Positions 1 through 64,000 of a stretch of 64,000 nucleotides of DNA are shown here, one piece after another. Source of the stretch: Bilabrum cf. latius (lineage: Eukaryota); the NCBI GenBank assembly GCA_965178125.1, contig OZ237735.1, positions 1,984,001 through 2,048,000 of the forward strand, written 5' to 3'. The number at the start of each line of letters is the position of its first letter. Position 1 is the first letter of the stretch. The position numbers and the translations under genes were made by a program. Under the pieces are notes generated by a model. That model had not been told where the DNA came from and did no database searches. It saw nothing but the letters and a program-made list of their open reading frames with translations.

Positions 1-947
1 TGCAGATTGCAGACACTTCAAGCCCAGAAACCCAGGTTCTGATCTTGTCACCCACTCGCGAGCTGGCCGAGCAGACACAGAGGGTCATCTGCACGCTGGG
101 TGACTTTATGAGCGTGCGATGCCACGCCTGTATCGGTGGAAAGAGCGTGGGAGAAGACATCAAGAGGCTGGAGGCCGGCGTGCACATCGTCTCGGGCACT
201 CCGGGCAGGGTGTTCGACATGATCCGGAGGAGGCACCTATCGACCTCGAAGCTGAAGCTATTCGTCATCGACGAGGCGGACGAGATGCTAGGCTCGGGCT
301 TCAAGGAGCAGATCTACGACGTGTACCGCTTCCTGCCATCTGGGTGCCAGATCGTGCTCGCCAGCGCGACGCTGCCCAAGGAGGTGCTCGCCATGACGGA
401 CAGCTTCATGACTAGGCCCGTGCAGGTGCTGGTGAAGAGAGACGAGCTGACCCTGGACGGTATCAAGCAGTTTTTCGTCGCTGTTGAGAAGGAGGAGTGG
501 AAGTTCGACACGCTGACCGACCTATACGATACGCTCACCATCACGCAGGCCGTCGTCTTCTGCAACACGAGGAAGAAGGTGGACTGGCTCAAGGCGAAAC
601 TGAAGGAAAACAACTTCACCGTGTCTGCCATGCACGGAGACATGAAGCAGTCCGAGCGGGAGGAAGTGATGAGCGAGTTCAGGGCGGGTGCCACCCGTGT
701 GCTGATCGCGACGGACGTCTGGGGGCGGGGCATCGACGTGCAGCAGGTGTCGCTCGTGATCAACTACGACCTTCCCTCTTCCAGGGAGCTGTACATCCAC
801 AGAATCGGTCGATCCGGGAGGTGGGGCCGGAAGGGCGTTGCGATCAACTTCGTCAAGTCCGACGAGCTGCGAGCGCTGCGAGACATCGAACAGTTCTACG
901 CGACGCAGATCGACGAGATGCCCATGAATGTTGGCGAGCTGATATAA
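1..947 (+). CDS. EIF4A3: DEAD-box RNA helicase eIF4A-III (exon junction complex core), 5'-partial
   Basis: Motifs [25 protein letters not shown] and HRIGRSGR. eIF4A-III-type segments [22 protein letters not shown] and C-terminal [13 protein letters not shown]. The frame is open from base 3 and ends at TAA 945-947, with no in-frame TAG. Confidence 0.95.
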
Positions 948-1098
948 ATACCTTGAACTGTTCGTGTCCGATATTTCTGCCATCTTTGGAAGCTCTGTCT
1001 GCTTCGGACTGATGACGGCCACAAATTCCGGTCCTGCGAAATTGCAGAACACGGGATCGCCTCGAGACTCTCAGTGCGTCCGGCGACACCGGGACGAA

Positions 1099-4000
1099 AT
1101 GTCGGAGAACCAGCATTATGGCGCGAGCATTGGCACAGCCATTGCAGGCGCAGCCGCTGGATTTGGCGTTGGAGCAGCTTGCGGGTACATGTTCAGGAGC
1201 GTGAGGCTTGTCCTGTCCGTTTCCCACTCTAAGCCATTCCATTGCCCGCAGCCCGACCGAATAAAAATGATTCGTTGCATGTCTCCCGAGGTTAATTCCA
1301 CTGAATACTTTTTGCGCGAATTAATCAAACCCTTTGGATAGTGTCGGTTCACACACAAGCGTTGATGGATCCCCATTCGCGTCTACGCAGTCTGGAGGCG
1401 AAATTGACAAGGGCATACCGTCGAGCATAGTAGAAACAAAGGGAGTTTCAGAGGCCGTTGCCCTCCGCAGGGCGGCCGAGCTGGACCTACTGTCGTCGGC
1501 GTATGAACTGCTGGCCCTGGCTACAAAAGAAAGCGGCTCCCTCTCTGCCCAAGTCTATGTCGTAGATCAGCCTACCGGACTCATTTTCCGTGGCTATGGT
1601 GTGACAGACAAGGGATATCCTCTGCTGTCGAGCAGGGAAGAAGACACGGAGCCGTTCAGCGTTGAGTGCGACGGCTCCAGCCTGGTCGGACACAGCGCGA
1701 CGATGGGCACAACAGTAGTGGCTGAATCATCCGATCGTCGCTCTGACGCTGATATGCCGAGCTCCAGGAGCCAAGCCAAGGCTGCTGGATCGGCGGACGC
1801 GGGCGAATCGATGGAACGCATCACGAAACCGCCTGGCGGCTACGTTGCTTGCGTACCTCTGACCGGCTACCACGAGAACGTCAGTTCCATCTAGGTGGCA
1901 TCCGCAAGCTACGGTGGCCCTGCATCTCCCAGCATGTCCGGTCTTGGAAGCAGGGCCGGCATCATCGCGATTCTCCGGGTGACGTTCGCGATGATGCCGA
2001 GCACGGAGCAGCTGCGAGCGTTGGAAGCAGTGGCAGCGGAAGCGGGGCCCCTGCTGTCCAAGCAAAGGGACGTGAAGGAGGCGGAGCAGGCACAGGCCCG
2101 GCTCGCCCTTGTGCTCCAGATGATGAGGAAAGTGGCCGCAGCCGCCAGCCACACCGCCGTGGTGGAGACGATCGTGCAGGCGGCCTACCAGCTCCTGGCG
2201 CCCCAAAGGGTCACGGTCTTCCAGGTGGACCACGCGCGCCGCAAGCTGATCATTTCTCGCTCCGAGGACGTGAATGGGGCTGAGATCTCCATGGACAGGG
2301 GCATCGCAGGCAGCGTCGCCACTACGGGCCAGGTTGCTCGGGTGCCCGACGCATACCAAGACTCTCGATTCAACAACAAGGTCGACCTGCAGAGCGGGTT
2401 TAGAACCAGGTCCGTCCTGTGCGTGCCTGTCCGGAACAACCGCGGCGTGGTCGTTGCCGTGATCCAGGTGATCAACAGGCGCGAGTTCGGAGGGTAGCTC
2501 GGGAGGGAGCTCGTGCCGGGCCTGTCGCGGGCGAAGCTTCAGAGTGATTATGAGGACGAGGACGAGGACGGGCTGCTGACCTTCACCCCCGTGCGCAAGG
2601 TGTCCCATACCGTAAACAGCATGATCGAGGAGGAGGAGGAAGACGAAGACGCGGGCGCGGATGACGAGGAGGAGGACGACGGCGACTCCGCGCACTCTGC
2701 GACGAGGCCCGACACGGCGAGGAGCGCGCGGGGCACCAGCGCGAGAGGCTTCGAACCGCCAGCGGCGAGGCGCTAGAATTCGGGCGACGCGGAAGGGGAG
2801 AAGGATTCTGTGGTTCCGCACGGGGGTTGGGCGTTCACGGCGGCAGACGAGGTCGTGATCCAGGCCCTGGCGTCCCAGGCGGGCATGGAGCTCGACAAGG
2901 CGGCGGCCATGGAGGAGATGCAGCGCGCGCAGGACGCCACCACGGCCATGCACGAGATCGTGCAGGCCACTGTGCTGGAGCCGAGCGTCCGTGGCTTCAT
3001 CCACCGCGTCATGGTGGCGACCTACCGCCTGCTCCGCTGCGAGAGGGTGACCTTGTTCCTGGTGGATGCTGCCAGGGAGGAGCTGGTGCTGGCCTACAGC
3101 AACGACGCCAAGGGCATCCGCATTCCGATGAGGAGCGGGCTGGCCGGGCACGCTGCCATGACGGGCAAGGTAGTCAATGTGGAGGACGCCTACCGCGACC
3201 AGCGCTTCGACCGATCGGTGGACAGAGCCACCGGTTTCAGGACGAGGTCGGTGCTCTGCATTCCCGTGCAGCTGCCAGCCACCGTCGCGACCGCCTCGGG
3301 CTCGGACACTCACGAGGACATCCAGGTGGGCGGGTTTTCATCTCGCGAGGGACTGCCCATCGCGGTGCTGCAGGCCATCAACAAGGACGACAGGCGGCCC
3401 TTCGACAAGCTGGACGAGGACGCCATGAGGGTCTTCTCCCTCCAAGTCGCCCTCGCGCTCAAGCGAAGGACGGTGGAGGCCGCTATGCTGACGATGCTGG
3501 CAGTCAAGCAGGACGAGCCATCGAGCCGGTTGACCGGCGAAGAGAAGGATGATGGCGAGGACTGCGGCGCTGCCTCAGGCGCAGGAGGCTCTTCTAAGGG
3601 AAAGAAGCAGAAGCGCGTGACCCTCAAGATAGACGTGGCCAAGGCCCAGGCGAGCCCTGGATCGTCCATGGGTGGAGCACCAACCCCCGTCGGTCTAAAG
3701 ACTCCGGCAGGTGGCACAGCGTCACCTGGGATGCTCATCTCCTAGATGGACCAGCACGAGCGCAAGACCGCGCTGAGTCTGCTGAGCATGTATTCGGACG
3801 AGCGACGCAAGCAGGAGCTGCATAGCTAGGCGATTTTCAGCGGCGTGATGGGCGCGGTGAAGGCCGCCCGTCTCATGAGGACGCCCTCGTGGACCAAATC
3901 GGTGGACCTGCAGGCCAAGGGCATGGACACTACCGACGAGCTGCTGCAGTGGGATTGGGACGTGTTTGAGGCGTACCAGCGTCCCGACGGAGAGAACGTG

Positions 4001-5398
4001 CTGAAGCAGTCGGTGGCGCGCATGTTCAGCCGCTTCAACGTCATGTCCATGTTCAAGGTGGACGAGACCAGGCTACGGAGGTTCGTAGACAGCATCCGAG
4101 ACACGTACCGCAACAACCCTTTTCACAACTGGCACCACGCCATCGCGGTGCTGCAAGCCAATTTCGTGATCTTATGCAGAACGCCCGCGCGCAACAGCCT
4201 CATGCACTCGGACGTGTTCGGCCTGCTCGTTGCGGCCCTGTGTCACGACGCGGACCACCCGGGACACACGAACGATTTCGAGTGCAACACTGGCGGTGAG
4301 CTCGCTATCACGTACAGTGACATCGCGCCGCTGGAGCATCACCACTCCGCTGTGACTGCGAGGATCCTGCGCCGCCCCGAGAGCAACATTATGTCGAGCC
4401 TTGAGCCCGAGGTGTTCCGCAGCACCAGGAAGCTCATGTGCCGGGCCATCCTCTCAACGGACATGTCGCAGCACTTCACCCAGGTGCAGCAGCTGGGCAA
4501 GCGAGCCGCAGACATGGCTCAGAAGTACGCTGCTGTGTCCTTGTCGGCGGAGGGGAGCCCTCGCGCCGATGCCTCCCCGAGTGCAGGGGTGGCGGCCTCG
4601 TCCGACGACGGCCCTCCAAAGCTGACAAAGAGGAGTTCTACCAGCGAGGTGAGCTCGCTTGCCGCTCCATCTCCAGCGAGGGCGACTTCGGATGGATCAG
4701 GCACCAGGTCACCGCGGTACGAGCAAGAGCACACTGTCACGCGGGGCCCCAAGAAACCTGACGCAGTCTCGTACACGATCCGCTCTCGCTCTGCCTCAAT
4801 GGCCAACGTGCTGGCTGCTGTGCCCGGCGCGATTAAGCAGAGCAAGAGCAGCCGGCATTCGGTACATATTCCGAAGCTAGACGCGTTTGACCGCACGAGC
4901 GAGGACGACAGGCTCGAGCTGGCCGGCATCGTGGTACACCTGGGTGACCTGTCCGGGCAGCTGTACCCCAAGCATCTCGCGGTGCGGTGGGGTAACATGG
5001 TGTCTCAGGAGTTCAGAGCTCAGGTGGAGAAGGAGCAGGAGCTTGGTCTCGCTTCGAGTCCCGTGATGCAGGGGCTGGAGTCGGAGGCTGGCGTGTACAA
5101 GAGCCAGTGTGGCTTCATCCAGTTTGTGCTCATGCCTTTGTGGCAGAATGCTTAGGAGCTTCTGCCAGGACTCAAGGACCCCGTCCAGCAGCTCAAGGCC
5201 AACCTAATGTTCTACCAAGCAGAGGTAAAGAGGCTGGAGGAGGCCGGTGCTGCCAGTCGCCCAGCGCAGTTCATCCCGGCGACGGCTCCGTACGATGTGG
5301 CAAGCCCTGCTGCACAGCTGCGGGAGAGGTCAAATGGATCTGCGTCCAGTGGGAAGTCGTCTGCCAGTGGCGCACGACGTGACGGTGATGATGATTGA
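1099..5398 (+). CDS. GAF-domain class I 3',5'-cyclic nucleotide phosphodiesterase; model join(1099..1200,1391..5398) with 6 in-frame TAG
   Basis: Same-frame ORFs joined across TAG at 1892, 2495, 2774, 3743, 3827 and 5153; TGA stop at 5396-5398. Two GAF domains (DAYQDSRFN..VDLQSGFRTRSVLCVP and DAYRDQRFD..VDRATGFRTRSVLCIP..INK..FDKLDE). Catalytic motifs FHNWHHA, CHDADHPG, LEHHH, ILSTDM, DLS and SQCGFI. Proposed intron 1201-1390 (GTGAGG...ACGCAG, phase 0) is less certain. Confidence 0.9.
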
Positions 5399-5686
5399 TT
5401 AGCCGTTTAAAACCGTTGTACAAGCTAGAGCCATGCCCTGTGCCGTTTGTGGCATCTGCTGTCCAACTTGAGCGTGCTTGCAGCTGCACGCAAATCCTTG
5501 GATGTGGCGACCACCTCTGCATCGAAGATGAAGATCATGCGATGCGGCCAGCGCAAAAACCGCGGGTTTATTTCCCATCCGCTGTCGTCGATTCCTCCCA
5601 TTATTTTTGCTATTCCTGCGAACCAATAGAACTGATTGTGTCTATCCAAGTGCTTGAGCGTCTCAGTTGCCGCGTGACCACTGGCA

Positions 5687-8600
5687 ATGAGGAGCTCCAC
5701 AGCGCTGGCGTGCGCGCTTGTCGCAGTCGCCCATGCGGTGGAGTTTACAGGGGTATTCTTCTCAAGGTTGCATGAACCGAGCACCAACGATTCTTCTGTT
5801 TCGGCAGGAACTGGTTATAGATGTTGGGCGTCTGGAGGTCCCGTGGAAATGAAGCTCGATTTGCTGCTGGACACTTCCTCTGGAGTGCTAGCAGTCAGCG
5901 GGGAGGATGGGACTCCCCTCCTCCCACCCGTGCAGGATTTCAAGGTTCGTGGGTGGCGGGGATTATATTCGACCACAAACTAGCCGTTCAATTTCTATGA
6001 GTGGAACCTGACGAGCGATATGCCGTTCGGTAAGAGCCCGTCCAAGATGGCTGCCTTCGAAGCAGCTCAGCCCACAGCCACTCTCCGGGATGCGATGCTA
6101 GCGGCTCAGGACAGCGAAATGGTTGGTCAATCGGATGGTATCACACGAACTGGCGCTGGCTGCTTCCAAATCATGTTCCCGATCGATTTATACGGCCACA
6201 AAATATACCGGCTTCGCGAGTTCGCCGCAGCTGGTCCTGCCGCCTTGAAGGCGTCCCCGGCCGGCGAAGGACTCGTCGAGGCTTCCTATTAGTGCGACGA
6301 CTCTGAAATTATCAACAGGGGGGCGCAGCATTCCCCCGACTGCGACAGCACTTTCGCATCCCAGCGCCCGGCCCAGGTGCAAAGCATGGGCACCCTGGTC
6401 GAGCAGCGGCTCGGGTGGCAGCCAGACCCCTGGCCCGTGTGCAGCCTGCCTTCGCCTGGGGCAGATCTTGCTGCGGTCGTTGCCATAGCGGCAGGTCAGC
6501 TGGGCGTGAACGAGACGCTCGCACAGGCGCTGGCTGACGAGGGCTGTCTGTCGACGAGAACCAGGACAGTGCGTTGCGCAGACTCCATCGGCCGCGACGT
6601 CGGAAATCTCACCGCTTGTTCCCTGGAGAACAGGGAGGCAGTGCTAGCCTTGGATGCCCTCCGCGGGACTGGCCCGATGCCCTTGCAGTAGCAGGCATGC
6701 GTGCCCCCAGCGGAGCAGTGCATCCGCAGGTGGCGGGTGCTGGCGGGGGCCACGGCGGGTGCCTCTGGGGAACAGCTGGCCGAAGGTGCCGACGCCACGG
6801 CGCTCCTGTCGTAGTCCACCACCGGTGCCACTTACTCGCAGAAGTAGGAAGCGGTTCCCGCGCCCGTTCGGACCCTTCGCGATGACCCGCTCGCGTCTGG
6901 TGTGGTGCTGCCGTGGGAGGTGCTGCCCGGCGGTGCGCCAGTTATGGCCGCCACTAACACCTCAGACGGCATGTTAATCCCTGCAGCGCATCACGAGTGG
7001 AAGGTGCTGATCGGCACAAGGAAGTACATGCTTTCTTCTAGCACGTCGGCTTGCCTGAACGATGAGTTCCTGCTTGCACCGGCGAGGGTGAGGTTCGAGG
7101 AACCCGCCGTCGGACTGGAGGCAGCGCCCAATGGAACCAGCGCGGGCGGTGGCGCAGCGGCGTATCAAGAGGAGCCAGATCACAACATCAGCATGCCGCT
7201 GGCCCCGCTCATGGACCTCGAGGTGCTCAACAAGGGAGCTACGTACAGGATGACCGGCTTGGAGCTGACCGCTGCGGACCCGCCCACGCACGGCTTCCGC
7301 CGAGCCATCACCGGATTCCAAATGGGAGTCGGGGAGCAAGCCGCTTCTGGAGCCAATGCCACGGGACATGGTCCTGCGCAGCCCGTCACCGTCATCAGCC
7401 TCGCAACAACCGCGCACTCAGGCCGAACGCACGCTGGCAACCCCGAGGAGGGTCCATCGTCGTTTGGCGTGCGCTGGGTACGGCGGTCCCAGCCGCTGCC
7501 AGGGTCGTCGGTCGCTTCCTCCGATGTGCTGAACCCCTCCGATGCGGGTGCTGCTGCTGCGGGAGTTGAGTCGCCACTGGATGCCCTGGATGGCGGGCAT
7601 CACTCGGCATGGCTGTCCTTCAGCGTGGAGGCCGATGGAGCCAAGGCGGCCCTGCAGAACCGCGGCGACGAGGAGCCCGTGTGCGATCCTTAGAATCTGC
7701 CGGGGGCGGAATACTCTACCTTCGTGGGAGTTGCCACGGCAGGACCCACCCGGCTGCTGTCGCAGTCTCAGCGGCAATGTGCCTTTGTCACGACCAACGA
7801 GGGCGTGCTTCGAAACCGCTGCCTGATGGTGACGCCGCCGGAGCGTTGCGTGAACGCTATTGATGAGGACGTCGCCGAGCTCTTCTGCCTTCCCGAGAAG
7901 CCCACCGGCGGCTCGGAGCTCGAGTGCGGCAACTGCACTGAGTGGGAGGTGCTCGACTGGTCCCAGTGCTCCGTCAACTGCGGGGGCGGGTCCCAGAGCA
8001 GGCCCGTGCGCTGCAGGGACCCTCGTTCAAACGAAACGCTCTCGGACGACGCCTGCCTGCTCACAGGCCAGGGCCCGCGACCGGCATCAACCAGGAGCTG
8101 CAACGTAATCCCGTGCATGCCCGACGGCTCCAATGCATACCCTGCTCCCACGGCGCTTGAATTCTTCCTGAACGGCACCTGGTCGGCATGCAGCGCACCT
8201 TGCAACGGCGTGGGGCAACGCACACGCAGCGTGTACTGCAGGGAACGGACGGGCGCCCGCCGCGGGCCCTTGCACGACGGCATCTGTGAGATGGTGGCGA
8301 ATCTGACCAAGCCCGCGACCCTCGAGGCTTGCGTCGGACCGGAGTGCGGCACGTTCGTCGCAGAGGCCTGGGGCGAGTGCAACGTGAATTGCGGCCCTGG
8401 AGCACAGACGAGGTCGGTTCTGTGCCGCGGCACGACCACCAACACGGCGCTGAACCCAACCGTGAGCTGTGCCGGCCAGACCATGCCGTAGACTTCTCGG
8501 CCGTGCCAGCGGTGCGACTGCATTCCAGACACGCCCAATGGCTTCCATATGGAGAGATGGCTTCCGCCCACGCAGCAGTATCTGCACGGTATTTCGGCCA

Positions 8601-9121
8601 CGCCGCACGCCGCTTCCATGCTGGGCACCAACACCGACGAACAGCTGGATGCGATGCACCTCGATCAGCTGAGGCTAGGCGACGGTGTGCCCGAGGCACT
8701 CGTCACACTTGCCATGGCTGATGCGGCCTGCCCTGCCACTGGCAGTGGCAGTGGCGGCATCGGGTGGCAGCTTCTCACGATCAGCGAGTGGAGCTGCCTG
8801 GAGCGGTCGGCTCAGCTGCGGCTCTGCGACGAGCTGCACCAGCTGGCGGGCGGTAAGCGTCTGCCAGTGGCCTTCCGAGCCCAAGGGGTCGAGCTTGACA
8901 GGCTGACCGCGCCAGCCTGGCTGCCGCAGAGCTTTAACGAGTCTGAAGCAGTGGGCGATGCGACGGCTCGGGAGCTGCAGCGTCCTGACGCCTTCAGGCG
9001 TAAGCTCCTCGGCGGGTGCCCCTTCACAGAGGCGGGCGTGTCCGGCCTTGAGGCAGGCCCATACGACGCATTCGTCAACCCGGCAAGGCAGGCTGCGCTC
9101 GCTGTTTGCCGTGCAGTGTGA
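5687..9121 (+). CDS. Secreted ~1,144 aa protein with thrombospondin type-1 (TSP1) repeats; 7 in-frame TAG
   Basis: Signal-peptide-like start MRSSTALACALVAVAHA. One frame through TAG at 5981, 6290, 6689, 6812, 6845, 7691 and 8489 to TGA. Three TSP1 units (WSQCSVNCGGGSQSRPVRC, WSACSAPCNGVGQRTRSVYC, WGECNVNCGPGAQTRSVLC) at about 7940-8510. Confidence 0.8.
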
Positions 9122-9289
9122 CTAACGCGCTGTCCGGTGGCGAGCAGAGGGGGGCAGTGCCATGTTCCGTTCCTTTTTTGCGTATTTGTGGAATCTACAC
9201 CAGCAAGCTAGAAAAACCAGTTGTGTCGTTCGATCAGTCACGCGGCGCATCCGCAAGGAGCACACTCGCTTCGCTGCAGCCATCGCATC

Positions 9290-12049
9290 TCAGAAGTCAT
9301 CGAATGGGTTGGCCCCTCCACCAGCACCCCCGCCCTGCTGCCCGCTCTGGGCACGCCCTTGTCTGCCAATACCCGTGTACGAAGGTGGCGCCCCGCTCAC
9401 CCCGCCTCCCGTCCCATGAGCACCCCCTAGTGGGGGGAGCCCCCCGGCAGACATGACCCCGGGGGGTGCGCCGATCCCGGGGGGCGCACCCAGCGGCGGC
9501 AGGACACCGCCAGGCATGCTCTGGAAACTACCTGCGGGACCCGTGGGATACCCACCAACCGAATGGCCCATTCCAACGGGCACACCGCCAAAGCCAGGCA
9601 TCCCAGCAGATGCACGCCCCATCGGGGCCGGGGCTGGAGCCGGGGCCGGGGCCGGGGCTGACAGGACAGCAAACGGGTCATCATCGTCACCAGCAGTGGC
9701 CCCAACTGCTGCCGTACTCGACGCCAGCATGGGCGCGGCTGGGGCTGGGGCCGGAGCCGGAGCTGGGGCGGGTGCAGCCGTCGGCTCAGCAAACGGGTCA
9801 TCGTCATCGGTCTGCCCACCCCCAGCTGCATCGGCAGAGCCGCCTCCAAATTCAGCAAAGGGGTCGCTGTCCTCTCTGCTGGTGGCAGGCACGCTTGTCT
9901 GGCCAGCAGCGGCTGGGGCCTCGTCAGCGAACGGGTCATCGGATGCCTAGCGAGCCGGTGCAGAGGGTGCCACGGCGGCGCCATCGTCATCAGCAAACGG
10001 ATCTGATGACTCACGGGTTACTACCGCTGGGGCAGCCGCCCCACTCCCCCCATCTGCGTCTGCAAATGGATCGTCGTCGTCATGGTGAGCAGCAGCTGGC
10101 CTAACCGTGCCACTCCCAAAGCCAGGCTGCTGCTTGGATCCCGATACCGATCCTGGATTCGAATCCACAGCGAACGGATCTTCTGGATCGCCACCACCCA
10201 CAGTCGGGTCCGTGGCAGCCAGGCCCAGCCCGCCCGAAAGCGCCGATCCGCCACGGGACCGCCTGCTGCCAGCGCGAGACCTTGGTGGCTCGATCCCCAG
10301 GCCGAATCCAGCGACCGGTGCAGGTGCAGGGGCCGGTGCGGGCGAGGCAGCAAGCCTCTGCTTCCTGCTCGGGCCAGAGCTGGGTTCCAACGCGAACGGG
10401 TCCTCGTCCTCGTCGGCACCTGCAGCGGCAGCCTGCCCAGGCGGGGAGCTGTCCACACCGAGCCCATCAAAGTCGGCCGAGTCATCCAGCCCGTTGCTGA
10501 CGCCGTGATGCAGCCCAGAAGCCATGCCAGGTCCCTCTTTCTTGTCCGACTTCCGGGATGCAGCGCCCGGAGGCTGCTCCTTCTTGCGTCCAAAGTGGTG
10601 CGACTAGCCACCGGCCGTCAGCGCTGCCCCGAATAGATCCTCTTCGTTGTCATCGTCGTCACCACCCGCCCCCAATCCTGCACCTCTCCCGCTCCGCGCG
10701 TGCTTCAGCCCGCCGGACGTGCCGTGCCCCGGCTCTGACGCGCTCCTTGCAGCGGACGGGCCCTTCTTCCTCCCAGCCATGATGTCGTCGTGCAGCCTGA
10801 CCGCCGAGTTGATCTCGTCGTTCAGCATGATGAGCGCACCAACGCTGGAGGGGTCCACGGCCATGGCCGTCTGCACCTCCTCCATCACGCGATTCCCGGC
10901 TTGCCTCAGCTGCGCCACGAGGTCGACGACGACGTCGTTACTCCGCAGTGAGGCGGCATCTGGCGTCTCGTCGAGCATTTCCTTGGTCATCCTGGCCATG
11001 TTGGCCAGCTCCGCGTTCTCTCCGTGCAGTTCCCCAGAGAGAGCTGTGCTGGAGCTTCCCCGTCCCCTCGGCTGTGCCGGCCCGCGCCCTCCCGCGGATG
11101 CAGGGCTCCGACCACGTGCCGCACCACCTGCGGCTGGGCGTGTCGGGGAGGAGCGGGGCGGCGGGGTGAAGATCGGGGGCCTCGACGTGTCCCCTGGAGC
11201 GTATGGGAACTTGAAACCTGCGGAAATACGAGCTTAATCAAGCAACGTGAGGGGCAAATGAGAACCGAAAGAATGCGACTGGGTAGTCAAGTCAGGCGTA
11301 ACGCTCCTGCTCGGGGCTCGTTGTTCGCTTCGGGCAGATACCTGCTCCACGACTCACCCTTAGACCGCAGCAAACCGTACAGATTCACAAATGGTCGAAG
11401 GTTGTACTGGTCCTGGACCCCCACGAACTCTTCTCCCCATGCCTGCACCAATTCGAGAGCCTTCCGGTACGTCCGAATCTCGGCCTAGCCTCTCGTTTTC
11501 TCGTACTTCTCCACTATCGATCGGATGCGATCCAAGAACTTAGAGTCCTATGCAAGAGATCGCAAGAATCTTGTGCCACAGTTCTTGCAAAACGATTCAG
11601 TGAGTACGAGGCCTAGGTAGGAGTGGTTCGGATCGGAATCCTGGACCCGCTTGCGCGTCAGGCGCACAACCTCTTGCAACCTGCGGCAGAACAAAGCAGA
11701 TACAATTTATTTGCGGTATGTGGCCGGTGCTGCTGCATTGTTCTTGACCCAGCGTCGAAAACTGTCACGTTTTGATGTAGCATGTCTTACTGTTGCGGGG
11801 TCCGCAAGGCGTTTACTTTCTCCCACATGCGAGCAATAAGGGCCCAATTCTCAGCGCCATGATCGTCGTTAGTTGCTTCGACGATATCGGTATCCAATCC
11901 GTCTGCGAACTAGCACTCAGAACAGAGCGACACGTCATGCTTCGAGCAATGGCGAACAATCCTCCAGGTTGCGAGCATGATAGGCAGGCACAGAAAGATA
12001 GCTAACCGACTTCAACTCTTGCGGTCGTATCAAACCCAAATAGAGACAT
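9290..12049 (-). CDS. TOM1-like VHS-GAT endosomal adaptor with DPF/NPF-rich tail; model complement(join(9290..11217,11358..11680,11791..11902,12007..12049))
   Basis: Spliced translation gives a VHS domain (IVEATNDD..ENWALI..RKRVQDSDP..LTESFCKNCG..KALELVQAWGEEF..YGLLRSKGFKFP) followed by PPIFTPP. A GAT-like helical region follows (DVVVDLVAQL..ALIMLNDEINSAVRLHD). Three phase-compatible GT-AG introns. In-frame TAG at 11548, 11485, 10604 and 9947; TGA stop. Confidence 0.85.
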
Positions 12050-12184
12050 TTAGTCGCGCGTGCAAGGTAGTTGTCGGGGTTTCGCCGAGAATCGGGAGAA
12101 TGCAACACAGTGCAGTGCAATTGCGGAACCAAATGCGCGGCGCCAATCACAACACCCTTTCCCATTCCTTTCGCTATCGCTGGT

Positions 12185-14452
12185 ATGGATAGCAGAACTG
12201 TGCCTCATCCTAGCGTTGGTACGTCTACCAATAGCTTATTCTCATCGATTGGATGCAAGTATACCGGCGGTGTGCAGCTTGGGTTCGGTTTCAAGCGACA
12301 GGCACCATCCCACAAGGGCAGTCCGTCCGACGGTCTCAATTGGGTGGAGGTACAGCGGGATCAAGGATGGACTTTGTATCCACTTAGCGACATGTATGGT
12401 CTCGCGCCATTGAGCACAGCAATGAAGCGCCGGACGGACAGCTTGTTGCCATCGGCTCGCACTGTTGCCTTGCGCGGCAACTCCACTACTGCGCTCCCAC
12501 TCGCGTCCACAGGAGATATGAGCAGTGGTAGATTGCATGAAAGTTCTTCGTACAGGGTGAGCGCACAGCCATCCAAGTCAACTTCCGGACACTGGTCGGC
12601 TTGGGGACTCCCGGCATCTGTAGGGACAACCGTGTCCTTCGATACGAGCAGGCTCACGGAGGAACTGGCCCGGGGCCCCTCGGATTTGCTTCAGTAGCTT
12701 AGCGTTCGGGCAAGCGGGAATGCATCGAAGGCAACGGTTGCCAAGGCCTGGAACCGCTTGACCGGACGACCTGAAGTGGGCGAGCACTAGCCAGCAGAAG
12801 CAGCTGCCTCTTCATCCACCGCTGGGTCGAAGGAATACGCCGACTTGCAGTGGCGCTCGCAAGTATCCTGGACAAGGAGCAAGTCGCCTGGATTCATCCT
12901 TAGTTCGGGAGACAGCCGGTCTGCCAAGGGAGACAAGGGGCAGCACCCCTCTCTGCTGTGGCGACCCGCCGCACTGACCGCCAACCTGAGCACGTCTGCC
13001 TCGCTGGGTGGAGGCGCATTTGCGACAATTGAGCTCCAGGGCAGGGCCAAGGGCTCCAGCAAAGGCGGCAGCAGCAGCGGCAGTAGCAGCGGCAGCCGAA
13101 GCAAAGGCTCGTCCGGTTCCAGGAAGCATCGCGGCTCTGGCTCCAGATCAGAGTTCAGGTGGCTGGCAGGCACACGCGACCTGTGGATCGATCTGGGCAG
13201 CGCGCAGCTAACACAGGCTGCAGCAGCTCTTTGCCACGTGTACAAGACCCCCTCCAAGTCAAAGACAAAGACGAAACGGAAGAATGCCGGGGGGGCGAGC
13301 TCGGGTTCCAAGCCAGCACCGCAACCTGGACAAAGCTCAAGTGCAGCTGGCACGAGCACGAGCTCGAGCATTGTAGTAGAAACAGTGCCTTTCCAGCTGC
13401 CCATGCTGCAGCTTGCAACCCTATTCCCGGCTTACTATGGGGAGCATGGCATGGAATTCAGTTCTCAAGGCAGTCAGTCGAAGGGCAAAGGAACCGGGTC
13501 CTCTACCAAGAGAAGAGGCAAGCCCTCGAGCGCTGGCGCTGGCACCGGGTCCGGATCCGACTCATCCGCCGGGACTTCTTCTGGGATTTCTCGCCGATAG
13601 CGCGCCTCTAGTGGTGCATCTCCCGCTGGTGCCTATGGTCTGGGCTGGCTGTCTGGCATGGCTCCTCCGGGCTCAACGGAGACTTGGTGCAAGGGCGCGC
13701 TGTCGCAGTCTTCGCTTATAGGAGAGGCCGGGGCGCTGCTGGACCTTGGCAAGGGCACTGCGGTTGGGGTGCGTTGCAAGGGGAAGGCCGACTTGGTGAT
13801 GGCGAAAGCAGATGCGAACAGCAATAGTGGTAGGGGTGAAAGGGGTGGGGGGCGATCAGGGCGAGGGCGAGGCCGTGGTGGTGGTGGTGGTGGCGGGAGC
13901 AGAACTGGCGGGCGTGGCAGCAGCGGGGGCAGGAAGCGAGGCACTTCAGACGATCCTAGCCTGCTGTCTCCTGCGTGGATTAGTGGCTTGCGGGGCCTCC
14001 GCCTACCAAGGAACAAGCCTGGATCCAGGAGCTCGTCGGGTGTGCTGGGCGGAGTGGAAGGCCTGGAGAAGCTGGAGGTTGGCGGGCAGGTGAGTCCGCT
14101 TGGGTCTTAGCGGCTGGTATTCGGATGGAAGTGGGACGCAGCTTCGGATGCCGCGGAAGTCAGCGTGAGGTCTCGAGTGCGGGCCAAGCTCGGGGGCGTG
14201 CTGCATGCCGCCGACAGGACCTCGGAAGGTGCGATCGCCAGTGCTCCGGAGGCGGCCGGGTGGCGGGCAAGCCTGCCGAAGCCTGACCCAAACTCTCCCA
14301 TGGCATTGCGCGTGCGCCCTGTGGAGGCGACCATGCAGTTGCAAGCCGGCTTGCAGTCCAGTGCGTCTGGGGGCGCCGGATTTCGGGAACCGGTGACGGA
14401 TGCGTTCATCGGGGCGCATTTGTAGCTATCGCTTCCGCGCGGCAGGGCTTGA
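12185..14452 (+). CDS. Hypothetical ~755 aa Gly/Ser-rich protein; 5 in-frame TAG
   Basis: Same-frame ORFs 12071-12697, 12845-13600, 13658-14110 and 14165-14425 joined across TAG at 12695, 12788, 13598, 14108 and 14423. First ATG at 12185, TGA at 14450-14452. No family recognised. Confidence 0.6.
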
Positions 14453-14854
14453 TGGTGCTAGGCAAATAAGGATATTGTTGTGTGAGCTATCTGCGCCTGC
14501 ACGCCACAGTACATCGTGTGCGCTGCTGCCGGTTCGTACAGGTTCCGCTAGCGAATGCGCAGCGCCGTTTGCAGTAAATCCAAGCAACCGTTGTATATTT
14601 CACAAGAAAGGAAGTGCATGCAGCACCAAGAAGTGCTCAGTGAAATTCCGTAGCCAGATGATCCCGTGGCGGCGGAGCAGCGCATGCAAGTACTGCTCCG
14701 GCGGGCGGCGGCTTCACGAAAGCACTGGGTCCAATCGGTGATGAAATGCAAGCCGTACGGTCTGCAACAACCAGATTGCTTGGGTGCAGTCCGCACAATG
14801 ATTCGTGCAGCTAGATTGCTGCAACAAAAGCAAGACTAGATCGGAATACCAACC

Positions 14855-17800
14855 ATGGAAAGCGCGCTGGGCACTCCAGCACTGGGTGCTCTGCCGGCTA
14901 CTCGTTCGCGCTCGTACACGCTGCACGACCGAACCGGATCCATATCATCCCATCCATTCAAAGCACTTCGTGAACTTAGATCAAGGCTTGAAGCCTCCGC
15001 TCCCCAGCCGGCTTCCAGGCCCAAGCCTACACCTTCGCGTCGTCCCGACACTTCTGTTGACGCTAGAGACTTGATTCGTCTAGCCAAGGATGTCCTAGAA
15101 TCATCGCAGAGCTCTCTGGCGGGCGTGACCCATGCACTCGACCTGCAGTAGCATGGCGCGTCGTCCGGAAGCGGTGGTGGCGCGAGCACGGCAACCGGAG
15201 CGAGCGAGGTGGAGACGAGCCCAGAGCTAGCTTGGAGGGAGCGAGCAGGCGCATCTCCAGCTTGGTGGCCGCTTCTCGTTCGAAATCGATCTCCTCGAGA
15301 AATCAAGATCGAGTGCGAGCGTGACAGCTTCGTGTCCCAGCTGCTGCTCCCTCGGTCCGGTTGCGGCGACATCGCCGAACGAGTGCGAAGGTTCGCTGAG
15401 AGCCTCCGGAGGCAACTGCAGCGGGCCACTGCGCGAAAGAGGGCGTAGCATAGCATGAAGCAACGCATGAGCCTGCAGGTAGCTTCGGGTCAGGGAACGT
15501 TCGCTGCGCTGGACGGTGCCTCGACGGTGGGCGGGCGCTCCGCAGGCACCGCGGCGGGTAGCGAGGGCCCCGTGGATCCTAGGGCAGGGAACAGCGGTAG
15601 AGGCGGTGGCAACGGTCGGCCAGGCACTTCCCTGTCTATTTCGACACCGCGCGGCGAGGACTCGGAATAGGAAAGGCTCCGGTCGGTGGGCGCGAGCCGG
15701 CTGGCACTGCTTGACCCGAGGCCAAAGACCCGTGGGGAGGAAGAAATCGGCTCCGATTCCCCCCTTCCCGGCGTGTTCTTCTCGAGTCCGATGGAGTCGA
15801 TGGGGGCGGAGGAAGTCGCCACGGTGATCAAGCAATACCTCTCGCAGCTGACGAGGGACCTTGCGGTGCACCCCCGGTTCAGAGCATGCCACGAGGCAGC
15901 GCAGTCGGTCGCTGGCAAGACCAGGGAACAAATGCAGGGCGACCTCAGGTAGCTGCGGCAGGACGAGCGGGACCTCGAGAGGCGGGCCCGGCTGCAGCCC
16001 AGCAAGGGGCCCTCCATGGGACCTGGTGGCTAGGGGTCGACCTCGACCTCGCTCTTCGGCGTGGAGACGGTACCACTCACTGCCTCCGACATGGCGGCGC
16101 TGGAAACTCGTTCGGAGGAGCGAAGGCGGCGCATCGGCCTGCTGCAGGATGCCCTCAGATGGCTGGATGTGGAGGAGGGCGTGGAGCGGTACCTCTTCGC
16201 TCACGTGCACGCCGACGTGCTCGATTGGATCGGCGAGGAGAACGATCCAGAGAGCGAGCAGGCCGCAAAGCAGGCCGTGCAGGCGGCGCAAAGGGCTGCT
16301 CGCAGAGGAAACCGACGGCGGTCTGCCCAAGTATCCGGTGCCGGGCAGGGTCGCGGGAACAACAAGCCGTAGTAGTAGTACGAGCGGCTAGGCAGCAGTC
16401 AAAGGGGGGGCATGCAGGGTGCCATCGCCGGGCAAGGATCAGGTTCCCCCGACGTTGTGCGTGCAGCGCAGATACCCAGAGTAGAGAGCATGCGGGAGAC
16501 AGACGAGGCTCTCAGCAAGCAAGAAGTGCAGCTGGCCTTTGTCACGCTGGACCTGATGGAGATCGAGGATTTACCCAGCGAGCTGGAAATCGCGCTGGGG
16601 CTTGCACACGCTGTCCTGCGAGACATCGCAGAGGCAGTCACTGCGAGCGACAAGCTGCAGTGCATCGTCAATGCAAGCAAGATTCTCACCACGGTCATCT
16701 CAGAGGCTGGACGGCTGCGAAGGGAAGAAGCAGAGAAGGCAGGAGGCAAGGGTTCCTCTGCCAAGGGCGTGGGCGCCGATGACCTGGTGCCCCTGTTCAT
16801 CCACGCCGTCATTCACTCGCAGGTGCCCAAGCTGCTCACCCACCTGCGCTTCTGCGACCTTTTCAGCGGATCTGACGTGCTGCGATCGGAGAAAGGATAC
16901 TACCTGACCACGATGCAGTGCGCGCTGCATTTTGTGAGGACGGCGGATGCGTCGTCCTTCAAACTGGACCCAGTAGAATTCGAACAGAAATGCAGAGAAT
17001 CGATGGCTGCGAGGAGCACAGCCGCCGCAGAGGATCCAGGACCGAAAATCACTAGCGCCGGGGAGGATAGCGACCTGAAGGCCGTGGTGCTGGCGCAGCG
17101 AGCCGCCGTGCCGCCTGACTTGGCAGTTGCGCTGGGACTGGTCACCCCAGAAGATGCCCTGAAGGAGAGGTCCTCGACAGGCAAGCCGGGCGCATTGCCT
17201 CCAGCAGTCGCGGCCAAAGGCCGGGACAGCCCCGAAGGTGAAGGCAAGGCAGCAGGGCAGGGTAGTCTCGGGTCGCCCGATGGCACGCTTGCGGACGTGC
17301 ATAGCCCCGGCACAGCAGAGCACGCAGCCGCTATCGCCCCTGCAGGCGGCAGGAGACGGGCTTCGACCATGGTGTCCGGGTCCGCGAGAGTGGCGGGCCG
17401 GCGCCTCGCCCAGTGGTGGTAGATGTACTCCGCGAGCGCAGCCCAGGGAGACGATGGCGGGGCGATGGGTGCCGCTGCACCTTCTCGCAGTGGCGGTGGT
17501 ACCGGTGCCTTGGCACGGCGGCGGTCGTCGGGTACGGGCCGCAGGGTGGGTCAGTAGGCGCTTGCGCTGGTGCGGAGGGCCAGGGCGGCGGGCGTGGCGG
17601 TGCCAAAGGCGGTTAGGGACGGCTCCTTGCTGGAGCTGATGGTCGTTGATGCGGGTGACATAGGTGTGACGAGTGGGAGCGGGTCGTCGACAGCCGAGCG
17701 CGGCGGCCGCACTGCAGCGCACGATGGTGCTCACCCGCGGATCCACACGATAGCTGAGGAGGAGGAGGATGTAGAGGAGGCACAATCTATGAAGCCATCG

Positions 17801-18175
17801 AGCGAGAGGGAAGCGGGACAGCTGCTGGACCGCTGGGTGCAGATGCACGGCGCTGGCGGGTCGCAGCCGAGGGCCCGGCGCGGCGAAGGTGGCGACGCTG
17901 CATCCCGGGCTCACCGGCTGGCCATAGCACGGGGGACGAGCACCGGGGCTCTGGCCATGGTAGGGCGCAGGCTGGTGCTCGCGGCCATGCATGGCTCCCT
18001 GGAATCTGGCTTGCTGGGCGAGTGGCTGCCTGAGGACGTGCTGGACGGCGGCGGCTCCGCAGGCTTGGATGGCAAGTCGGACGAAGGGGTGCAGGACTGG
18101 AGCAGCGGAGGAGAGAGCGCCGATGAGGACGAGAACGAAGATGACGATGACAGCCAGTTCGGAGACATCGCTTGA
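14855..18175 (+). CDS. VPS9-domain (Rab5-family GEF) protein, ~1,106 aa; 10 in-frame TAG
   Basis: VPS9 signature DKLQCIVNASKIL...GADDLVPLFIHAVI..VPKLLTHLRF..SEKGYYLTTMQCALHFV at about 16640-16940. Seven same-frame ORFs are separated only by TAG, including TAG-TAG-TAG at 16370-16378. TGA stop. Confidence 0.88.
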
Positions 18176-18266
18176 TGGATGCGGACGAGTGCGCGGCGCC
18201 TCGAGAACGAACGGAACCGGCAGCATACCTGAACGGCATACAAGACAGCAGATTCACTTGATTGGG

Positions 18267-18635
18267 ATGGATGGCTCTTCGTTTCTGGGACGTGATGAGC
18301 GCCGCGATCAGATCAAGAAATGGGCAGATAAAGCTGACGAGGCAACTTGCCGCAAAGAATGCCCTATCGCGCGTGTCATCGAGACAGAGGATGGCACGAT
18401 CCTTCTCACAGAATGGGTAAGCTTGCCTAGTGGCGTGGAGTACGACAAAAGTGGAACCTTGAGCTCGGTGTCATTTGGAGTCATGGATGAGAAGACTGAG
18501 TACGTTGAGCATCAGTACTTCTTCATGCACAAGGACCGAGAACAGGACTCTTGGTGGACTCCGACGGAGGCTGAGCTCGGCTTTGACTCGTTCTGCGCGC
18601 ACTTGAAACCAGTTCCGGCAACACTATCGGCCTGA
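18267..18635 (+). CDS. Small hypothetical protein (~122 aa)
   Basis: ATG 18267 to TGA 18633-18635 with globular-like composition, filling the gap between two genes. No family recognised. Confidence 0.4.
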   Translation: MDGSSFLGRDERRDQIKKWADKADEATCRKECPIARVIETEDGTILLTEWVSLPSGVEYDKSGTLSSVSFGVMDEKTEYVEHQYFFMHKDREQDSWWTPTEAELGFDSFCAHLKPVPATLSA

Positions 18636-18788
18636 CTAACCGAAATAGGTCAGTTCATATCTATTTTCAAGGATTCACTCTGCAAGCAATCCGGTAGCTC
18701 TGAAGCAGAACGACCGCGCCCCAGACCCGCTCCGCCCCTTCCTTCAATTTGGCTCGGTCGGTCGGCAGGAACGCCAGAGCGCCCTGCC

Positions 18789-20140
18789 TTACTGTGGGGG
18801 GAGTAGAAGCTCGTCCTTCTGCATGGCATCGGGAATCTCAAGCGAAACCAGCGCATCGAGCGCGGCCTTTCCGACAACGACCTCCATCTTGGCGAAATGG
18901 GAAGCGCTGGCCCACTGCCCAGTCCGCCTGGAGACCAGCGGCACCGCAGCCACAGCCGCCTTGATCGACGCGCTTTCTGTTCCATCCTCCTGCTTGATTG
19001 GCTTGGCCGACCGAGCGACATCTAGCAGCGTGAAGTGCTCCATTTCGAGGGAGAGGCAGTCAGGAAAGGCCTTCTCCAGCCTATCCACCACTCCCGCGCA
19101 CCTGTCGTCAAAATCGCGGAGGACTCTTCCTTGCGGCGCATAAAAACCATCTGCAGTGGCAGCTACGCCTTCCCTGACTTCGATTTCTTTGAGTCCAGCC
19201 GCGTCCAACTGCGCTCTGGCCTTGGCGGCGTACAGCCCGCTGAGCTCCGCATCGGGCATCACTGGGCAGGGGGAGATGCTGTAAGGGGATTCGGCGGTGG
19301 CGTCTGTGATGGACGCAGCAGCGCCACCGCGAGCAGCACCCGATGAGGAGGTACTGGCGCCGCCGTGCAGCAGCTCTGGCCTCCTCGAAACGAGCACCGC
19401 GCCTTTGGAGCCCACCACCAGGCAGCCCGGCTTGGCATCGCCCAAACCGCCGCACGACCCGAGGCGTAGCATGGCCAGCGTTCCCTTGACGGACGCTCGG
19501 ACCTCTCGCACGGCAAAGTCCATCATAGGAACTCCCATGCCGATCGCGATCACCGTAACAGGGACCCCCCTGAACAAGCCGGTGTAGGTGTTGTATCCGC
19601 GAGAGGATCCAGTGTGAACACATCTGCGAGTGATGATAGGTGTGACGCTTTGTCTTTAGTGGTACCCCATGTCAAGTATGCATAGTGCTGTGCAGCAGGC
19701 GGTCAACTTGACCTCACTTTCCTCCGTTGTCAAAATTGGACGTGATGCGTATCGCCCGGTTCGCATCTCCGACAGTCAGCACTCGGTTTGCAACTGCGAG
19801 CATGACTGAAGGTGCTGCTGCAGAGAGCTTAATTGCAAGCTACAAATCGACAATACCGCATTCACGAGACAAGCCGAGCCTTACTTTCACCAATGACAGT
19901 CTGTACATGCATAGTTCGGCCCTCAGCTGAGACTGGCAGGTTTGGGTCGGGATTATTGTCTAGGATTCCCCCGTGTGCATCCCTGGCACCGGACTTTCTC
20001 AAGTCTGTGCTCTCAATGATCCTTGCCGGACCAGTGCCGTCTTTGGACAGAAATCTCATGAGAAGTCCAGCAGCTGCCAAACCACTGGTAACCCCAAAAG
20101 CAATCCATTCATTTCCAATCTTCTTGGAAGCGTCTGCCAT
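18789..20140 (-). CDS. Uridine/purine nucleoside phosphorylase (PNP_UDP_1 family); model complement(join(18789..19623,19718..19793,19885..20140))
   Basis: Spliced translation NLPVSAEGRTMHV..GEIANRVLTVGDANRA..SSRGYNTYTGLFRGVPVTVIAIGMGVPMMDFAVRE..RLGSCGGL..ADGFYAPQGR..LEMEHF. Two phase-compatible introns of 91 and 94 nt. Ends at TAA, with no in-frame TAG. Confidence 0.9.
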
Positions 20141-20263
20141 TTCGCAAGGGTGCTAGGACGAGGGAAAATCTCGCTCCCGAATCCGCAGCAGTTGCGACCG
20201 CCGGCGCCCGGCCCAGGCATGTGGCCGTTGTGCGACCACAGCTAAAGCTATTGACGTCCAACT

Positions 20264-22045
20264 ATGGACGGGATGAAAGGTGCCCCACTCAGCGTATTGT
20301 AGCTTGCTGCGCCAATTTGCGTTCATGGACCGCAAGCGAGGCAAGGTGGTACGGAGCGATCGAGAGGGTCAGACAGAACATCTCAACACAAAGAGGCTAC
20401 TCTAGAATCTTCTGCGGCTGATATTAGCAAAGAAACCCTTATTCGGGCCATGTTTCCACCAAGAGAATGGACAGATCCCGACGGAAACACCTGGCTCTCC
20501 TTTCCTAGCTCGGAGCTGCCAACAAGAGATTCAGCACTGCGCGCCCACGAACACCTTGAGAGGGAGCTCAAGAGGCGTCAGGCGAGGCCTGAACCTCTAG
20601 ATGACGTTCGCGAAGAGATATTTGCAGAGCTTTTCGATGAGCTTATTCGCTAGATCGCGCTGCTGAATCCTGAGAGGGGCTTGCTGCTCCTCAGAGTTCG
20701 AGACGAGAGAAGACTCACGCTTCTTTCCCTGTCTGCCCTGGCGCAAGGGGGCTCGCGGTTCGGAACGAACTCTGTAGTTCGAATTCGTTAGCGTGGTAAG
20801 CGTGCCATGGAAAGGATAGGCCTCCAGTAGGATCGGATCGGCCACGCTGACACAGCGGTCCTCGCGGCACTCGACAGCACGGCGGCTCCGGGTACTGACT
20901 TTGAGGCGAGTGGGGGTGAAATTGTACCGTTATCGTCCAAAGCATCGTCCAAAGCAAGCGAAATGAACGGGTAGGACGCCGCGGGCCGATTGAGCAGCAC
21001 CATCACCAGCGGCACAACCAAACCGGATCACAGGGGGCGAGGCGTCTTGCCCGCGAGGGCCGCACTCGTCACACGCCTGTGGCCGCACAACGACGCCATC
21101 ACACGAGCGGCGGCAGAAGCAACCGCTGTCGAGCGCTTCGGTGTGGAAGAGGCGGGCAGGCTGTTCGAGCTGGTGAGGCGAGCCGCCGCGACCGACGTGC
21201 TGGAGGGCACCGCAGCCGCTGCGATCGCCGGGTCGGCACGGGCGGCTGGATGGAGCGGCTCTGGCTAGGGCGATGACAACGATCTGGTCGTGCTGGAGAC
21301 ACCCGGAAAACTAGGTATTGGCGTCCGCGATTCGGAGTCGGGAAGGATGGAGGGTGTCGGACTCGCGGAGGGCAAGGACGACGAGTAGGTGGAGGTGGAG
21401 GGGGCGAGCACTGGTGCTCGGTCAGCCGGAGCAATTGCTTCGTCGCTCGCATCAGCACTCCCGGTGGATCCAGAGGAGGAAGACCTGTCGGGGAAAGTCG
21501 TGGCAGTGCAGCGTGACGTGGATTCTCTCCGCGCTCGCAAGGCGGAGCTGGAGTCTCTCATGCAAGCAGTCGGCGCCAGAGCCAGGGCGCGGCGATATGC
21601 TGCCGTGCGGGTGGCAGAGCAAGCAGAGGCAGAGGCTCAGGACGAGGCCGGGATCGGGATGGGGACTTCATCTGGGGGCGGCATTCTAGGCGGGGCTACT
21701 GCGGGGAGCAGCAGCAGGGCGCCGTCAGCGCTCGCCGCAGCGCTTCGCGCCTCGGACGGCCCGGGGGGTATGCACCCTGGCTCGAGGGCTGGTGAGGGCG
21801 CGGGGGGAGAAGGCGCGATCATGGAGCAGCAGCTGGCCCTGTAGCTGCAGCGACGGGCACAGAAAGCTAGGCTGGAGAGCTAGATTGAGGCATTGCGGAC
21901 GGTGCTGGGAAGGGCAGCGGCAGCTGCCGCGGCGGCCGGTGATGGTGACCAGTACAGCGACGACGGTTCCGACACTGGCCTCGACGTTGCGACTGGGCTT
22001 GGTCCGGAACCGAGCCTCGACAGTGCGGTCGGACTTGACCATTGA
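20264..22045 (+). CDS. Axonemal dynein light intermediate chain p28/DNALI1-like protein, extended (~593 aa); 9 in-frame TAG
   Basis: FPPREW..TR..HLERELKRRQAR..VREEIFAELFDELIR*IALLNPERGLLLLRVRDE matches the p28 core as I recall it (LPPREW..QQRQAR..CFDELIRQVTINCAERGLLLLRVRDE). The frame runs from ATG 20264 to TGA 22043-22045 through TAGs only. Confidence 0.85.
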
Positions 22046-22204
22046 GATACATTTGTTCTCCAAACGTGGCATTTTGGGACTATAATTGCGTTTTGGGGTG
22101 GGATTTCTCGCATCCGGAATCCGGATGCACAAACGCCATCTCGGTGGCCAGTCACCCTCCAAATATCCTCTACAAGTGCAACTAGCATGCTACGCAGTCT
22201 ACTG

Positions 22205-25200
22205 TCATTTCTTCGTGCCCTTCTTCTTCCTCTTTTTCTTGCCACCCTTCTTCTTGAAGACGGCATCCCTCATCTCCGGCAGCGGATGCGAGGGGATGTC
22301 ACGCCCGGGCAGAAGTGAGCCCGGCAGCAGCGCCGGGCCGGTCCTGCGGATGCCCGGGATGGCCGACTGGGCGGGAACTGGCGGCAGCGCTGGCTTTTTC
22401 GGAGCAGCTGACTTGGCGCCCTTCTTCCCGGCTTTTTTGGCCGTTCCGCCCCCGGCTGACTTTCCTTTGCTCTTCCCCTTGCCCTTGCCTCCAGTGGACT
22501 TTTTCTTCTTGGCTGGCTCGGGGCCTCCAACCAGCAGCTGCGTGCGATCGGCAGGCGTCCAGCGCACTCCAGAGAACCCGACAGATCCCTAGCCGCCCGC
22601 TCCCTTCGTCCGAGCAGTCGCCCCGGTCGCAGTATACTCGGGGCTCCGCGAGTCCGGTGCCGAAGCAAGCGCGTGCTCGCCCACGGTAGTCCCCGCAGTT
22701 GCCAGCGCTCCCTTCCGCTTTGCCATCGCTTCCACCTCCATCCGACCCAGCTCGTCCCACGGCCCTCCGGGGGCAACTGCGGAGACCTGCGCCGTGTCCA
22801 GCGCCATCGCAGCCAGCGCATCGCGCTCCACCTCGGCTGCGCCTCCTCGCAGCAGCAGACCCTTTCGGATGGCTCGGCGGGTGGGAGCGAGGACTTCAAG
22901 CCCTTTCGCCTCGAAGGCTGCCATGATCGCGCTGGTGGCCTGCTCGAGCTCGGCCTCTTCTTCCGCAGAGGGGCCCGGGCCCAGGTGCGGGTCTGCAGCA
23001 ACCGCTGTCTCTGCATTCCTATCTTCTGCTTGGTCGTCTTGGCCGGTAGCGGCACCAGGAGGGAAGCCTCCCACTGCCCTTGCGCCGGCACTGCCCATCT
23101 GCTCTGGGCTTGTGGGCCCGGTGTTGCCCCGACCGATGACGCCGCTTCGCCGCGGGGCCAGGTGCGGTGCTGCAGAGTCGAGGGCGCTGGCCGCCACTTT
23201 GTTCCCGAAGTGGAAGTAGCCCTTGCTGCTCGTGCGTCTCTTCTCTGGGGACGGGAGCACGACGGGCACTCGCAATCGCCGATGCTCAGCCGGGTTCTGC
23301 CCGTGAGCAGACCCGCCTGTTTCTCCGCCCGCCGTATCCTCACCAATGCCTGGCCGTTCCTCCCTTGCTGACTGCATGCCCCTGCCCGCTCCCGCCGTCG
23401 AGTTCGCATCATCAAGGTCACCCATCTGCCCATTGCTACCGCTGTGCAGCCCAGTAGCCCCATGCACGCCTTCCTCTTCATCGCGATCCGCGCCGTCAAG
23501 CAGCCGGGTCAACGCCTCCTCGTCGTCTGCCTGCCTCTCCTGCTTTGTCCGCCTGCTCCTGCCCTTGGAAGTGCGGGCCCCAGGCGAGGCCATGAAGGCA
23601 GAGCGGATGCTCGGCTGCGCCCCCGTGCGCGCCTCAGCTGACATGCCCACGCCGCGAAGTCGAGCGATTGCTGGCGCTAGCTGCTGCCTGTGCCTGCGGT
23701 CAAGCACCTCTTCCCTGCGCCGAGTGGCCTCCATGTGTCGAGACACCGCCCTTGCCATCGTGGCGTCATTCCGAGCGCGAACGATCTGCCTTCGCCTGCC
23801 CTCCTTCCATTTCGCCATGGCCCACCAAACGTCTTCGTCGGGCAACACAACGTGTCCAGTGCCTGCAAAGCCGCCGGTCTATTCCAGGGCATCTTCAGCC
23901 GCAGCATCGACCCCTGCACGCACCCCGGACACCCCAGGCACGAAGTGAAGCAGCCCCATCTGCCTTGCCTTCCTTCTTGCCTCACGCACGGCCGCCGATT
24001 CGCCAGTGCCAGAGCCCGCTGCGGGCGCAAAGTCGCTCGACCTGGCCGTGCCGGTGAGCCCGAGCCGAGAGGCGCCCCCTGCGCGGGCAGTGAAAGGCCT
24101 CCCCGTCGCATCGGTGAGCCCAAGTCCCAGCGATCGTCCAAAGGTGTCGCTGGGCCGCGTGCTTCGTCGTCCAGGCGCCGCGGATGCCGGCCTCGACCTG
24201 GATGATCCCGAGACACGCCTAGACTCAGAGAGGAGAAGAGCAGGCACCGGGCGATCCATCTTCGCCCTAGCGTCGCCGATTCCTTTGCCAAGCGCGAATC
24301 TGCGCTGCAGCTGCTGCTTGACGACGAGCTTGGTGACCTGGCGCGCAGGCGCCCTCGTTGCCGTGCCAGGCCTCGGCAACCCCGCTGCTCTGGCAGACGA
24401 CGGCCTCAGACTGTGAGCAGCCGCCTCGTCTGTGTCCTGCCCGCCAGCATAACCACTGCTGGTAGGGGGACTTTGCTCGCCTTGGTCGTTGCTGCCGTCA
24501 GCTGCTGCAGCCAGCCCCCCTACATCCTCGGTCTCGTTGCCTTCACGGTTAGCAGACCCACTGCTTTCATCCTTCTTTTCTTCTTGTTCAGACGCTCCGT
24601 CCTCTTCGTATCTTCGCCTGAGACGCCTGACATGGCTGGCGAGAAGGTCGCGACGCTTCGCGCCCACGGCACGCAGGGAGGCGCTCTGTGCAGGCGGGCG
24701 GACGTCTGCTCGAGGAACCAGGCCGGCTTCCCAATGCAGCTCCTCGGTGGGATCATCGAATGACATCTGCCCGGAGGGTTGGACCGCGCTCAGCTGCTGG
24801 CCCTGTCGCGAGAAGCACGCGAGCAGTGCGCGGTCGGTGCTGTCCACCGGTGGTTCGGCCTCCAGCTGCGCTGCACGCTCGTCGTACTTGGCGAGCCTGG
24901 CCCGCGCGGCCTCCAAAGCTTTCAATCTCTTGCTTTTCTCCTTTGCTGATATTTTCTCTGGTTTAGCGCCTTTCTTCATCGAGGCTGCTGCCTTCGCCCC
25001 AGCCGCCTTGCCTGCCTTGCCCTTCCCAACCGCAGCTGCGGCAGCAACTGCGGCGGCGGCGTCGTGCTTCTTCTTTGGAAACATTTCAGTGACTTTCTTT
25101 GCCGCCTTCTCTGCGCGCCGCATCTCCCAAGCAAGCGTGGCGGATTCGCTGCGCTGTCGAGCTTCGGACCAGTCTGACCAAGCTTGCAGCCCAGGGGCCT

Positions 25201-25714
25201 TCTACTCAGCATCCCCATCTTCCTTCGATTTTTCAGCCCATGCATCAAGTACGCTTGCCCGTCGGGAAGCCCCCACGCTTTTCAGCATGTCTAACGGCGA
25301 CTACGCCCAGGCGAATGAAGATGCCATCCGTGGCGGAGCCGCTGCACCGCCGGGGAGCTTCGCACGGGCTGAAGCAGGTCGCTCTGCGTCATTATCCGAT
25401 GCCATCATACGTCTAGTGTGATACGATCTCGCGCGGTGTCCCATCTGCCCCCGTGGAGCTGTGGGCCTTGCCGAGGCTGGACGGCTTGAAGCATTCCATC
25501 CAGAGATTGCTGTCGATGCAGGACGCCCCTTCAGCCTCCATCGCCTTGCGGAAACCGGCCTTGTTTTATCAAATTTTCCTGCAGGGTGCACCTCCTAAAA
25601 GTCGAAGGCCTTCTTCTCGCTGCCCTTTGAGCTCCCGGATCTCGCTGAGCGAGGAGATCTCGGTGATCTGGGGCTTCTGGGCCGCTTGGGCGGCGGCGGT
25701 GGAAGTTTCGGCAT
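22205..25714 (-). CDS. Hypothetical ~1,169 aa basic, low-complexity/coiled-coil protein; 5 in-frame TAG
   Basis: ATG at 25714 (MPKLPPPPPKRPRSPRSPRS). One frame through TAG at 25595, 25301, 25202, 23879 and 22589 to TGA at 22205. Lys-rich C-terminus. Confidence 0.7.
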
Positions 25715-25948
25715 CAGTTAGTTCACTTCAGTTAAATTATTAAACTGGGAGAATATTGCTTGGGTCTTGAAAGTCGTATAGAGTGTCTCAGTCGAATCGA
25801 GCCGTTGGCTGTGCTGCAGTTTTGCGACCAACTTGATGAACTTGAAACCGAACGACGGCCCCGGTGCCGCGGATGCAAGAAGAGCAATGCCACTCTGGCG
25901 GTTCGTACAGTGCTTGTGATTACAAACTTATCAAATATGTAGCACAAT

Positions 25949-28900
25949 TCACTGCGATTCCTTCAGGTAGGGATCATGGGACTTGATGAAGTCCTTGGTC
26001 TGCCTGTATAGGTCACCCTCCGGCACACTCGACAGGTCTAGTTCGTGCAAGCTGGCTTGCTTATCGTGCTTTGAGGACGGCGCATCAACGGGCGTGCTCG
26101 CAAGTCCTGGGTCCTACTTTCGCAGCGAGTGCCCCTGTGCCACCTGCGCGGAATCCATGGCGGATTTCTGCGCAGAGGCCGCCATGCGCATGGCGCCGGC
26201 GGTGAGGCGGGCCACCTGAGCCCTAGTCTGCTCTGCCTGCGCCTGCGATTGAGGGGTGGGAAGCACGTCCCCGTCGCCCTGAACACTGGAGGAAATCTTC
26301 GAGCCGAACCCATCACCGAGCTGCCCCAGCTCCGGAGCTCTCTGGCGGGACGCTCCCGACTGAAGGAGGAGGGCAGTTGCCCTCGACAGTGCAGTGCCAG
26401 TCGCAGTGCTAGCTCCTTCAGCCAATTGGCTCCTGCTCCTGCCCGACTCCGAGAGGGCCATTGCAAGCTGGCCCGCCACGTCTGCATCCACCAACACCTG
26501 GCTCCTCGCCTCTGCCTCCGCCTCCGCCTCATCTACCTCGGCTTGGCTCGCGCCTGCCACCGGCACGTCAACACCCTCCGCATGCAGGTCCAGGAAGGAC
26601 TGCACGCCCGGGATGCCGCCTGGTGGACCGCTACGAGGTACCTTGAGGATCGCGCCGCTGGCCACGCCGGCCTCGATGGCGTCTGCCAAGGACTGCTCCT
26701 GCTCCTGCTCCTACTCCTGGCTCGAGTCGGTCTGCAGCAGCGAGCTCGACTGGGGGAAACCGACCCAGTGCCCCCAGTTGCGGTACAAACCGCGAGTACG
26801 GCTCGACAACAGGTAGCACCAGTGATGGTGGCTCCACACGGACGCCTTGCAGCGGCTATCTCTCTCGCACGCCTGGCAGCAATCCACGGCAGACTACGTC
26901 CTAAGCGTCTTGAAGTGGTGGCCCCAGGTCCACCTGAACTGCCGAATGATGCAAGACTTGTACTTGGTGGCCTTGGCGGCATTCCGAGCGGTCTCGGCGG
27001 CCTGCCTCTCCGTCTTGGCGCGGGCTGCCTGCTGGACGGCATCGTTTCGCATCGCGGTAGCGTGCTGCGCATTCTTCTGCACGTTGCTATGGGCGGTCTT
27101 GGCCTTATTGGCCTCGCTCGTTGCACCCGAATGGGCGGTGGCGCTCTCGGAGGCCGCCGATGTTGCGGCCTTCAGCGCTGTTTCGGCGCGGGCCTGCTGC
27201 TCGGCGGCCTTGCCGGCCTGTTCCTTGGCCGTGCCAGCGTGCTGCTCTGCGTTGGTCTGCATCTTTGCCGCAGCGTCCTGGCCCTGGCCTGCCGTGGCAG
27301 CCGCAGACACTGCCTTGTCCGACTGAGCCTTGGCTGCGGCCGCTTGCTCGGTGGCGTGCTAGCCAGCTTCGGTGATGCGCTTGGCCGTGTCCTTGGCCTT
27401 GCCCACCGCACCCGCGACCGCCTTGCTGCTCGTCTCGGCCCCGCTCGCCGCCGCCTGGGCCGCCTTGAGCTTGGCAGACACCGAGTCGTGCGCCTTGCTG
27501 GCGGATGCCTCCGCAGAAGCAGCCTTCTTGGCGTGAGTGTCGGCACTGTTCTCTGAAGCACCGGCTGCATCGGCGCTGGCCTTGCCCTTGGCGGCATGGC
27601 TCGAAGCAGCGACCTTGGCGGCCTTTGCAGCCTTTGCCATGTCGCCCGATGCGGCGGCGGCCTTGCCGGCCGCCTCCTCCAGGCCAGCAGAGGCCGTGGC
27701 CTGGGCCTCGCTCACGCGCTTGTCCCGGGCCGCGTTCTCGGCGTGCTTGGCGGCAGCAGCCGACTCGCTCGAGGCAGACTCAGCCGAGCCAGCGGCTGCA
27801 GCCATGCTGCCTGCCGCGGCCTGCGCATTGCTTGCGGTCGTCTGGCGGCTCTCCTTGGTCGCCGCCGCGAGCTGCTCGGCTGACTTGGCGGCCTCGCTCG
27901 CGCGGCCTGCCTCGGCGTCAATGCGCGCGTGCTTGGCCTTCATCTGCTTCTCGATGTCCTTGGCGTCGCTGAGGGCAGACTCGGCGCCCTCGCGGTGTCC
28001 GAGCGTGGTCTCTGTATGCTTCTTGGCCAGCTCCTGCTGCGCCTTCGCGTCGGCCGCTGCCCTGTCAGCGCCCTTCTTGGCCCGAGCAGAGTCCTTGGAG
28101 GCCTCGAGAGCATCCTCGGCCTCCGTGTCGGCGCGCTCGGCCAGGCTCTGCGCCCGCTTCATGGCCTTCGCAGAGGCATCCATGGCTTCCTAGGACGTGG
28201 TGGAGTGGTCCTCCGCCTTATTCTCCGCCTCGTCTGCTGCCGCGCGGCTCGCCTTTGCGGCTACGCTCGACGCCGAGGCGTCCTCGAGGTGCTCCTCGGC
28301 GGCGGCGGCGGCCTCCGCGGCGTCGCTGCGCATTTCGGCGCTCGTCTTGGCGCTGGTGTTCGCGCTCAGCTCACTGTTGGCTGCCTCGGTGCGGGAGACG
28401 TTAGCGTTGCTGGCGTGCTCGCCCGTCAGCTCCTCCATCTTTTCGGCGCGGTCGGCGTGCTCCTTGGAGGCGGAGGCGGCGGCCAGCGTTGCATTCCTGT
28501 GAGCAAAGGTGGTCTGGCTGGAGGTGAGGCTCTCCGTCGCCTCCTTCTCTGCATCGTCCGCGTGCGAGCGTGCCACGGTGACCGCGTGCTTCGCCGTCTT
28601 CTCGCTCTCCTTGGACTCGAATTCCGCGCCCTCTGCCCTGCCTGCGTGCCTCGCAGCCTCGTTGGACTGCTCGAATGCCTCCTCGGCCTCGTCCTGAGCG
28701 GCCTGCGAGCTGCTCTTGGCGTGGTCCGCGTGCTCCACGCTGATCTGGGCGCTCATCTCAGCAGAGTGCGCGTGGATCTTAGCTTTGGTTGCCATCTCGG
28801 TCGCAGTGTTGCTCCGTTCAGCAGACTTGGCGTCGTTGGCAGCTGCCTGCCCCTCAAGCTTCTTTGCCGCAGCTTCCGATGCTTCCGTTGCGATGCGCGC

Positions 28901-31900
28901 TGCGGTGGCGTTGCGAGCGAACTTGGCCGCGCTTACCTCGTGCTTGATTGTCTCCTTGACCGAAGCAGTGGCGTTGCTAGACTGACCCGCCGCGCGTTCC
29001 TCCTGCTCCGCCGCGATGTCGGTCTCCTTCTTGGCCAAGTCGCGCTCGGCCACAGCCGCGGCTAGCTGGGTTGCCGTGCGGTTCTGCTGCTGGGTGGCGT
29101 CCTGGCTAAAGTCCTTGGCTTCCCCGGCCGCCTGGTTGGCGTGCTCCGCAGCCTCCTGCGCTGACCGCCGCGCGCTCTCGGTGAGGTTCGAGGTCTTGGC
29201 CATCTCGACGGCTGACTCCGCGGCCTTCCTGGCGGCATCCTCGGCCTGCTCCACGCGCTCTGCAGTGGCGTTGAGGGCCAGCTCCGCGTCTGCGCGAGAT
29301 ACGGCGGTTAGGTTCGACGCCTTCATTGCGCGCTGCGCCGCTGCAGACGCCACCTTGGCAGCCTGGATGGCACGGTTAGCGGCATCCATCGCGATCTGGT
29401 CATCGCCACTCAGGCCCGAGGCTTCCTGTTCCTAGGGCTTGCGCTCCAGCGGGACCGGAACCACGACGACGTCGTCGCCGCTGCTGCTGCTACCATCAGA
29501 GGCCGGGGCAGCTGCCTGCTGGCTTGCTGGGGCATTTACGGCCTGTGCGCTTGCTGGCTCTAGCACAGCCTCGGCTTGCGTGGGCGCTGCCGGCATGGCA
29601 GGAACAGCCGGTGCCAAGGGTGGCGTTGCAGGCTCCTGCCGACTGCCACGCAATCTGCGAGCCCGAGACCGAGCTGCAACACCCTTAGAGCTGCCAGCCG
29701 ATTGCAGGAGAGCAGCACTTGTGTGGTGGCCGTGAATGGCAGTAGAGATACCGGCGGGACCAGTCGAAACCACCACGGTGCCCCCATGTGACGTCTGCAC
29801 CGAGGGCTGAGACACGACCATGGGAGCGGCCGCTGCTGCATTCTTGGTGGCCTTCGCGGGGTACCTCCAGCCGGTAGAGGACGAAAGCGACGGCGAGCGG
29901 GTGACCGGGGTTGCGACAGCTGCTGCTGGCTCATCCGACGGGACGTCTGCAGGGACGCCCACCTCCACAACGTGCTATGTGGTCACAGATGGTGGTCCAA
30001 AATTCGCGGGGCCCACGGGCAGGGCACTCGCACTGGATGGCCCAGCGCCAGCTGGCACAGCATTGGGCGCTGCACCCACGGTGACACGGTAGTATGAGTG
30101 CCTGGCGGCATCCCCGCCATCCAAACCATCGAATAGGCCAGCACCGCCTCCGACGCTGCCACCGAAACCGCCATTGAATTGGGCCGCGCCGCAGGCTGCC
30201 TCAATCGAATCGAGCTGGGCTCGCGAGCGCTCAAGCACCGACTGCGCCCGGCGCACCACTGCCTCCCGCTCTCGCAAGCGGCGGAACGCACCCGCAGCCG
30301 CATCGGGGCGGACTGGGCCTGCTGCTGCGCTGCCCAGAGAAGACTGCGCCTGCCGCTGGGCCGCCGCCTCCGCCACTACCGCAAGCGACATAGCATGCTC
30401 GGCTGCTACCACGGCCGCCTGCGAGCGGGCCAGCCGCGCCTCGCAGTTGGCAGAGGACAGCTGCTCGGGGGCCTGCTGCATGCAGCCCTGCGAGGGAGCA
30501 GCGCCGACGCACTTGGCCATGGGAAGGGGCTTGAAGGCAGGCATGCCACCCTGCATGGCCAGGTCCAGCTCCGCCGCCTGGGTCATACCCGCTGCGCCTG
30601 GCATTCCACCCAGCTGCATCAGCATGGAAGCCTCCACGCCATCCAGCGGGGACTCGCCCTTGACGGACTAGATGGGCTCGGCCAGTGCCCCGCCCAGCTT
30701 CTCCTCGAGCTTCTTCTGCGCATGCCCGGCGGACTTGCTCAGCTCGGGGGACCCCTTGGCGGCGTCGATCATGTCCTTCGCACCGGCCTCGCCGCCACCG
30801 CCCACAGCTGCCGCGGCCTGCTTCTCGGCCTCCACCGTCATGCGCTCGTCCTCCTCGCGGTCCTCCTCGGCCGTGGCCTTGGCACCCTCTGCCGCAGCCA
30901 CAGCGCGGTCGTGCAACCGCTTCAGCACACCCTCGGCGCTGCCTGCCACGCTCAAGCTGTGCTGCAGCTGCTGACGGAGCACCTCCTCATTCTGGGCATC
31001 CTGCGCGCTCTGCTGGCTGTCGTTCACGCACTCGGGCTCCAGCTTCACCTCGCCGGACTCCTCGCTCGCAAGGGCCTCCTTGGCGTCGCACACCTGCTTG
31101 CTCAGGGCCTCCACGGCCTCACGGGCCTGGTCCGCATGCGCCAGCGCCTTGACCACCACGGCTGCAGCCTTCTCGGCGTCTGCGTGGCGCTACTCCTCCT
31201 CCACGGATGCAGCGCGCACCTTGGCATCGGCGGTCTGCACAGCCTGCTTGGGACCCTCCAGCGACACAGTGCCACTGGAAGCGCTCGCGGCGGCGTGCTG
31301 CGCCTGCTGCTCGGCATCCGTCAGGCATTGCTGCGCAGAGTTGAGCTCTGCGTCCGCCGCTCGCCTCTGCTTACTGGCCTCCTGCGCGGCTGCCTGCGCC
31401 TTAGAGCTGGCCTCCCTGGCTCCTGCCAGCGTGGCAGTGGCCTGGTTGGACTCGGACTTGGCGTGCGACAGACGGGCCTGGGCCAGAGCCAGCAGTGCCT
31501 CGTGCAGACCGGCGGTGGCGTCCTGCAGCTTCTTCACGGCGTCCTGCCGCTTCTACTCTGCGGCCTCCAGCTCGGCCACCACGGCCACGCCGCCCTCCCT
31601 GGCCTTCTGCAGGTCGGCCAGCGAGTCGTCGATGCGACCCGCGTGCGAGGTCCACGTGGCCAGCTGCTGCCTAGTGGGCGCCGCCTTCTCCTCGGAGAGA
31701 GCGTCCGCGCTGGGAGTGTCTTCCAGATCGAGGGCCATGCGAGCCGTCTCCACGGCCGACTCGGCGCGCCTGCCGCTGGTCCTCAGCTCACGGGCCGTGC
31801 CACGCACCTTGGGGAACACAGAGCTCACCTCCTGGGCAGCTGCCTTCAGCTCTTCCTTGCCGTCGGCATACTCCTGCTGCTTGCTGCGCACCTTGGCTTC

Positions 31901-34900
31901 TGCCTGGCGCACAGCCTCCAGCGGCGTCAAGTCCTCGCTTTCCACGGCGGACTCGCTCTCGGCTTCCTCTTGCTCCGTGGCCTCCTCGCCGTCCTTGTCC
32001 GAAGAGGGCAGAGGCTCGCCGGACTCCAGGCGCTCCAGAGTACCCGCTGCCTCCTCCACCTTCTCGGCGCTCTCCCCGTCCTGCAGGCTGCTCACGCGGT
32101 GCATGGCCGACTCGATCGCGCTAGCAGCACCGGAGGACGCGGACGACCGCACAGATCGGAACTTGGCGTCATCCGCACCCTCAGCCACAGTAGAGTCCTC
32201 AGCAACAGTAGAGTCCTCAGCAACAGTAGACTTCTCAGCAACAGTAGAGTCATCAGCAACAGTAGAGTTCTCAGCCACAGTAGAGTTCTCACCCACAGTG
32301 GGGTCCTCAGTCGCGGTGGGGTCTTCAGCCACAGTGGGGTCCTCAGCCACAGTAGAGTCCTCAGTCGCGGTGGTGTTCTCCTCCGCAAGGGTGCCGTTCG
32401 CCACCATGGCCGCCTCAGTGTCCGGGCTCTCGTCGTCCATGTCCATCTCCGTGCCCTCTGTAGTGTCCATGTCAGCCTGGTCCTGGATGGCGCTGCCGGC
32501 CTCTGCCACGGACTCTTCCTCCACCATCTGCTCGAGGCTCTTGCCACCCATGGGATCCTCCTCTTCAGGGGCCTCCTCTTCCACAATGTCCTCCTATTCA
32601 GGGGCCTCCTCTTCCACAGGGGCCTCCTCGGACGATGGCATGGGCATGGGCATGGGCACCGGCACGGCATACGGCACCATCACCACCTTAACGTCGCTGC
32701 CGTCGGGACCAACGGGGCCGTGCATGCCCTCGTCGATCGTGGGCATGTCCTCGGCCTGCTGCATGGCGCTCGAGATGCGCTCTGTCTGCTGCTCTGACTC
32801 GTCGTACTGGCTGATGCTCTCGCCCTCATGCCCACCTGCAGCGACATAGTCTAACTCAGCGGGCTCTTCATCCTGAGCGGGCTCGTCGACCACCGCATCG
32901 TCTTCTTCGTCTTCAACAGCATCGCCGCCTTCCATGATGGAGCCAAGTCTCGGGCTCTCAGCGGAATGTACCCGAATCACCAGCACGCTCTTCGGCTGAA
33001 AGTGCGATTGATCCAGGACGACATCGGATCCCATCGTGCTCTGCAGCGAGCCCGTGCCCGCCTCTGTGCACTAGCCACCATCGCAGGATGCCTCGTAGTC
33101 TTTGCCGGACTACTCCGCCACGGGTGTCTGCTAATCAGCTGTGGCGGGCTCGTCATCCTCAGCGGGCGCGTCATCCTGAGCAGGCGCGTCATCCTGAGCA
33201 ACATCGTCATCCTGAGCAACATCGTCATCCTTAGCGGGATCGCCAACCACCGCATCGCCTTCTTCGTCTTCAACAGCATCGCCGCCTTCCATGACTGAGC
33301 CGAGCACCAGCACGCTCTTCGGCTGAAAGTGCGATCGATCAAGGACGACATCGGATCCCATCGTGCTCTGCAGCGAGCCCGTACCCGCCTCTGTGCACTA
33401 GCCACCATCGCAAGATGCCTCGTAGTCTTCGCCGGACTACTCCGCCACGGGTGTCTGCTCACTGGCTGTGGCTAGGGCAGAGCAAGAGTTGATGCTGACA
33501 CCAGGTGACGACCCGGACACCAGGGCAACCACATCGTGTTCAGCCCCGAACCGAGCCACGCACAGCGATCCGCTCGATGCTGCGTCTTCGCGGGCCACGC
33601 AGCTGCCAGACGGCCCCGTGCTGCACCACGCGCACTGCTGCAGGATGGCGCACCCGTCGCAGCTCTGCATGGTGGGGCACAGCCCGCGGGCCACCTCGAT
33701 CGAGTGCGAGCCAGTCTCGCCGTACGTGCTGGGGACACCGAAGCTCTCGCTGGACTCCTATTCGCTGATCTTACCCTCCTCAGCAGACGAGCTGGACTCG
33801 CTGTCAGGCTCAGAGGCACCGGTCGACACGCCAACGCCCGCGAACCCAGTGCTCACAACACGGCGGAGGGGCGAAGTCGACAAGGCAGAAGCGGCGGCGA
33901 CTGGCTTGGCATCGGGCGCAGCATCCTCCTTATTCGCACCGCTCAAGGCCTGCTCCACTTCATCGGCCAGTTCGTTCGAGTCCTGGTTCGACTCGCTTGC
34001 AGGCTCCTCCTTGTCCTTGCCTACGACTTCATCGGTCTCGGCCAGCAGCTCCTCGATGGACTCGTCCTCGGCCTGCTTGCGCGCTGCAAGCCGGCGGCTG
34101 TGCCTGGCACCGACCTGCATGAGCATGGCGGCCTCGGCGGTACCGTCCTCGTGCTCCTGCAGCTTCTTGACCAGCTCCAGGGCGCGATCCACACGCTCAC
34201 TGACAGCCTTCTCCTTCTCCACAGACTCATCATAGCCAGAGCTGATGATATCCTTTGCCTTGGCTTCCTCTTCTTCTTCGTCCTTGTCGACTTTTTCCTC
34301 CTCGCCCTCTGCTGCATCCTTGGCGAGCTTGAGTGCGCTGTCAACGTGCTCTGTAGCCGCCTCCTCGCTCTTTCCGTCTTCTTCCTCCTCCTGCACGTCC
34401 TCGCCATCGGCCTTGGCCAGCTTCTGGCGAGCCGCCTGCAGCTTCTGCAGCTTGGCGGTGGCATCACGGAGCGCCTCCACAGAGGTCGCAGATCCAGCGT
34501 CCACGTCGCCCTCATCATCTCTAGACTCCTTCGCGGCCTCCTGCAGCTCATTGGCCTTCTCCCGAACTACAGCGCGCTCCTTGGCGATGGCCTTGTTCAC
34601 GGCCTCGCGCAGCTTGGCCAGGTGCTGCTTCTTGGCCAGGTCCATGGCCTCGGAACCCTCCTCCTTGGCAGCATGCACCTGCTTGCGGGACTTCCAGAGC
34701 TCGTCCAGCACGTCCTGCAGTTGCTCCTGGGCCTCGTCGCGCTCCTGACGGGCGTCCTTGAGGGCGTCCTGCAGCACTTGCACCACGGTCGGTCCCTTGT
34801 GCACTTTAGCCTTGGGGGCTGGGGCTACTTCGGCCTTGGACGGCGTCGCCTTCTCTTCCTTCTCCTCTTCTAGCTCTTCCTAAACCTCTTCCGCGGCCTC

Positions 34901-37250
34901 TTCGATCTTGGCCTGCTCCTTCTCTGCCTCCTTAGTCATGGGCCCCGCGTCCTTGGGGGTCTCCACCTTGGGGGCCTTCTCGCCAGGGGCCGGGGCGCTC
35001 ACAGGGACGGGCACGTCAATGCCCTTCTTCTTGAGAACCTTGGCGACCTCTGCCTCCTCCTCGATGGCCTCGTCCAAGGACTCCTTCTCGACCTCCTCGG
35101 GCACGGCAGGCGGCTCTCCGCTCTTCTTGTCCTCGGCCGAGGGCTCGGGCAGGGGCACACCGTCGAGGTCCTCCTCGCCCTACGCCTTGGCGACCTCCTT
35201 GACGGCATCGCTGGAGTCGGCGGCGCTGGATCCAGCATCTTCTCCGACTTCGCCGTCGGCCTCAGTGGGGGGCTCGTCCCCTCCCACTGCCTCCGGGGGA
35301 GGCAGCTCGCCCTGGGTCTCTTTGGGCGGTTCGTCAGCGGCTTCCTTCTCCGCTTCTGCAACCGCTTCTTTCTTTTCTTCCGCCTCTTCTTTGGCTTCGG
35401 CCTCGTCCTCCGCGTCCTCCTCCGCCTCAGCTACTTCCTGGTCCTCCTTCAACTTATCGTTCTCTTCAGCGAGGTCCTCTACTGCTGCCTTCAGCTGATC
35501 CAGTTCCTTAGGATCATCCTTGACTGCTTCCTTAGCCTCCTTGGCCTCATCCTTTGCCTCCTTGACCTGCTTGTTCAGGTCTTCCAGCTCTGCCTCCACA
35601 GCGCTCAGGATCTTGCTGCTCTTCTCTTCATCCTCTTCATCCTTGGACTACTCAGAGGCACCGACATCCACGTCGGCAGACGCACCGGCAGAGGCCGCGT
35701 AGCCCGCGGCCATTTGCTGCGTGGGCGCCTCTCCGAGCATGGCATGGCCCGCGGTTTGGGCACTCCTGCCGTTGCCAGCGGTACCGTACATTACAGAGGC
35801 AGCCTTCTCCTTCACTTCCATGGCTGTTCCGCCAGCCGCCAACATGATACGGTCCAGGGCCATGGACCGCAGCTGCATCAGCGCAGCCCCGGGGGCCTCC
35901 TCGCCCTCTCCACCCTCCTCCACCTACTCTTCGCCCCCGGCTGCTGCCTCCTCAGACTCTGCACCCTCGGCCCCCTCCTCCTCATCGCCCTTGTCCTCGG
36001 ACACAGCGCCCTGCCCGTCCATCTTCAGGTTGATTATCACCGTGGGACTGCCCACCTGCACGCTGTGGTGCTGCGTGCTCGTGTGGATGCAGTCCCCCCC
36101 ATCCGACTCGCCTCCATCGCAGCTCGCGTAAGCCTCAGCCACCGCGCTCACCTCACCACCAGAGGATGCAGCTCCATAGGCGCTGGACTCAGCATATCCA
36201 TCATCTAGTCCATCGACCCCTTCGTCCATCGGGGCAGCAGATCCATCATCTAGTCCGTCGACCCCTTCGCCCATCAAGGCGATTCGGGCCCGCTCCAGCG
36301 CCTCCTCTGCATCCGTGGCAGTCGAGGCCTGCCCCTGGATCTCACCGCCCACCACGGCCACGCCGCTCGACACAGGGGAAGAAGCAGGTGTAGAGGCCTG
36401 CGCGCTCCCGCTGCTGCAGAGGTCTGGGTTGCTCACCCACCGCCCGTCGGGGCACTCCGACATGGTGCGCTGCTTGGTTGCAACCGGTGCGGCGGCCTGG
36501 GGAGCAGGAGCAGCCACCGGCTTCGCAGGGGCTGGGGCAGGGGCAGCTGCTGGAGCCTTGGGTGCTCCCACGGCTGGAGCAGCTGCAGCCGGGGCGGGCT
36601 TGAGAGCCGCGGGCTGGGCAGGGGCAGGGGCAGGGGCAGCGGCTGCGGCGGGTGCCGGAGCCTGAGGCTGAGGCGCAGCTGGCGCAGCGGCCTGGGCCTG
36701 TTCTCCCCCGTTGGAGCTATCATGCTGTGCTTTGAAGTGTTCCACGGCCTAATTGACCTTGGCCTGCACCGCGGCTGGCAGCTCGCCCATCTGGACCTGC
36801 TGGCCGCCTGTGGGTGTGGTCTGTTCAGATTCACGCCCTTGCTATCTTCCGCGCAATCGAACTGATGACCTAACTCTGTTACCCTGCAATGAATAAAAGG
36901 CGGAAAGGGTCTTAATACTCGATAGTACCGTGAGCATGAAGCACGGAGCAGTCGTCAAGTGCGGCTAGCAGTGCTAGGTGCCAATAGCATGATTCTCACC
37001 CTTACGGTAGCCGCCAATCCAGACTGAACGCCTACATTGCAAAAGACTGCATCGAAATATAAATACGCAATAAGAGATACAGTGTTAAGGATTGTACGTA
37101 CCAAACCAAAGACATGGATTTCTGTGTGGATTGCTTGAGAGACGTTTGAAGTCTTGGTCATCCTCTCTGTGTCTCACTTCCTACCAGATACAATGTTAAA
37201 ACTAATAGTATGATACTGACGGGCCTCCTTGCCCCGCATATCATCACCAT
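25949..37250 (-). CDS. Giant secreted acidic/Ala-rich coiled-coil protein with PSI-like and PAN/apple-like Cys modules, paralogue A (~3,684 aa); model complement(join(25949..36883,37000..37046,37178..37250))
   Basis: All large minus-strand ORFs from 26114 to 36745 share one frame and are broken only by about 23 TAGs; TGA at 25949-25951. Exons of 73 and 47 nt give a signal peptide (MVMICGARRPVSIILLVLTLYLVGIFC..). Cys modules CPTMQSCDGCAILQQCAWC and SAVDCCQACERDSRCKASVWSHHHWCYL. Confidence 0.85.
30190..36814 (-). repeat. Left arm of ~6.6-kb near-identical inverted duplication
   Basis: The reverse complement matches 39393-45960 almost base for base, and the ORF track shows matching translations. 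Exceptions are a replaced segment (~35330-35850), an indel near 34800 and repeat copy-number changes. Confidence 0.92.
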
Positions 37251-37336
37251 ACCTCACAAACTTGGGGTTTTGATGCTGCTGCCTGCGCTGGCTTCTGGTG
37301 TTGGTTTTGGAACTAAGTACACCTTACTTCAAAAAA

Positions 37337-38805
37337 TCAGCTCAAGGCTCCAAACCCACCAATCATGCCACAAAACTCCGGATCAACAAGAGCTTTGTAT
37401 TCAATCGCACGATCGATGCTAAATGAAAAGGCATCTCCACCACATCCACATCCTGAGTCTGCCACGAAGTCTCCAGAAGGCTCACTAGGTCGCTCGCTGG
37501 AGCCAGGCACCGCTCCGGGGTGCGTCATGATCTCAAGGAGCGGGGGCGGCACGCCGCGCCCAGCCCCTTCTTGCCGCTGTAGGAGCCTCTTGATAGCTGG
37601 TCTCGCACACATCATTACATTCTCTTTGGTAAGTTCCGGTCCCGACAGAGTGAAACCAACGAACGCATCGCAGCACCGGAAGCCCGCCGCTTCGAAGAGC
37701 GCGCGTGCACGCTTCGCTTGCTCTGATACCTCGACGTAGAAATCAGCCCGAGCTGGCTCGATGCCTAGAATTCTACCTGTCCGTTTGAGCCCAGAAATGC
37801 TCCTATCACCTAACCCAGATGCAGCTGACGCCATGCCAGACACCCCGTCCCGTTGCTCCTCGTAAGCCTCCACGACGTATTTTCCCTCCTCGGGCTCCAT
37901 CTCGGGGACTCGAATCGACACGTCCAGGCCGCTCGCCCGAAGAACAGCCCTAGTGTCTGCAGCAAGGGCGAGATCAGCAGCCGACAGCCTTGCCGAGTGC
38001 CCTTGCGCGCTGCCAATGCTTGCTCGCCCGCCAGCACCCATTGCTCTCCCGAACTAATCGGGCCACTTATAGGCTGCAGGGGTGCGTCTTGACTTGAGGT
38101 CTGTTGGATCGTCTGCTAAATTTGCAAGCTCCCGCTACAATTCAGAAACGACAGCTCGCTTTGCCTGCTTTGCCATTGCGATTAAGCAACCGAGCGACGC
38201 GACCGCCGACACCAGAGCGCGAGCAACACCGCTGGTGACATGTACATGCTGGTGCCCATCAATGTGAATTATATCATGACTATTTTTGTCGCTGTCACCG
38301 GCTGCCCTTCTGCTGCCTGTGCCACTACTATGACAAACGAACAGCAGTAGCTGCGCTCGGACCTCCCTGTCAAGGTCATCCTACATGATTTGACCATGCA
38401 TAAGCGCAGCTCTGAGCCCGATCTTACCACGAAAATGTCCATGCGTGCCTAATCGCTATGATGTGGGACACGGCGATGATTTCGATACCAATGAAGTTGA
38501 GCATCCCAGCACTGGGGTACCCTCTGATACATTCAAGTGAAGGTTGACCGGGATCTTGGCTCGACTACAGCGCAGAAACATATCATGCATAGATAACCCG
38601 TTCATCATTATTGAAGTTCTCGAAACACAACCATGCCTAGCGGCATAAATCTGCATGTGATAGGAACGGTATTCCGAATACCTAATTTGAATGGATTATG
38701 TTTCGTAAGAACCCAAAAATTGTTAGCCAAACTTACAATCGCGTCATCTCTCCATTTGGAATATCCTCCGTCATCTGCAGTGATGATTACTGACACATTT
38801 GCCAT
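37337..38805 (-). CDS. YDJC: YdjC/ChbG-family carbohydrate deacetylase; model complement(join(37337..38650,38737..38805)); 4 in-frame TAG
   Basis: Family motifs IITADDGG, SIMMNG, LHLNVSEG, EVRAQL, HIDGHQHVH, EIMTHPG and DRAIEYKAL, in order. Intron GTAAGT...ATGCAG. TAG at 38456, 38381, 38135 and 38054; TGA stop. Confidence 0.88.
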
Positions 38806-38952
38806 GAAAATGGAAACTGCTTGAAGTTGCACTTTGTCATTTTACAATCCGAATAGGCACGACAATCAAGAGATAAAAATAGATGCCCGGTTCCGTTTGA
38901 CTGCGCGGCGCCTACCAAAAGCCAGCGCGTTGGTACAAGCACTGTGACTGCC

Positions 38953-41900
38953 ATGCAAAGCGCGCGTGGGCGCTCCGTATCGCTAAATATATTGAATATA
39001 TTAGTATTGGCCACCGTGTTGATTGGTAAGAACTTTGATACAAGGTTTACCCAATGCGGCGCGGTTATGGCACCCGAGGCTCTGCGTCTCAAAGTCGCCC
39101 TCATTCTTTAAGTAATCTCTTCGTATGTCTCGCCGTGATACAAATTTGTTTATTGCAGGATTATGTGGGCACGGTATGCAAGGTGCTCAAGCAGACAGTG
39201 TAAAGGTATGACGCGTCTTTGCATGAAGACATATTCACTGTTGTATTTCGATCCACATTGGATCCCAAAACCAAATTCCCGTGGGTTTCTTCGCACACTA
39301 TTTCGCAGACAAATAGAGCCAGAAATTCCGTTCGCTTACGGGGGAAGCAGCAGCAATTACAGCCTGAGCAAAGCGCCGCGGGCGCACAAGCGCCCACAGG
39401 CGGCCAGCAGGTCCAGATGGGCGAGCTGCCAGCCGCGGTGCAGGCCAAGGTCAATTAGGCCGTGGAACACTTCAAAGCACAGCATGATAGCTCCAACGGG
39501 GGAGAACAGGCCCAGACCGCTGCGCCAGCTGCGCCTCAGGCTCCGGCACCCGCCGCAGCCGCTGCCCCTGCCCCTGCCCCTGCCCAGCCCGCGGCTCTCA
39601 AGCCCGCCCCGGCTGCAGCTGCTCCAGCCGTGGGAGCACCCAAGGCTCCAGCAGCTGCCCCTGCCCCAGCCCCTGCGAAGCCGGTGGCTGCTCCTGCTCT
39701 CCAGGCCGCCGCACCGGTTGCAACCAAGCAGCGCACCATGTCGGAGTGCCCCGACGGGCGGTGGGTGAGCAACCCAGACCTCTGCAGCAGCGGGAGCGCG
39801 CAGGCCTCTACACCTGCTTCTTCCCCTGTGTCGAGCGGCGTGGCCGTGGTGGGCGGTGAGATCCAGGGGCAGGCCTCGACTGCCACGGATGCAGAGGAGG
39901 CGCTGGAGCGGGCCCGAATCGCCTTGATGGGCGAAGGGGTCGACGGACTAGATGATGGATCCGCTGCCCCGATGGACGAAGGGGTCGATGGACTAGATGA
40001 TGGATCTGCTGCCCTGATGGGCGAAGGGGTCGATGGACTAGATGATGGATATGCTGAGTCCAGCGCCTATGGAGCTGCATCCTCTGGTGGTGAGGTGAGC
40101 GCGGTGGCTGAGGCTTACGCGAGCTGCGATGGAGGCGAGTCGGATGGGGGGGACTGCATCCACACGAGCACGCAGCACCACAGCGTGCAGGTGGGCAGTC
40201 CCACGGTGATAATCAACCTGAAGATGGACGGGCAGGGCGCTGTGTCCGAGGACAAGGGCGATGAGGAGGAGGGGGCCGAGGGTGCAGAGTCTGAGGAGGC
40301 AGCAGCCGGGGGCGAAGAGTAGGTGGAGGAGAGTGGAGAGGGCGAGGAGGCCCCTGGGGCTGCGCTGATGCAGCTGCGGTCCATGGCTCTAACACGTCTA
40401 CTCTCGGCTGCTGGCACTCAAAGCAGTGGTTCCATGTTGAGTGCTTTGGAAGCCGAGTTGCAAGACTTGGATGAGCCCACCGGTGAGGAGGACGCCCCGC
40501 TGTCGGAGGAGCCCTCTGCCCCTGCTGGCGAGGAGGACGCCCCGCTGTCGGAGGAGCCCTCTGCCCCTGCTGGTGAGGAGGACGCCCCGCTGTCGGAAGA
40601 ACCATCTGCTCTTGCTGGTGAGGAGGACGCCCCGCTGTCGGAAGAACCATCTGCTCTTGCTGGTGAGGAGGACGCCCCGCTGCCGGAAGAACCATCTGCT
40701 CTTGCTGGTGAGGAGGGCGCCCCTCCGTCGGAGGAACTATCTGAAGAGACCCAGGGCGAGCTGCCTCCCCCGGAGGCAGTGGGAGGGGACGAGCCCCCCA
40801 CTGAGGCCGACGGCGAAGTCGGAGAAGATGCTGGATCCAGCGCCGCCGACTCCAGCGATGCCGTCAAGGAGGTCGCCAAGGCGTAGGGCGAGGAGGACCT
40901 CGACGGTGTGCCCCTGCCCGAGCCCTCGGCCGAGGACAAGAAGAGCGGAGAGCCGCCTGCCGTGCCTGAGGAGGTCGAGAAGGAGTCCTTGGACGAGGCC
41001 ATCGAGGAGGAGGCAGAGGTCGCCAAGGTTCTCAAGAAGAAGGGCATTGACGTGCCCGTCCCTGTGAGCGCCCCGGCCCCTGGCGAGAAGGCCCCCAAGG
41101 TGGAGACCCCCAAGGACGCGGGGCCCATCACCAAGGAGGCAGAGAAGGAGCAGGCCAAGATCGAAGAGGCCGCGGAAGAGGTTTAGGAAGAGCTGGAAGA
41201 GAAGAAGGAAGAGACGGCGACGCCGTCCAAGGCCGAAGTAGCCCCAGCCCCCAAGGACTCTGGTGATGAGAAAGACGAGGAAGAACATGCCAAAGAGAAT
41301 CGTGTGGAGGAAGCTGAAGCTGACGAAGAGACAGAGGCCAAGGAGGAGCACAATGAGGAGTCGATTGAAGAGCCAAGCGTGGTGCAAGTGCTGCAGGACG
41401 CCCTCAAGGACGCCCGTCAGGAGCGCGACGAGGCCCAGGAGCAACTGCAGGACGTGCTGGACGAGCTCTGGAAGTCCCGCAAGCAGGTGCATGCTGCCAA
41501 GGAGGAGGGTTCCGAGGCCATGGACCTGGCCAAGAAGCAGCACCTGGCCAAGCTGCGCGAGGCCGTGAACAAGGCCATCGCCAAGGAGCGCGCTGTAGTT
41601 CGGGAGAAGGCCAATGAGCTGCAGGAGGCCGCGAAGGAGTCTGGAGATGATGAGGGCGACGTGGACGCTGGATCTGCGACCTCTGTGGAGGCGCTCCGTG
41701 ATGCCACCGCCAAGCTGCAGAAGCTGCAGGCGGCTCGCCAGAAGCTGGCCAAGGCCGATGGCGAGGACGTGCAGGAGGAGGAAGAAGACGGAAAGAGCGA
41801 GGATGCGGCTGCAGAGCACGTTGACAGCGCACTCAAGCTCGCCAAGGATGCAGCAGAGGGCGAGGAGGAAAAAGTCGACAAGGACGAAGAAGAAGAGGAA

Positions 41901-44900
41901 GCCAAGGCAAAGGATATCATCAGCTCTGGCTATGATGAGTCTGCGGAGAAGGAGAAGGCTGTCAGTGAGCGTGTGGATCGCGCCCTGGAGCTGGTCAAGA
42001 AGCTGCAGGAGCACGAGGACGGTACCGCCGAGGCCGCCATGCTCATGCAGGTCGGTGCCAGGCACAGCCGCCGGCTTGCAGCGCGCAAGCAGGCCGAGGA
42101 CGAGTCCATCGAGGAGCTGCTGGCCGAGACCGATGAAGTCGTAGGCAAGGACAAGGAGGAGCCTGCAAGCGAGTCGAACCAGGACTCGAACGAACTGGCC
42201 GATGAAGTGGAGCAGGCCTTGAGCGGTGCGAATAAGGAGGATGCTGCGCCCGATGCCAAGCCAGTCGCCGCCGCTTCTGCCTTGTCGACTTCGCCCCTCC
42301 GCCGTGTTGTGAGCACTGGGTTCGCGGGCGTTGGCGTGTCGACCGGTGCCTCTGAGCCTGACAGCGAGTCCAGCTCGTCTGCTGAGGAGGGTAAGATCAG
42401 CGAATAGGAGTCCAGCGAGAGCTTCGGTGTCCCCAGCACGTACGGCGAGACTGGCTCGCACTCGATCGAGGTGGCCCGCGGGCTGTGCCCCACCATGCAG
42501 AGCTGCGACGGGTGCGCCATCCTGCAGCAGTGCGCGTGGTGCAGCACGGGGCCGTCTGGCAGCTGCGTGGCCCGCGAAGACGCAGCATCGAGCGGATCGC
42601 TGTGCGTGGCTCGGTTTGGGGCTGAACACGATGTGGTTGCCCTGGTGTCCGGGTCGTCACCTGGTGTCAGCATCAACTCTTGCTCTGCCCTAGCCACAGC
42701 CAGTGAGCAGACACCCGTGGCTGAGTAGTCCGGCGAAGACTACGAGGCATCCTGCGATGGTGGCTAGTGCACAGAGGCGGGCACGGGCTCGCTGCAGAGC
42801 ACGATGGGATCCGATGTCGTCCTTGATCGATCGCACTTTCAGCCGAAGAGCGTGCTGGTGCTCGGCTCAGTCATGGAAGGCGGCGATGCTGTTGAAGACG
42901 AAGAAGGCGATGCGGTGGTTGGCGAGCCCGCTAAGGATGACGATGTTGCTCAGGATGACGATGTTGCTCAGGATGACGCGCCTGCTCAGGATGACGCGCC
43001 CGCTGAGGATGACGAGCCCGCCACAGCTGATTAGCAGACACCCGTGGCGGAGTAGTCCGGCAAAGACTACGAGGCATCCTGCGATGGTGGCTAGTGCACA
43101 GAGGCGGGCACGGGCTCGCTGCAGAGCACGATGGGATCCGATGTCGTCCTGGATCAATCGCACTTTCAGCCGAAGAGCGTGCTGGTGCTTCGGGTACATT
43201 CCGCTGAGAGCCCGAGACTTGGCTCCATCATGGAAGGCGGCGATGCTGTTGAAGACGAAGAAGACGATGCGGTGGTCGACGAGCCCGCTCAGGATGAAGA
43301 GCCCGCTGAGTTAGACTATGTCGCTGCAGGTGAGCATGAGGGCGAGAGCATCAGCCAGTACGACGAGTCAGAGCAGCAGACAGAGCGCATCTCGAGCGCC
43401 ATGCAGCAGGCCGAGGACATGCCCACGATCGACGAGGGCATGCACGGCCCCGTTGGTCCCGACGGCAGCGACGTTAAGGTGGTGATGGTGCCGTATGCCG
43501 TGCCGGTGCCCGTGCCCATGCCCATGCCACCGTCCGAGGAGGCCCCTGTGGAAGAGGAGGCCCCTGAATAGGAGGACATTGTGGAAGAGGAGGCCCCTGA
43601 AGAGTAGGATCCCATGGGTGGCAAGAGCCTCGAGCAGATGGTGGAGGAAGAGTCCGTGGCAGAGGCCGGCAACGCCATCCAGGACCAGGCTGACATGGAC
43701 ACTACAGAGGGCACGGAGATGGACATGGACGACGAGAGCCCGGACACTGAGGCGGCCATGGTGGCGAACGGCACCCTTGCGGAGGAGAACACCACCGCGA
43801 CTGAGGACTCTACTGTGGCTGAGGACCCCACTGTGGCTGAAGACCCCACCGCGACTGAGGACCCCACTGTGGGTGAGAACACCACCGCGACTGAGGACCC
43901 CACTGTGGGTGAGAACTCTACTGTTGCTGAGAAGTCTACTGTTGCTGAGGACTCTACTGTGGCTGAGGGTGCGGATGACGCCAAGTTCCGATCTGTGCGG
44001 TCGTCCGCGTCCTCCGGTGCTGCTAGCGCGATCGAGTCGGCCATGCACCGCGTGAGCAGCCTGCAGGACGGGGAGAGCGCCGAGAAGGTGGAGGAGGCGG
44101 CGGGTACTCTGGAGCGTCTGGAGTCCGGCGAGCCGCTGCCCTCGTCGGACAAGGACGGCGAGGAGGACACGGAGCAAGAGTAGGCCGAGAGCGACTCCGC
44201 CGAGGCAAGCGAGGACGTGACGCCGCTAGAGGCTGTGCGCCGGGCAGAAGCCACGGTGCGCAGCAAGCAGCAGGAGTATGCCGACGGCAAGGAAGAGTTG
44301 AAGGCAGCTGCCCAGGAGGTGAGCTCTGTGTTCCCCAAGGTGCGTGGCACGGCCCGTGAGCTGAGGACCAGTGGCAGGCGCGCCGAGTCGGCCGTGGAGA
44401 CGGCCCGCATGGCCCTCGATCTGGAAGACACCCCCAGCGCAGACGCTCTCTCCGAGGAGAAGGCGGCGCCCTCAAGACAGCAGCTGGCCACGTGGACCTC
44501 GCACGCGGGTCGCATCGACGACTCGCTGGCCGACCTGCAGAAGGCCAGGGAGGGCGGCGTGGCCGTGGTGGCTGAGCTGGAGGCCGCAGAGGAGAAGCGG
44601 CAGGACGCCGTGAAGAAGCTGCAGGACGCTACCGCCGGCCTGCACGAGGCACTGCTGGCTCTGGCCCAGGCCCGTCTGTCGCACGCCAAGTCCGAGTCCA
44701 GCCAGGCCACTGCCACGCTGGCGGGGGCCAGAGAGGCCAGCTCCAAGGCGCAGGCAGCCGCGCAGGAGGCCAGCAAGCAGAGGCGAGCGGCGGACGCAGA
44801 GCTCAACTCTGCGTAGCAATGCCTGATGGATGCCGAGCAGCAGGCGCAGCACGCCGCCGCGAGCGCTTCCAGTGGCACTGTGTCGCTGGAGGGTCCCAAG

Positions 44901-47900
44901 CAGGCTGTGCAGACCGCCGATGCCAAGGTGCGCGCTGCATCCGTGGAGGAGGAGTAGCGCCACGCAGACGCCGAGAAGGCTGCAGCCGTGGTGGTCAAGG
45001 CGCTGGCGCATGCGGACCAGGCCCGTGAGGCCGTGGAGGCCCTGAGCAAGCAGGTGTGCGACGCCAAGGAGGCCCTTGCGAGCGAGGAGTCCGGCGAGGT
45101 GAAGCTGGAGCCCGAGTGCGTGAACGACAGCCAGCAGAGCGCGCAGGATGCCCAGAATGAGGAGGTGCTCCGTCAGCAGCTGCAGCACAGCTTGAGCGTG
45201 GCAGGCAGCGCCGAGGGTGTGCTGAAGCGGCTTCACGACCGCGCTGTGGCTGCAGCAGAGGGTGCCAAGGCCACGGCCGAGGAGGACCGCGAGGAGGACG
45301 AGCGCATGACGGTGGAGGCCGAGAAGCAGGCCGCGGCAGCTGTGGGCGGTGGCGGCGAGGCCGGTGCGAAGGACATGATCGACGCCGCCAAGGGGTCCCC
45401 CGAGCTGAGCAAGTCCGCCGGGCATGCACAGAAGAAGCTCGAGGAGAAGCTGGGCGAGGCAGTTGCCGAGCCCATCTAGTCCGTCAAGGGCGAGTCCCCG
45501 CTGGATGGCGTGGAGGCTTCCATGCTGATGCAGCTGGGTGGAATGCCAGGCGCAGCGGGTATGACCCAGGCGGCGGAGCTGGACCTGGCCATGCAGGGCG
45601 GCATGCCTGCCTTCAAGCCCCTTCCCATGGCCAAGTGCGTCGGCGCTGTTCCCTCGCAGGGCTGCATGCAGCAGGCCCCCGAGCAGCTGTCCTCTGCCAA
45701 CTGCGAGGCGCGGCTGGCCCGCTCGCAGGCGGCCGTGGTGGCAGCCGAGCATGCTATGTCGCTTGCAGTGGTGGCGGAGGCGGCGGCCCAGCGGCAGGCG
45801 CAGTCTTCTCTGGGGAGCGCGGCAGCAGGCCCCGTCCGCCCCGATGCGGCTGCGGGTGCGTTCCGTCGCTTGCGAGAGCGGGAGGCGGTGGTGCGCCGGG
45901 CGCAGTCGGTGCTCGACCGCACGCACTCGAAGCTTGATTCGATTGAGGCAGCCTGCGGGGCTGCTTCATTTGGGGGAAACGCTGGCTTGTTCGATGGTTT
46001 GGATGGTGGTGATGCCGCCGGACACTCGTTCTACCGCATTGACGTCGGGTCTACCCCGGCGCAAGCAGCAGCCTCCGCTCCGAGTACCCCGTGGGGTGTA
46101 CCGACGGCCGGCGCGGGTCAGCACGGCATCATCGTGTCGACCGGAAGCGGTGGCATCACTGCAACCATCGGGAGCCAGCAGACCTCAGTGGCTCTGCTTC
46201 AGGCCGCCGGTAAGTCCAAGACGGTTGCGTCTCGATCGCGCTCCCGTAGGCTGCGAGGTGGCGCGTCAGCGGAGCCAGCTGCGGACACTACTTCTGTCGG
46301 TGACGTCGTTGTAGTGCCGATGCCGCTTGACAAGAAGGGGGAGACGCCTGTCAAGGCCCACTCAATCGCCTTGGAAGCGGCACGCCGAGCAATCGAGGCG
46401 GCCAAGGTTGCCGAGGCTGCTGCAATCCAGGCTCTCCAGGCATCCAATATGACCTTGAATCAGCGCAAGGAGGCCGAGGCAGCCCTCAATGCCACTGCCG
46501 AGCACGTTGAGGAAGCTGAGGCTGCGGCGGCCGAGGCAGCCGGGGCGGCTGTTGCCGTTGCGGCGACAGCCAATTTGACGATTCACGCACGGGCTGAGGC
46601 CAAGGCAGCCGCTGCTGACGCGGCGGAAGCATCGAGTCGCTCCAGGCACTCCGCATTTGACGCTGTGCGAGGTCAGGGCACTTCCGTGCGGCGTGAGAAG
46701 GAGGCCGCAGCAATGCGGGACGAGGCGGAGCGGCTCGCAGGGCTCGCCGGCAAGCATGCGCAGGCCGCCTTCGACCACGCTAAGAACGCAACCAAGGCGC
46801 TCCAGCTCGCCGGCAAGCATGAAATGACGGCTTCCAAGCACGCGCGCAACGCCACTGCTGCTCGCACTGCCGCTGAGGAGGCCGAGAATGCTGCTCGCGA
46901 TCACGCGCAACAGGCGATGCACCACGCAGAAAAGGCCAAGGAGCATAGCGACAAGGCCACTGAGATGGCTCAGCAGGCCGCCGAGCACGCCAAGTCGACA
47001 AATACGTTCGCTAAACAGAGCGAAGACCACGCTCTGACTGCGCAGAGCAGCTTGGAATCGGCTCGTTCCGATGCTGATGAGGCTGCGGAGCAGGCCACAG
47101 AGGCCAAGCGGCACGAGGGGCGGGCCCAGAGCTCGAGTCACGATGCCAAGGAGAGCGAGAAGACTGCGGCCCACGCCGTCACTGTAGCTCGCAAGCACGC
47201 GGAAGAGTCTGAGCAGCAGGCCGCCGAGAGCATCGCCTCGAGCAAGGAAGCAGCTGGGCACAGGAACGTAACCGAGAGCGCTGGTGCCGACACGAAGGAA
47301 CAGGCGAAGCGAGCAGCCGAGCTCGAGGACCAGGCAAAGGAACACGCCCGTACGGCCAACGTGTCTCGCGTGAGCGCCGGCATCAGTGCGTCGAATGCCA
47401 ACGCCAGCGCCACTGCGAGCGAGGAGCATAAGGACAACGCCGTGGATGCTGCCGAGAACGCCAAGTCCCACCACGAGAACGCAGTGGAAGCGAGCAAGAC
47501 TGCCTAGGCAAACCGATTGGCCGCAGCGAAGGCCGAATCGGACACCAAGGCCCACGCAGCTCGTGCCGAGGATGCCCTCGAAGCTGCCCGCGAGTCTGAG
47601 AAGACTGCCAAGGAGATGGCAGCCAGGGCCGAGGACGAGTCGGCGGGAGCGGCAGAATCCGCCAAGCTCTCTGCTAGCGCTCGAGCCAGCGCTGAGGCAG
47701 CCGCTGAATCCGCCGACCAGCACCGCGTCATTTCGATTGGCCACTCCGAGAACGCCGAGAAGCACAGGCAAGAGACGGCCGCCGCCCTGGAGGAGTCAAA
47801 CCGCGCCAAGGAGCGCCTCCATGCCAAGTCTGTGCAGATCAACGAGGCCACCGACCAAGCAGAGAAGGCAGCGGTGGCTGCCAAGGAACAGGAAGAGGTC

Positions 47901-49643
47901 TCCCAGGCGGAACGAATGGCTGCTGCCAAGCGAGCGGAGGAGGCGGCATCTCGCGCTGCGAATGCGGAGGGCTCCGCCAAAGCCGCTGGATCCGATGCCG
48001 AGGCAGCCGAGGGCCACGCCACCACTGCGGAGGCAGACCGCAAGGTCGCCGAGGCCCAGGCGAAGGCCATCGCCGGGCTCGAGTCGGCGACGAAGCAGCA
48101 CGCCGCCATGGCAGAGTCGCAGGCAGCTGCCGCGAAGAACGCGAGCACGACCGCGGGCATGGCCGCCGTAGCAGGCAAGGCCAGCGAAGACGAAGCAGCC
48201 AAGTCGCTCGCCAGCGCGAAAGAGAGTGCTACTGCAGCGGCCAATGCAAGATCGAAGGCAGAAGCTCTGCACAAGCAGGTCGACGGTAAGTTGGCCACTA
48301 CGTAGAGTCTGGCCAAGGCGTCTGCGGAGCATCAGGCGGCGATCAAGGCTGCGCTACCCACGGCACAGAGCACCGCTGACTTCATCGACGAGCACAGCAA
48401 GTCGTCCTCATCACAGGCAGCCCAGGCCAAGGCATCCGCTGAGAAGGCAAGCGAGGCCCAGAAACAGGCGGCATCGAACAAGGCCGAGGCTGACAAGATG
48501 GCCAATGCTGCAGAGGCTCACGCGCATGCCGCCAAGAAGCACGCAGACGCCGCCTCGGGCCACTCGACCCAGGCTGCCAAGGCCAAGGATGCTGCCCACG
48601 CGCAGCAGGTCAAGGCTGCGCAAGCCGTCGAGGGGGCGTAGCGTGAAGCGAACCGGGCGAACATCGAGAAGACGAGGGTCCACGGGAACCGTGATAACGT
48701 CCAGAACATGAAGAATCAGGCAGCTGCCGCGATCAAGCCAGCCGAGGCGGACAAGAACCTTGCAGTGAAGGCGCGCGACGCCGCCAAGATCGCAAAGTAC
48801 AAGCCATGCGTGATTCACCACCATCGCTGGAGCTGGGGCAACTACTACAAGCGGCGGCGGGCCGAGTCGCCCGAGGATTGCTGCCAGCAGTGCGAGCGCG
48901 ACAGCAGGTGCAAGCTGACAATTTGGAATCATCATCGCTATTGCTATTTCCTGACCAAGCGAACACGCGGGTTTCATTACAACTCGGCGCACACCGTCAA
49001 CGTTCCGCAGTCTAGCTCGCTCCTGCAGGTGGACTCGAGCCATGAACAATCCGTAGAAATGGCAATCGAGGCCGGCGTGGCCAGCGGCGCGATCCTCAAG
49101 GTACCTCGTAGCGGTCCACCAGGCGGCATCCCGGGCGCGCAGTCCTTCCTGGACCTGCATGCGGAGGGTGTTGACGTGCCGGTGGCAGGCGCGAGCCAAG
49201 CCGAGGTAGATGAGGCGGAGGCGGAGGCAGAGGCGAGGAGCCAGGTGTTGGTGGATGCAGACGTGGCGGGCCAGCTTGCAATGGCCCTCTCGGATTCGGG
49301 CAGGAGCAGGAGCATGTTGGCTGAAGAGGCTAGGGTTGCGATTGATAGGGCGTCATCTCGTGCCCTTGGTTTCTTGCAAGGATAGGCAGTTGCTGGACGA
49401 CTCGGTGCGTCGTCTGGCCAATCGAAGGCAACACCGTCTTCAAAGGCACTCTCTCGATAGAGTGCGGCTGAAGAGGCGTAGCTGGTGGAGGCAGTGAAGA
49501 CATAGCGAGAGCTGATGATGGGCAACATGCTGCCACCTGCCCCTCATGGGGCTATATATGAGGAGGCGAAGGCGTTCATCGAAGCGCATGACCCGTTGTT
49601 GCAAGGGATCGCTGAGCTGAACGCCAGGAAGGGTTTTGAATGA
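38953..49643 (+). CDS. Giant secreted acidic/Ala-rich coiled-coil protein, paralogue B (~3,484 aa); model join(38953..39025,39159..39205,39309..49643)
   Basis: One 10.3-kb frame broken only by about 23 TAGs; TGA at 49641-49643. The 73- and 47-nt leader exons have the same sizes and phases as paralogue A and encode the signal peptide MQSARGRSVSLNILNILVLATVLIGLC. Homology to A extends to the C-terminus (GAIYEEAKAFIEAHDP vs GDLYRQTKDFIKSHDP). Confidence 0.85.
40483..40745 (+). repeat. Coding minisatellite, ~6 x 45 bp (GEEDAPLSEEPSA[P/L]A)
   Basis: Direct repeats of GGTGAGGAGGACGCCCCGCTGTCGGA(G/A)GA... Absent from paralogue A. Confidence 0.92.
42700..43310 (+). repeat. Internal ~327-bp tandem duplication (mirrored at ~32860-33465)
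   Basis: QTPVAE*SG(E/K)DYEASCDGG*CTEAGTGSLQSTMGSDVVLD occurs twice in each paralogue. Confidence 0.88.
43785..43968 (+). repeat. Coding 18-bp tandem repeats, E(D/N/K)(S/P/T)T(V/A)(A/T/G) (mirrored at ~32180-32390)
   Basis: Units such as GAGGACTCTACTGTGGCT. Copy number and order differ between the paralogues. Confidence 0.88.
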
Positions 49644-49702
49644 TTTGTTTACATATTCAGATACTCCGTTAAATTTTTGCGTCGCACGACTTCAGTTGTG
49701 TC

Positions 49703-52700
49703 TCAAGGCCCAGGCTCTTCGTAGAAGCACACACAGCATGGAAAGTAGCGCTCACAAAGCGACACGTCTCGTCCAAGCTGAGGGGCAGGATCAAGGCTCC
49801 CCGACTTGTCTGGCTCGGCTGGTGGCTCCACATCCTCTCCATCACCACGCAAATCTGCAATCTCTCTTGCGATCCAATGCAGCGTGAACCCCCCAGCGTA
49901 CATGCCCTCCTCAGACACGCGTCTCACCCCGTAGTCAAGTCTTAGCACACCCCTGAACCGAGCAAGCTAGGCACTTTCCAGCCCCATGGCTGCCAGCCCG
50001 GCGTGCTGCGGGATCTTGCTCGGCACCACATCCAGTATCTTGGCCAAATCCCATTGGAGTAACTCCAGCAACACGGTCCCAGTAGCGGCCGCCCGCTGTT
50101 CAGGATTGTGTGGCGGTGGCCCGGCCTGGCTCGGCTTGGCAGCTGCACTGCCTGGCTGCTCACCTGCCCCTGACGACCCGGCCTAGCTTCCGCCACCGCT
50201 TCCGGCCCGCGCCCCTGGTTCACCACCAGAGGACTCCTCCACGAATGGGGCCGCAAACACGATCGCTTTCTTGGATCGGTGCCAGGGGCCATCGGCCTTA
50301 TTTTCTGCCAGGTCCCAAAGAGCCCTCCTGTTCCACGTGCGCGCGATCTTTCCGCTCGTTGTTTTGCGGACATGATGCTTTTTCAGCAGTAGCACGAGCT
50401 GTGGCTTTATGCCGTGCAAGTCCATGACGCTCGCGGCAATTTGCCCAGTTTTCTCGCGCAGAACTCGCACCTTCTCAGCCCTGTTCGACGGCAAGGCATC
50501 CCGCAGCTCTCCAACGATGACGAGCGCGTCGGGTTGCTCGGCCTCAAGAGCGGCAGCAGCTGATGCAGCTGATCCCAGACCGAGGGTCTCCAACGTCCCA
50601 CGGAGGACCCTAGTAGGAACAGCAAACGCAGCCGTGCAGCCTGGCCGCAGGTGCCCAGGCGTGCGCATGCCCCCCTCACCGACGATTGAGCCCACCGCCT
50701 CGGCAGCACCCTCCACATCCTGAGGGTAGTAGTTCTTGCCTCGCACGATGAGCATGTCCTTCATCCGCCCGGTGATGAACAGCTACCCACGTCGCATGAA
50801 TCCCAAGTCGCCGGTCCGCATCCACACCCTGTCTGGGTGGCTACCAAGGAGCGCATCACCCTCGGCGTCCTCGCCGTGTGCATCCTCGTCGTGCCTGTAG
50901 CTGTCGGCACGGCTTGCAGACGCCACGATGGCTGCACTTTCTCCATCGGCATCGGCTCCGCCTGCTCCTGCCCCCGAAGCAGGCCCCTACGCGTCTGTGC
51001 TGCCAACCATTTCAGCCAGCTGTTCTTGCGGAGTGTCCAACGGCGACCCGGCTTTGGCATGAAACGCAGATTTCGTCTTGGAATCGTCTCCCCAGTACCC
51101 TGCAGCCACGCTCGGGCTGGCAAGCCACAGCTCACCGATTCGCCCCGACTGCTCAGGTGCCGTTGCGCCCCCTTCTCCCCCTGATGCCACGGCAGCAGAT
51201 GCATCGCCCGCAGTCTCCTGGCGTCGGATGCGCTGCGGCTCCTTGATTTCTCCTCTCACCAAGTCTAGTGCCGCCGACGGCTCCGACGCAGCGCTGTTGC
51301 GGTCGAGCACTCTGCCAGACTTGGGATCGACGATGGCCATTGCAAACCCAAGGTCAGCGTTTCGCTCAATGTCACCGCAGCTGACGAGAACCTGCAAGGG
51401 CTCGCCGGACCCTTCGTCTTTGCCTGCCGACGCTTCGGTACCTGCTGCTCCTTCTGCTGATGATGAACCCGTTGCCGCATCAGTACCGCCGCTGCTCTAT
51501 GGCTGAGCCGGCTTCTCCATGCCGATTGTGGTTTCATCTGCTTGTACGGCCTCTTCAGCTGCGGTAGCCTGCACCCAATCGCCGAGGCTGCCATCGGCCC
51601 GCCTGTGCCTAAAGCCCTGAACAGCAGCTCGCTTGCCCTCTTGCAGGCTGGCTTGCGTGACCTTTGCACGCATACCCCCGCCATCACAGACGTACACTGT
51701 GGATTCAGCCATGCCAAAAGAGGGTTGCATCGCGATCGGTTGGAAGCCCAGGGGCTCAGCCACTGCGGAGAACGCATCCAAGGCATCTGCAGTGACGGGT
51801 TCAGCCGCATTCAGCGCAAACGCAAGCGAGTGCATGGAGATTAACGGATGGCCATCATCCTCTGGCAGCGCCTCGGCTGGGTGCGAAGGTCTCTGCGCCT
51901 GCCTGCGAAGCACTTGCTCCGCGGCCTTGGACCCTCCGCGCTCCGTGAATTTGCGAGCGGCCAGCAGGTACCCAAAGTTGGGGGACTGGACGTGCGTAGC
52001 GCGCGTCTGCGCAATCATGCGGATCCACAGCGGCGGGTCCCCCACGAATGAAAGAGGGGAGCAGTACACTCCGGACCCGCCGCAGTACATTGGACCGAGC
52101 GTGGATCCGATCAGCCCCATGTCGTGGTATTGGGGCAGCCACCCGGCGACACGGGTCTCCGGAGACGCGTTCATGGTGCGCATGATGCTCCCAAGGTTGT
52201 GCGAAAGTGACCCATGCGTGATCATCACCCCCTTAGGCTCCGAGGTGGAGCCTGACGTGAACTGCAAGAAAGCCACTTCGCTCGGTGCGAAATCCCTGGG
52301 CAGCTCAGCAATGTCCTTGCCACCTTGCAGCTTTTCTCCGGATGAAATCCAAGAATCTACCGAGATCCACTCAAGATCTGGCCATTCCATCCCAGTGGCC
52401 CCGTTTCCGAACACAGAAAGCAAGCTTGAAGCTGCTTGCTGCAACTCGGCAAGCCTCTTGGCACCGAGGTATGCAGAGTGCGAGAGAGCAATCGAGCACC
52501 CGCTTCTCCGCATTATTGAGCTGAAAGCAAGTAGCTGCTACTTCAGACGGCGGGGATCAGGCGGATACGCTGGAACAGCGATTAATCCGGCCTTGAGGCA
52601 TGCTACAAAAGTCACAATGAAATCCGGGCCGGGCAAGAACACGAGACCTACCCTATCGCCCCGTTTCGCCTTGCCGCTCTTCAAGATGTTGGTTGCAATG

Positions 52701-52894
52701 AGAGAACTGCATTGGTCCACTTGCTCATAGGTCAAAGCCTTCTAGGTGGCGCCGCTCTCGTCTACGTACCGCCACAGCAGCTTTGTCGGCGAGTGTTTCA
52801 CGAAGTACTCGAGTCTCGACAAGATACTGTCCACCCTAACAGTTGCACTGGATGACACCTCATTACCTGAGCGTTCGTCCTCCAACTTGTCCAT
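49703..52894 (-). CDS. Fatty acyl-AMP ligase-like adenylation enzyme fused to a C-terminal acyl-carrier-like domain (~1,063 aa); 7 in-frame TAG
   Basis: Motifs LTYEQVD, AGLIAVPAYPP, AFLQFTSGSTSEPKGVMITH, WLPQYHDMGLIG, SPNFGY, NAAEP, FGMAES, GELW, RTGDLGF..LFITGRMKDMLIVRGKNYYPQDVE and KTTSGKIAR. These are followed by the ACP-like LAAMGLESA*L. TAG at 52742, 52538, 51497, 50987, 50783, 50183 and 49967; TGA stop. Confidence 0.9.
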
Positions 52895-52999
52895 TCAATG
52901 GGTAAGGTTTGGGGGGTTTGTTCTGAATTTGATGGATTCATCATCGGCATCCGGAGCTGTAATTCATCGTCGGACAAAAACAGACACTTTGTGCCTGTC
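52895..52999. promoter_or_regulatory. Putative bidirectional promoter region between the FAAL-ACP and SDR genes
   Basis: Only 105 bp of lower-GC DNA separates the two divergent ATGs. This is positional inference only. Confidence 0.4.
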
Positions 53000-54256
53000 A
53001 TGTCAAGACCAGTCGCTATCGTTACTGGCGCTTCTTCTGGTATAGGCCTGGAAACAGCCCGGAATCTGTACCTGTAGGGCTTGCACGTTGTGCTGGCCTG
53101 CAGGTCCAAGGCAAAGTCCATTTCAGCCCAAAAGCAGATTCTAGCTGTAGGCAAGGCAGAGGAGCTCGGAAGCACCGAAGTCCAATTGGTTGATTTTTCT
53201 GACTTTAAGAGTGTTGCTGTTTTCTCCGATCGCGCGAAAAAGGCATACTCTGGCCGAATACAGGCCCTCGTCCTGAACGCCGGCTTGAATACCTTTGGCG
53301 AGGAGTTGATGTCACACGACAAGCTTGAAGTAACTTGGCAGGTAAACTTTCTGGCGCAGTATGCATTGGCCCTAACTCTGCTGCCAGAGCTTGAGCTGGC
53401 ACAAGTCTCAAATGGACGACCTTCAAGACTTGTGTTCTTGTCCAGCTTGATGCACTGGTTCGGGCATCCAGCTGATTTCGAAGCCGGTAGCGACAAGTTT
53501 CTACAGACTAGCTATGCGAGTAGCAAGTTGGCTTGCACTGTGGCATCCATGGAGTTGCATAGGCGCCTTGCCATTCGCGCGAAGCGCCAGGGCAAGCGTT
53601 CACCGGCAGTCACTTGCGTAGCGGTGAATCCAGGAGGCGTATCCACGTCCATATACAGGAATCTTGGTTCATGCACGCAGTGCATGATGGCCCCACTTCA
53701 ATCTGCGCTGTTTTTGACCAGCGAGCAAGCGGGGCAGGTGGTAGCGCACGCGGTAACGGGTGACGATGTGACAGGCGGCTCCTACTGGGCACCTCTGGCG
53801 GCAGCTCCAGGTATTCGGTGGAGCGACAGCGGAAAGGCTCCACTGCATTATGAGGCAAGCAACGGATCCAGGCCTCGGGCTGGGTCACGATCGAAGGCAG
53901 GTCCCAAGCCAGCCTCAGGCCCGTCAGGCTAGGCCTCTGGTGGTGCAGCCGGTGCAAATGGCGCTGCATCTGGAGCGTCATCGGACTCTGGAAGCGACGC
54001 AGTGAGCGAACCAGTCGATACGGAAACGTTCCTGCCGTCCGAGTACCCGCGATCCTGGTGGCAGTGGTCTATGGGGGCATACGCTCACGAAACACTAGGC
54101 CTGTTTGCAGGCCCGCAGAGACACGTTCCCAGTGCAGAGGCCAGGAGCCCAGCGACTGGGAAGCTACTGTGGGATGTGGCATTGAAGCAACTGCGAGGGC
54201 TGGGCAAGCATGGGGCAAAAATCTGCGACGATGCTATCTCCTGGCTGGAAGGTTGA
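53000..54256 (+). CDS. Short-chain dehydrogenase/reductase (retinol dehydrogenase/WWOX-like); 2 in-frame TAG
   Basis: MSRPVAIVTGASSGIGLETARNLYL*GLHVVLACR (TGxxxGxG), LVLNAG, QVNFLA, catalytic YASSK and VNPGGV. TAG at 53075 and 53930; TGA stop. Confidence 0.92.
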
Positions 54257-54289
54257 TGGCAGACTCGGCCATACATAGAATTACCATCT

Positions 54290-57200
54290 GTTTGTCCACT
54301 TATCTCAATCATTCATCCGATTCCAACCCACAGGCCCATCCAAGCCCCAGACCCGCTCGTCAGCCGCGAGCGACCCCCGCCACCGCCTCCTCCAGCAGAG
54401 CCCTGGACGCCCCCAGCGACGTGCCTACATCCGGTGGCAGGTGCTCCACCACCGTGTGATAGTGCGACTGCAGGTCCGCCATGCTGGCCTCATCCCGGGG
54501 AGCCACGAAGGTGACCGCGGCGCCTTTGCGGCCGTGCCTGCCGGACCTCCCGATGCGGTGCAGGTAGTCCTCCCTGTTGCTCGGCACGTCGTAGTTGATC
54601 ACCAGCGACACCTGCTGCACGTCGATGCCCCTGCCGATGAGCCCGGACGCCACCAGCACCCGGGAGGCTCCCTGCCGGAACTCCCTCAGGCGGGCCTGTC
54701 GGTCCTTGGTGTCCATGGCGGCATGGATGCTGGACACGCCGAAGTCCATCGCCCGCAGCTGCTCCGTGACGTAGTCCACGGTGATCCTGCGGTTGCAGAA
54801 GATGACGGCCTTGGTGATGGCCACGCGCTCGTACAGGTCCGTGAGCGCGGCCAGCTTGGCCTCCTCGCCGTCCACACGCACCTAGAACTGCGCGATGCCG
54901 TCCAGCGTGAGCTCGTCTTGCTTGACGAGGATGACCAGCGGATCAGGCCGCATGATGGCTTGGGCCAGGTCCATGGCCTCGCTGGGCAGTGTGGCGGAGA
55001 ACATGCACACCTGGGCATCGCGGGGCACCCCGCACTTGACCAGCTCCTGCAGCTGCTCCTCGAAGCCGCCGCTCAGCATCTCGTCCGCCTCGTCGATGAC
55101 CACGATCCGCAGCCCAGACAGGTCCAGCGACCCGCGCTGGGCCAGCTGCCACAGGCGTCCGGGCGTGCCCACGGCCACGTCCACGCCTCGGTGCAGGGCC
55201 GCCTCATCCTCCCGCACAGACGTGCCGCCCACGAAGGTCCGCACGCTCACGTCCATGCGCTCGCCCAGCGCCTGCAGCACGCCTTGTGTCTGGTCGGCCA
55301 GCTCGCGCACGGGGTTGAGCACGAGTGCCTGGGGCGCGCGGGACCTGCTCGAGCCAGGATCGTCCGCTCTCGCGTCCGCGATGCGCTGCAGCAGGCCGAT
55401 GCCGAAGGCGCCCGTCTTGCCCGTGCCGGACTGCGCCTGGCCCAGCACGTCCCTGCCCTTCGCCACGGGCACGATGGCCCTGGCCTGGATGGCCGTGGGC
55501 TCCACGAAGCCGTACGCGAAGACACCGCGCAGGAGGTCTGCGTGCAGGCCCATATGCTTGAAGTGATCCACGGGCGCGGGCAATGGCGCAGACGTAGATG
55601 CAGACGCGGACGCACGCGCGGCACCGGGCGGCGCATCGGCTGCAGCGTCTGTGGCGGGCTCGCGGTGGTGCGAATCAGGCCCCGTGGCGGCATCATCGGC
55701 GGTGTCGGGCTCGATGCTGCCCGTGGTGCTGCAATCGTCAGCCGTGATGCCCCTGATGCTGGCGCCGTCATCGCTGCATGTGCTGGCGGCCCCGTCCGCG
55801 GCGGTGTGACGGACCGTGCCTGCTGCTGTACGAGCATCATGTGTCGGTGAGGTGTGCACGGCGGCGGGCAGTCTGGGCGGCTTGCATGTGGGCGTGGCTG
55901 CTGCTGTGCCTGTGAGATGGGAGGAGCGGGGATCGGAGGGGATGGCCGCAGGAGATGTGGGAAGAGTGTCCTCCGAGTGTCTCATCAGTATATTCATGCA
56001 TGGCAGTGGCTGAGTGGCGCATCGAGTGTGCATGCCAGCTCCAGCGGTGTGGAAGAACGGCCGGTCCGCGGTCAGCTGGAAGCGCCGTTCTGCACACAAC
56101 TCCAGTCAATGCCGAGAGCCCCGCACAAGAAGACGAGAGGCCAAGCTGGATTCTCCCGAGCTTGACCCACTCATGCATGCACATACATTGCCATGATGCT
56201 CATGGAAGCTGCTTCTACTGGCTCCCAGTACAGCGCTCACCTATGCCTGACTTGCTCCCGCCGCGATGGGAACTGCCCCCCGCAGCTCCCCCGATCTGGA
56301 AGGGCTTCCTCCTGCTCCTGCCCTTTGTTCCAGCGGTTCCCCTGATACGCCTCTCCTCCTCTATCGACTCCTAGTGTGTGTGCTTGGTTGCTGTACTCCT
56401 CATGGTGCTTGTATGTATCATCGTGAGAAGTGAGGTGTCGGGGGATGGTGTGTTCCTGGGTGGCAATGTGCAGTTCCGGCTTCGGGGTCTTGCCCGGATG
56501 TCGGTCAATCGGCCAGCAGCGGTGGAGCGGGTGACACCTATGGATGAAGCGCAAGAGTGCAAGCGTTGGATGGCATGCAGGTCACACTCTGGCTGCCACG
56601 ATGGGATGGCATCAGCGATGGCAGCCATTGATATGCAGCTACAGCCCGTGGCATAGAGGTCCGGCTGGTGACACGGTCACGCTGCCTAGCCAGCTGGCTC
56701 GATGGCGATTGATGGAAGCGCAGTACAATCCAATGGATCTGGATGGAATACTCAATACTATCTTCCTTCTTCTGTCCACTTATCTCAATCATTCATCCGA
56801 TTCCAACCCACAGGCCCATCGAGCCCAGTGCCCCGTTCGTCAGCCGCGAGCGACCCCCGCCGCCGCCTCCTCCAGCAGAGCCCTGGACGCCCCCAGCGAC
56901 GTGCCTACATCCGGTGGCAGGTGCTCCACCACCGTGTGGTAGTGCGACTGCAGGTCCTCGATGCTGGCCTCATCCCGGGGAGCCACGAAGGTGACCGCGG
57001 CGCCTTTGCGGCCGTGCCTGCCGGACCTCCCGATGCGGTGCAGGTAGTCCTCCCTGTTGCTCGGCACGTCGTAGTTGATCACCAGCGACACCTGCTGCAC
57101 GTCGATGCCCCTGCCGATGAGCCCGGACGCCACCAGCACCCGGGAGGCTCCCTGCCGGAACTCCCTCAGGCGGGCCTGTCGGTCCTTGGTGTCCATGGCG

Positions 57201-58990
57201 GCATGGATGCTGGACACGCCGAAGTCCATCGCCCGCAGCTGCTCCGTGACGTAGTCCACGGTGATCCTGCGGTTGCAGAAGATGACGGCCTTGGTGATGG
57301 CCACGCGCTCGTACAGGTCCGTGAGCGCGGCCAGCTTGGCCTCCTCGCCGTCCACACGCACCTAGAACTGCGCGATGCCGTCCAGCGTGAGCTCGTCTTG
57401 CTTGACGAGGATGACCAGCGGATCAGGCCGCATGATGGCTTGGGCCAGGTCCATGGCCTCGCTGGGCAGTGTGGCGGAGAACATGCACACCTGGGCATCG
57501 CGGGGCACCCCGCACTTGAACAGCTCCTGCAGCTGCTCCTCGAAGCCGCCGCTCAGCATCTCGTCCGCCTCGTCGATGACCACGATCCGCAGCCCAGACA
57601 GGTCCAGCGACCCGCGCTGCGCCAGCTGCCACAGGCGTCCGGGCGTGCCCACGGCCACGTCCACGCCTCGGTGCAGGGCCGCCTCATCCTCCCGCACAGA
57701 CGTGCCACCCACGAAGGTCCGCACGCTCACGTCCATGCGCTCGCCCAGCGCCTGCAGCACGCCTTGCGTCTGGTCGGCCAGCTCGCGCACGGGGTTGAGC
57801 ACGAGTGCCTGGGGCGCGCGGGACCTGCTCGAGCCAGGATCGTCCGCTCTCGCGTCCGCGATGCGCTGCAGCAGGCCGATGCCGAAGGCGCCCGTCTTGC
57901 CCGTGCCGGACTGCGCCTGGCCCAGCACGTCCCTGCCCTTCGCCACGGGCACGATGGCCCTGGCCTGGATGGCCGTGGGCTCTACGAAGCCGTACGCGAA
58001 GACACCGCGCAGGAGGTCTGCGTGCAGGCCCATGTGCTTGAAGTGATCCACAGGCGCGGGCAATGGCGCAGACGTAGATGCAGACGCGGACGCACGCGCG
58101 GCACCGGGCGGCGCATCGGCTGCAGCATCTGTGCCGGGCTCGCGGTGGTGCGAATCAGGCCCCGTGGCGGCATCATCGGCGGTGTCAGGCTCAATGCTGC
58201 CCGTGGTGCTGCAGTCGTCAGCCGTGATGCCCCCGATGCTGGCGCCGTCATCGCTGCATGTGCTGGCAGCCCCGTCCGCAGCGGTGTGACGGACCGTGCC
58301 TGCTGCTGTACGAGCATCATGTGTCGGTGAGGTGTGCACGGCGGCGGGCAGTCTGGGCGGCTTGCATGTGGGCGTGGCTGCTGCTGTGCCTGCGAGATGG
58401 GAGGAGCGGGGATCGGAGGAGCGGGGATGGTCGCAGGAGATGTGGGAAGAGTGTCCCCCGAGTGTCTCATCAGTATATTCATGCATGGCAGTGGCTGAGT
58501 GGCGCATCGAGTGTGCATGCCAGCTCCAGCGGTGTGGAAGAACGGCCGGTCCGCGGTCAGCTGGAAGCGCCGTTCTGCACAACTGCAGTCCAATGCCGAG
58601 AGCCCCGCACAAGGAGACGAGAGGCCAAGCTGGATTCTCCCGAGCTTGACCCACTCATGCATGCACATACATTGCCATGATGCTCATGGAAGCTGCTTCT
58701 ACTGGCTCCCAGTACAGCGCTCACCTATGCCTGACTTGCTCCCGCCGCGATGGGAGCTGCCCCCCGCAGCTCCCCCGATCTGGAAGGGCTTCCTCCTGCC
58801 CTTTGTTCCAGCGGTTCCCCTGATACGCCTCTCCTCCTCTATCGACTCCTAGTGTGTGTGCTTGGTTGCTGTACTCCTCATGGTGCTTGTATGTATCATC
58901 GTGAGAAGTGAGGTGTCGGGGGATGGTGTGTTCCTGCCAGTGGATGGCAATGTGCAGTTCCGGCTTAGGGGTCTTGCCCGGATGTCGGTC
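54290..58990. repeat. Direct tandem duplication, period ~2,480 bp (54290-56505 vs 56770-58990)
   Basis: Near-identical sequence covering the 3' flank (TGTCCACTTATCTCAATCATTCATCCGATTCCAACCCACAGG), the CDS and the intron. Confidence 0.93.
54360..56421 (-). CDS. Divergent eIF4A-like DEAD-box helicase, copy 1; probable intron 55910-56240, start uncertain
   Basis: Q motif [50 protein letters not shown] and the eIF4A linker ELTLDGI. An in-frame TAG at 54882 joins the two RecA domains; TGA stop. Confidence 0.85.
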
Positions 58991-58992
58991 AT
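56840..58992 (-). CDS. Divergent eIF4A-like DEAD-box helicase, copy 2; probable intron 58390-58724, start uncertain
   Basis: Near-identical to copy 1, with the same in-frame TAG (57362). In-frame ATG at 58992; TGA stop. Confidence 0.85.
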
Positions 58993-59463
58993 GATGAGAA
59001 AGCTCAAAACATGTACTCTGACTTGGTTGAGATTGACTATAATTGAATACTTTGATTATCCTGCATAGCTCATCGAAAAATAGTGGCTGTGGAAATTAAG
59101 CAATAGTTCGATTGATGACCAAGTGGGCCATGCAAACAAAAGAGAGTGTAATCCAAAGAATCTGTATAGAAGCAAAGCGAGAGAGGTCCACGCCTCCCTC
59201 AAAACACCGATTATAGTGCATTCCGTGCGCGCCTCCGCTGTGGCGCACGAGCTGCTGGATGCTGGCCAAGACACAAGCGGTTTCCGCCCCGCCGGTGCCA
59301 GCTGCAGCCGTCATCCGAGCAACACAAACACACTGCAGCTCCATCTTGCACAGACTGCTGAAGGCAGCCCAAGTGCCCGCCACACTTTGCAAGATCGATC
59401 TGCGATCTACTCATCCAACCCATCAAACCGTTCCACCCAATACAACCGTTCCGTTCACCGCAT

Positions 59464-62400
59464 TCAAGCGACGGTCGCCGACAGCTGGGTTCCATCTCCC
59501 AGCACACCAGTCGCGGAGGTGAAGGAAGAGATGCCCTTCGCATTCACGGCAGCCACACGCACATAGTACGTCTGCCCAATCGGCAGATCGCTGATGAGCT
59601 CAGCGAATGGCTCGCCTGCGAGCACCTCCGTCTCGCCGATGCTGACCGAGTACACGGCTCCATCGAAGCTAGACGTCGTCGAGTACTCGATCCTGTACCC
59701 CGTGATCGGCGATCCTCCGTCCGCCTCATTACCCCGACCCATAAGGGCAGGGCACAGGGACGGAGTGTTCGGGTCCGCGGTGCCACCGCCGCCACAGAAG
59801 ATGCCGTGGGCCGGCACCCGAGGGAAGCCCCACTGCACCTCAATGCAGCTGAAACCCGCGCCACTCGTGCACGTGCCACCTGACACCGATGCCACGGAAG
59901 CAGAAGAAGGCTTGCCCGGCACCTGGACGGCCGGGGTCCTCTTGAGCGTGTTGCTCGGCGCGCCAAGGCCAGCCCTGTTCTTGGCGCGCACGCGGACGTA
60001 GTACTGCCTTCCCGGAGTCAGGAGCGGGATCGTGTAGCTCATGGCTTCCGACACAGCCACCTCAGCACTGCCCTTGTTGGGCGACGGCTCGAACGAGTCA
60101 AAGCCGCGCTGCACGTCCCACTCCACCACAAACGATGACACGACATCGCCACCGTTGTTAAGTGGCAGGTCATATCCGATTGTGATCTTCGAGTCGTTGG
60201 CACGACCGGAAGTCACCCCGATCACCACGTTGCTGGGAGCGCTCGGCGCTTCCCTGGGGTACTCGCTGGCGGGCGTCGAGGCCTGCCTCTCACCTAGGCC
60301 GATCGCGTTGCCAGCGCGCACAAACACAAAGTACGACACCCCCTTGTCCAGGTTGGTCAGCCTGAACTAGTAGGGCGAGCCAGTGCTCAGCGAGGTGAAC
60401 ACGTGCTCCACGGGTGCCGCAGTTGCGGAACCTCGCCGAGTCTCGATCACGTACCGGTCAACCTCCCGCCCGCCATCGTCGGAAGGTGGTGACCAGACCA
60501 CGCGAAGCGCGGCTCCCGATACAGCCGTCAGAGACACCTGCCTGGGGAGACCCGGCACGGTCGCGGGACGAACAGGGGTGGCGGCATTCGTAATCGCGGC
60601 AGGGCCGAAGCCCTTGGCGCTGTTGTAGGCAAACACGCGCACATGGTACGGCGTGCCCTGGGTGAGCCCGCCCACGATTTGCGGCACACCAGCGCACCCA
60701 CCGTTGAACACTTCGCCATCCTGTTCCGTGCGCACGATAGGATCGACCATGTCACCAGCTGTCGTGTTCACGTTATCGGTCGCAATGGCCATACCAAAGT
60801 CACCGTCGTCGTTGAAGGTGATTCGCCACACGAAGTTGTTGGCGGCAGCCCCACCGGTCCCGCCAGGCACGCGCTCGACGGTCACACTTGTCACACCATC
60901 CAGCTCCTCCAGTGCAGCCTCCATCGAGCCACCGGTCAACGATGCATCTTCAGACCAGACTCCTTCACCACCATTGGCGATCAAAGTCTCCTCCGAGGCC
61001 GGGCCCACAGCCACAGCGTAGATCGCTTGCGTTGTGCGAGTCTCTCCGGACGGCAGAGTCACGCGCAGCTGGAATGTGCTGTTGTGATCGATCACATCCG
61101 AGGCAGTGGGCGGTGCCACTTCAACCGTCTGCACCTCTCGGCGAGGGAAGTTGGGGCAGCGCACGTCCTGATGAAGCACGTTCGCAAAATCGGCCGTCTC
61201 GCTGACCTCGATCCTGTACTGCACAACGTCGTCACCACCGTCAAACAGAGGTGCGTTGAATGTCACGTTCAAAGCGTCGCCACGGCCGTCTGTCGCCCGC
61301 ACAAAGAGGTCACGGGGCGCGGAAGGCGCCCTGAGAGCCAGTTCAAGGGGCGACCCGGTAGCCACAGCTGGCTCGGAGCCTCCATGCAGAGCACCGACCG
61401 AGCTCACGCGCACTGCGTACTGCTGACCGGCGGTCAGGCCAATGATGCGGTAGGCGAACGTGGCGTGGTCGACCTCCGCGAAGCCGTAGCCTGCGGGTCG
61501 CTGCCCCACCGCGCAACCTCCGCTAGGATGGCCAGTTCCATCGCTTGCTACTGGATCGGGACCGCAGACCAGAGTGCCCTGATCGCTAGCATCCACCTCG
61601 TAGTCGCCTCCAATGTACACCACGGAAGCAGTCGCCGCGGGGTACAGGGGGGACGAATCCACGAGAAGGTCAGGCAGGCCAGTACCAGACACGTCCTGCT
61701 CGGACGCCGACGGCACCTCATTCACGCCGAAGGTGACCCGCCACACGTACTCGCCGGTGGTGGAGCCGTTTCCAATGTCACGAGATACGTCGACGTTGCC
61801 GCTGGTGGTCACAAGCTGCTCCACCGCACGGGCAACATCCTCTTCCGTAGCGTTGTAGGCTACCAGCGTCGAAGCGCCGGAGCCACGGAACCTCAGTCGG
61901 AAGTGGCCTCGCACCACATCCCCAGCAGCCCTACCGGCAGCCGTCAGCTCCGTCCGGATTACGCCAACTTCCCGCACGCCATTTGCGGTACGCCCCTGCG
62001 TGAGCGTGGTGACCTGGCCCTGTGTAGAGCCAGTCAGCAGCGCTTCATCGATCAGAAGCTCCGGCTGGTTGCCCGGAGTCACGGTCTGATCGGCGAAAGT
62101 GATCTGCCACCTGTACCCGCGCACCGGGCCGGACGCTGGCACGGGCTAGCGAGCGACCTCGACGTGGCCGACGACCGCGTCCGCGTTACCGGTGCCGTTG
62201 CCCATGCTCATGAGGGCAAAGCGCAGTTGCTCCGGGGACACATCGAACGGCAAGAGCTGCGTGCGCTCGCCCTTGAACTCCAGGGCGAACGAGCCGGCGG
62301 CGCTGCCAGCGGTTGCGTGCTCGACCTGCACCTGCTGCACCTCCACGACGTGTTCATTCGACTCGAACCACTCCACCCTGTATTTCTAGATGGAATCGCC

Positions 62401-64000
62401 CGAGGTGGCTGCTGGCTGCCTCCACGCCACATCGATGTGTGTCAACGGTGCATGCTCGGCCTCCTCGGCTGTCATGGTGTCCGTAGGGCACCCGAGCAGC
62501 TCAGTCGCGTCGGTTTCCACCACCACAGCGGTCACCTGGGTTGGCGATTCAGGGGCGTTCGAAGGGATGGTCGGCGCTGGCTGGGCCACGGCGCTGAAAT
62601 TGCCCTGCCCGACGCCCTCACCAGCCACAGCTGCGATGCGGAAGTAGATCGGGCGGCCGGGCTCCAGACCGGATACGTCGTGGTAGAAGGTACGGTCCTC
62701 ATCCAGATCGCCATCGGGTGCCTCAGGGTCACCAATGAAGGGGATGGGAGTCAACGTGGCGTTGTTGGCACCCGAACCGGCCTGCGTCACCAGCGTGATC
62801 GTGTCTGTCGGCTCGCCATCCGCACCCGAAGCGAACGTAGTCGACAGGTCGTACTCAATCACGTAGGCGATGATGTCCCTGCCACCAGACCTCCTAGGTG
62901 CCCTCCACGTGACACGCACTTCGTCGCCGTACAGCACCTGCGCGGCCGGGTCCTAGGGAGTGGTCGGCTTGATGAAAGCAGGTGCCAGGCTGGAGGGCAT
63001 GCTGTACTCGTACTGCCTGTTCGACGTGGGCATGCCAGTGTGGGACACCATCTGGAACGGAACGGAGTTGCGGGCAAATACGCGAGCGAAGTAGCGAGTA
63101 CCGGTCGTCAGACCATCGATTACGAACGTGTACGGCGCCGCTCCGGCGAGGGCAGCCCCAGTCACAACCGCGGAACCAAGTGGCGTTCCGTCACCGCATG
63201 TGACCGCAGTCGTATTGGAACCGCTCGCAAACGTAGAAGCGGTGTCCCACTGCACGCAATACGATGTGATCGGGTCGCCACCGTCGCTGATAGGAGGCGA
63301 GAAGAACAGTTCTAGCTCCGTTCCAGAGAATATCTCGAGACGCACGTCTGTCGGCTTACCAGGAACTGATCGAGGCGTGGCTGGGAACACCACCGGCACA
63401 TCCGCCGACGGGGTCGTACCAATGGCATTCCTTGCCGACACGCGCACGTAGTACGCCTGGCCAGCGGTGAGGCCAGGGATGATCACGCACCTGTCGCACG
63501 AACGTTGCTGCACAGTGATCCGCGCGGTGCTGGCAGGGGTCAGCTAGTGCGAGTGGATGCGGATCGGCCGCGGCGGCCCGGACTTTCCGATGATGTCCAC
63601 GACGAACACGCGGCGTCGGTCCTGTGGGTCGGAAGCGCCAGTGTCAACAGTCACGGTTGCGGCCGAGACAGATGGCAGCGCCTCCAGAGCATCGCGAACC
63701 TCCTCAGCAGTCGCGTTCCAGGCGAGCGGCCTAGATACCGTGGCATCCGCTACTGCCTGCAGGCTCGCGGGCAAGTTGTCCAGAGACTCAGCCGGCACGT
63801 CGTCGATTGCGCCGGTGCCGCCAGTGCCACCGTATGCCAGCTCGAAGCCACCGCCCAGCGATGCGTTCACGTCCACGCCCTCAGGCACCTCAACCGTGAC
63901 GATCTGCCTGCCCAGCAGATAGTCGGCGTTGCTGTAGACAAGGGAGCCGTACGAAGACGTGCTGAAGCTCGAGGCAGTGTCCCACTCGACCAGGTACGAA
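59464..64000 (-). CDS. 3' part of a giant fibronectin type III repeat protein (5'-partial); 5 in-frame TAG in window
   Basis: Repeated FN3 units (P..P..V..L.V.W.PP.DGG..I..Y..EW..GL..G..YYVRV.A.N) interleaved with EVQ-starting modules. Six same-frame ORFs are joined at TAG 63544, 62953, 62386, 62146 and 60367; TGA at 59464. Confidence 0.9.

Follow-up and report, generated by a model that had tools for sequence, protein, structure and literature searches.

Nuclear genetic codes in which UAG alone has left the set of stop codons are rare in the accounts of Panek et al. (2017, PMC5304391) and McGowan et al. (2024, PMC11687900), and the preliminary description of the DNA analysed here had said the same. 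Such UAG-only codes have appeared in the literature from 2017 onward, in several lineages, and the present case adds to a documented kind. In the fornicate Iotanema spirale, UAG is reported to encode glutamine in the nuclear code while UAA and UGA are stops, and the eRF1 of this organism carries a T32G change in the GTS motif (Panek et al., 2017, PMC5304391). A UAG-only reassignment to glutamine, with UAA as a stop, is described for the ciliates Hartmannula sinica, Trochilia petrani, and Protocruzia tuzeti, in which the trait is of independent and repeated origin (McGowan et al., 2024, PMC11687900). Other meanings of UAG include leucine in the rhizarian exLh, serine in Scotinosphaera, and glutamate in Oligohymenophorea sp. 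PL0344, where UAA specifies lysine (PMC5304391; PMC11687900; PMC10553269). In these three, as in the window (the whole 64-kb stretch of DNA analysed here), UAG and UAA differ in meaning, so that a mechanism can separate the one codon from the other. UAA and UAG alike are read as glutamine (UAR = Gln, NCBI table 6) in many ciliates, hexamitid diplomonads, some ulvophytes, Streblomastix, and Amoeboaphelidium. In Condylostoma magnum and Blastocrithidia nonstop, the reassigned codons double as terminators, and UGA also encodes tryptophan.

The window shows the pattern of the Iotanema type (NCBI table 15): UAG is translated, stands at glutamine positions, and is never a demonstrable terminator, while UAA and UGA only terminate. 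In Iotanema, likewise, UAG is a sense codon at glutamine positions, no gene was reported to end at UAG, UAA and UGA are the only terminators, and the sole UAA or UGA that seemed to lie in frame proved to be intronic (PMC5304391). The two cases differ in the preferred terminator, with 104 UAA versus 15 UGA in Iotanema and 15 TGA and two TAA among the 17 genes of the window, and in the kind of data, which are transcriptomic only for Iotanema and genomic here (PMC5304391). The window shares the glutamine meaning of UAG and the UAA stop with Hartmannula, Trochilia, and Protocruzia, but departs from the UAG-only ciliates in its GC content of 62%, its 64 kb of contiguous multi-gene DNA, its GT-AG introns of 91–190 nt, and its main stop, TGA. 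Ciliate genomes are usually AT-rich, unlike the window. From exLh, Scotinosphaera, and PL0344 the window differs in the amino acid; leucine, serine, and glutamate are each poorly supported at its TAG sites. The codes with UAR = Gln resemble it in turning a stop into glutamine, presumably via a tRNA-Gln with a mutated anticodon, but they also use UAA as glutamine, whereas TAA occupies none of the 19,386 in-frame codons of the window and ends two genes. Condylostoma and Blastocrithidia are similar in carrying standard stops in frame in conserved genes and dissimilar in that the 17 genes of the window lack both in-frame TGA and a clear TAG terminator.

We favor, with a probability of about 0.8, the reading that the window comes from the nucleus of a eukaryote with compact, GC-rich, and intron-poor DNA, in whose cytoplasmic code UAG has changed from stop to glutamine, with UGA as the main terminator, UAA as a rarer one, and neither of them used as sense. 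The analysis covers 17 gene models (Table 1), built from Pfam matches, paralogy, and spliced contigs.

Table 1. Genes of the window with their positions, the basis of each model, the number of in-frame TAG codons, and the stop codon.
Gene	Position	Strand	Basis and structure	In-frame TAG	Stop codon
eIF4A-III	3–947	+	Pfam DEAD + Helicase_C; 5' end cut by window	0	TAA 945–947
GAF-GAF cyclic-nucleotide phosphodiesterase (PDE)	1099–5398	+	Pfam PDEase_I, GAF; intron 1201–1390	6	TGA 5396–5398
Thrombospondin type-1 (TSP1) repeat protein	5687–9121	+	Pfam TSP1_ADAMTS	7	TGA
VHS-GAT (TOM1/GGA-like)	9290–12049	-	Pfam GAT; three introns (contig joints, spliced ORF): 11216–11355, 11679–11788, 11903–12006	4	TGA 9290–9292
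unk5, Ser/Gly-rich ORF, family unassigned	12185–14452	+	X5 contig 12178–13836	5	TGA
VPS9-domain protein	14555–18175	+	Pfam VPS9; X5 contig 14613–18634, 0 mismatches	12	TGA
Uridine-phosphorylase-like	18789–20140	-	Pfam PNP_UDP_1; PDB 6k5g, E 4e-36; introns 19624–19717, 19794–19884		TAA 18789–18791
Axonemal inner-arm dynein light chain p28-like	20264–22045	+	Pfam Ax_dynein_light; PDB p28/DNALI1	9	TGA
unk9, ORF of unassigned family	22205–25714	-		5	TGA
bigA, giant coiled-coil/acidic protein, 3662 aa	25949–36937	-	Weak PAN_4; paralogue of bigB	23	TGA
YdjC-like	37337–38656	-	Pfam YdjC	4	TGA
bigB, giant protein, 3408 aa	39417–49643	+	Paralogue of bigA	23	TGA
Fatty-acyl-AMP-ligase-like with carrier domain	49703–52894	-	Pfam AMP-binding; PDB	7	TGA
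Short-chain dehydrogenase	52898–54256	+	Pfam adh_short	2	TGA
DEADa, divergent eIF4A-like DEAD-box helicase	54360–56033	-	Pfam DEAD + Helicase_C, PDB alignment	1, in helicase core	TGA
DEADb, helicase	56840–58507	-	Tandem copy of DEADa	Same site as DEADa	TGA
Fibronectin-III repeat protein	59464–63999	-	Pfam fn3; 5' end cut by window	5	TGA 59464–59466

Among the in-frame codons of these genes there are 114 TAG, whereas TAA and TGA are both absent; the two other frames of the same coding sequences hold 189 TAG, 94 TAA, and 750 TGA (375 TGA per frame). TAG is thus equally common in and out of frame; the reading frame excludes TAA and TGA. The ORFs were delimited by TAA and TGA by construction, and the zero count of in-frame TAA is a real result because ORFs bounded in this way span homologues and paralogues over their full length. 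With 15 of the 17 genes ending at TGA and two at TAA, the counts bear out the core of the preliminary description, namely that UAA and UAG are decoupled and that TAA and TGA still terminate. The remaining models, put there at about 16, do end at TGA, their number being 15. That no gene has an internal TAA also holds throughout the 19,386 codons; a TAA at 19656–19658 (minus strand), which went unmentioned and seems to lie in frame 5' of the conserved part of the phosphorylase gene, falls inside the intron 19624–19717 and is spliced out in the contigs of runs X5, X6, and X7. The further claim that no model ends at TAG stands in the sense that none of the 17 genes demonstrably does so, and needs a reservation for unk5, whose last TAG lies 8 codons 5' of the TGA and is followed by a short tail without coding signal. 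It is the sole gene in the window whose translation might end at TAG.

The 114 in-frame TAG codons are spread over 15 of the 17 genes. Under the standard code, the longest ORF in the window is at most 890 aa, and when TAG is read through, the matched conserved domains are each covered by single ORFs. TAG sites lie within or 5' of the conserved domains of the DEAD-box core, p28 dynein, AMP-ligase with its carrier domain, YdjC, and the PDE catalytic domain, where homology to PDE9 runs on past the TAG at 5153–5155. In the VPS9 gene, three TAG codons follow one another at 16370–16378. In 14 of the 15 TAG-containing genes, the tail past the last TAG has a coding score in frame 0 and none in frames +1 and +2; the tail of unk9, which is 127 codons long, scores as coding. 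The evidence supports a sense role for TAG within the window and a terminating role for TAA and TGA, and UAG and UAA thus differ in meaning.

Contigs from three runs of two studies (X5, X6, and X7) keep the TAG codons with 0 mismatches; the RNA nature of these runs is only a guess, X5 being marked 'probably DNA'. Between positions 401 and 20400 of the window, 32 of the 34 in-frame TAG codons are covered by X5 contigs with 0 mismatches, including 6 of 6 in the PDE gene and 7 of 7 in the thrombospondin-repeat gene, whose coding sequence is covered without mismatch by contig pieces from all three runs. The X5 contigs that carry TAG also show the removal of GT..AG introns, and the DNA-like run X1 shows no such removals. 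The persistence of TAG in spliced contigs indicates that it is neither spliced out nor edited in bulk RNA, with the proviso that contigs lose rare variants and that minor edited forms would stay invisible. The PDE joint 1200>1391 was found in X5, X6, and X7, as were the CT..AC joints of the two phosphorylase introns, and the spliced phosphorylase ORF recovers the region of the GD(A)NRA motif. In a related species, the VPS9 orthologue (L002, 61% protein identity) holds 11 TAG, 0 TAA, and 0 TGA in 893 in-frame codons, so that a second species shows the same UAG pattern.

The case for TAA as a stop is built on the two TAA-terminated genes, a small sample, and on the absence of TAA from the reading frames. 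The last residue before the TAA of the eIF4A-III gene (query residue 314) aligns to residue 411 of 411 in human eIF4A-III and 406 of 406 in eIF4A-I, in agreement with the earlier placement of this codon at the conserved C-terminus; the TAA end of the phosphorylase gene, also recognized earlier, comes 14 residues after the alignment with the 6k5g chain ends, and that chain itself runs on for 12 residues from there. One could suppose that UAA and UAG both encode glutamine (NCBI table 6), that TAA is rare owing to GC richness, and that the two apparent TAA stops are sense codons shortly before the real TGA. The first TGA indeed follows the TAA after two codons in eIF4A-III and after 15 codons in the phosphorylase, so that read-through of TAA would give short tails only and is not directly excludable; TAA is also the rarest of the three stop triplets in every frame, and no other variant code is as common as UAR = Gln in the literature as presented in PMC5304391 and PMC11687900. 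Nevertheless, if TAA stood to TAG as CAA stands to CAG (ratio 0.199), one would expect about 22.7 TAA in frame, and none is seen (Poisson P(0) ~1e-10), against 47 per frame out of frame; the non-coding sequence (introns etc.; 5,468 bases, both strands) contains 78. The relative likewise has no TAA in its 893 codons, and a TAA placed exactly where human eIF4A-III and eIF4A-I end would be very improbable for a codon that never otherwise occurs in frame, which leaves the doubling of glutamine codons very unlikely. A double meaning of UAG set by context, of the kind found in Condylostoma and Blastocrithidia, would make it sense inside genes and a stop toward the 3' ends of mRNAs, with no or one TAG-ended gene falling in the window by chance. 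The end of unk5 would suit this, TAG is the first standard in-frame stop past the annotated TGA in five genes (TSP1, unk5, unk9, YdjC, and bigB), and the sample comprises 17 genes only. Coding-like or homologous sequence nevertheless reaches the TGA or TAA end in 16 of the 17 genes, the similarity of bigB to bigA persists past three TAG codons in the last 60 codons of bigB, and the PDE contigs from two studies end 19–26 bases past the PDE TGA, a weak hint that this TGA is the true end; we regard context dependence as unlikely. An unchanged code, in which the TAG codons would reflect pseudogenes, assembly errors, RNA editing of UAG, or leaky read-through, is a formal possibility, given that minor edited forms would not appear in contigs, but it is hardly credible. 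The sites are too widely distributed for it and include a conserved DEAD-box helicase and the dynein light chain, the contigs of three runs agree with the DNA, the relative has the same pattern at partly different TAG positions, and the exclusion of TAA and TGA from the very same frames already contradicts it.

Glutamine, rather than another residue, is the most likely meaning of TAG to judge from the aligned positions. At ORF residues 133 and 179 of the p28-like protein, the homologues hold Q in 27/31 and 26/31 cases. For the AMP-ligase-like protein, which was compared with 150 representatives and with the relatives P0037 and P0051, P0037 (96% identical) has Q at both of the two TAG sites that it covers and P0051 (70%) at one of two, while P0001, a relative of the YdjC-like protein (79% identity), has Q at one of two sites and E at the other. 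In the comparison of the VPS9 gene with L002, TAG stands opposite Q at six of 11 conserved-context sites and opposite E at one, and two of the six Q codons are CAA, two changes away from TAG. Were UAG instead read as glutamate, as leucine, serine, or tyrosine as it is elsewhere, or ambiguously as both glutamine and glutamate, this would be in line with the lead of E at AMP-ligase residue 704 (105 of 149 homologues, with Q second commonest at 18) and at p28 residue 192 (E in 22/31 and L in 2/31, in a poorly aligned stretch), with the single E sites in P0001 and VPS9, and with the Y or F of eIF4A proteins at the TAG site of DEADa and DEADb. In the near-identical part of bigA and bigB, TAG faces GAG twice and CAG once, plus GAA once, so that glutamate codons prevail three to one over the conserved parts. 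A GAG>TAG change is, however, a single G>T, which may be tolerable as E>Q in acidic low-complexity sequence, and of the 88 genuine E sites in the VPS9 alignment, only one stands opposite Q; together with the Q-dominated p28 columns, the 96%-identical relative, and the second rank of Q at column 704, this makes a meaning other than glutamine quite improbable. The leucine reading known from the rhizarian exLh and some phyllopharyngean ciliates was rejected, as TAG is not at conserved Leu positions in the p28 columns of the aligned domain or in the VPS9 pairs, leucine being absent from p28 columns 133 and 179 and from all 11 VPS9 pairs. The p28 column 240, in a poorly aligned tail, is mainly hydrophobic (V 9, L 6). 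The preliminary description had named no amino acid, and the present evidence points to glutamine.

A CUA-anticodon tRNA together with an eRF1 blind to UAG is the standard expectation for such codes (PMC5304391). In the present organism, a tRNA-Gln with the anticodon CUA, one anticodon change from tRNA-Gln(CUG), would decode UAG and not UAA, and an eRF1 with lost or weakened recognition of UAG would keep that of UAA and UGA. The 64-kb window contains no tRNA gene and no Rfam match, and the eRF1 gene is not among its genes.

The trait may represent an independent and undescribed origin of the UAG = Gln/UAA-stop code outside the ciliates, in a GC-rich, gene-dense lineage of at least two species with UGA over UAA as the dominant terminator, although we hold this tentatively and put it at somewhat less than even odds. 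If so, the lineage would serve as a system outside the ciliates whose contiguous genomic sequence makes the responsible changes in tRNA(CUA), glutaminyl-tRNA synthetase, and eRF1 directly readable, and as a test of whether GC pressure, under which UAA is rare, favors the split of UAG and UAA. Public data for the organism already include genomic and transcript-like sequence. Nuclear codes that split UAG from UAA show that eRF1 can be adjusted to give up one stop that ends in a purine and keep the other, which bears on the evolution of the genetic code and on the engineering of amber-free eukaryotes. The lineages in print with such codes are a handful, a GC-rich lineage with UGA as the main stop would be an independent replicate, and it would be instructive to set its solutions for eRF1 and the suppressor tRNA beside those already known. 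Gene callers set to the standard code truncate the proteins of this organism at each TAG, and annotation of the genome should therefore use TAG = Gln. Such truncation is visible in the database entries P0001, P0037, P0188, and P0189, which start after or stop at TAG sites.

A reassignment of UAG to a sense codon, with UAA and UGA both kept as terminators, is well supported in this window. The 64 kb sequence has a G+C content of 62% and carries eukaryotic genes tightly spaced on both strands. No open reading frame exceeds 890 aa anywhere in it under the standard code; long ORFs were obtained with TAG read through and were then matched to Pfam families. To define exons, contigs of four public sequencing runs (X1, X5, X6, and X7; X5–X7 come from two studies) were aligned to positions 401–20400. 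X1 spans this region in a single piece and probably represents the source DNA; X5, X6, and X7 align as gene-sized, mismatch-free pieces interrupted by clean GT..AG (or CT..AC) skips, none of which is found in X1. The latter three are treated as transcript-derived from these joints and the gene-sized pieces only, the kind of run being a guess. The 17 CDS models were built with the contig joints, which back six introns of 91–190 nt. Four of these, namely the three with unshifted cuts and the third VHS-GAT intron, start with GTGAGG, GTAAGG, or GTTAGC and end with CGCAG, and the intron sequences examined hold TAA, TAG, or TGA triplets. Most genes of the window are intron-free.

Features of the window, with their positions, TAA stops, and introns
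Feature	Position (strand)	TAA stop (strand)	Introns	In-frame TAG	Family
eIF4A-III		945-947			Pfam match
GAF-GAF phosphodiesterase (PDE)			1201-1390		Pfam match
Thrombospondin-repeat protein					Pfam match
VHS-GAT protein			11216-11355, 11679-11788, 11903-12006		Pfam match
VPS9 protein				twelve	Pfam match
Uridine-phosphorylase-like enzyme		18789-18791 (-)	19624-19717, 19794-19884		Pfam match
Axonemal dynein light chain (p28)					Pfam match
YdjC-like protein					Pfam match
Fatty-acyl-AMP ligase with carrier domain					Pfam match
Short-chain dehydrogenase					Pfam match
eIF4A-like helicases, two in tandem (DEADa, DEADb)	54360-56033 (-), 56840-58507 (-)				Pfam match
Fibronectin-III protein					Pfam match
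Giant paralogous genes, two (bigA, bigB)	25949-36937 (-), 39417-49643 (+)				
ORFs without family, two					

In-frame TAG lies inside or upstream of conserved domains in many of these genes. It occurs in the DEAD-box core of both tandem helicases, in the p28 domain, in both the adenylation domain and the carrier domain of the ligase, and in the PDE catalytic domain, where homology extends beyond the TAG. Ten of the 12 TAGs of the VPS9 gene precede the VPS9 domain, and those of the YdjC gene precede the conserved C-terminal half. Pieces of X5 contigs cover 32 of the 34 in-frame TAGs of positions 401–20400 without a mismatch, indicating that the TAGs are neither intronic nor edited in bulk RNA. 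Between the last TAG and the TGA, the sequence has a coding score in frame 0 and a negative score in the other frames in 14 of the 15 genes that contain TAG; the exception is unk5, a Ser/Gly-rich ORF, in which the last TAG lies only eight codons before the TGA and may be either sense or stop. The unk5 region (12407–13740) also shows a very high summed contig depth in X5–X7, reaching ~1,100 in X6, with many partial matches, probably owing to low-complexity repeats common to other transcripts or organisms.

The three triplets behave differently in the coding frame. Across 19,386 codons of the 17 CDS, TAG occurs 114 times and TAA and TGA never, while the other two frames together hold 189 TAG, 94 TAA, and 750 TGA; TAG is thus equally frequent in and out of frame, while TAA and TGA are kept out of the coding frame. 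TGA ends 15 genes and TAA two (eIF4A-III and the phosphorylase); none clearly ends at TAG. The preliminary description had placed TAA at the ends of these same two genes, in eIF4A-III at the conserved C-terminus, and had found no gene ended by TAG and no internal TAA, all of which is borne out; its figure of about 16 TGA-ended genes is corrected to 15.

A TGA lies two codons past the terminal TAA in eIF4A-III and 15 past that in the phosphorylase, so reading through either TAA would cost little and may occur. Were TAA synonymous with TAG, however, the CAA/CAG ratio (0.199) predicts about 22.7 in-frame TAA, and other A/G codon pairs predict 13.5 to 34.4; none was found. The triplet itself is available, occurring 47 times per frame out of frame and 78 times on both strands of the 5,468 bases of non-CDS sequence, and several times in the introns. 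The eIF4A-III residue before TAA aligns to the last residue of human eIF4A-III (411 of 411) and eIF4A-I (406 of 406) and to the penultimate residue of yeast eIF4A, and the phosphorylase ends 14 residues past the last one aligned to PDB 6k5g, which has 12 more. One candidate for a sense TAA, at 19656–19658 in the phosphorylase, lies directly upstream of the conserved core in an open frame that matches the 6k5g N-terminus in length. It was rejected, as it sits in an intron of 94 nt that is spliced out in X5, X6, and X7, and the N-terminal phosphate-loop region is found further upstream in another frame. The same sort of false alarm by intronic stop triplets is described for Iotanema by Panek et al. 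(PMC5304391). Separately, two X7 contigs match the eIF4A-III end up to position 928 and then diverge to VADLI followed by TGA; these belong to an eIF4A paralogue or to another organism, with the same end residue but TGA.

The best named database matches are distant, such as Balamuthia for YdjC (33%) and trypanosomatids and vertebrates for p28, and the TAG-free phosphorylase exon matches only generic uridine phosphorylase clusters. Closer relatives came from protein and metagenome collections. A metagenome scan with the window's VPS9 as query gave no match, and one with P0187 as query recovered the contigs L001 and L002, which share 68% nucleotide identity with the window. L002 (2.7 kb, 60% GC; positions 1–2682) carries a related species' VPS9 orthologue, and L001 (1–1816), a separate record, is 100% identical to it across 1,816 bases, so that this relative is found in two or more public data sets. 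The 893 in-frame codons of L002 include 11 TAG and no TAA or TGA, and its other two frames hold six TAA and 29 TGA. Some of its TAG positions are common to the window and many are not, and the ligase relative P0037 differs from the window at two covered TAG sites; such differing sites fit a free synonymous turnover of TAG and CAG. Database proteins of relatives begin just after or end just at TAG sites, as expected when genes written in this code are called with the standard one. A VPS9 search among shorter proteins likewise returned only fragments starting after or stopping at TAG, which say nothing about the residue. The code is therefore of practical importance for the annotation of this genome.

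Glutamine is the best reading of TAG, with a probability of about 0.9. The best amino-acid data come from the L002 VPS9 orthologue, which shares 486 of 800 aligned residues with the window. Among the 11 VPS9 TAG pairs with at least eight of 16 neighbours identical, the partner is Q in six (CAG in four, CAA in two) and E, S, A, G, and R in one each, while true E sites of the same alignment have E in 66 of 88 and Q in one. Residues 133 and 179 of p28 are Q in 27 and 26 of 31 homologues, respectively. P0037, 96% identical across the last 353 ligase residues, has Q at both TAG sites covered; a second ligase relative, P0051 (70%), has Q at one TAG site and S at another, and the YdjC relative P0001 (79%) carries Q at one TAG site and E at a second. 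However, several sites speak against Gln. At ligase column 704, E outnumbers Q by 105 to 18 among 149 homologues, and p28 column 192, which belongs to a poorly aligned part, holds E in 22 of 31. The TAG site of DEADa and DEADb is occupied by Y or F in eIF4A proteins. In the near-identical 2,003 codons of bigA and bigB, TAG stands opposite GAG twice and CAG once, with one further TAG opposite GAA at lower stringency. The GAG/TAG pairs may have arisen by single G-to-T changes that replaced E with Q in acidic sequence of low complexity. Leu, Ser, or Tyr as the meaning of TAG finds almost no support. A per-gene Poisson test of the TAG count against each amino acid gave no discrimination, and the columns at PDE residue 1277 (T in PDE9) and at YdjC TAG sites 80 and 105 are variable and uninformative.

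Decoupling of UAG from UAA was first described in 2017 in the rhizarian exLh (Leu) and Iotanema spirale (Gln) (PMC5304391). McGowan et al. 2024 (PMC11687900) further list UAG as Ser in Scotinosphaera, as Gln in Protocruzia tuzeti, as Leu in phyllopharyngean ciliates with Gln in Hartmannula and Trochilia, and as Glu in one ciliate that reads UAA as Lys. The codon assignment of Iotanema is identical to that inferred here, but the main terminator of the window is TGA rather than TAA, in keeping with a GC-rich genome. The organism of this window looks like none of these lineages, and a literature search, beyond which supplements may list further taxa, found no description of a GC-rich non-ciliate with this code.

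By the argument of PMC5304391, UAG would be read by a tRNA with anticodon CUA, as no other could read UAG and ignore UAA. Such a tRNA would be one change away from tRNA-Gln(CUG), and glutaminyl-tRNA synthetase may need adaptation because the anticodon is one of its identity elements. The eRF1 should have lost UAG recognition; Iotanema eRF1 has T32G in the GTS motif, and exLh eRF1 has Ala at position 69. The 64-kb window contains no tRNA gene and gives no Rfam match.

The giant paralogues bigA (3662 aa) and bigB (3408 aa) flank the YdjC gene in head-to-head orientation and encode acidic, coiled-coil-like products with a weak PAN_4 match. They differ at 71 of 2,003 codons and have a divergent C-terminal third, and the near-identity across ~2,000 codons suggests recent duplication or gene conversion. 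Three of their 16 TAG-holding sites differ (GAG at two, CAG at one), a far higher share than the 71 of 2,003 codons generally, and none of the 364 sites occupied by E in both copies or by Q in both shows a direct GAG/CAG difference; frequent G>T and C>T mutations tolerated by the code may explain this turnover. DEADa and DEADb are divergent, with a long N-terminal extension, 17 C-terminal residues past the usual eIF4A end, and a very high GC3 (0.82–0.84). The convergent stops of bigB (TGA 49641–49643) and the AMP-ligase (TGA 49703–49705, minus strand) are 59 bases apart, so their 3′ UTRs are very short or overlapping. The PDE contigs of X5, X6, and X7 end at 5418, 5417, and 5424, 19–26 bases past the TGA (5396–5398), a weak hint that this 3′ UTR is very short.

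What the first reader, a model, noticed from the sequence alone, without database searches (positions are those of the whole stretch)
1099..64000. Non-standard nuclear genetic code: TAG is a sense codon throughout the window
Seen in the sequence: about 110 in-frame TAGs (hand count) in ~15 genes on both strands. After each one the same frame continues and the domain resumes without a gap. Examples are p28 DELIR*IALLNPERGLLLLRVRDE (20651), FAAL RTGDLGFMRRG*LFITGR (50783), SDR ETARNLYL*GLHVVLACR (53075), VHS KNCGTRFLRSLA*DSKF (11548) and eIF4A GIAQF*VRVD (54882, 57362). I found no frameshifts in these genes, and two >10-kb frames are interrupted only by TAG. Most TAGs are shared between duplicated copies, which argues against sequencing error or decay. 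Inference: the codon is fully reassigned rather than occasionally read through. The high GC content and gene set do not look like a ciliate, so this may be an unreported lineage for such a code; I cannot check the literature.
Basis: partly seen in the sequence, partly recalled or inferred. Interest (0 to 1): 0.97.

Follow-up and report, generated by a model that had tools for sequence, protein, structure and literature searches.

The report
TAG codes for glutamine here
This GC-rich protist genome reads the stop codon TAG as the amino acid glutamine and keeps TGA and TAA as stops, a rare change of the nuclear genetic code that seems not to have been reported for this kind of organism.

Summary
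In 16 stop-to-stop frames (19,161 codons, 13 with a Pfam match) there are 119 in-frame TAG and no internal TAA or TGA. 14 frames end in TGA, one in TAA, and one runs off the window. Two more TAGs lie in a VHS exon.

Gene-sized, spliced contigs from two other public runs match the window letter for letter across 40 and 22 of these TAGs. So the TAGs are neither spliced out, nor edited, nor assembly errors.

A syntenic contig from a relative (about 70% nucleotide identity) also has in-frame TAGs and ends genes in TGA or TAA. In 22 well-aligned pairs of TAG against a sense codon, the partner is Gln 10 times and Glu never. Two closer relatives have Gln at 3 of 4 aligned FAAL TAG sites. Gln is favoured over the next candidates by about 14 natural-log units.

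The code equals NCBI table 15 (UAG=Gln; UAA and UGA stop). The organism is probably a stramenopile, on weak single-gene evidence. Eight literature searches found no such code reported for stramenopiles. The tRNA and release-factor mechanism could not be tested.

The parts
3..947 (+). 3' part of an eIF4A-III-type DEAD-box helicase gene. It has no TAG and ends in TAA.
   Evidence: Pfam DEAD and Helicase_C. The stop codon is TAA. The best named homologs are ochrophyte stramenopiles at 75-77% identity.
1325..5398 (+). GAF-GAF cyclic-nucleotide phosphodiesterase gene with 6 in-frame TAG (1892, 2495, 2774, 3743, 3827, 5153). It ends in TGA.
   Evidence: Pfam PDEase_I 9e-64 and GAF 5e-28. The PDB alignment continues across the TAG at 5153. 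The X5 contig covers 2046-5418 with 0 differences.
5678..9121 (+). Thrombospondin type-1 repeat protein gene with 7 in-frame TAG. It ends in TGA.
   Evidence: Pfam TSP1_ADAMTS 6e-27. X5 and X6 contigs cover 5599-9219 and 5586-9216 with 0 differences and 0 gaps.
9290..11902 (-). VHS-GAT gene with canonical GT..AG introns (about 11218-11357, 11681-11790, and 11903-12006 upstream). TAGs lie at 9947 and 10604 (GAT exon) and at 11485 and 11548 (VHS exon).
   Evidence: Pfam GAT and VHS. Spliced joints appear in X5 and X6 contigs but not in X1. Intron ends were read.
11981..14452 (+). Ser/Gly/Lys-rich frame without a Pfam family. It has 9 TAG, of which 4 lie before the first ATG.
   Evidence: The X5 contig covers 12178-13836.
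14486..18175 (+). VPS9-domain protein gene with 13 TAG, including three consecutive TAG at 16370-16378. It ends in TGA.
   Evidence: Pfam VPS9 2.5e-20. The X5 contig covers 14613-18634 with 0 differences.
18789..19655 (-). Main exon of a nucleoside phosphorylase (PNP_UDP_1) gene with no TAG. Two GT..AG introns lie upstream (19624-19717 and 19794-19884).
   Evidence: Pfam PNP_UDP_1. Joints are and intron ends.
20255..22045 (+). Axonemal inner-arm dynein light chain p28 gene with a long C-terminal extension. It has 9 TAG and ends in TGA.
   Evidence: Pfam Ax_dynein_light 1e-27. For the TAG at 20651, the aligned column in 119 homologs is Q 106, E 12, P 1. The ortholog in L001 has CAG there.
22205..25717 (-). 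Lineage-specific protein gene with no Pfam family. It has 5 TAG and ends in TGA.
   Evidence: The ortholog in L001 (4159-8196, minus strand) has 15 TAG.
25949..37084 (-). Giant (3711-codon) Ala/Glu/Lys-rich protein gene with a weak PAN-like module near its C-terminus. It has 25 TAG and ends in TGA.
   Evidence: PAN_1 and PAN_4 score below or near their cut-offs.
37337..38695 (-). YdjC-like gene with 4 TAG. It ends in TGA.
   Evidence: Pfam YdjC 9e-22..
39204..49643 (+). Inverted paralog of the giant gene (3479 codons) with 23 TAG. 15 TAG positions are shared with the other copy.
49703..52894 (-). Fatty-acyl-AMP ligase-like adenylation enzyme with a C-terminal carrier-like part. It has 7 TAG and ends in TGA.
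   Evidence: Pfam AMP-binding 9e-45. PDB FAAL hits. The relatives P0121 and P0136 have Q at 3 of 4 aligned TAG sites.
52871..54256 (+). Short-chain dehydrogenase gene with 2 TAG. It ends in TGA.
   Evidence: Pfam adh_short..
54360..56105 (-). Divergent eIF4A-like DEAD-box gene, copy a, with 1 TAG at 54882.
   Evidence: Pfam DEAD and Helicase_C. The TAG aligns with a conserved Tyr of eIF4A in the 3 PDB alignments shown.
56840..58654 (-). Tandem copy b of the eIF4A-like gene, with 1 TAG at 57362 at the same position as in copy a.
59464..63999 (-). Fibronectin type III repeat protein gene, open at its 5' end. It has 5 TAG and ends in TGA.
   Evidence: Pfam fn3 1.7e-58..

Best explanation
The window is nuclear DNA of an intron-poor, 62% GC flagellate protist in which UAG has been fully reassigned from stop to glutamine. 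UGA is the main terminator and UAA a minor one. This is the code listed as NCBI table 15.

Shown here:
- TAG is a frequent in-frame codon of expressed, conserved genes.
- It is kept in spliced transcript-like contigs.
- It is absent from gene ends.
- It is interchangeable with CAG and CAA between related species.

Inferred from what is established for other UAG=Gln lineages, and not tested here: decoding is by a tRNA-Gln with a CUA anticodon (one base away from the normal CUG), together with an eRF1 that no longer recognises UAG.
For: 1. Frames. 119 in-frame TAG against 0 internal TAA or TGA in 19,161 codons. 14 frames end in TGA and 1 in TAA. Chance probability is about 1e-119.

2. Domains run across TAGs: p28, FAAL, PDE, DEAD-box and VHS.

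3. RNA. X5 and X6 contigs are gene-sized. They carry 4 and 5 joints respectively that remove 91-140-nt GT..AG introns absent from the 31-kb X1 contig. Their depth differs gene by gene (X5: 15 to 156), while X1 is flat at 13.3. They match the window with 0 other letters and 0 gaps over 40 of 48 (X5) and 22 of 48 (X6) in-frame TAGs of the laid stretch.

4. Relatives. L001 is syntenic with window 18.8-27.5 kb at about 70% nucleotide identity. It has 3, 15, 3 and 1 in-frame TAG in four frames, which end in TGA (2) or TAA (2).

5. Residue.
- Of 22 TAG-versus-sense ortholog pairs with at least 8 of 20 identical neighbours, the partner is Q 10, K 4, R 2, A 2, S 2, P 1, H 1, E 0. The 10 Q partners comprise 8 CAG and 2 CAA; CAA differs from TAG at two bases. 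With no context filter there are 30 pairs: Q 10, S 4, A 4, K 4, R 3, H 2, G 1, P 1, Y 1.
- The FAAL fragments P0121 (95% identical) and P0136 (69% identical) give Q at 3 of 4 aligned TAG sites and S at 1.
- The p28 column is Q 106, E 12, P 1 of 119.
- Combined BLOSUM62 log-likelihood over 35 pairs puts Q best, K at -14.0 and E at -14.4 natural-log units.

6. TAA is not sense. There are 0 in-frame TAA, against 135 CAA and 357 GAA in the same frames.
Against: - The FAAL motif column at the TAG of 50783 is E 99, Q 16 and smaller counts in 150 representatives. It is E in all 3 PDB alignments shown.
- The TAG of both eIF4A-like copies aligns with a conserved Tyr in the 3 PDB alignments shown.
- Between the giant paralogs, unshared TAGs pair with E 6, Q 4, K 2 and T, A, R, D once each. 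Taken alone this favours Glu by 1.4 natural-log units.
- Read laying labels X5 'RNA? (probably DNA)' and X6 'RNA?' as guesses. That they are RNA is my inference from the splice joints and the gene-sized pieces.
- Contigs drop rare variants, so partial editing cannot be excluded.
- No tRNA gene lies in the window or in L001. No genome is held. The decoding machinery is therefore unseen.
- There is no peptide evidence.
Confidence: 0.86

Rival explanations
1. TAG is a sense codon but codes for glutamate, as UAG does in the ciliate PL0344 and UAR does in Blastocrithidia and peritrichs.
For: The FAAL column is E 99 against Q 16. The giant paralogs give E 6 against Q 4. TAG often lies inside acidic runs of the giant proteins.
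Against: 0 of 30 ortholog pairs with L001 are Glu, while 10 are Gln, including two CAA. Close FAAL relatives have Q at 3 of 4 aligned TAG sites. The p28 column is Q 106 against E 12. The combined likelihood is 14.4 natural-log units worse than for Gln. E and Q exchange readily, which explains the paralog pairs and the FAAL column.
Confidence: 0.06
2. TAG is ambiguous. It is read as Gln inside genes but also terminates some genes depending on context, as in Condylostoma, karyorelicts, or UAA in Blastocrithidia.
For: It cannot be excluded from 15 gene ends in the window and 4 in L001. Frames were defined by reading TAG through, so a terminal TAG would be hidden.
Against: After the last TAG of p28, orf22205, FAAL, the PDE and the giant genes, conservation with orthologs, paralogs or PDB chains continues up to the TGA. 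All 15 window frames and all 4 L001 frames end in TGA or TAA.
Confidence: 0.05
3. The TAGs are not translated. They would be assembly or sequencing errors, decaying pseudogenes, tiny introns, or sites edited in the mRNA.
For: None was found. There is only the general caution that the RNA nature of X5 and X6 is inferred, and that contigs hide minority variants.
Against: Runs of three other studies hold the searched stretch. Two of them, X5 and X6, when laid on a different stretch, match it with 0 differences across 40 and 22 TAGs in spliced, gene-sized contigs. Pseudogenes would also accumulate TGA and TAA, and there are 0 in 19,146 codons. TAGs are conserved between paralogs, and in-frame TAGs also occur in a relative about 30% diverged.
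Confidence: 0.01

Closest known systems
UAG=Gln with UAA kept as stop (NCBI table 15): the fornicate Iotanema spirale, the ciliate Protocruzia tuzeti and some phyllopharyngean ciliates
   Same: The codon table is the same: UAG is read as Gln, and UAA and UGA terminate. These cases are listed in passages of PMC11687900. For PMC5304391 I saw only the search listing and the start of the abstract.
   Different: This lineage is not a ciliate or a metamonad by its gene content and its best eIF4A-III hits, which are ochrophyte stramenopiles. The genome is 62% GC. The tRNA(CUA) and eRF1 changes that go with the reassignment in known UAG=Gln lineages (recalled, not read here) could not be examined.
UAR=Gln codes (NCBI table 6): many ciliates, ulvophycean green algae, Hexamita, Streblomastix, Amoeboaphelidium
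   Same: A stop codon is captured by glutamine, one base away from CAG.
   Different: TAA is not a sense codon here. There are 0 in-frame TAA in 19,161 codons, and TAA ends 1 of 15 window frames and 2 of 4 L001 frames.
Other UAG-only reassignments: rhizarian exLh (Leu), Scotinosphaera (Ser), ciliate PL0344 (UAG=Glu with UAA=Lys)
   Same: The meanings of UAG and UAA are uncoupled (passages of PMC11687900).
   Different: The residue differs. In the 30 unfiltered ortholog pairs Leu and Glu are the partner 0 times and Ser 4 times, against Gln 10 times.
Code 15 in crAss-like and Lak phages
   Same: TAG=Gln.
   Different: Those are phage genomes that recode late genes. Here the genes are eukaryotic nuclear genes with spliceosomal introns. 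For the phage papers I saw only search listings.

Membership tests
NCBI table 15-type nuclear code (UAG=Gln; UAA and UGA stop) | UAG occurs in frame inside conserved, expressed genes | tested here: met
   119 in-frame TAG in 15 frames plus 2 in the VHS exon. Domain alignments cross them. 40 and 22 of them are kept in spliced contigs of two other runs.
NCBI table 15-type nuclear code (UAG=Gln; UAA and UGA stop) | UAG is decoded as glutamine | tested here: met
   By comparison only. Gln is the partner in 10 of 22 ortholog pairs and at 3 of 4 sites in close FAAL relatives. The p28 column is Q 106 of 119. Gln is favoured by 14 natural-log units. There is no peptide evidence.
NCBI table 15-type nuclear code (UAG=Gln; UAA and UGA stop) | UAA and UGA remain terminators | tested here: met
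   0 internal TAA or TGA in 19,161 codons. Gene ends are TGA 14 and TAA 1 in the window, and TGA 2 and TAA 2 in L001.
NCBI table 15-type nuclear code (UAG=Gln; UAA and UGA stop) | A cognate tRNA-Gln with a CUA anticodon | not testable with these tools
   No tRNA gene lies in the window or in L001. No whole genome is held.
NCBI table 15-type nuclear code (UAG=Gln; UAA and UGA stop) | An eRF1 with altered stop-codon recognition | not testable with these tools
   eRF1 is not encoded in the window, and there is no genome to search.
UAR=Gln code (NCBI table 6) | UAA is also a sense codon | tested here: not met
   0 in-frame TAA against 135 CAA in the same frames. TAA is used as a terminator.
Ambiguous stop/sense codes (Condylostoma and karyorelict type) | The same codon also terminates genes near the 3' end of the mRNA | tested here: inconclusive
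   None of 15 window or 4 L001 gene ends needs TAG, and conservation continues after the last TAG in 6 genes. The sample is small, and the frames were defined by reading TAG through.

The most novel reading that the evidence does not exclude
A clade of GC-rich, probably stramenopile flagellates independently reassigned UAG to glutamine while keeping UAA as a stop. The clade holds at least the window's organism, relatives about 95-98% identical in protein, and a species about 30% diverged in DNA. This would be the first nuclear code change known in stramenopiles. It arose in a high-GC genome, where loss of the UAG stop through AT pressure cannot be the explanation. TAG sites turn over fast: only 2 of 32 aligned TAG sites are shared between the two species. 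That makes the clade a natural system for studying how a newly captured codon spreads.
Probability: 0.5. Interest if true: 0.8.

Novelty: new member of a known kind. Interest (0 to 1): 0.72.

Why it matters
Nuclear genetic-code changes are known from only a handful of eukaryotic lineages. Cases where UAG and UAA have different meanings are rarer still (passages of PMC11687900).

A new, apparently cultured lineage would add an independent origin for comparing tRNA and eRF1 changes. It already has genome and transcript-like data in public runs, and a diverged relative shares the code. It would also test whether base-composition pressure is needed for stop-codon capture, since this genome is 62% GC.

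There is a practical side too. Standard gene callers cut this organism's proteins at every TAG. The database holds its p28 and FAAL only as fragments of 67 to 353 residues. Any annotation or phylogenomic use of these assemblies needs table 15.

Tried and rejected
- No whole genome is held for the window, so no genome-wide tRNA, eRF1, rRNA or Codetta-type analysis was possible.
- The window has no tRNA and no Rfam match. L001 has no tRNA.
- The protein-atlas search on the eIF4A-III fragment gave only generic helicase clusters and no taxonomic lead.
- The search for homologous proteins on the PDE catalytic region returned only 4 hits and no useful column or name.
- The two top eIF4A rows (Teladorsagia, Adineta) score high from double matches to the query. 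For the Teladorsagia protein this is an internal duplication. They are not close relatives.
- Two p28 TAG columns (residues 179 and 192 of the frame) align differently under HMMER and MAFFT, so I did not use them.
- TAG=Tyr was considered because of the DEAD-box column. It was rejected because only 1 of 30 ortholog pairs and 0 of 16 paralog pairs have Tyr.
- TAG=Leu, as in the rhizarian exLh, was rejected: 0 Leu partners.
- The look-up of sequencing runs listed no holder on record as RNA. X7 gave only short low-complexity pieces on the laid stretch.
- The single-gene eIF4A-III tree places the query on a long branch among unnamed sequences, next to dictyochophyte and pelagophyte sequences, with support of only 0.54. 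That is too weak to name a class.
- Literature searches and look-ups in PMC6733595 and PMC13768787 found no report of a UAG sense codon in a stramenopile.
Species and code tables in the supplements of code surveys could name this organism, and I did not see them.
Full report
**What the window is**

The window is 62% GC throughout. Read with the standard stops it breaks into many medium-sized frames. With TAG read through, it resolves into a tidy set of long frames on both strands. Thirteen of the 16 main frames carry Pfam domains of ordinary eukaryotic genes:
- an eIF4A-III-type helicase
- a GAF-GAF phosphodiesterase
- a thrombospondin-repeat protein
- a VHS-GAT protein
- a VPS9 protein
- the axonemal dynein light chain p28
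- a YdjC-like protein
- a fatty-acyl-AMP-ligase-like enzyme
- a short-chain dehydrogenase
- two tandem eIF4A-like helicases
- a fibronectin-III repeat protein
- a nucleoside phosphorylase (an extra frame with no TAG, not among the 16)
- a giant protein with a weak PAN-like module. Its inverted paralog gave no Pfam hit when scanned whole.

**Checking the observation**

In the 16 stop-to-stop frames (19,161 codons) I count 119 in-frame TAG, 0 internal TAA and 0 internal TGA. Fourteen frames end in TGA, one in TAA, and one runs off the window. Two further TAGs lie in the VHS exon. Seven of the 119 lie before the first in-frame ATG and may be leader sequence.

Averaged over the six frames, TGA makes up 1.21% of codons, TAA 0.20% and TAG 0.55%. 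A 3711-codon frame without TGA or TAA has a chance probability near 1e-23. The whole set has a probability near 1e-119. In-frame TAG, at 0.62%, is not depleted at all.

Alignments to solved structures run straight across TAGs. Fifteen TAG positions are shared by the two giant paralogs. The VPS9 gene has three TAGs in a row at 16370-16378.

**Are the TAGs present in RNA?**

Eleven public runs from six studies hold the FAAL-SDR stretch or part of it. Their names are coded. I laid four runs on window 2046-22045.

X1 covers the whole stretch in one 31-kb contig at a flat depth of 13.3. It is probably the source DNA.

X5 and X6 come from two other studies and behave differently.
- Their contigs start and stop at gene borders: 5599-9219 for the TSP1 gene at 5678-9121, 14613-18634 for VPS9, and 20252 onward for p28.
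- Their depth differs from gene to gene (X5: 15 to 156).
- They carry joints that skip 91-140 bases. Once the tool's stated +2 ambiguity is applied, these begin GT and end AG on the gene's strand in all five cases. X1 lacks these joints.

I therefore read X5 and X6 as transcript assemblies. The tool itself only guesses: it labels X5 'RNA? (probably DNA)' and X6 'RNA?'.

Their listed pieces match the window with 0 other letters and 0 gaps. They cover 40 of 48 (X5) and 22 of 48 (X6) in-frame TAGs of the laid stretch. So the TAGs are not spliced out and are not edited in the bulk of the molecules. They are also reproduced in independent data sets. Contigs cannot exclude low-level editing.

**Which amino acid?**

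Single conserved columns disagree with each other.

| Site | Aligned residues in homologs |
|---|---|
| p28, TAG at 20651 | Q 106, E 12, P 1 of 119 |
| FAAL motif, TAG at 50783 | E 99, Q 16, smaller counts, in 150 representatives |
| eIF4A-like, both copies | conserved Tyr in the 3 PDB alignments shown |

CAG, GAG and TAY are all one mutation from TAG. Deep columns therefore mostly report the codon a TAG arose from.

Close relatives are more telling. The protein database holds the organism's p28 only as fragments cut at TAGs, plus fragments 85-86% identical from a relative. One of these led to L001, a 9984-base metagenome contig. L001 is syntenic with window 18.8-27.5 kb at about 70% nucleotide identity. 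It has in-frame TAGs in four frames (3, 15, 3 and 1), and these frames end in TGA twice and TAA twice.

I aligned three ortholog pairs codon by codon, dropping positions where the partner is a gap or also TAG. That leaves 30 TAG-versus-sense pairs: Q 10, S 4, A 4, K 4, R 3, H 2, G 1, P 1, Y 1, and no E. Requiring at least 8 of 20 identical neighbours leaves 22 pairs: Q 10, K 4, R 2, A 2, S 2, P 1, H 1. The ten Gln partners go in both directions. They include two CAA, which differ from TAG at two bases, so this is synonymy rather than mere mutational adjacency.

The FAAL fragment P0121 (95% identical) has Q at both TAG sites it covers. P0136 (69% identical) has Q at one site. Together they give Q at 3 of 4 aligned sites and S at 1.

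The giant paralogs alone lean slightly the other way: E 6, Q 4, K 2 and four singletons, which is 1.4 natural-log units in favour of Glu. Those proteins are extremely Glu-rich, and Q and E exchange readily.

A BLOSUM62 conditional likelihood over the 35 filtered pairs puts Gln first, with Lys at -14.0 and Glu at -14.4 natural-log units.

TAA is not a sense codon. It never occurs in frame, although CAA (135) and GAA (357) do, and it terminates genes.

The code is therefore UAG=Gln with UAA and UGA as stops, which is NCBI table 15. TAG would make up about 13% of Gln codons (119 TAG against 658 CAG and 135 CAA).

**Mechanism**

What is shown:
- UAG is translated, or at least not used for termination, in expressed genes.
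- It is evolutionarily synonymous with CAG and CAA.

What is inferred from other UAG=Gln lineages:
- A tRNA-Gln whose anticodon changed from CUG to CUA does the decoding.
- An eRF1 has lost UAG recognition.

Neither could be examined. There is no tRNA in the window or in L001, and no genome is held.

I see no sign that TAG also terminates genes. All 19 gene ends use TGA or TAA, and conservation continues beyond the last TAG in p28, orf22205, FAAL, the PDE and the giant genes. Nineteen ends is a small sample, though.

**Who is it?**

The genes have few, short, canonical introns. An axonemal dynein gene implies a flagellate stage.

For the eIF4A-III fragment, the named rows among the best 120 database hits are as follows, apart from generic JGI function labels and uninformative identifiers. 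Two are double-match artefacts. The other eleven are MMETSP, NCBI or UniRef entries. Nine name ochrophyte stramenopiles: Nannochloropsis, Florenciella (twice), Heterosigma, Dictyocha, a pelagophyte, Pylaiella, Scytosiphon and Paraphysomonas. Two are cut off: one begins 'Pseudo', which I take to be a pedinellid from memory, and one begins 'non d'. All eleven are 75-77% identical to the query.

A quick tree puts the query on a long branch among unnamed environmental sequences, next to the dictyochophyte and pelagophyte sequences, with support of only 0.54. The p28 hits give no taxonomic signal.

I therefore call it 'probably a stramenopile, perhaps near ochrophytes'. That is a lead, not a result.

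**Comparison with what is known**

Passages of PMC11687900 list the known cases where UAG and UAA differ in meaning:
- an uncultured rhizarian (Leu)
- Iotanema spirale (Gln)
- Scotinosphaera (Ser)
- Protocruzia tuzeti and phyllopharyngean ciliates (Gln or Leu)
- a ciliate with UAA=Lys and UAG=Glu.

The same passages list the UAR=Gln lineages. No stramenopile appears in either list.

Eight full-text searches with varied wording found no report of a sense UAG in a stramenopile or a GC-rich protist (plus the look-ups). Supplements are closed. Papers outside the held library, or still unpublished, may exist. The holding runs of five of the six studies are dated 2025.

**Verdict**

The residue is glutamine, and TAA remains a stop. 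The code table itself is already known, so this is a new member of a known kind: a further and probably independent origin, in a lineage and a base composition where it was not expected. The amino-acid assignment is comparative, not proteomic, and the decoding machinery is untested.

Noticed in passing
window 25949-37084 (-) and 39204-49643 (+), with 37337-38695 between them: The two giant genes form a head-to-head inverted duplication around the YdjC-like gene. The first ~2,140 aligned codons are nearly identical (85 synonymous and 113 non-synonymous differences). The C-terminal ~1,190 codons are strongly diverged (268 synonymous, 632 non-synonymous). This suggests gene conversion or a recent partial duplication.
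   Followed up: partly
window versus L001 orthologs (p28, orf22205, giant C-terminus): TAG positions turn over fast. Only 2 aligned sites are TAG in both species, against 30 where one species has TAG and the other a sense codon. The L001 ortholog of orf22205 has 15 TAG where the window gene has 5.
   Followed up: partly
window 54360-56105 (-) and 56840-58654 (-): These are tandem duplicates of a divergent eIF4A-like helicase with an N-terminal extension of about 180-200 residues. With TAG=Gln, both carry Gln where eIF4A proteins have a conserved Tyr (the 'QFY' motif).
   Followed up: no
window 16370-16378: Three consecutive TAG codons lie in the VPS9 gene. They are kept in the X5 contig. Read as Gln, they make a short poly-Q.
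   Followed up: no
window 12718-13384: Summed contig depth is very high in X5 (643) and X6 (1490) over the Ser/Gly/Lys-rich frame. Many short low-complexity pieces and odd joints map here and at 2550-2680 and 9620-9660. This probably reflects repeats shared with many other transcripts rather than expression.
   Followed up: no
window 58499-61087 (+), 62090-64000 (+) and other long frames opposite real genes: Long open frames with many TAGs but no Pfam match lie antisense to the FN3 gene and other genes. They are the usual by-product of high GC and should not be counted as TAG-containing genes.
   Followed up: partly
protein database entries P0002, P0121, P0272: Public gene calls for this organism and its close relatives are fragments that begin or end at TAG codons, for example 67 and 353 residues. 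Existing annotations of these assemblies are therefore systematically truncated.
   Followed up: partly

Follow-up and report, generated by a model that had tools for sequence, protein, structure and literature searches.

A probable nuclear code with UAG as glutamine and UAA and UGA as stops in an intron-poor eukaryote of high GC content

Nuclear codes with a reassigned UAG

The accounts in PMC5304391 and PMC11687900 describe few cases in which UAG has been reassigned while UAA still acts as a stop. Among them is the nuclear code of Iotanema spirale (Fornicata), where UAG is read as Gln and UAA and UGA are stops (PMC5304391), and reassignment of UAG alone to Gln is also described for the ciliate Protocruzia tuzeti and two phyllopharyngean ciliate lineages (PMC11687900); the name "genetic code 15" appears in PMC9523058. 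Both UAR codons specify Gln in many ciliates, Ulvophyceae, hexamitids, oxymonads and the aphelid Amoeboaphelidium protococcarum (PMC5304391, PMC11687900, PMC6299283). Other reassignments give UAG as Leu in Rhizaria sp. exLh, as Ser in Scotinosphaera and as Glu, together with UAA as Lys, in an uncultured ciliate (PMC11687900).

Here we analysed a 64-kb stretch of DNA (the window, meaning the whole stretch), which is GC-rich (about 63%) and intron-poor and carries multiple genes on both strands. From the comparisons below we consider it highly probable that this is nuclear DNA and that the eukaryote it comes from uses UAG as an ordinary Gln codon and UAA and UGA as stops, a code that we take to be NCBI table 15. 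Codes in which UAR specifies Gln, which are of the NCBI table 6 type, likewise turn a stop into Gln, but TAA is not sense in the window. As described for Iotanema, UAG alone would be reassigned, to Gln, and UAA kept as a terminator, an arrangement that predicts a tRNA-Gln(CUA) (PMC5304391). Iotanema, however, is an anaerobic member of the metamonads, is known from transcriptome data and has UAA as its main stop (PMC5304391), whereas the window is genomic, contains axonemal and fatty-acyl-AMP-ligase-like (FAAL) genes and ends 15 of its 17 frames with TGA. The codon table would be the same as that given for Protocruzia and the phyllopharyngeans, with TAG as Gln and TAA and TGA as stops (PMC11687900), but the window, with its long multi-gene DNA, coding on both strands and high GC, shows no sign of ciliate features. 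The codes of Rhizaria sp. exLh, Scotinosphaera and the uncultured ciliate uncouple UAG from UAA as the window does and differ from it in the amino acid; Leu, Ser and Glu for the window's TAG were rejected by the orthologue tallies given below.

Sense use of TAG but not of TAA

TAG is used as a sense codon in the window, to an extent well beyond what chance would give, and TAA is not. Across 16 genes with 18,443 codons there are 110 in-frame TAGs and no in-frame TAA, and Pfam domains and PDB alignments run unbroken across the TAGs. When TAG is read through, the open frames of at least 300 codons rise from 38 (17,628 codons) to 60 (41,093 codons); reading through TAA instead gives 44 (19,698 codons), and reading through TGA yields no coherent gene set in the window. 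If TAA were Gln too, the CAA/CAG ratio of 0.2 would lead us to expect about 22 in-frame TAAs. With none observed, and with TAA ending two genes, the eIF4A gene (945..947, forward strand) and a nucleoside-phosphorylase-like gene (18789-19577, stop at 18789..18791, reverse strand), we rejected a code in which both UAR codons are Gln.

The use made of TAG resembles that of an ordinary minor codon, since TAG/(TAG+CAG) in the window's genes is 0.146, near the 0.181 of TTG/(TTG+CTG), and UAG accounts for about 12% of Gln codons. In the VPS9-domain gene, three TAGs follow one another in frame (16370..16378, forward strand), in a part too diverged to align in the metagenomic relative L001 introduced below; they would give a short stretch of poly-Gln.

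A TAG with two meanings, either Gln and Glu side by side or mostly Gln with a context-dependent stop, is very unlikely, though it survives best among the alternatives. Frames were defined with TAG read through, so any terminal TAG would also have been passed, and both Glu and Gln occur in the p28 and FAAL family columns described below. Against this, all 17 frames reach TGA or TAA, the eIF4A frame closes with ...MPMNVGELI and then TAA, and the Glu partners of TAG in related proteins (1 of 14) are in no excess over those of ordinary Gln codons (6%).

The residue encoded by TAG

An earlier note on this DNA had left Gln (slightly favoured) and Glu as the candidates for TAG, partly from two motifs, a p28 site that is usually DELIRQ with E in some vertebrates and a FAAL site that is mostly GELFITGR with Q occurring; both were confirmed. 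The gene for the axonemal dynein light chain p28 (20264-22045) has a TAG at 20651..20653 (forward strand, DELIR-x), in a column where 111 of 120 homologues have Q and the other 9 have E; in the PDB alignments Chlamydomonas p28 has Q and the vertebrate chains have E. In the FAAL gene (49703-52894), the TAG at 50783..50785 (reverse strand, G-x-LFITGR, residue 704) lies in a column where 114 of 120 homologues have E and the other 6, ranked 2, 3, 7, 11, 24 and 114, have Q. To judge from these alignments, columns taken across whole families do not separate Gln from Glu, because the two best of them disagree. A further column comes from two tandem eIF4A-like DEAD-box helicase genes, copy A (54360-56099) and copy B (56840-58654), which have equivalent TAGs (54882..54884 and 57362..57364, both reverse strand) in the identical context GIAQF-x-VRV; among 150 representatives this position is Y in 90, F in 21, H in 16 and Q in 1. 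FAAL columns 51, 119 and 976 and p28 columns 176 and 189 are weakly conserved or ambiguously aligned and were given no weight; FAAL 119 is K or D. At variable columns, the PDB alignments gave L and R as partners in the SDR and T in the PDE, and the YdjC-like protein had no PDB match.

A large duplicated gene leaves the choice similarly balanced. The Ala/Glu-rich copy A (25949..37042, reverse strand; 3,697 codons, 25 TAGs, E 11.5%, Q 5.4%) and its inverted copy B (39219..49643, forward strand; 3,474 codons, 23 TAGs) align with 29 codon pairs that involve TAG, 13 of them TAG/TAG. In the 16 differing pairs the partner of TAG is CAG four times, GAG four times, AAG twice and GAA, GGG, ACG, GCT, CGC and TCC once each, with log-likelihoods of -37.5 for Gln and -37.8 for Glu; together with the opposed family columns, this means that the data of the earlier note by themselves give no clear choice. 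The pairs it had listed are all there: in the codon alignment of the copies, TAG 44814/CAG 31331 and TAG 36842/CAG 39348 on the side of Gln, and TAG 31553/GAG 44592, TAG 43605/GAG 32558, TAG 26894/GAG 48864 and TAG 44181/GAA 31964 on the side of Glu, as well as the internal-repeat pair TAG 43032/GAG 42705. The sequence likewise agrees with the note on a copy A TAG (26711..26713, reverse strand) that takes the place of a CAG within a (CAG GAG)n run (AGC CAG GAG TAG GAG CAG GAG CAG GAG CAG) and on other TAGs beside Gln codons (PLQxQA, LLQxLS, DLQxHG, LKxQL).

In the near-identical part of the copies, 4 of 17 TAG pairs differ, the partner being GAG in two of them and GAA and CAG in one each, with no CAG/GAG difference in 323 pairs; GAG/TAG differences (2 of 239) come at about the neutral G/T rate at fourfold sites (3 of 558). 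Taken alone, these differences would lean slightly to Glu. The lean is weakened because the 12 differing partners of GAG (D 5, G 3, TAG 2, K 1, V 1) are all non-synonymous and include no GAA, and because G/C differences at fourfold sites (1 of 776) are rarer than G/T ones. In the diverged part, the 12 partners of TAG include Q three times, E twice and K twice, a pattern seen for Gln codons and unlike the one for Glu codons, and the TAG/GAG pairs of this Glu-rich gene fit ordinary E-to-Q replacements. The high turnover of TAG in the near-identical part was dropped as a peculiarity, as rare codons match it (TTG 4 of 12, CAA 2 of 8).

The tie left by the broad family columns is resolved by close relatives, which at 60-94% identity decide, in our reading, for Gln over Glu. 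P0121, a p28 fragment 86% identical to the window's protein, has Q opposite TAG 20651, and P0241, a helicase 94% identical that spans the site, has Q opposite TAG 54882, unlike the Y, F or H of the wider family; relatives' proteins are gene-caller predictions whose genetic code was unchecked, and DNA was read directly for L001 and L002 only. The latter two belong to one organism from a metagenome, whose VPS9 protein is 61% identical to that of the window and whose frames hold 11 and 10 in-frame TAGs and no TGA or TAA. They were all that a metagenome scan with the VPS9 protein returned, its peptide patterns including Q at TAG positions, and the closer relative, about 92% identical, did not come up in it; scans of assembled-genome and viral contigs with the thrombospondin-repeat (TSP1) protein found no relative.

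Twelve pairs with L001 involve TAG at a local identity of at least 0.5, and the partner is Gln in seven (CAA/CAG), Glu in one and G, S, R and A in one each. In the VPS9-domain gene (14516-18175, forward strand), TAGs of the window face CAA at 15668..15670 (local identity 0.67), CAG at 15950..15952 (QGDLR-x-LRQDERD, 0.86) and CAA at 17420..17422 (RRLAQWW-x-MY, 0.67), and a window CAG within the VPS9 domain at 16916..16918 (GYYLTTM-Q-CALHFVR, 0.95) faces a TAG of L001, as do the CAA or CAG codons at residues 440, 444 and 494. At the level of sequence, these alignments show TAG exchanging with CAG and CAA as synonymous codons do. In the thrombospondin-repeat gene (5687-9121, forward strand), the TAG at 6689..6691 faces Q of P0391 with a local identity of 0.80, and three further TAGs face Q at 6812 (0.33), Q at 7691 (0.57) and A at 6845 (0.43).

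There are 14 reliable sites against the L001/L002 and TSP1 relatives, both about 60% identical, and the partner of TAG is Gln at nine of them and Glu at one, so that the preference for Gln comes out much stronger than the "slightly" of the earlier note. In the same two alignments, Gln codons have Q as partner in 46%, TAG in 13% and E in 6%, and Glu codons have E in 64% and Q in 3%; TAG resembles the former and not the latter. A BLOSUM62-based log-likelihood over 25 orthologue pairs gives -56.6 for Gln, -69.7 for Glu and -73.4 for the next best residue, Arg, and an empirical likelihood on the two relatives' alignments gives -22.1 for Gln and -44.8 for Glu. The fragment ends of P0121 (facing CAA 20744) and P0392 (facing Val), where a TAG, another stop or the end of a contig may lie, were left out of these counts. 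Besides the slight lean in the near-identical part of the copies, the points that stand against Gln are the Glu of the FAAL column, the Y, F and H of the helicase column, the K or D of FAAL 119 and the five of 14 reliable partners other than Gln.

That TAG encodes Glu, as UAR does in peritrich ciliates, is very unlikely too, slightly more so than a double meaning. The FAAL column, the four TAG/GAG and one TAG/GAA pairs of the paralogues, the internal-repeat pair and the near-neutral frequency of GAG/TAG differences would all suit it, but a single Glu partner at 14 reliable sites is far from the 64% seen for real Glu codons, its log-likelihood lies 13 units below that of Gln over the 25 pairs, both closest relatives (P0121 and P0241) have Q, and the p28 column and the diverged paralogue partners also speak for Gln.

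Another residue, for instance Tyr, Leu, Ser or Lys, on the pattern of other codes that reassign UAG, has a probability that we place at a very low level. Its appeal comes from the helicase column, from FAAL 119 (K in 71 of 120), from one TAG of L001 that faces a window Ser in a conserved stretch and from a TAG in an fn3 repeat (60367, GSPY-x-FRL) that follows Tyr and whose sister repeats, compared by eye and unaligned, have Y, F, H or A. The p28 and FAAL 704 columns, however, hold solely Q and E, and over the 25 orthologue pairs R, S and K lie 17-19 log units below Gln and Y and L lower still; among these partners L and S occur twice each and Y never. Tyr, which the helicase column had prompted, was rejected on this likelihood, on its absence from the partners and on the Q of P0241. 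For the earlier note, a predominance of Glu in conserved columns would have refuted Gln, and one of Leu, Tyr or Lys both candidates; overall the columns show no such dominance, FAAL being dominated by Glu and the helicase by Tyr/Phe, and these exceptions are softened because the closest helicase relative has Q and five of the six Q-bearing FAAL homologues fall within the best 24.

That the TAGs are real stops, in pseudogenes, through assembly errors or removed by UAG-to-CAG RNA editing, has the standard code itself in its favour and nothing beyond, and its probability is negligible, given 110 TAGs in frames that extend over as many as 3,697 codons with no TGA or TAA, domains that continue over them, 13 TAGs kept in both paralogues, the same pattern in the independent metagenome relative and, against editing, the 22 of 39 TAGs in 1334-21333 that lie within listed contig pieces of the sequencing run X7 that show no other letter, a weak point since the RNA status of X7 is a guess.

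Mechanism, lineage and annotation

As an ordinary Gln codon, UAG would be decoded by a tRNA-Gln whose anticodon, CUA, differs at one base from that of tRNA-Gln(CUG); by the argument made in PMC5304391, pairing of this anticodon with UAA is impossible. eRF1 would no longer recognise UAG but would still act at UAA and UGA. ARAGORN and Rfam found no tRNA in the 64-kb window, and no eRF1 gene lies within it; a genome assembly would let changes in tRNA-Gln(CUA) and eRF1 be read directly, which the transcriptome of Iotanema does not allow according to PMC5304391. Every new lineage with UAG alone reassigned tests whether UAG and UAA are mechanistically separable.

The code itself is already known, from Iotanema and some ciliates, and the lineage here is different and possibly unreported. 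With slightly less than even confidence, we propose an unreported independent origin of a nuclear code that assigns UAG only to Gln, in a flagellum-bearing lineage with high GC and few introns that belongs to neither the ciliates nor the metamonads and may be one of heterotrophic stramenopiles, and as a trait of a whole clade with at least three diverged organisms. The three would be the organism of the window, a relative about 92% identical (its use of TAG being putative) and the L001/L002 organism at about 60%; being common to three diverged organisms, UAG as Gln would be a clade-wide trait, and its presence in two or more related organisms would make it older than their separation. The best named FAAL matches of the window are stramenopiles, and an Atlas search with eIF4A gave no taxonomic signal. 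A literature search, supplements aside, brought up no paper on a reassigned UAG in the nuclear code of stramenopiles or any of their subgroups. The relative at about 92% identity is present in the sequencing runs X9, labelled as algae metagenome, and X10, with 1,843 differing places; the organisms described as reading UAR as Gln include an algal parasite.

Under the standard code these genes fall apart, and the genome and those of its relatives need translation with TAG as Gln. Standard gene callers fragment the database proteins of these organisms, and the relatives' proteins in public collections are fragments, such as P0121 with 98 residues and P0392 with 127.

TAG reading frames and gene content of the window

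When the three stops were applied, the 64-kb window (G+C 63%) held only 38 open frames of at least 300 codons (17,628 codons); reading through TAG raised this to 60 frames (41,093 codons), and reading through TAA instead changed little (44 frames, 19,698 codons). In-frame TAG occurs 115 times across 17 frames, 15 of which end in TGA and 2 in TAA, with no internal TAA in any of them; the eIF4A frame, for example, closes with MPMNVGELI followed by TAA. Excluding a doubtful Ser/Gly-rich frame (12071-14452) left 110 TAG codons in 16 genes and 18,443 codons. From the CAA/CAG ratio (128/643), about 22 in-frame TAA would be expected if TAA encoded Gln alongside TAG, and their complete absence therefore shows that TAG alone is reassigned. 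Taken as Gln, TAG accounts for 110 of 881 Gln codons (12%), and TAG/(TAG+CAG), at 0.146, resembles TTG/(TTG+CTG), at 0.181, as expected in a GC-rich genome for synonymous codons of which one has T at the first position. TAG is a sense codon equivalent to those of Gln, unlike TAA, which acts as a stop.

The long frames specify proteins of typical eukaryotic kinds, all readable without introns: eIF4A, a GAF-GAF-PDE phosphodiesterase, a thrombospondin-repeat (TSP1) protein, GAT-domain and VPS9-domain proteins, the axonemal dynein light chain p28 (20264-22045, plus strand), a YdjC-like protein (37337-38656) lying between 2 inverted paralogues, a fatty-acyl-AMP-ligase-like (FAAL) enzyme with a carrier domain, a short-chain dehydrogenase (SDR), 2 tandem eIF4A-like helicases (54360-56099 and 56840-58654, minus strand) and a fibronectin-III-rich protein. 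All the best named matches of the FAAL-like protein are stramenopile (Hondaea, Aphanomyces, diatoms, brown algae and a bicosoecid), with identities of 31-45%. At 593 residues, the p28 protein is over double its usual length of ~250, and its conserved domain at residues 58-184 is followed by a long low-complexity C-terminal extension. The helicases are tandem duplicates of the DEAD-box type, each with a long N-terminal extension and one TAG at the same site, and the long frames opposite them (54210-55850 and 56702-58330), which have no Pfam match, look like GC-rich antisense artefacts. All five plus-strand frames in 1334-22045 (starting at 1334, 5687, 12071, 14516 and 20264) share one reading frame, probably by chance (about 1 in 81).

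Family columns and inverted paralogues

The earlier note had narrowed TAG to Gln, slightly favoured, or Glu; every coordinate and codon pairing behind this proved correct, and on its evidence the 2 residues did tie. Each of the 2 best sites was compared across an alignment of 120 homologues. Opposite TAG 20651 of p28 (DELIR-x) stand 111 Q and 9 E, and opposite TAG 50783 of the FAAL gene (G-x-LFITGR) 114 E and 6 Q, so that both columns hold Q or E exclusively but with opposite preferences. The SDR, PDE and FAAL 51, 119 and 976 columns were too variable and were left unweighted.

The paralogues (copy A, 25949-37042, minus strand; copy B, 39219-49643, plus strand) did not separate the candidates either. 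Among 29 aligned pairs involving TAG, 13 are TAG/TAG, and the partners in the other 16 are CAG (4), GAG (4), GAA (1), AAG (2) and GGG, ACG, GCT, CGC and TCC (1 each), giving a flat BLOSUM62-based likelihood (Q −37.5, E −37.8). In the near-identical part (2,061 codon pairs) the differences comprise 50 synonymous, 45 non-synonymous and 4 involving TAG, which bears out the description of this protein as weakly constrained. There, the 12 differing partners of GAG (D 5, G 3, TAG 2, K 1, V 1) are all non-synonymous, with no synonymous GAA, and the 2 GAG/TAG pairs are therefore as would arise from ordinary E-to-Q replacement through a G-to-T change. No CAG/GAG difference occurs among 323 pairs of this part, which fits the low rate of G/C differences at fourfold sites (1/776, vs 3/558 for G/T), and CAG/TAG differences (1/113 pairs) are comparable to CTG/TTG (1/75). 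In the diverged part, the 12 partners of TAG, including Q 3, E 2 and K 2, agree with those seen for Gln codons (Q 24%, E 14%, K 11%) and disagree with those for Glu codons (E 42%, Q 6.5%).

These Ala/Glu-rich copies, of about 3,500-3,700 codons, flank the YdjC-like gene, and copy A has a weak, sub-threshold PAN-domain match. Their identity is a mosaic, 98-100% at about residues 180-2200 and 30-50% over much of the C-terminal third, which suggests partial gene conversion.

Closer relatives and the assignment of TAG

The tie was broken by closer relatives, among them protein fragments in public collections from an organism very close to that of the window. A p28 fragment (P0121, 86% identical) has Q opposite TAG 20651, and a helicase fragment (P0241, 94% identical) spanning TAG 54882 has Q at that site. 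Tyr had briefly been a candidate from the broad helicase column, a third conserved site (Y 90, F 21, H 16 and Q 1 in 150 representatives), and was rejected on this Q. At the FAAL site, 5 of the 6 homologues bearing Q lie within the 24 best matches (ranks 2, 3, 7, 11 and 24). A 363-residue TSP1 fragment (P0391, 59% identical) places Q, Q, A and Q opposite 4 TAGs. Another TSP1 fragment (P0392, 96% identical), from a 12.5-kb contig, ends at 8105-8107 (residue 807), where our protein continues Val-Ile-Pro; a stop, a frameshift or an assembly break may lie at this end.

Scanning metagenomes with the VPS9 protein brought up 2 contigs, L001 and L002, identical in their overlap and with 61% protein identity to ours. 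Their frames contain 11 and 10 in-frame TAG, respectively, and neither TGA nor TAA; therefore a second, more distant organism reads TAG as sense. The G+C content is 60% (L001 1-2682, L002 1-1816). No TAG position is common to these contigs and our VPS9 gene (TAG/TAG in 0 of 19 pairs involving TAG), which fits free exchange among synonymous Gln codons. At a local identity of at least 0.5, the partners of TAG in 12 such pairs are CAA/CAG in 7, GAA in 1 and G, S, R and A codons in 1 each; the Gln partners include some in strongly conserved surroundings (GYYLTTM-x-CALHFVR, QGDLR-x-LRQDERD and RRLAQWW-x-MY).

As a control, sites with neighbours at least 50% identical in the VPS9 and TSP1 relative alignments were counted in both directions. 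TAG faces Q in 9 of 14 cases, E in 1, and G, S, R and A in 1 each; Gln codons (n = 69) face Q in 46%, E in 6% and TAG in 13%, and Glu codons (n = 131) face Q in 3% and E in 64%. Judged by these aligned partners, TAG behaves as Gln codons do and not as Glu codons do. Over all 25 orthologue pairs, low-identity ones included, Q had a BLOSUM62 log-likelihood of −56.6, ahead of E at −69.7 and the next residue at −73.4, and an empirical version gave −22.1 for Q vs −44.8 for E. We conclude that TAG very probably encodes Gln. Dual decoding, considered beside columns that hold both Q and E and a control in which TAG faces E once in 14, is highly improbable; Glu, despite the E-dominated FAAL column and the GAG pairs, is slightly less probable again given these likelihoods, and any other meaning is close to negligible.

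Likely decoding mechanism, known codes and sequencing runs

Following an argument made in section 9 of PMC5304391, the decoding tRNA would be expected to carry the anticodon CUA, because UAA is not read; this anticodon would pair with UAG and not with UAA. Most simply, such a tRNA would be a mutated copy of tRNA-Gln(CUG), and eRF1 would have lost recognition of UAG while keeping UAA and UGA. For Iotanema, PMC5304391 describes the eRF1 change T32G. Neither gene is present within the 64-kb window, and the genome it belongs to could yield both directly.

The code variant itself is already known. UAG alone is described as Gln, with UAA still a stop, by PMC5304391 for Iotanema spirale and by PMC11687900 for Protocruzia tuzeti and, twice, phyllopharyngean ciliates. 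UAR as Gln is described in various groups, the algal parasite Amoeboaphelidium protococcarum among them; the window lacks the defining feature of that code, as TAA is not sense. The lineage carrying the UAG-only code may be new, and would add to the cases, perhaps by an independent origin, in which UAG has been uncoupled from UAA. A full-text literature search, largely outside the subscription journals, returned no account of a reassigned UAG in the nuclear code of stramenopiles or any of their subgroups; the runs containing the window's DNA date from 2025, so a published or pending description is possible.

Runs X9 and X10 contain a ~92%-identical relative across 1334-21333 (for example, a 7,595-base contig with 632 differences). 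Run X7 has contig pieces that match the window exactly, lying on single genes with neither differences (0) nor internal joints; they start and finish close to gene boundaries (2217-5417, 5586-9216, 9301-11215), as expected of transcripts, the run type being our guess. A CAG/GCA-type simple repeat at 13064-13103, inside the doubtful Ser/Gly-rich frame, which has no Pfam match, reaches a depth above 1,700 in runs X7 and X10, with numerous joints and loose ends contributed by unrelated contigs.
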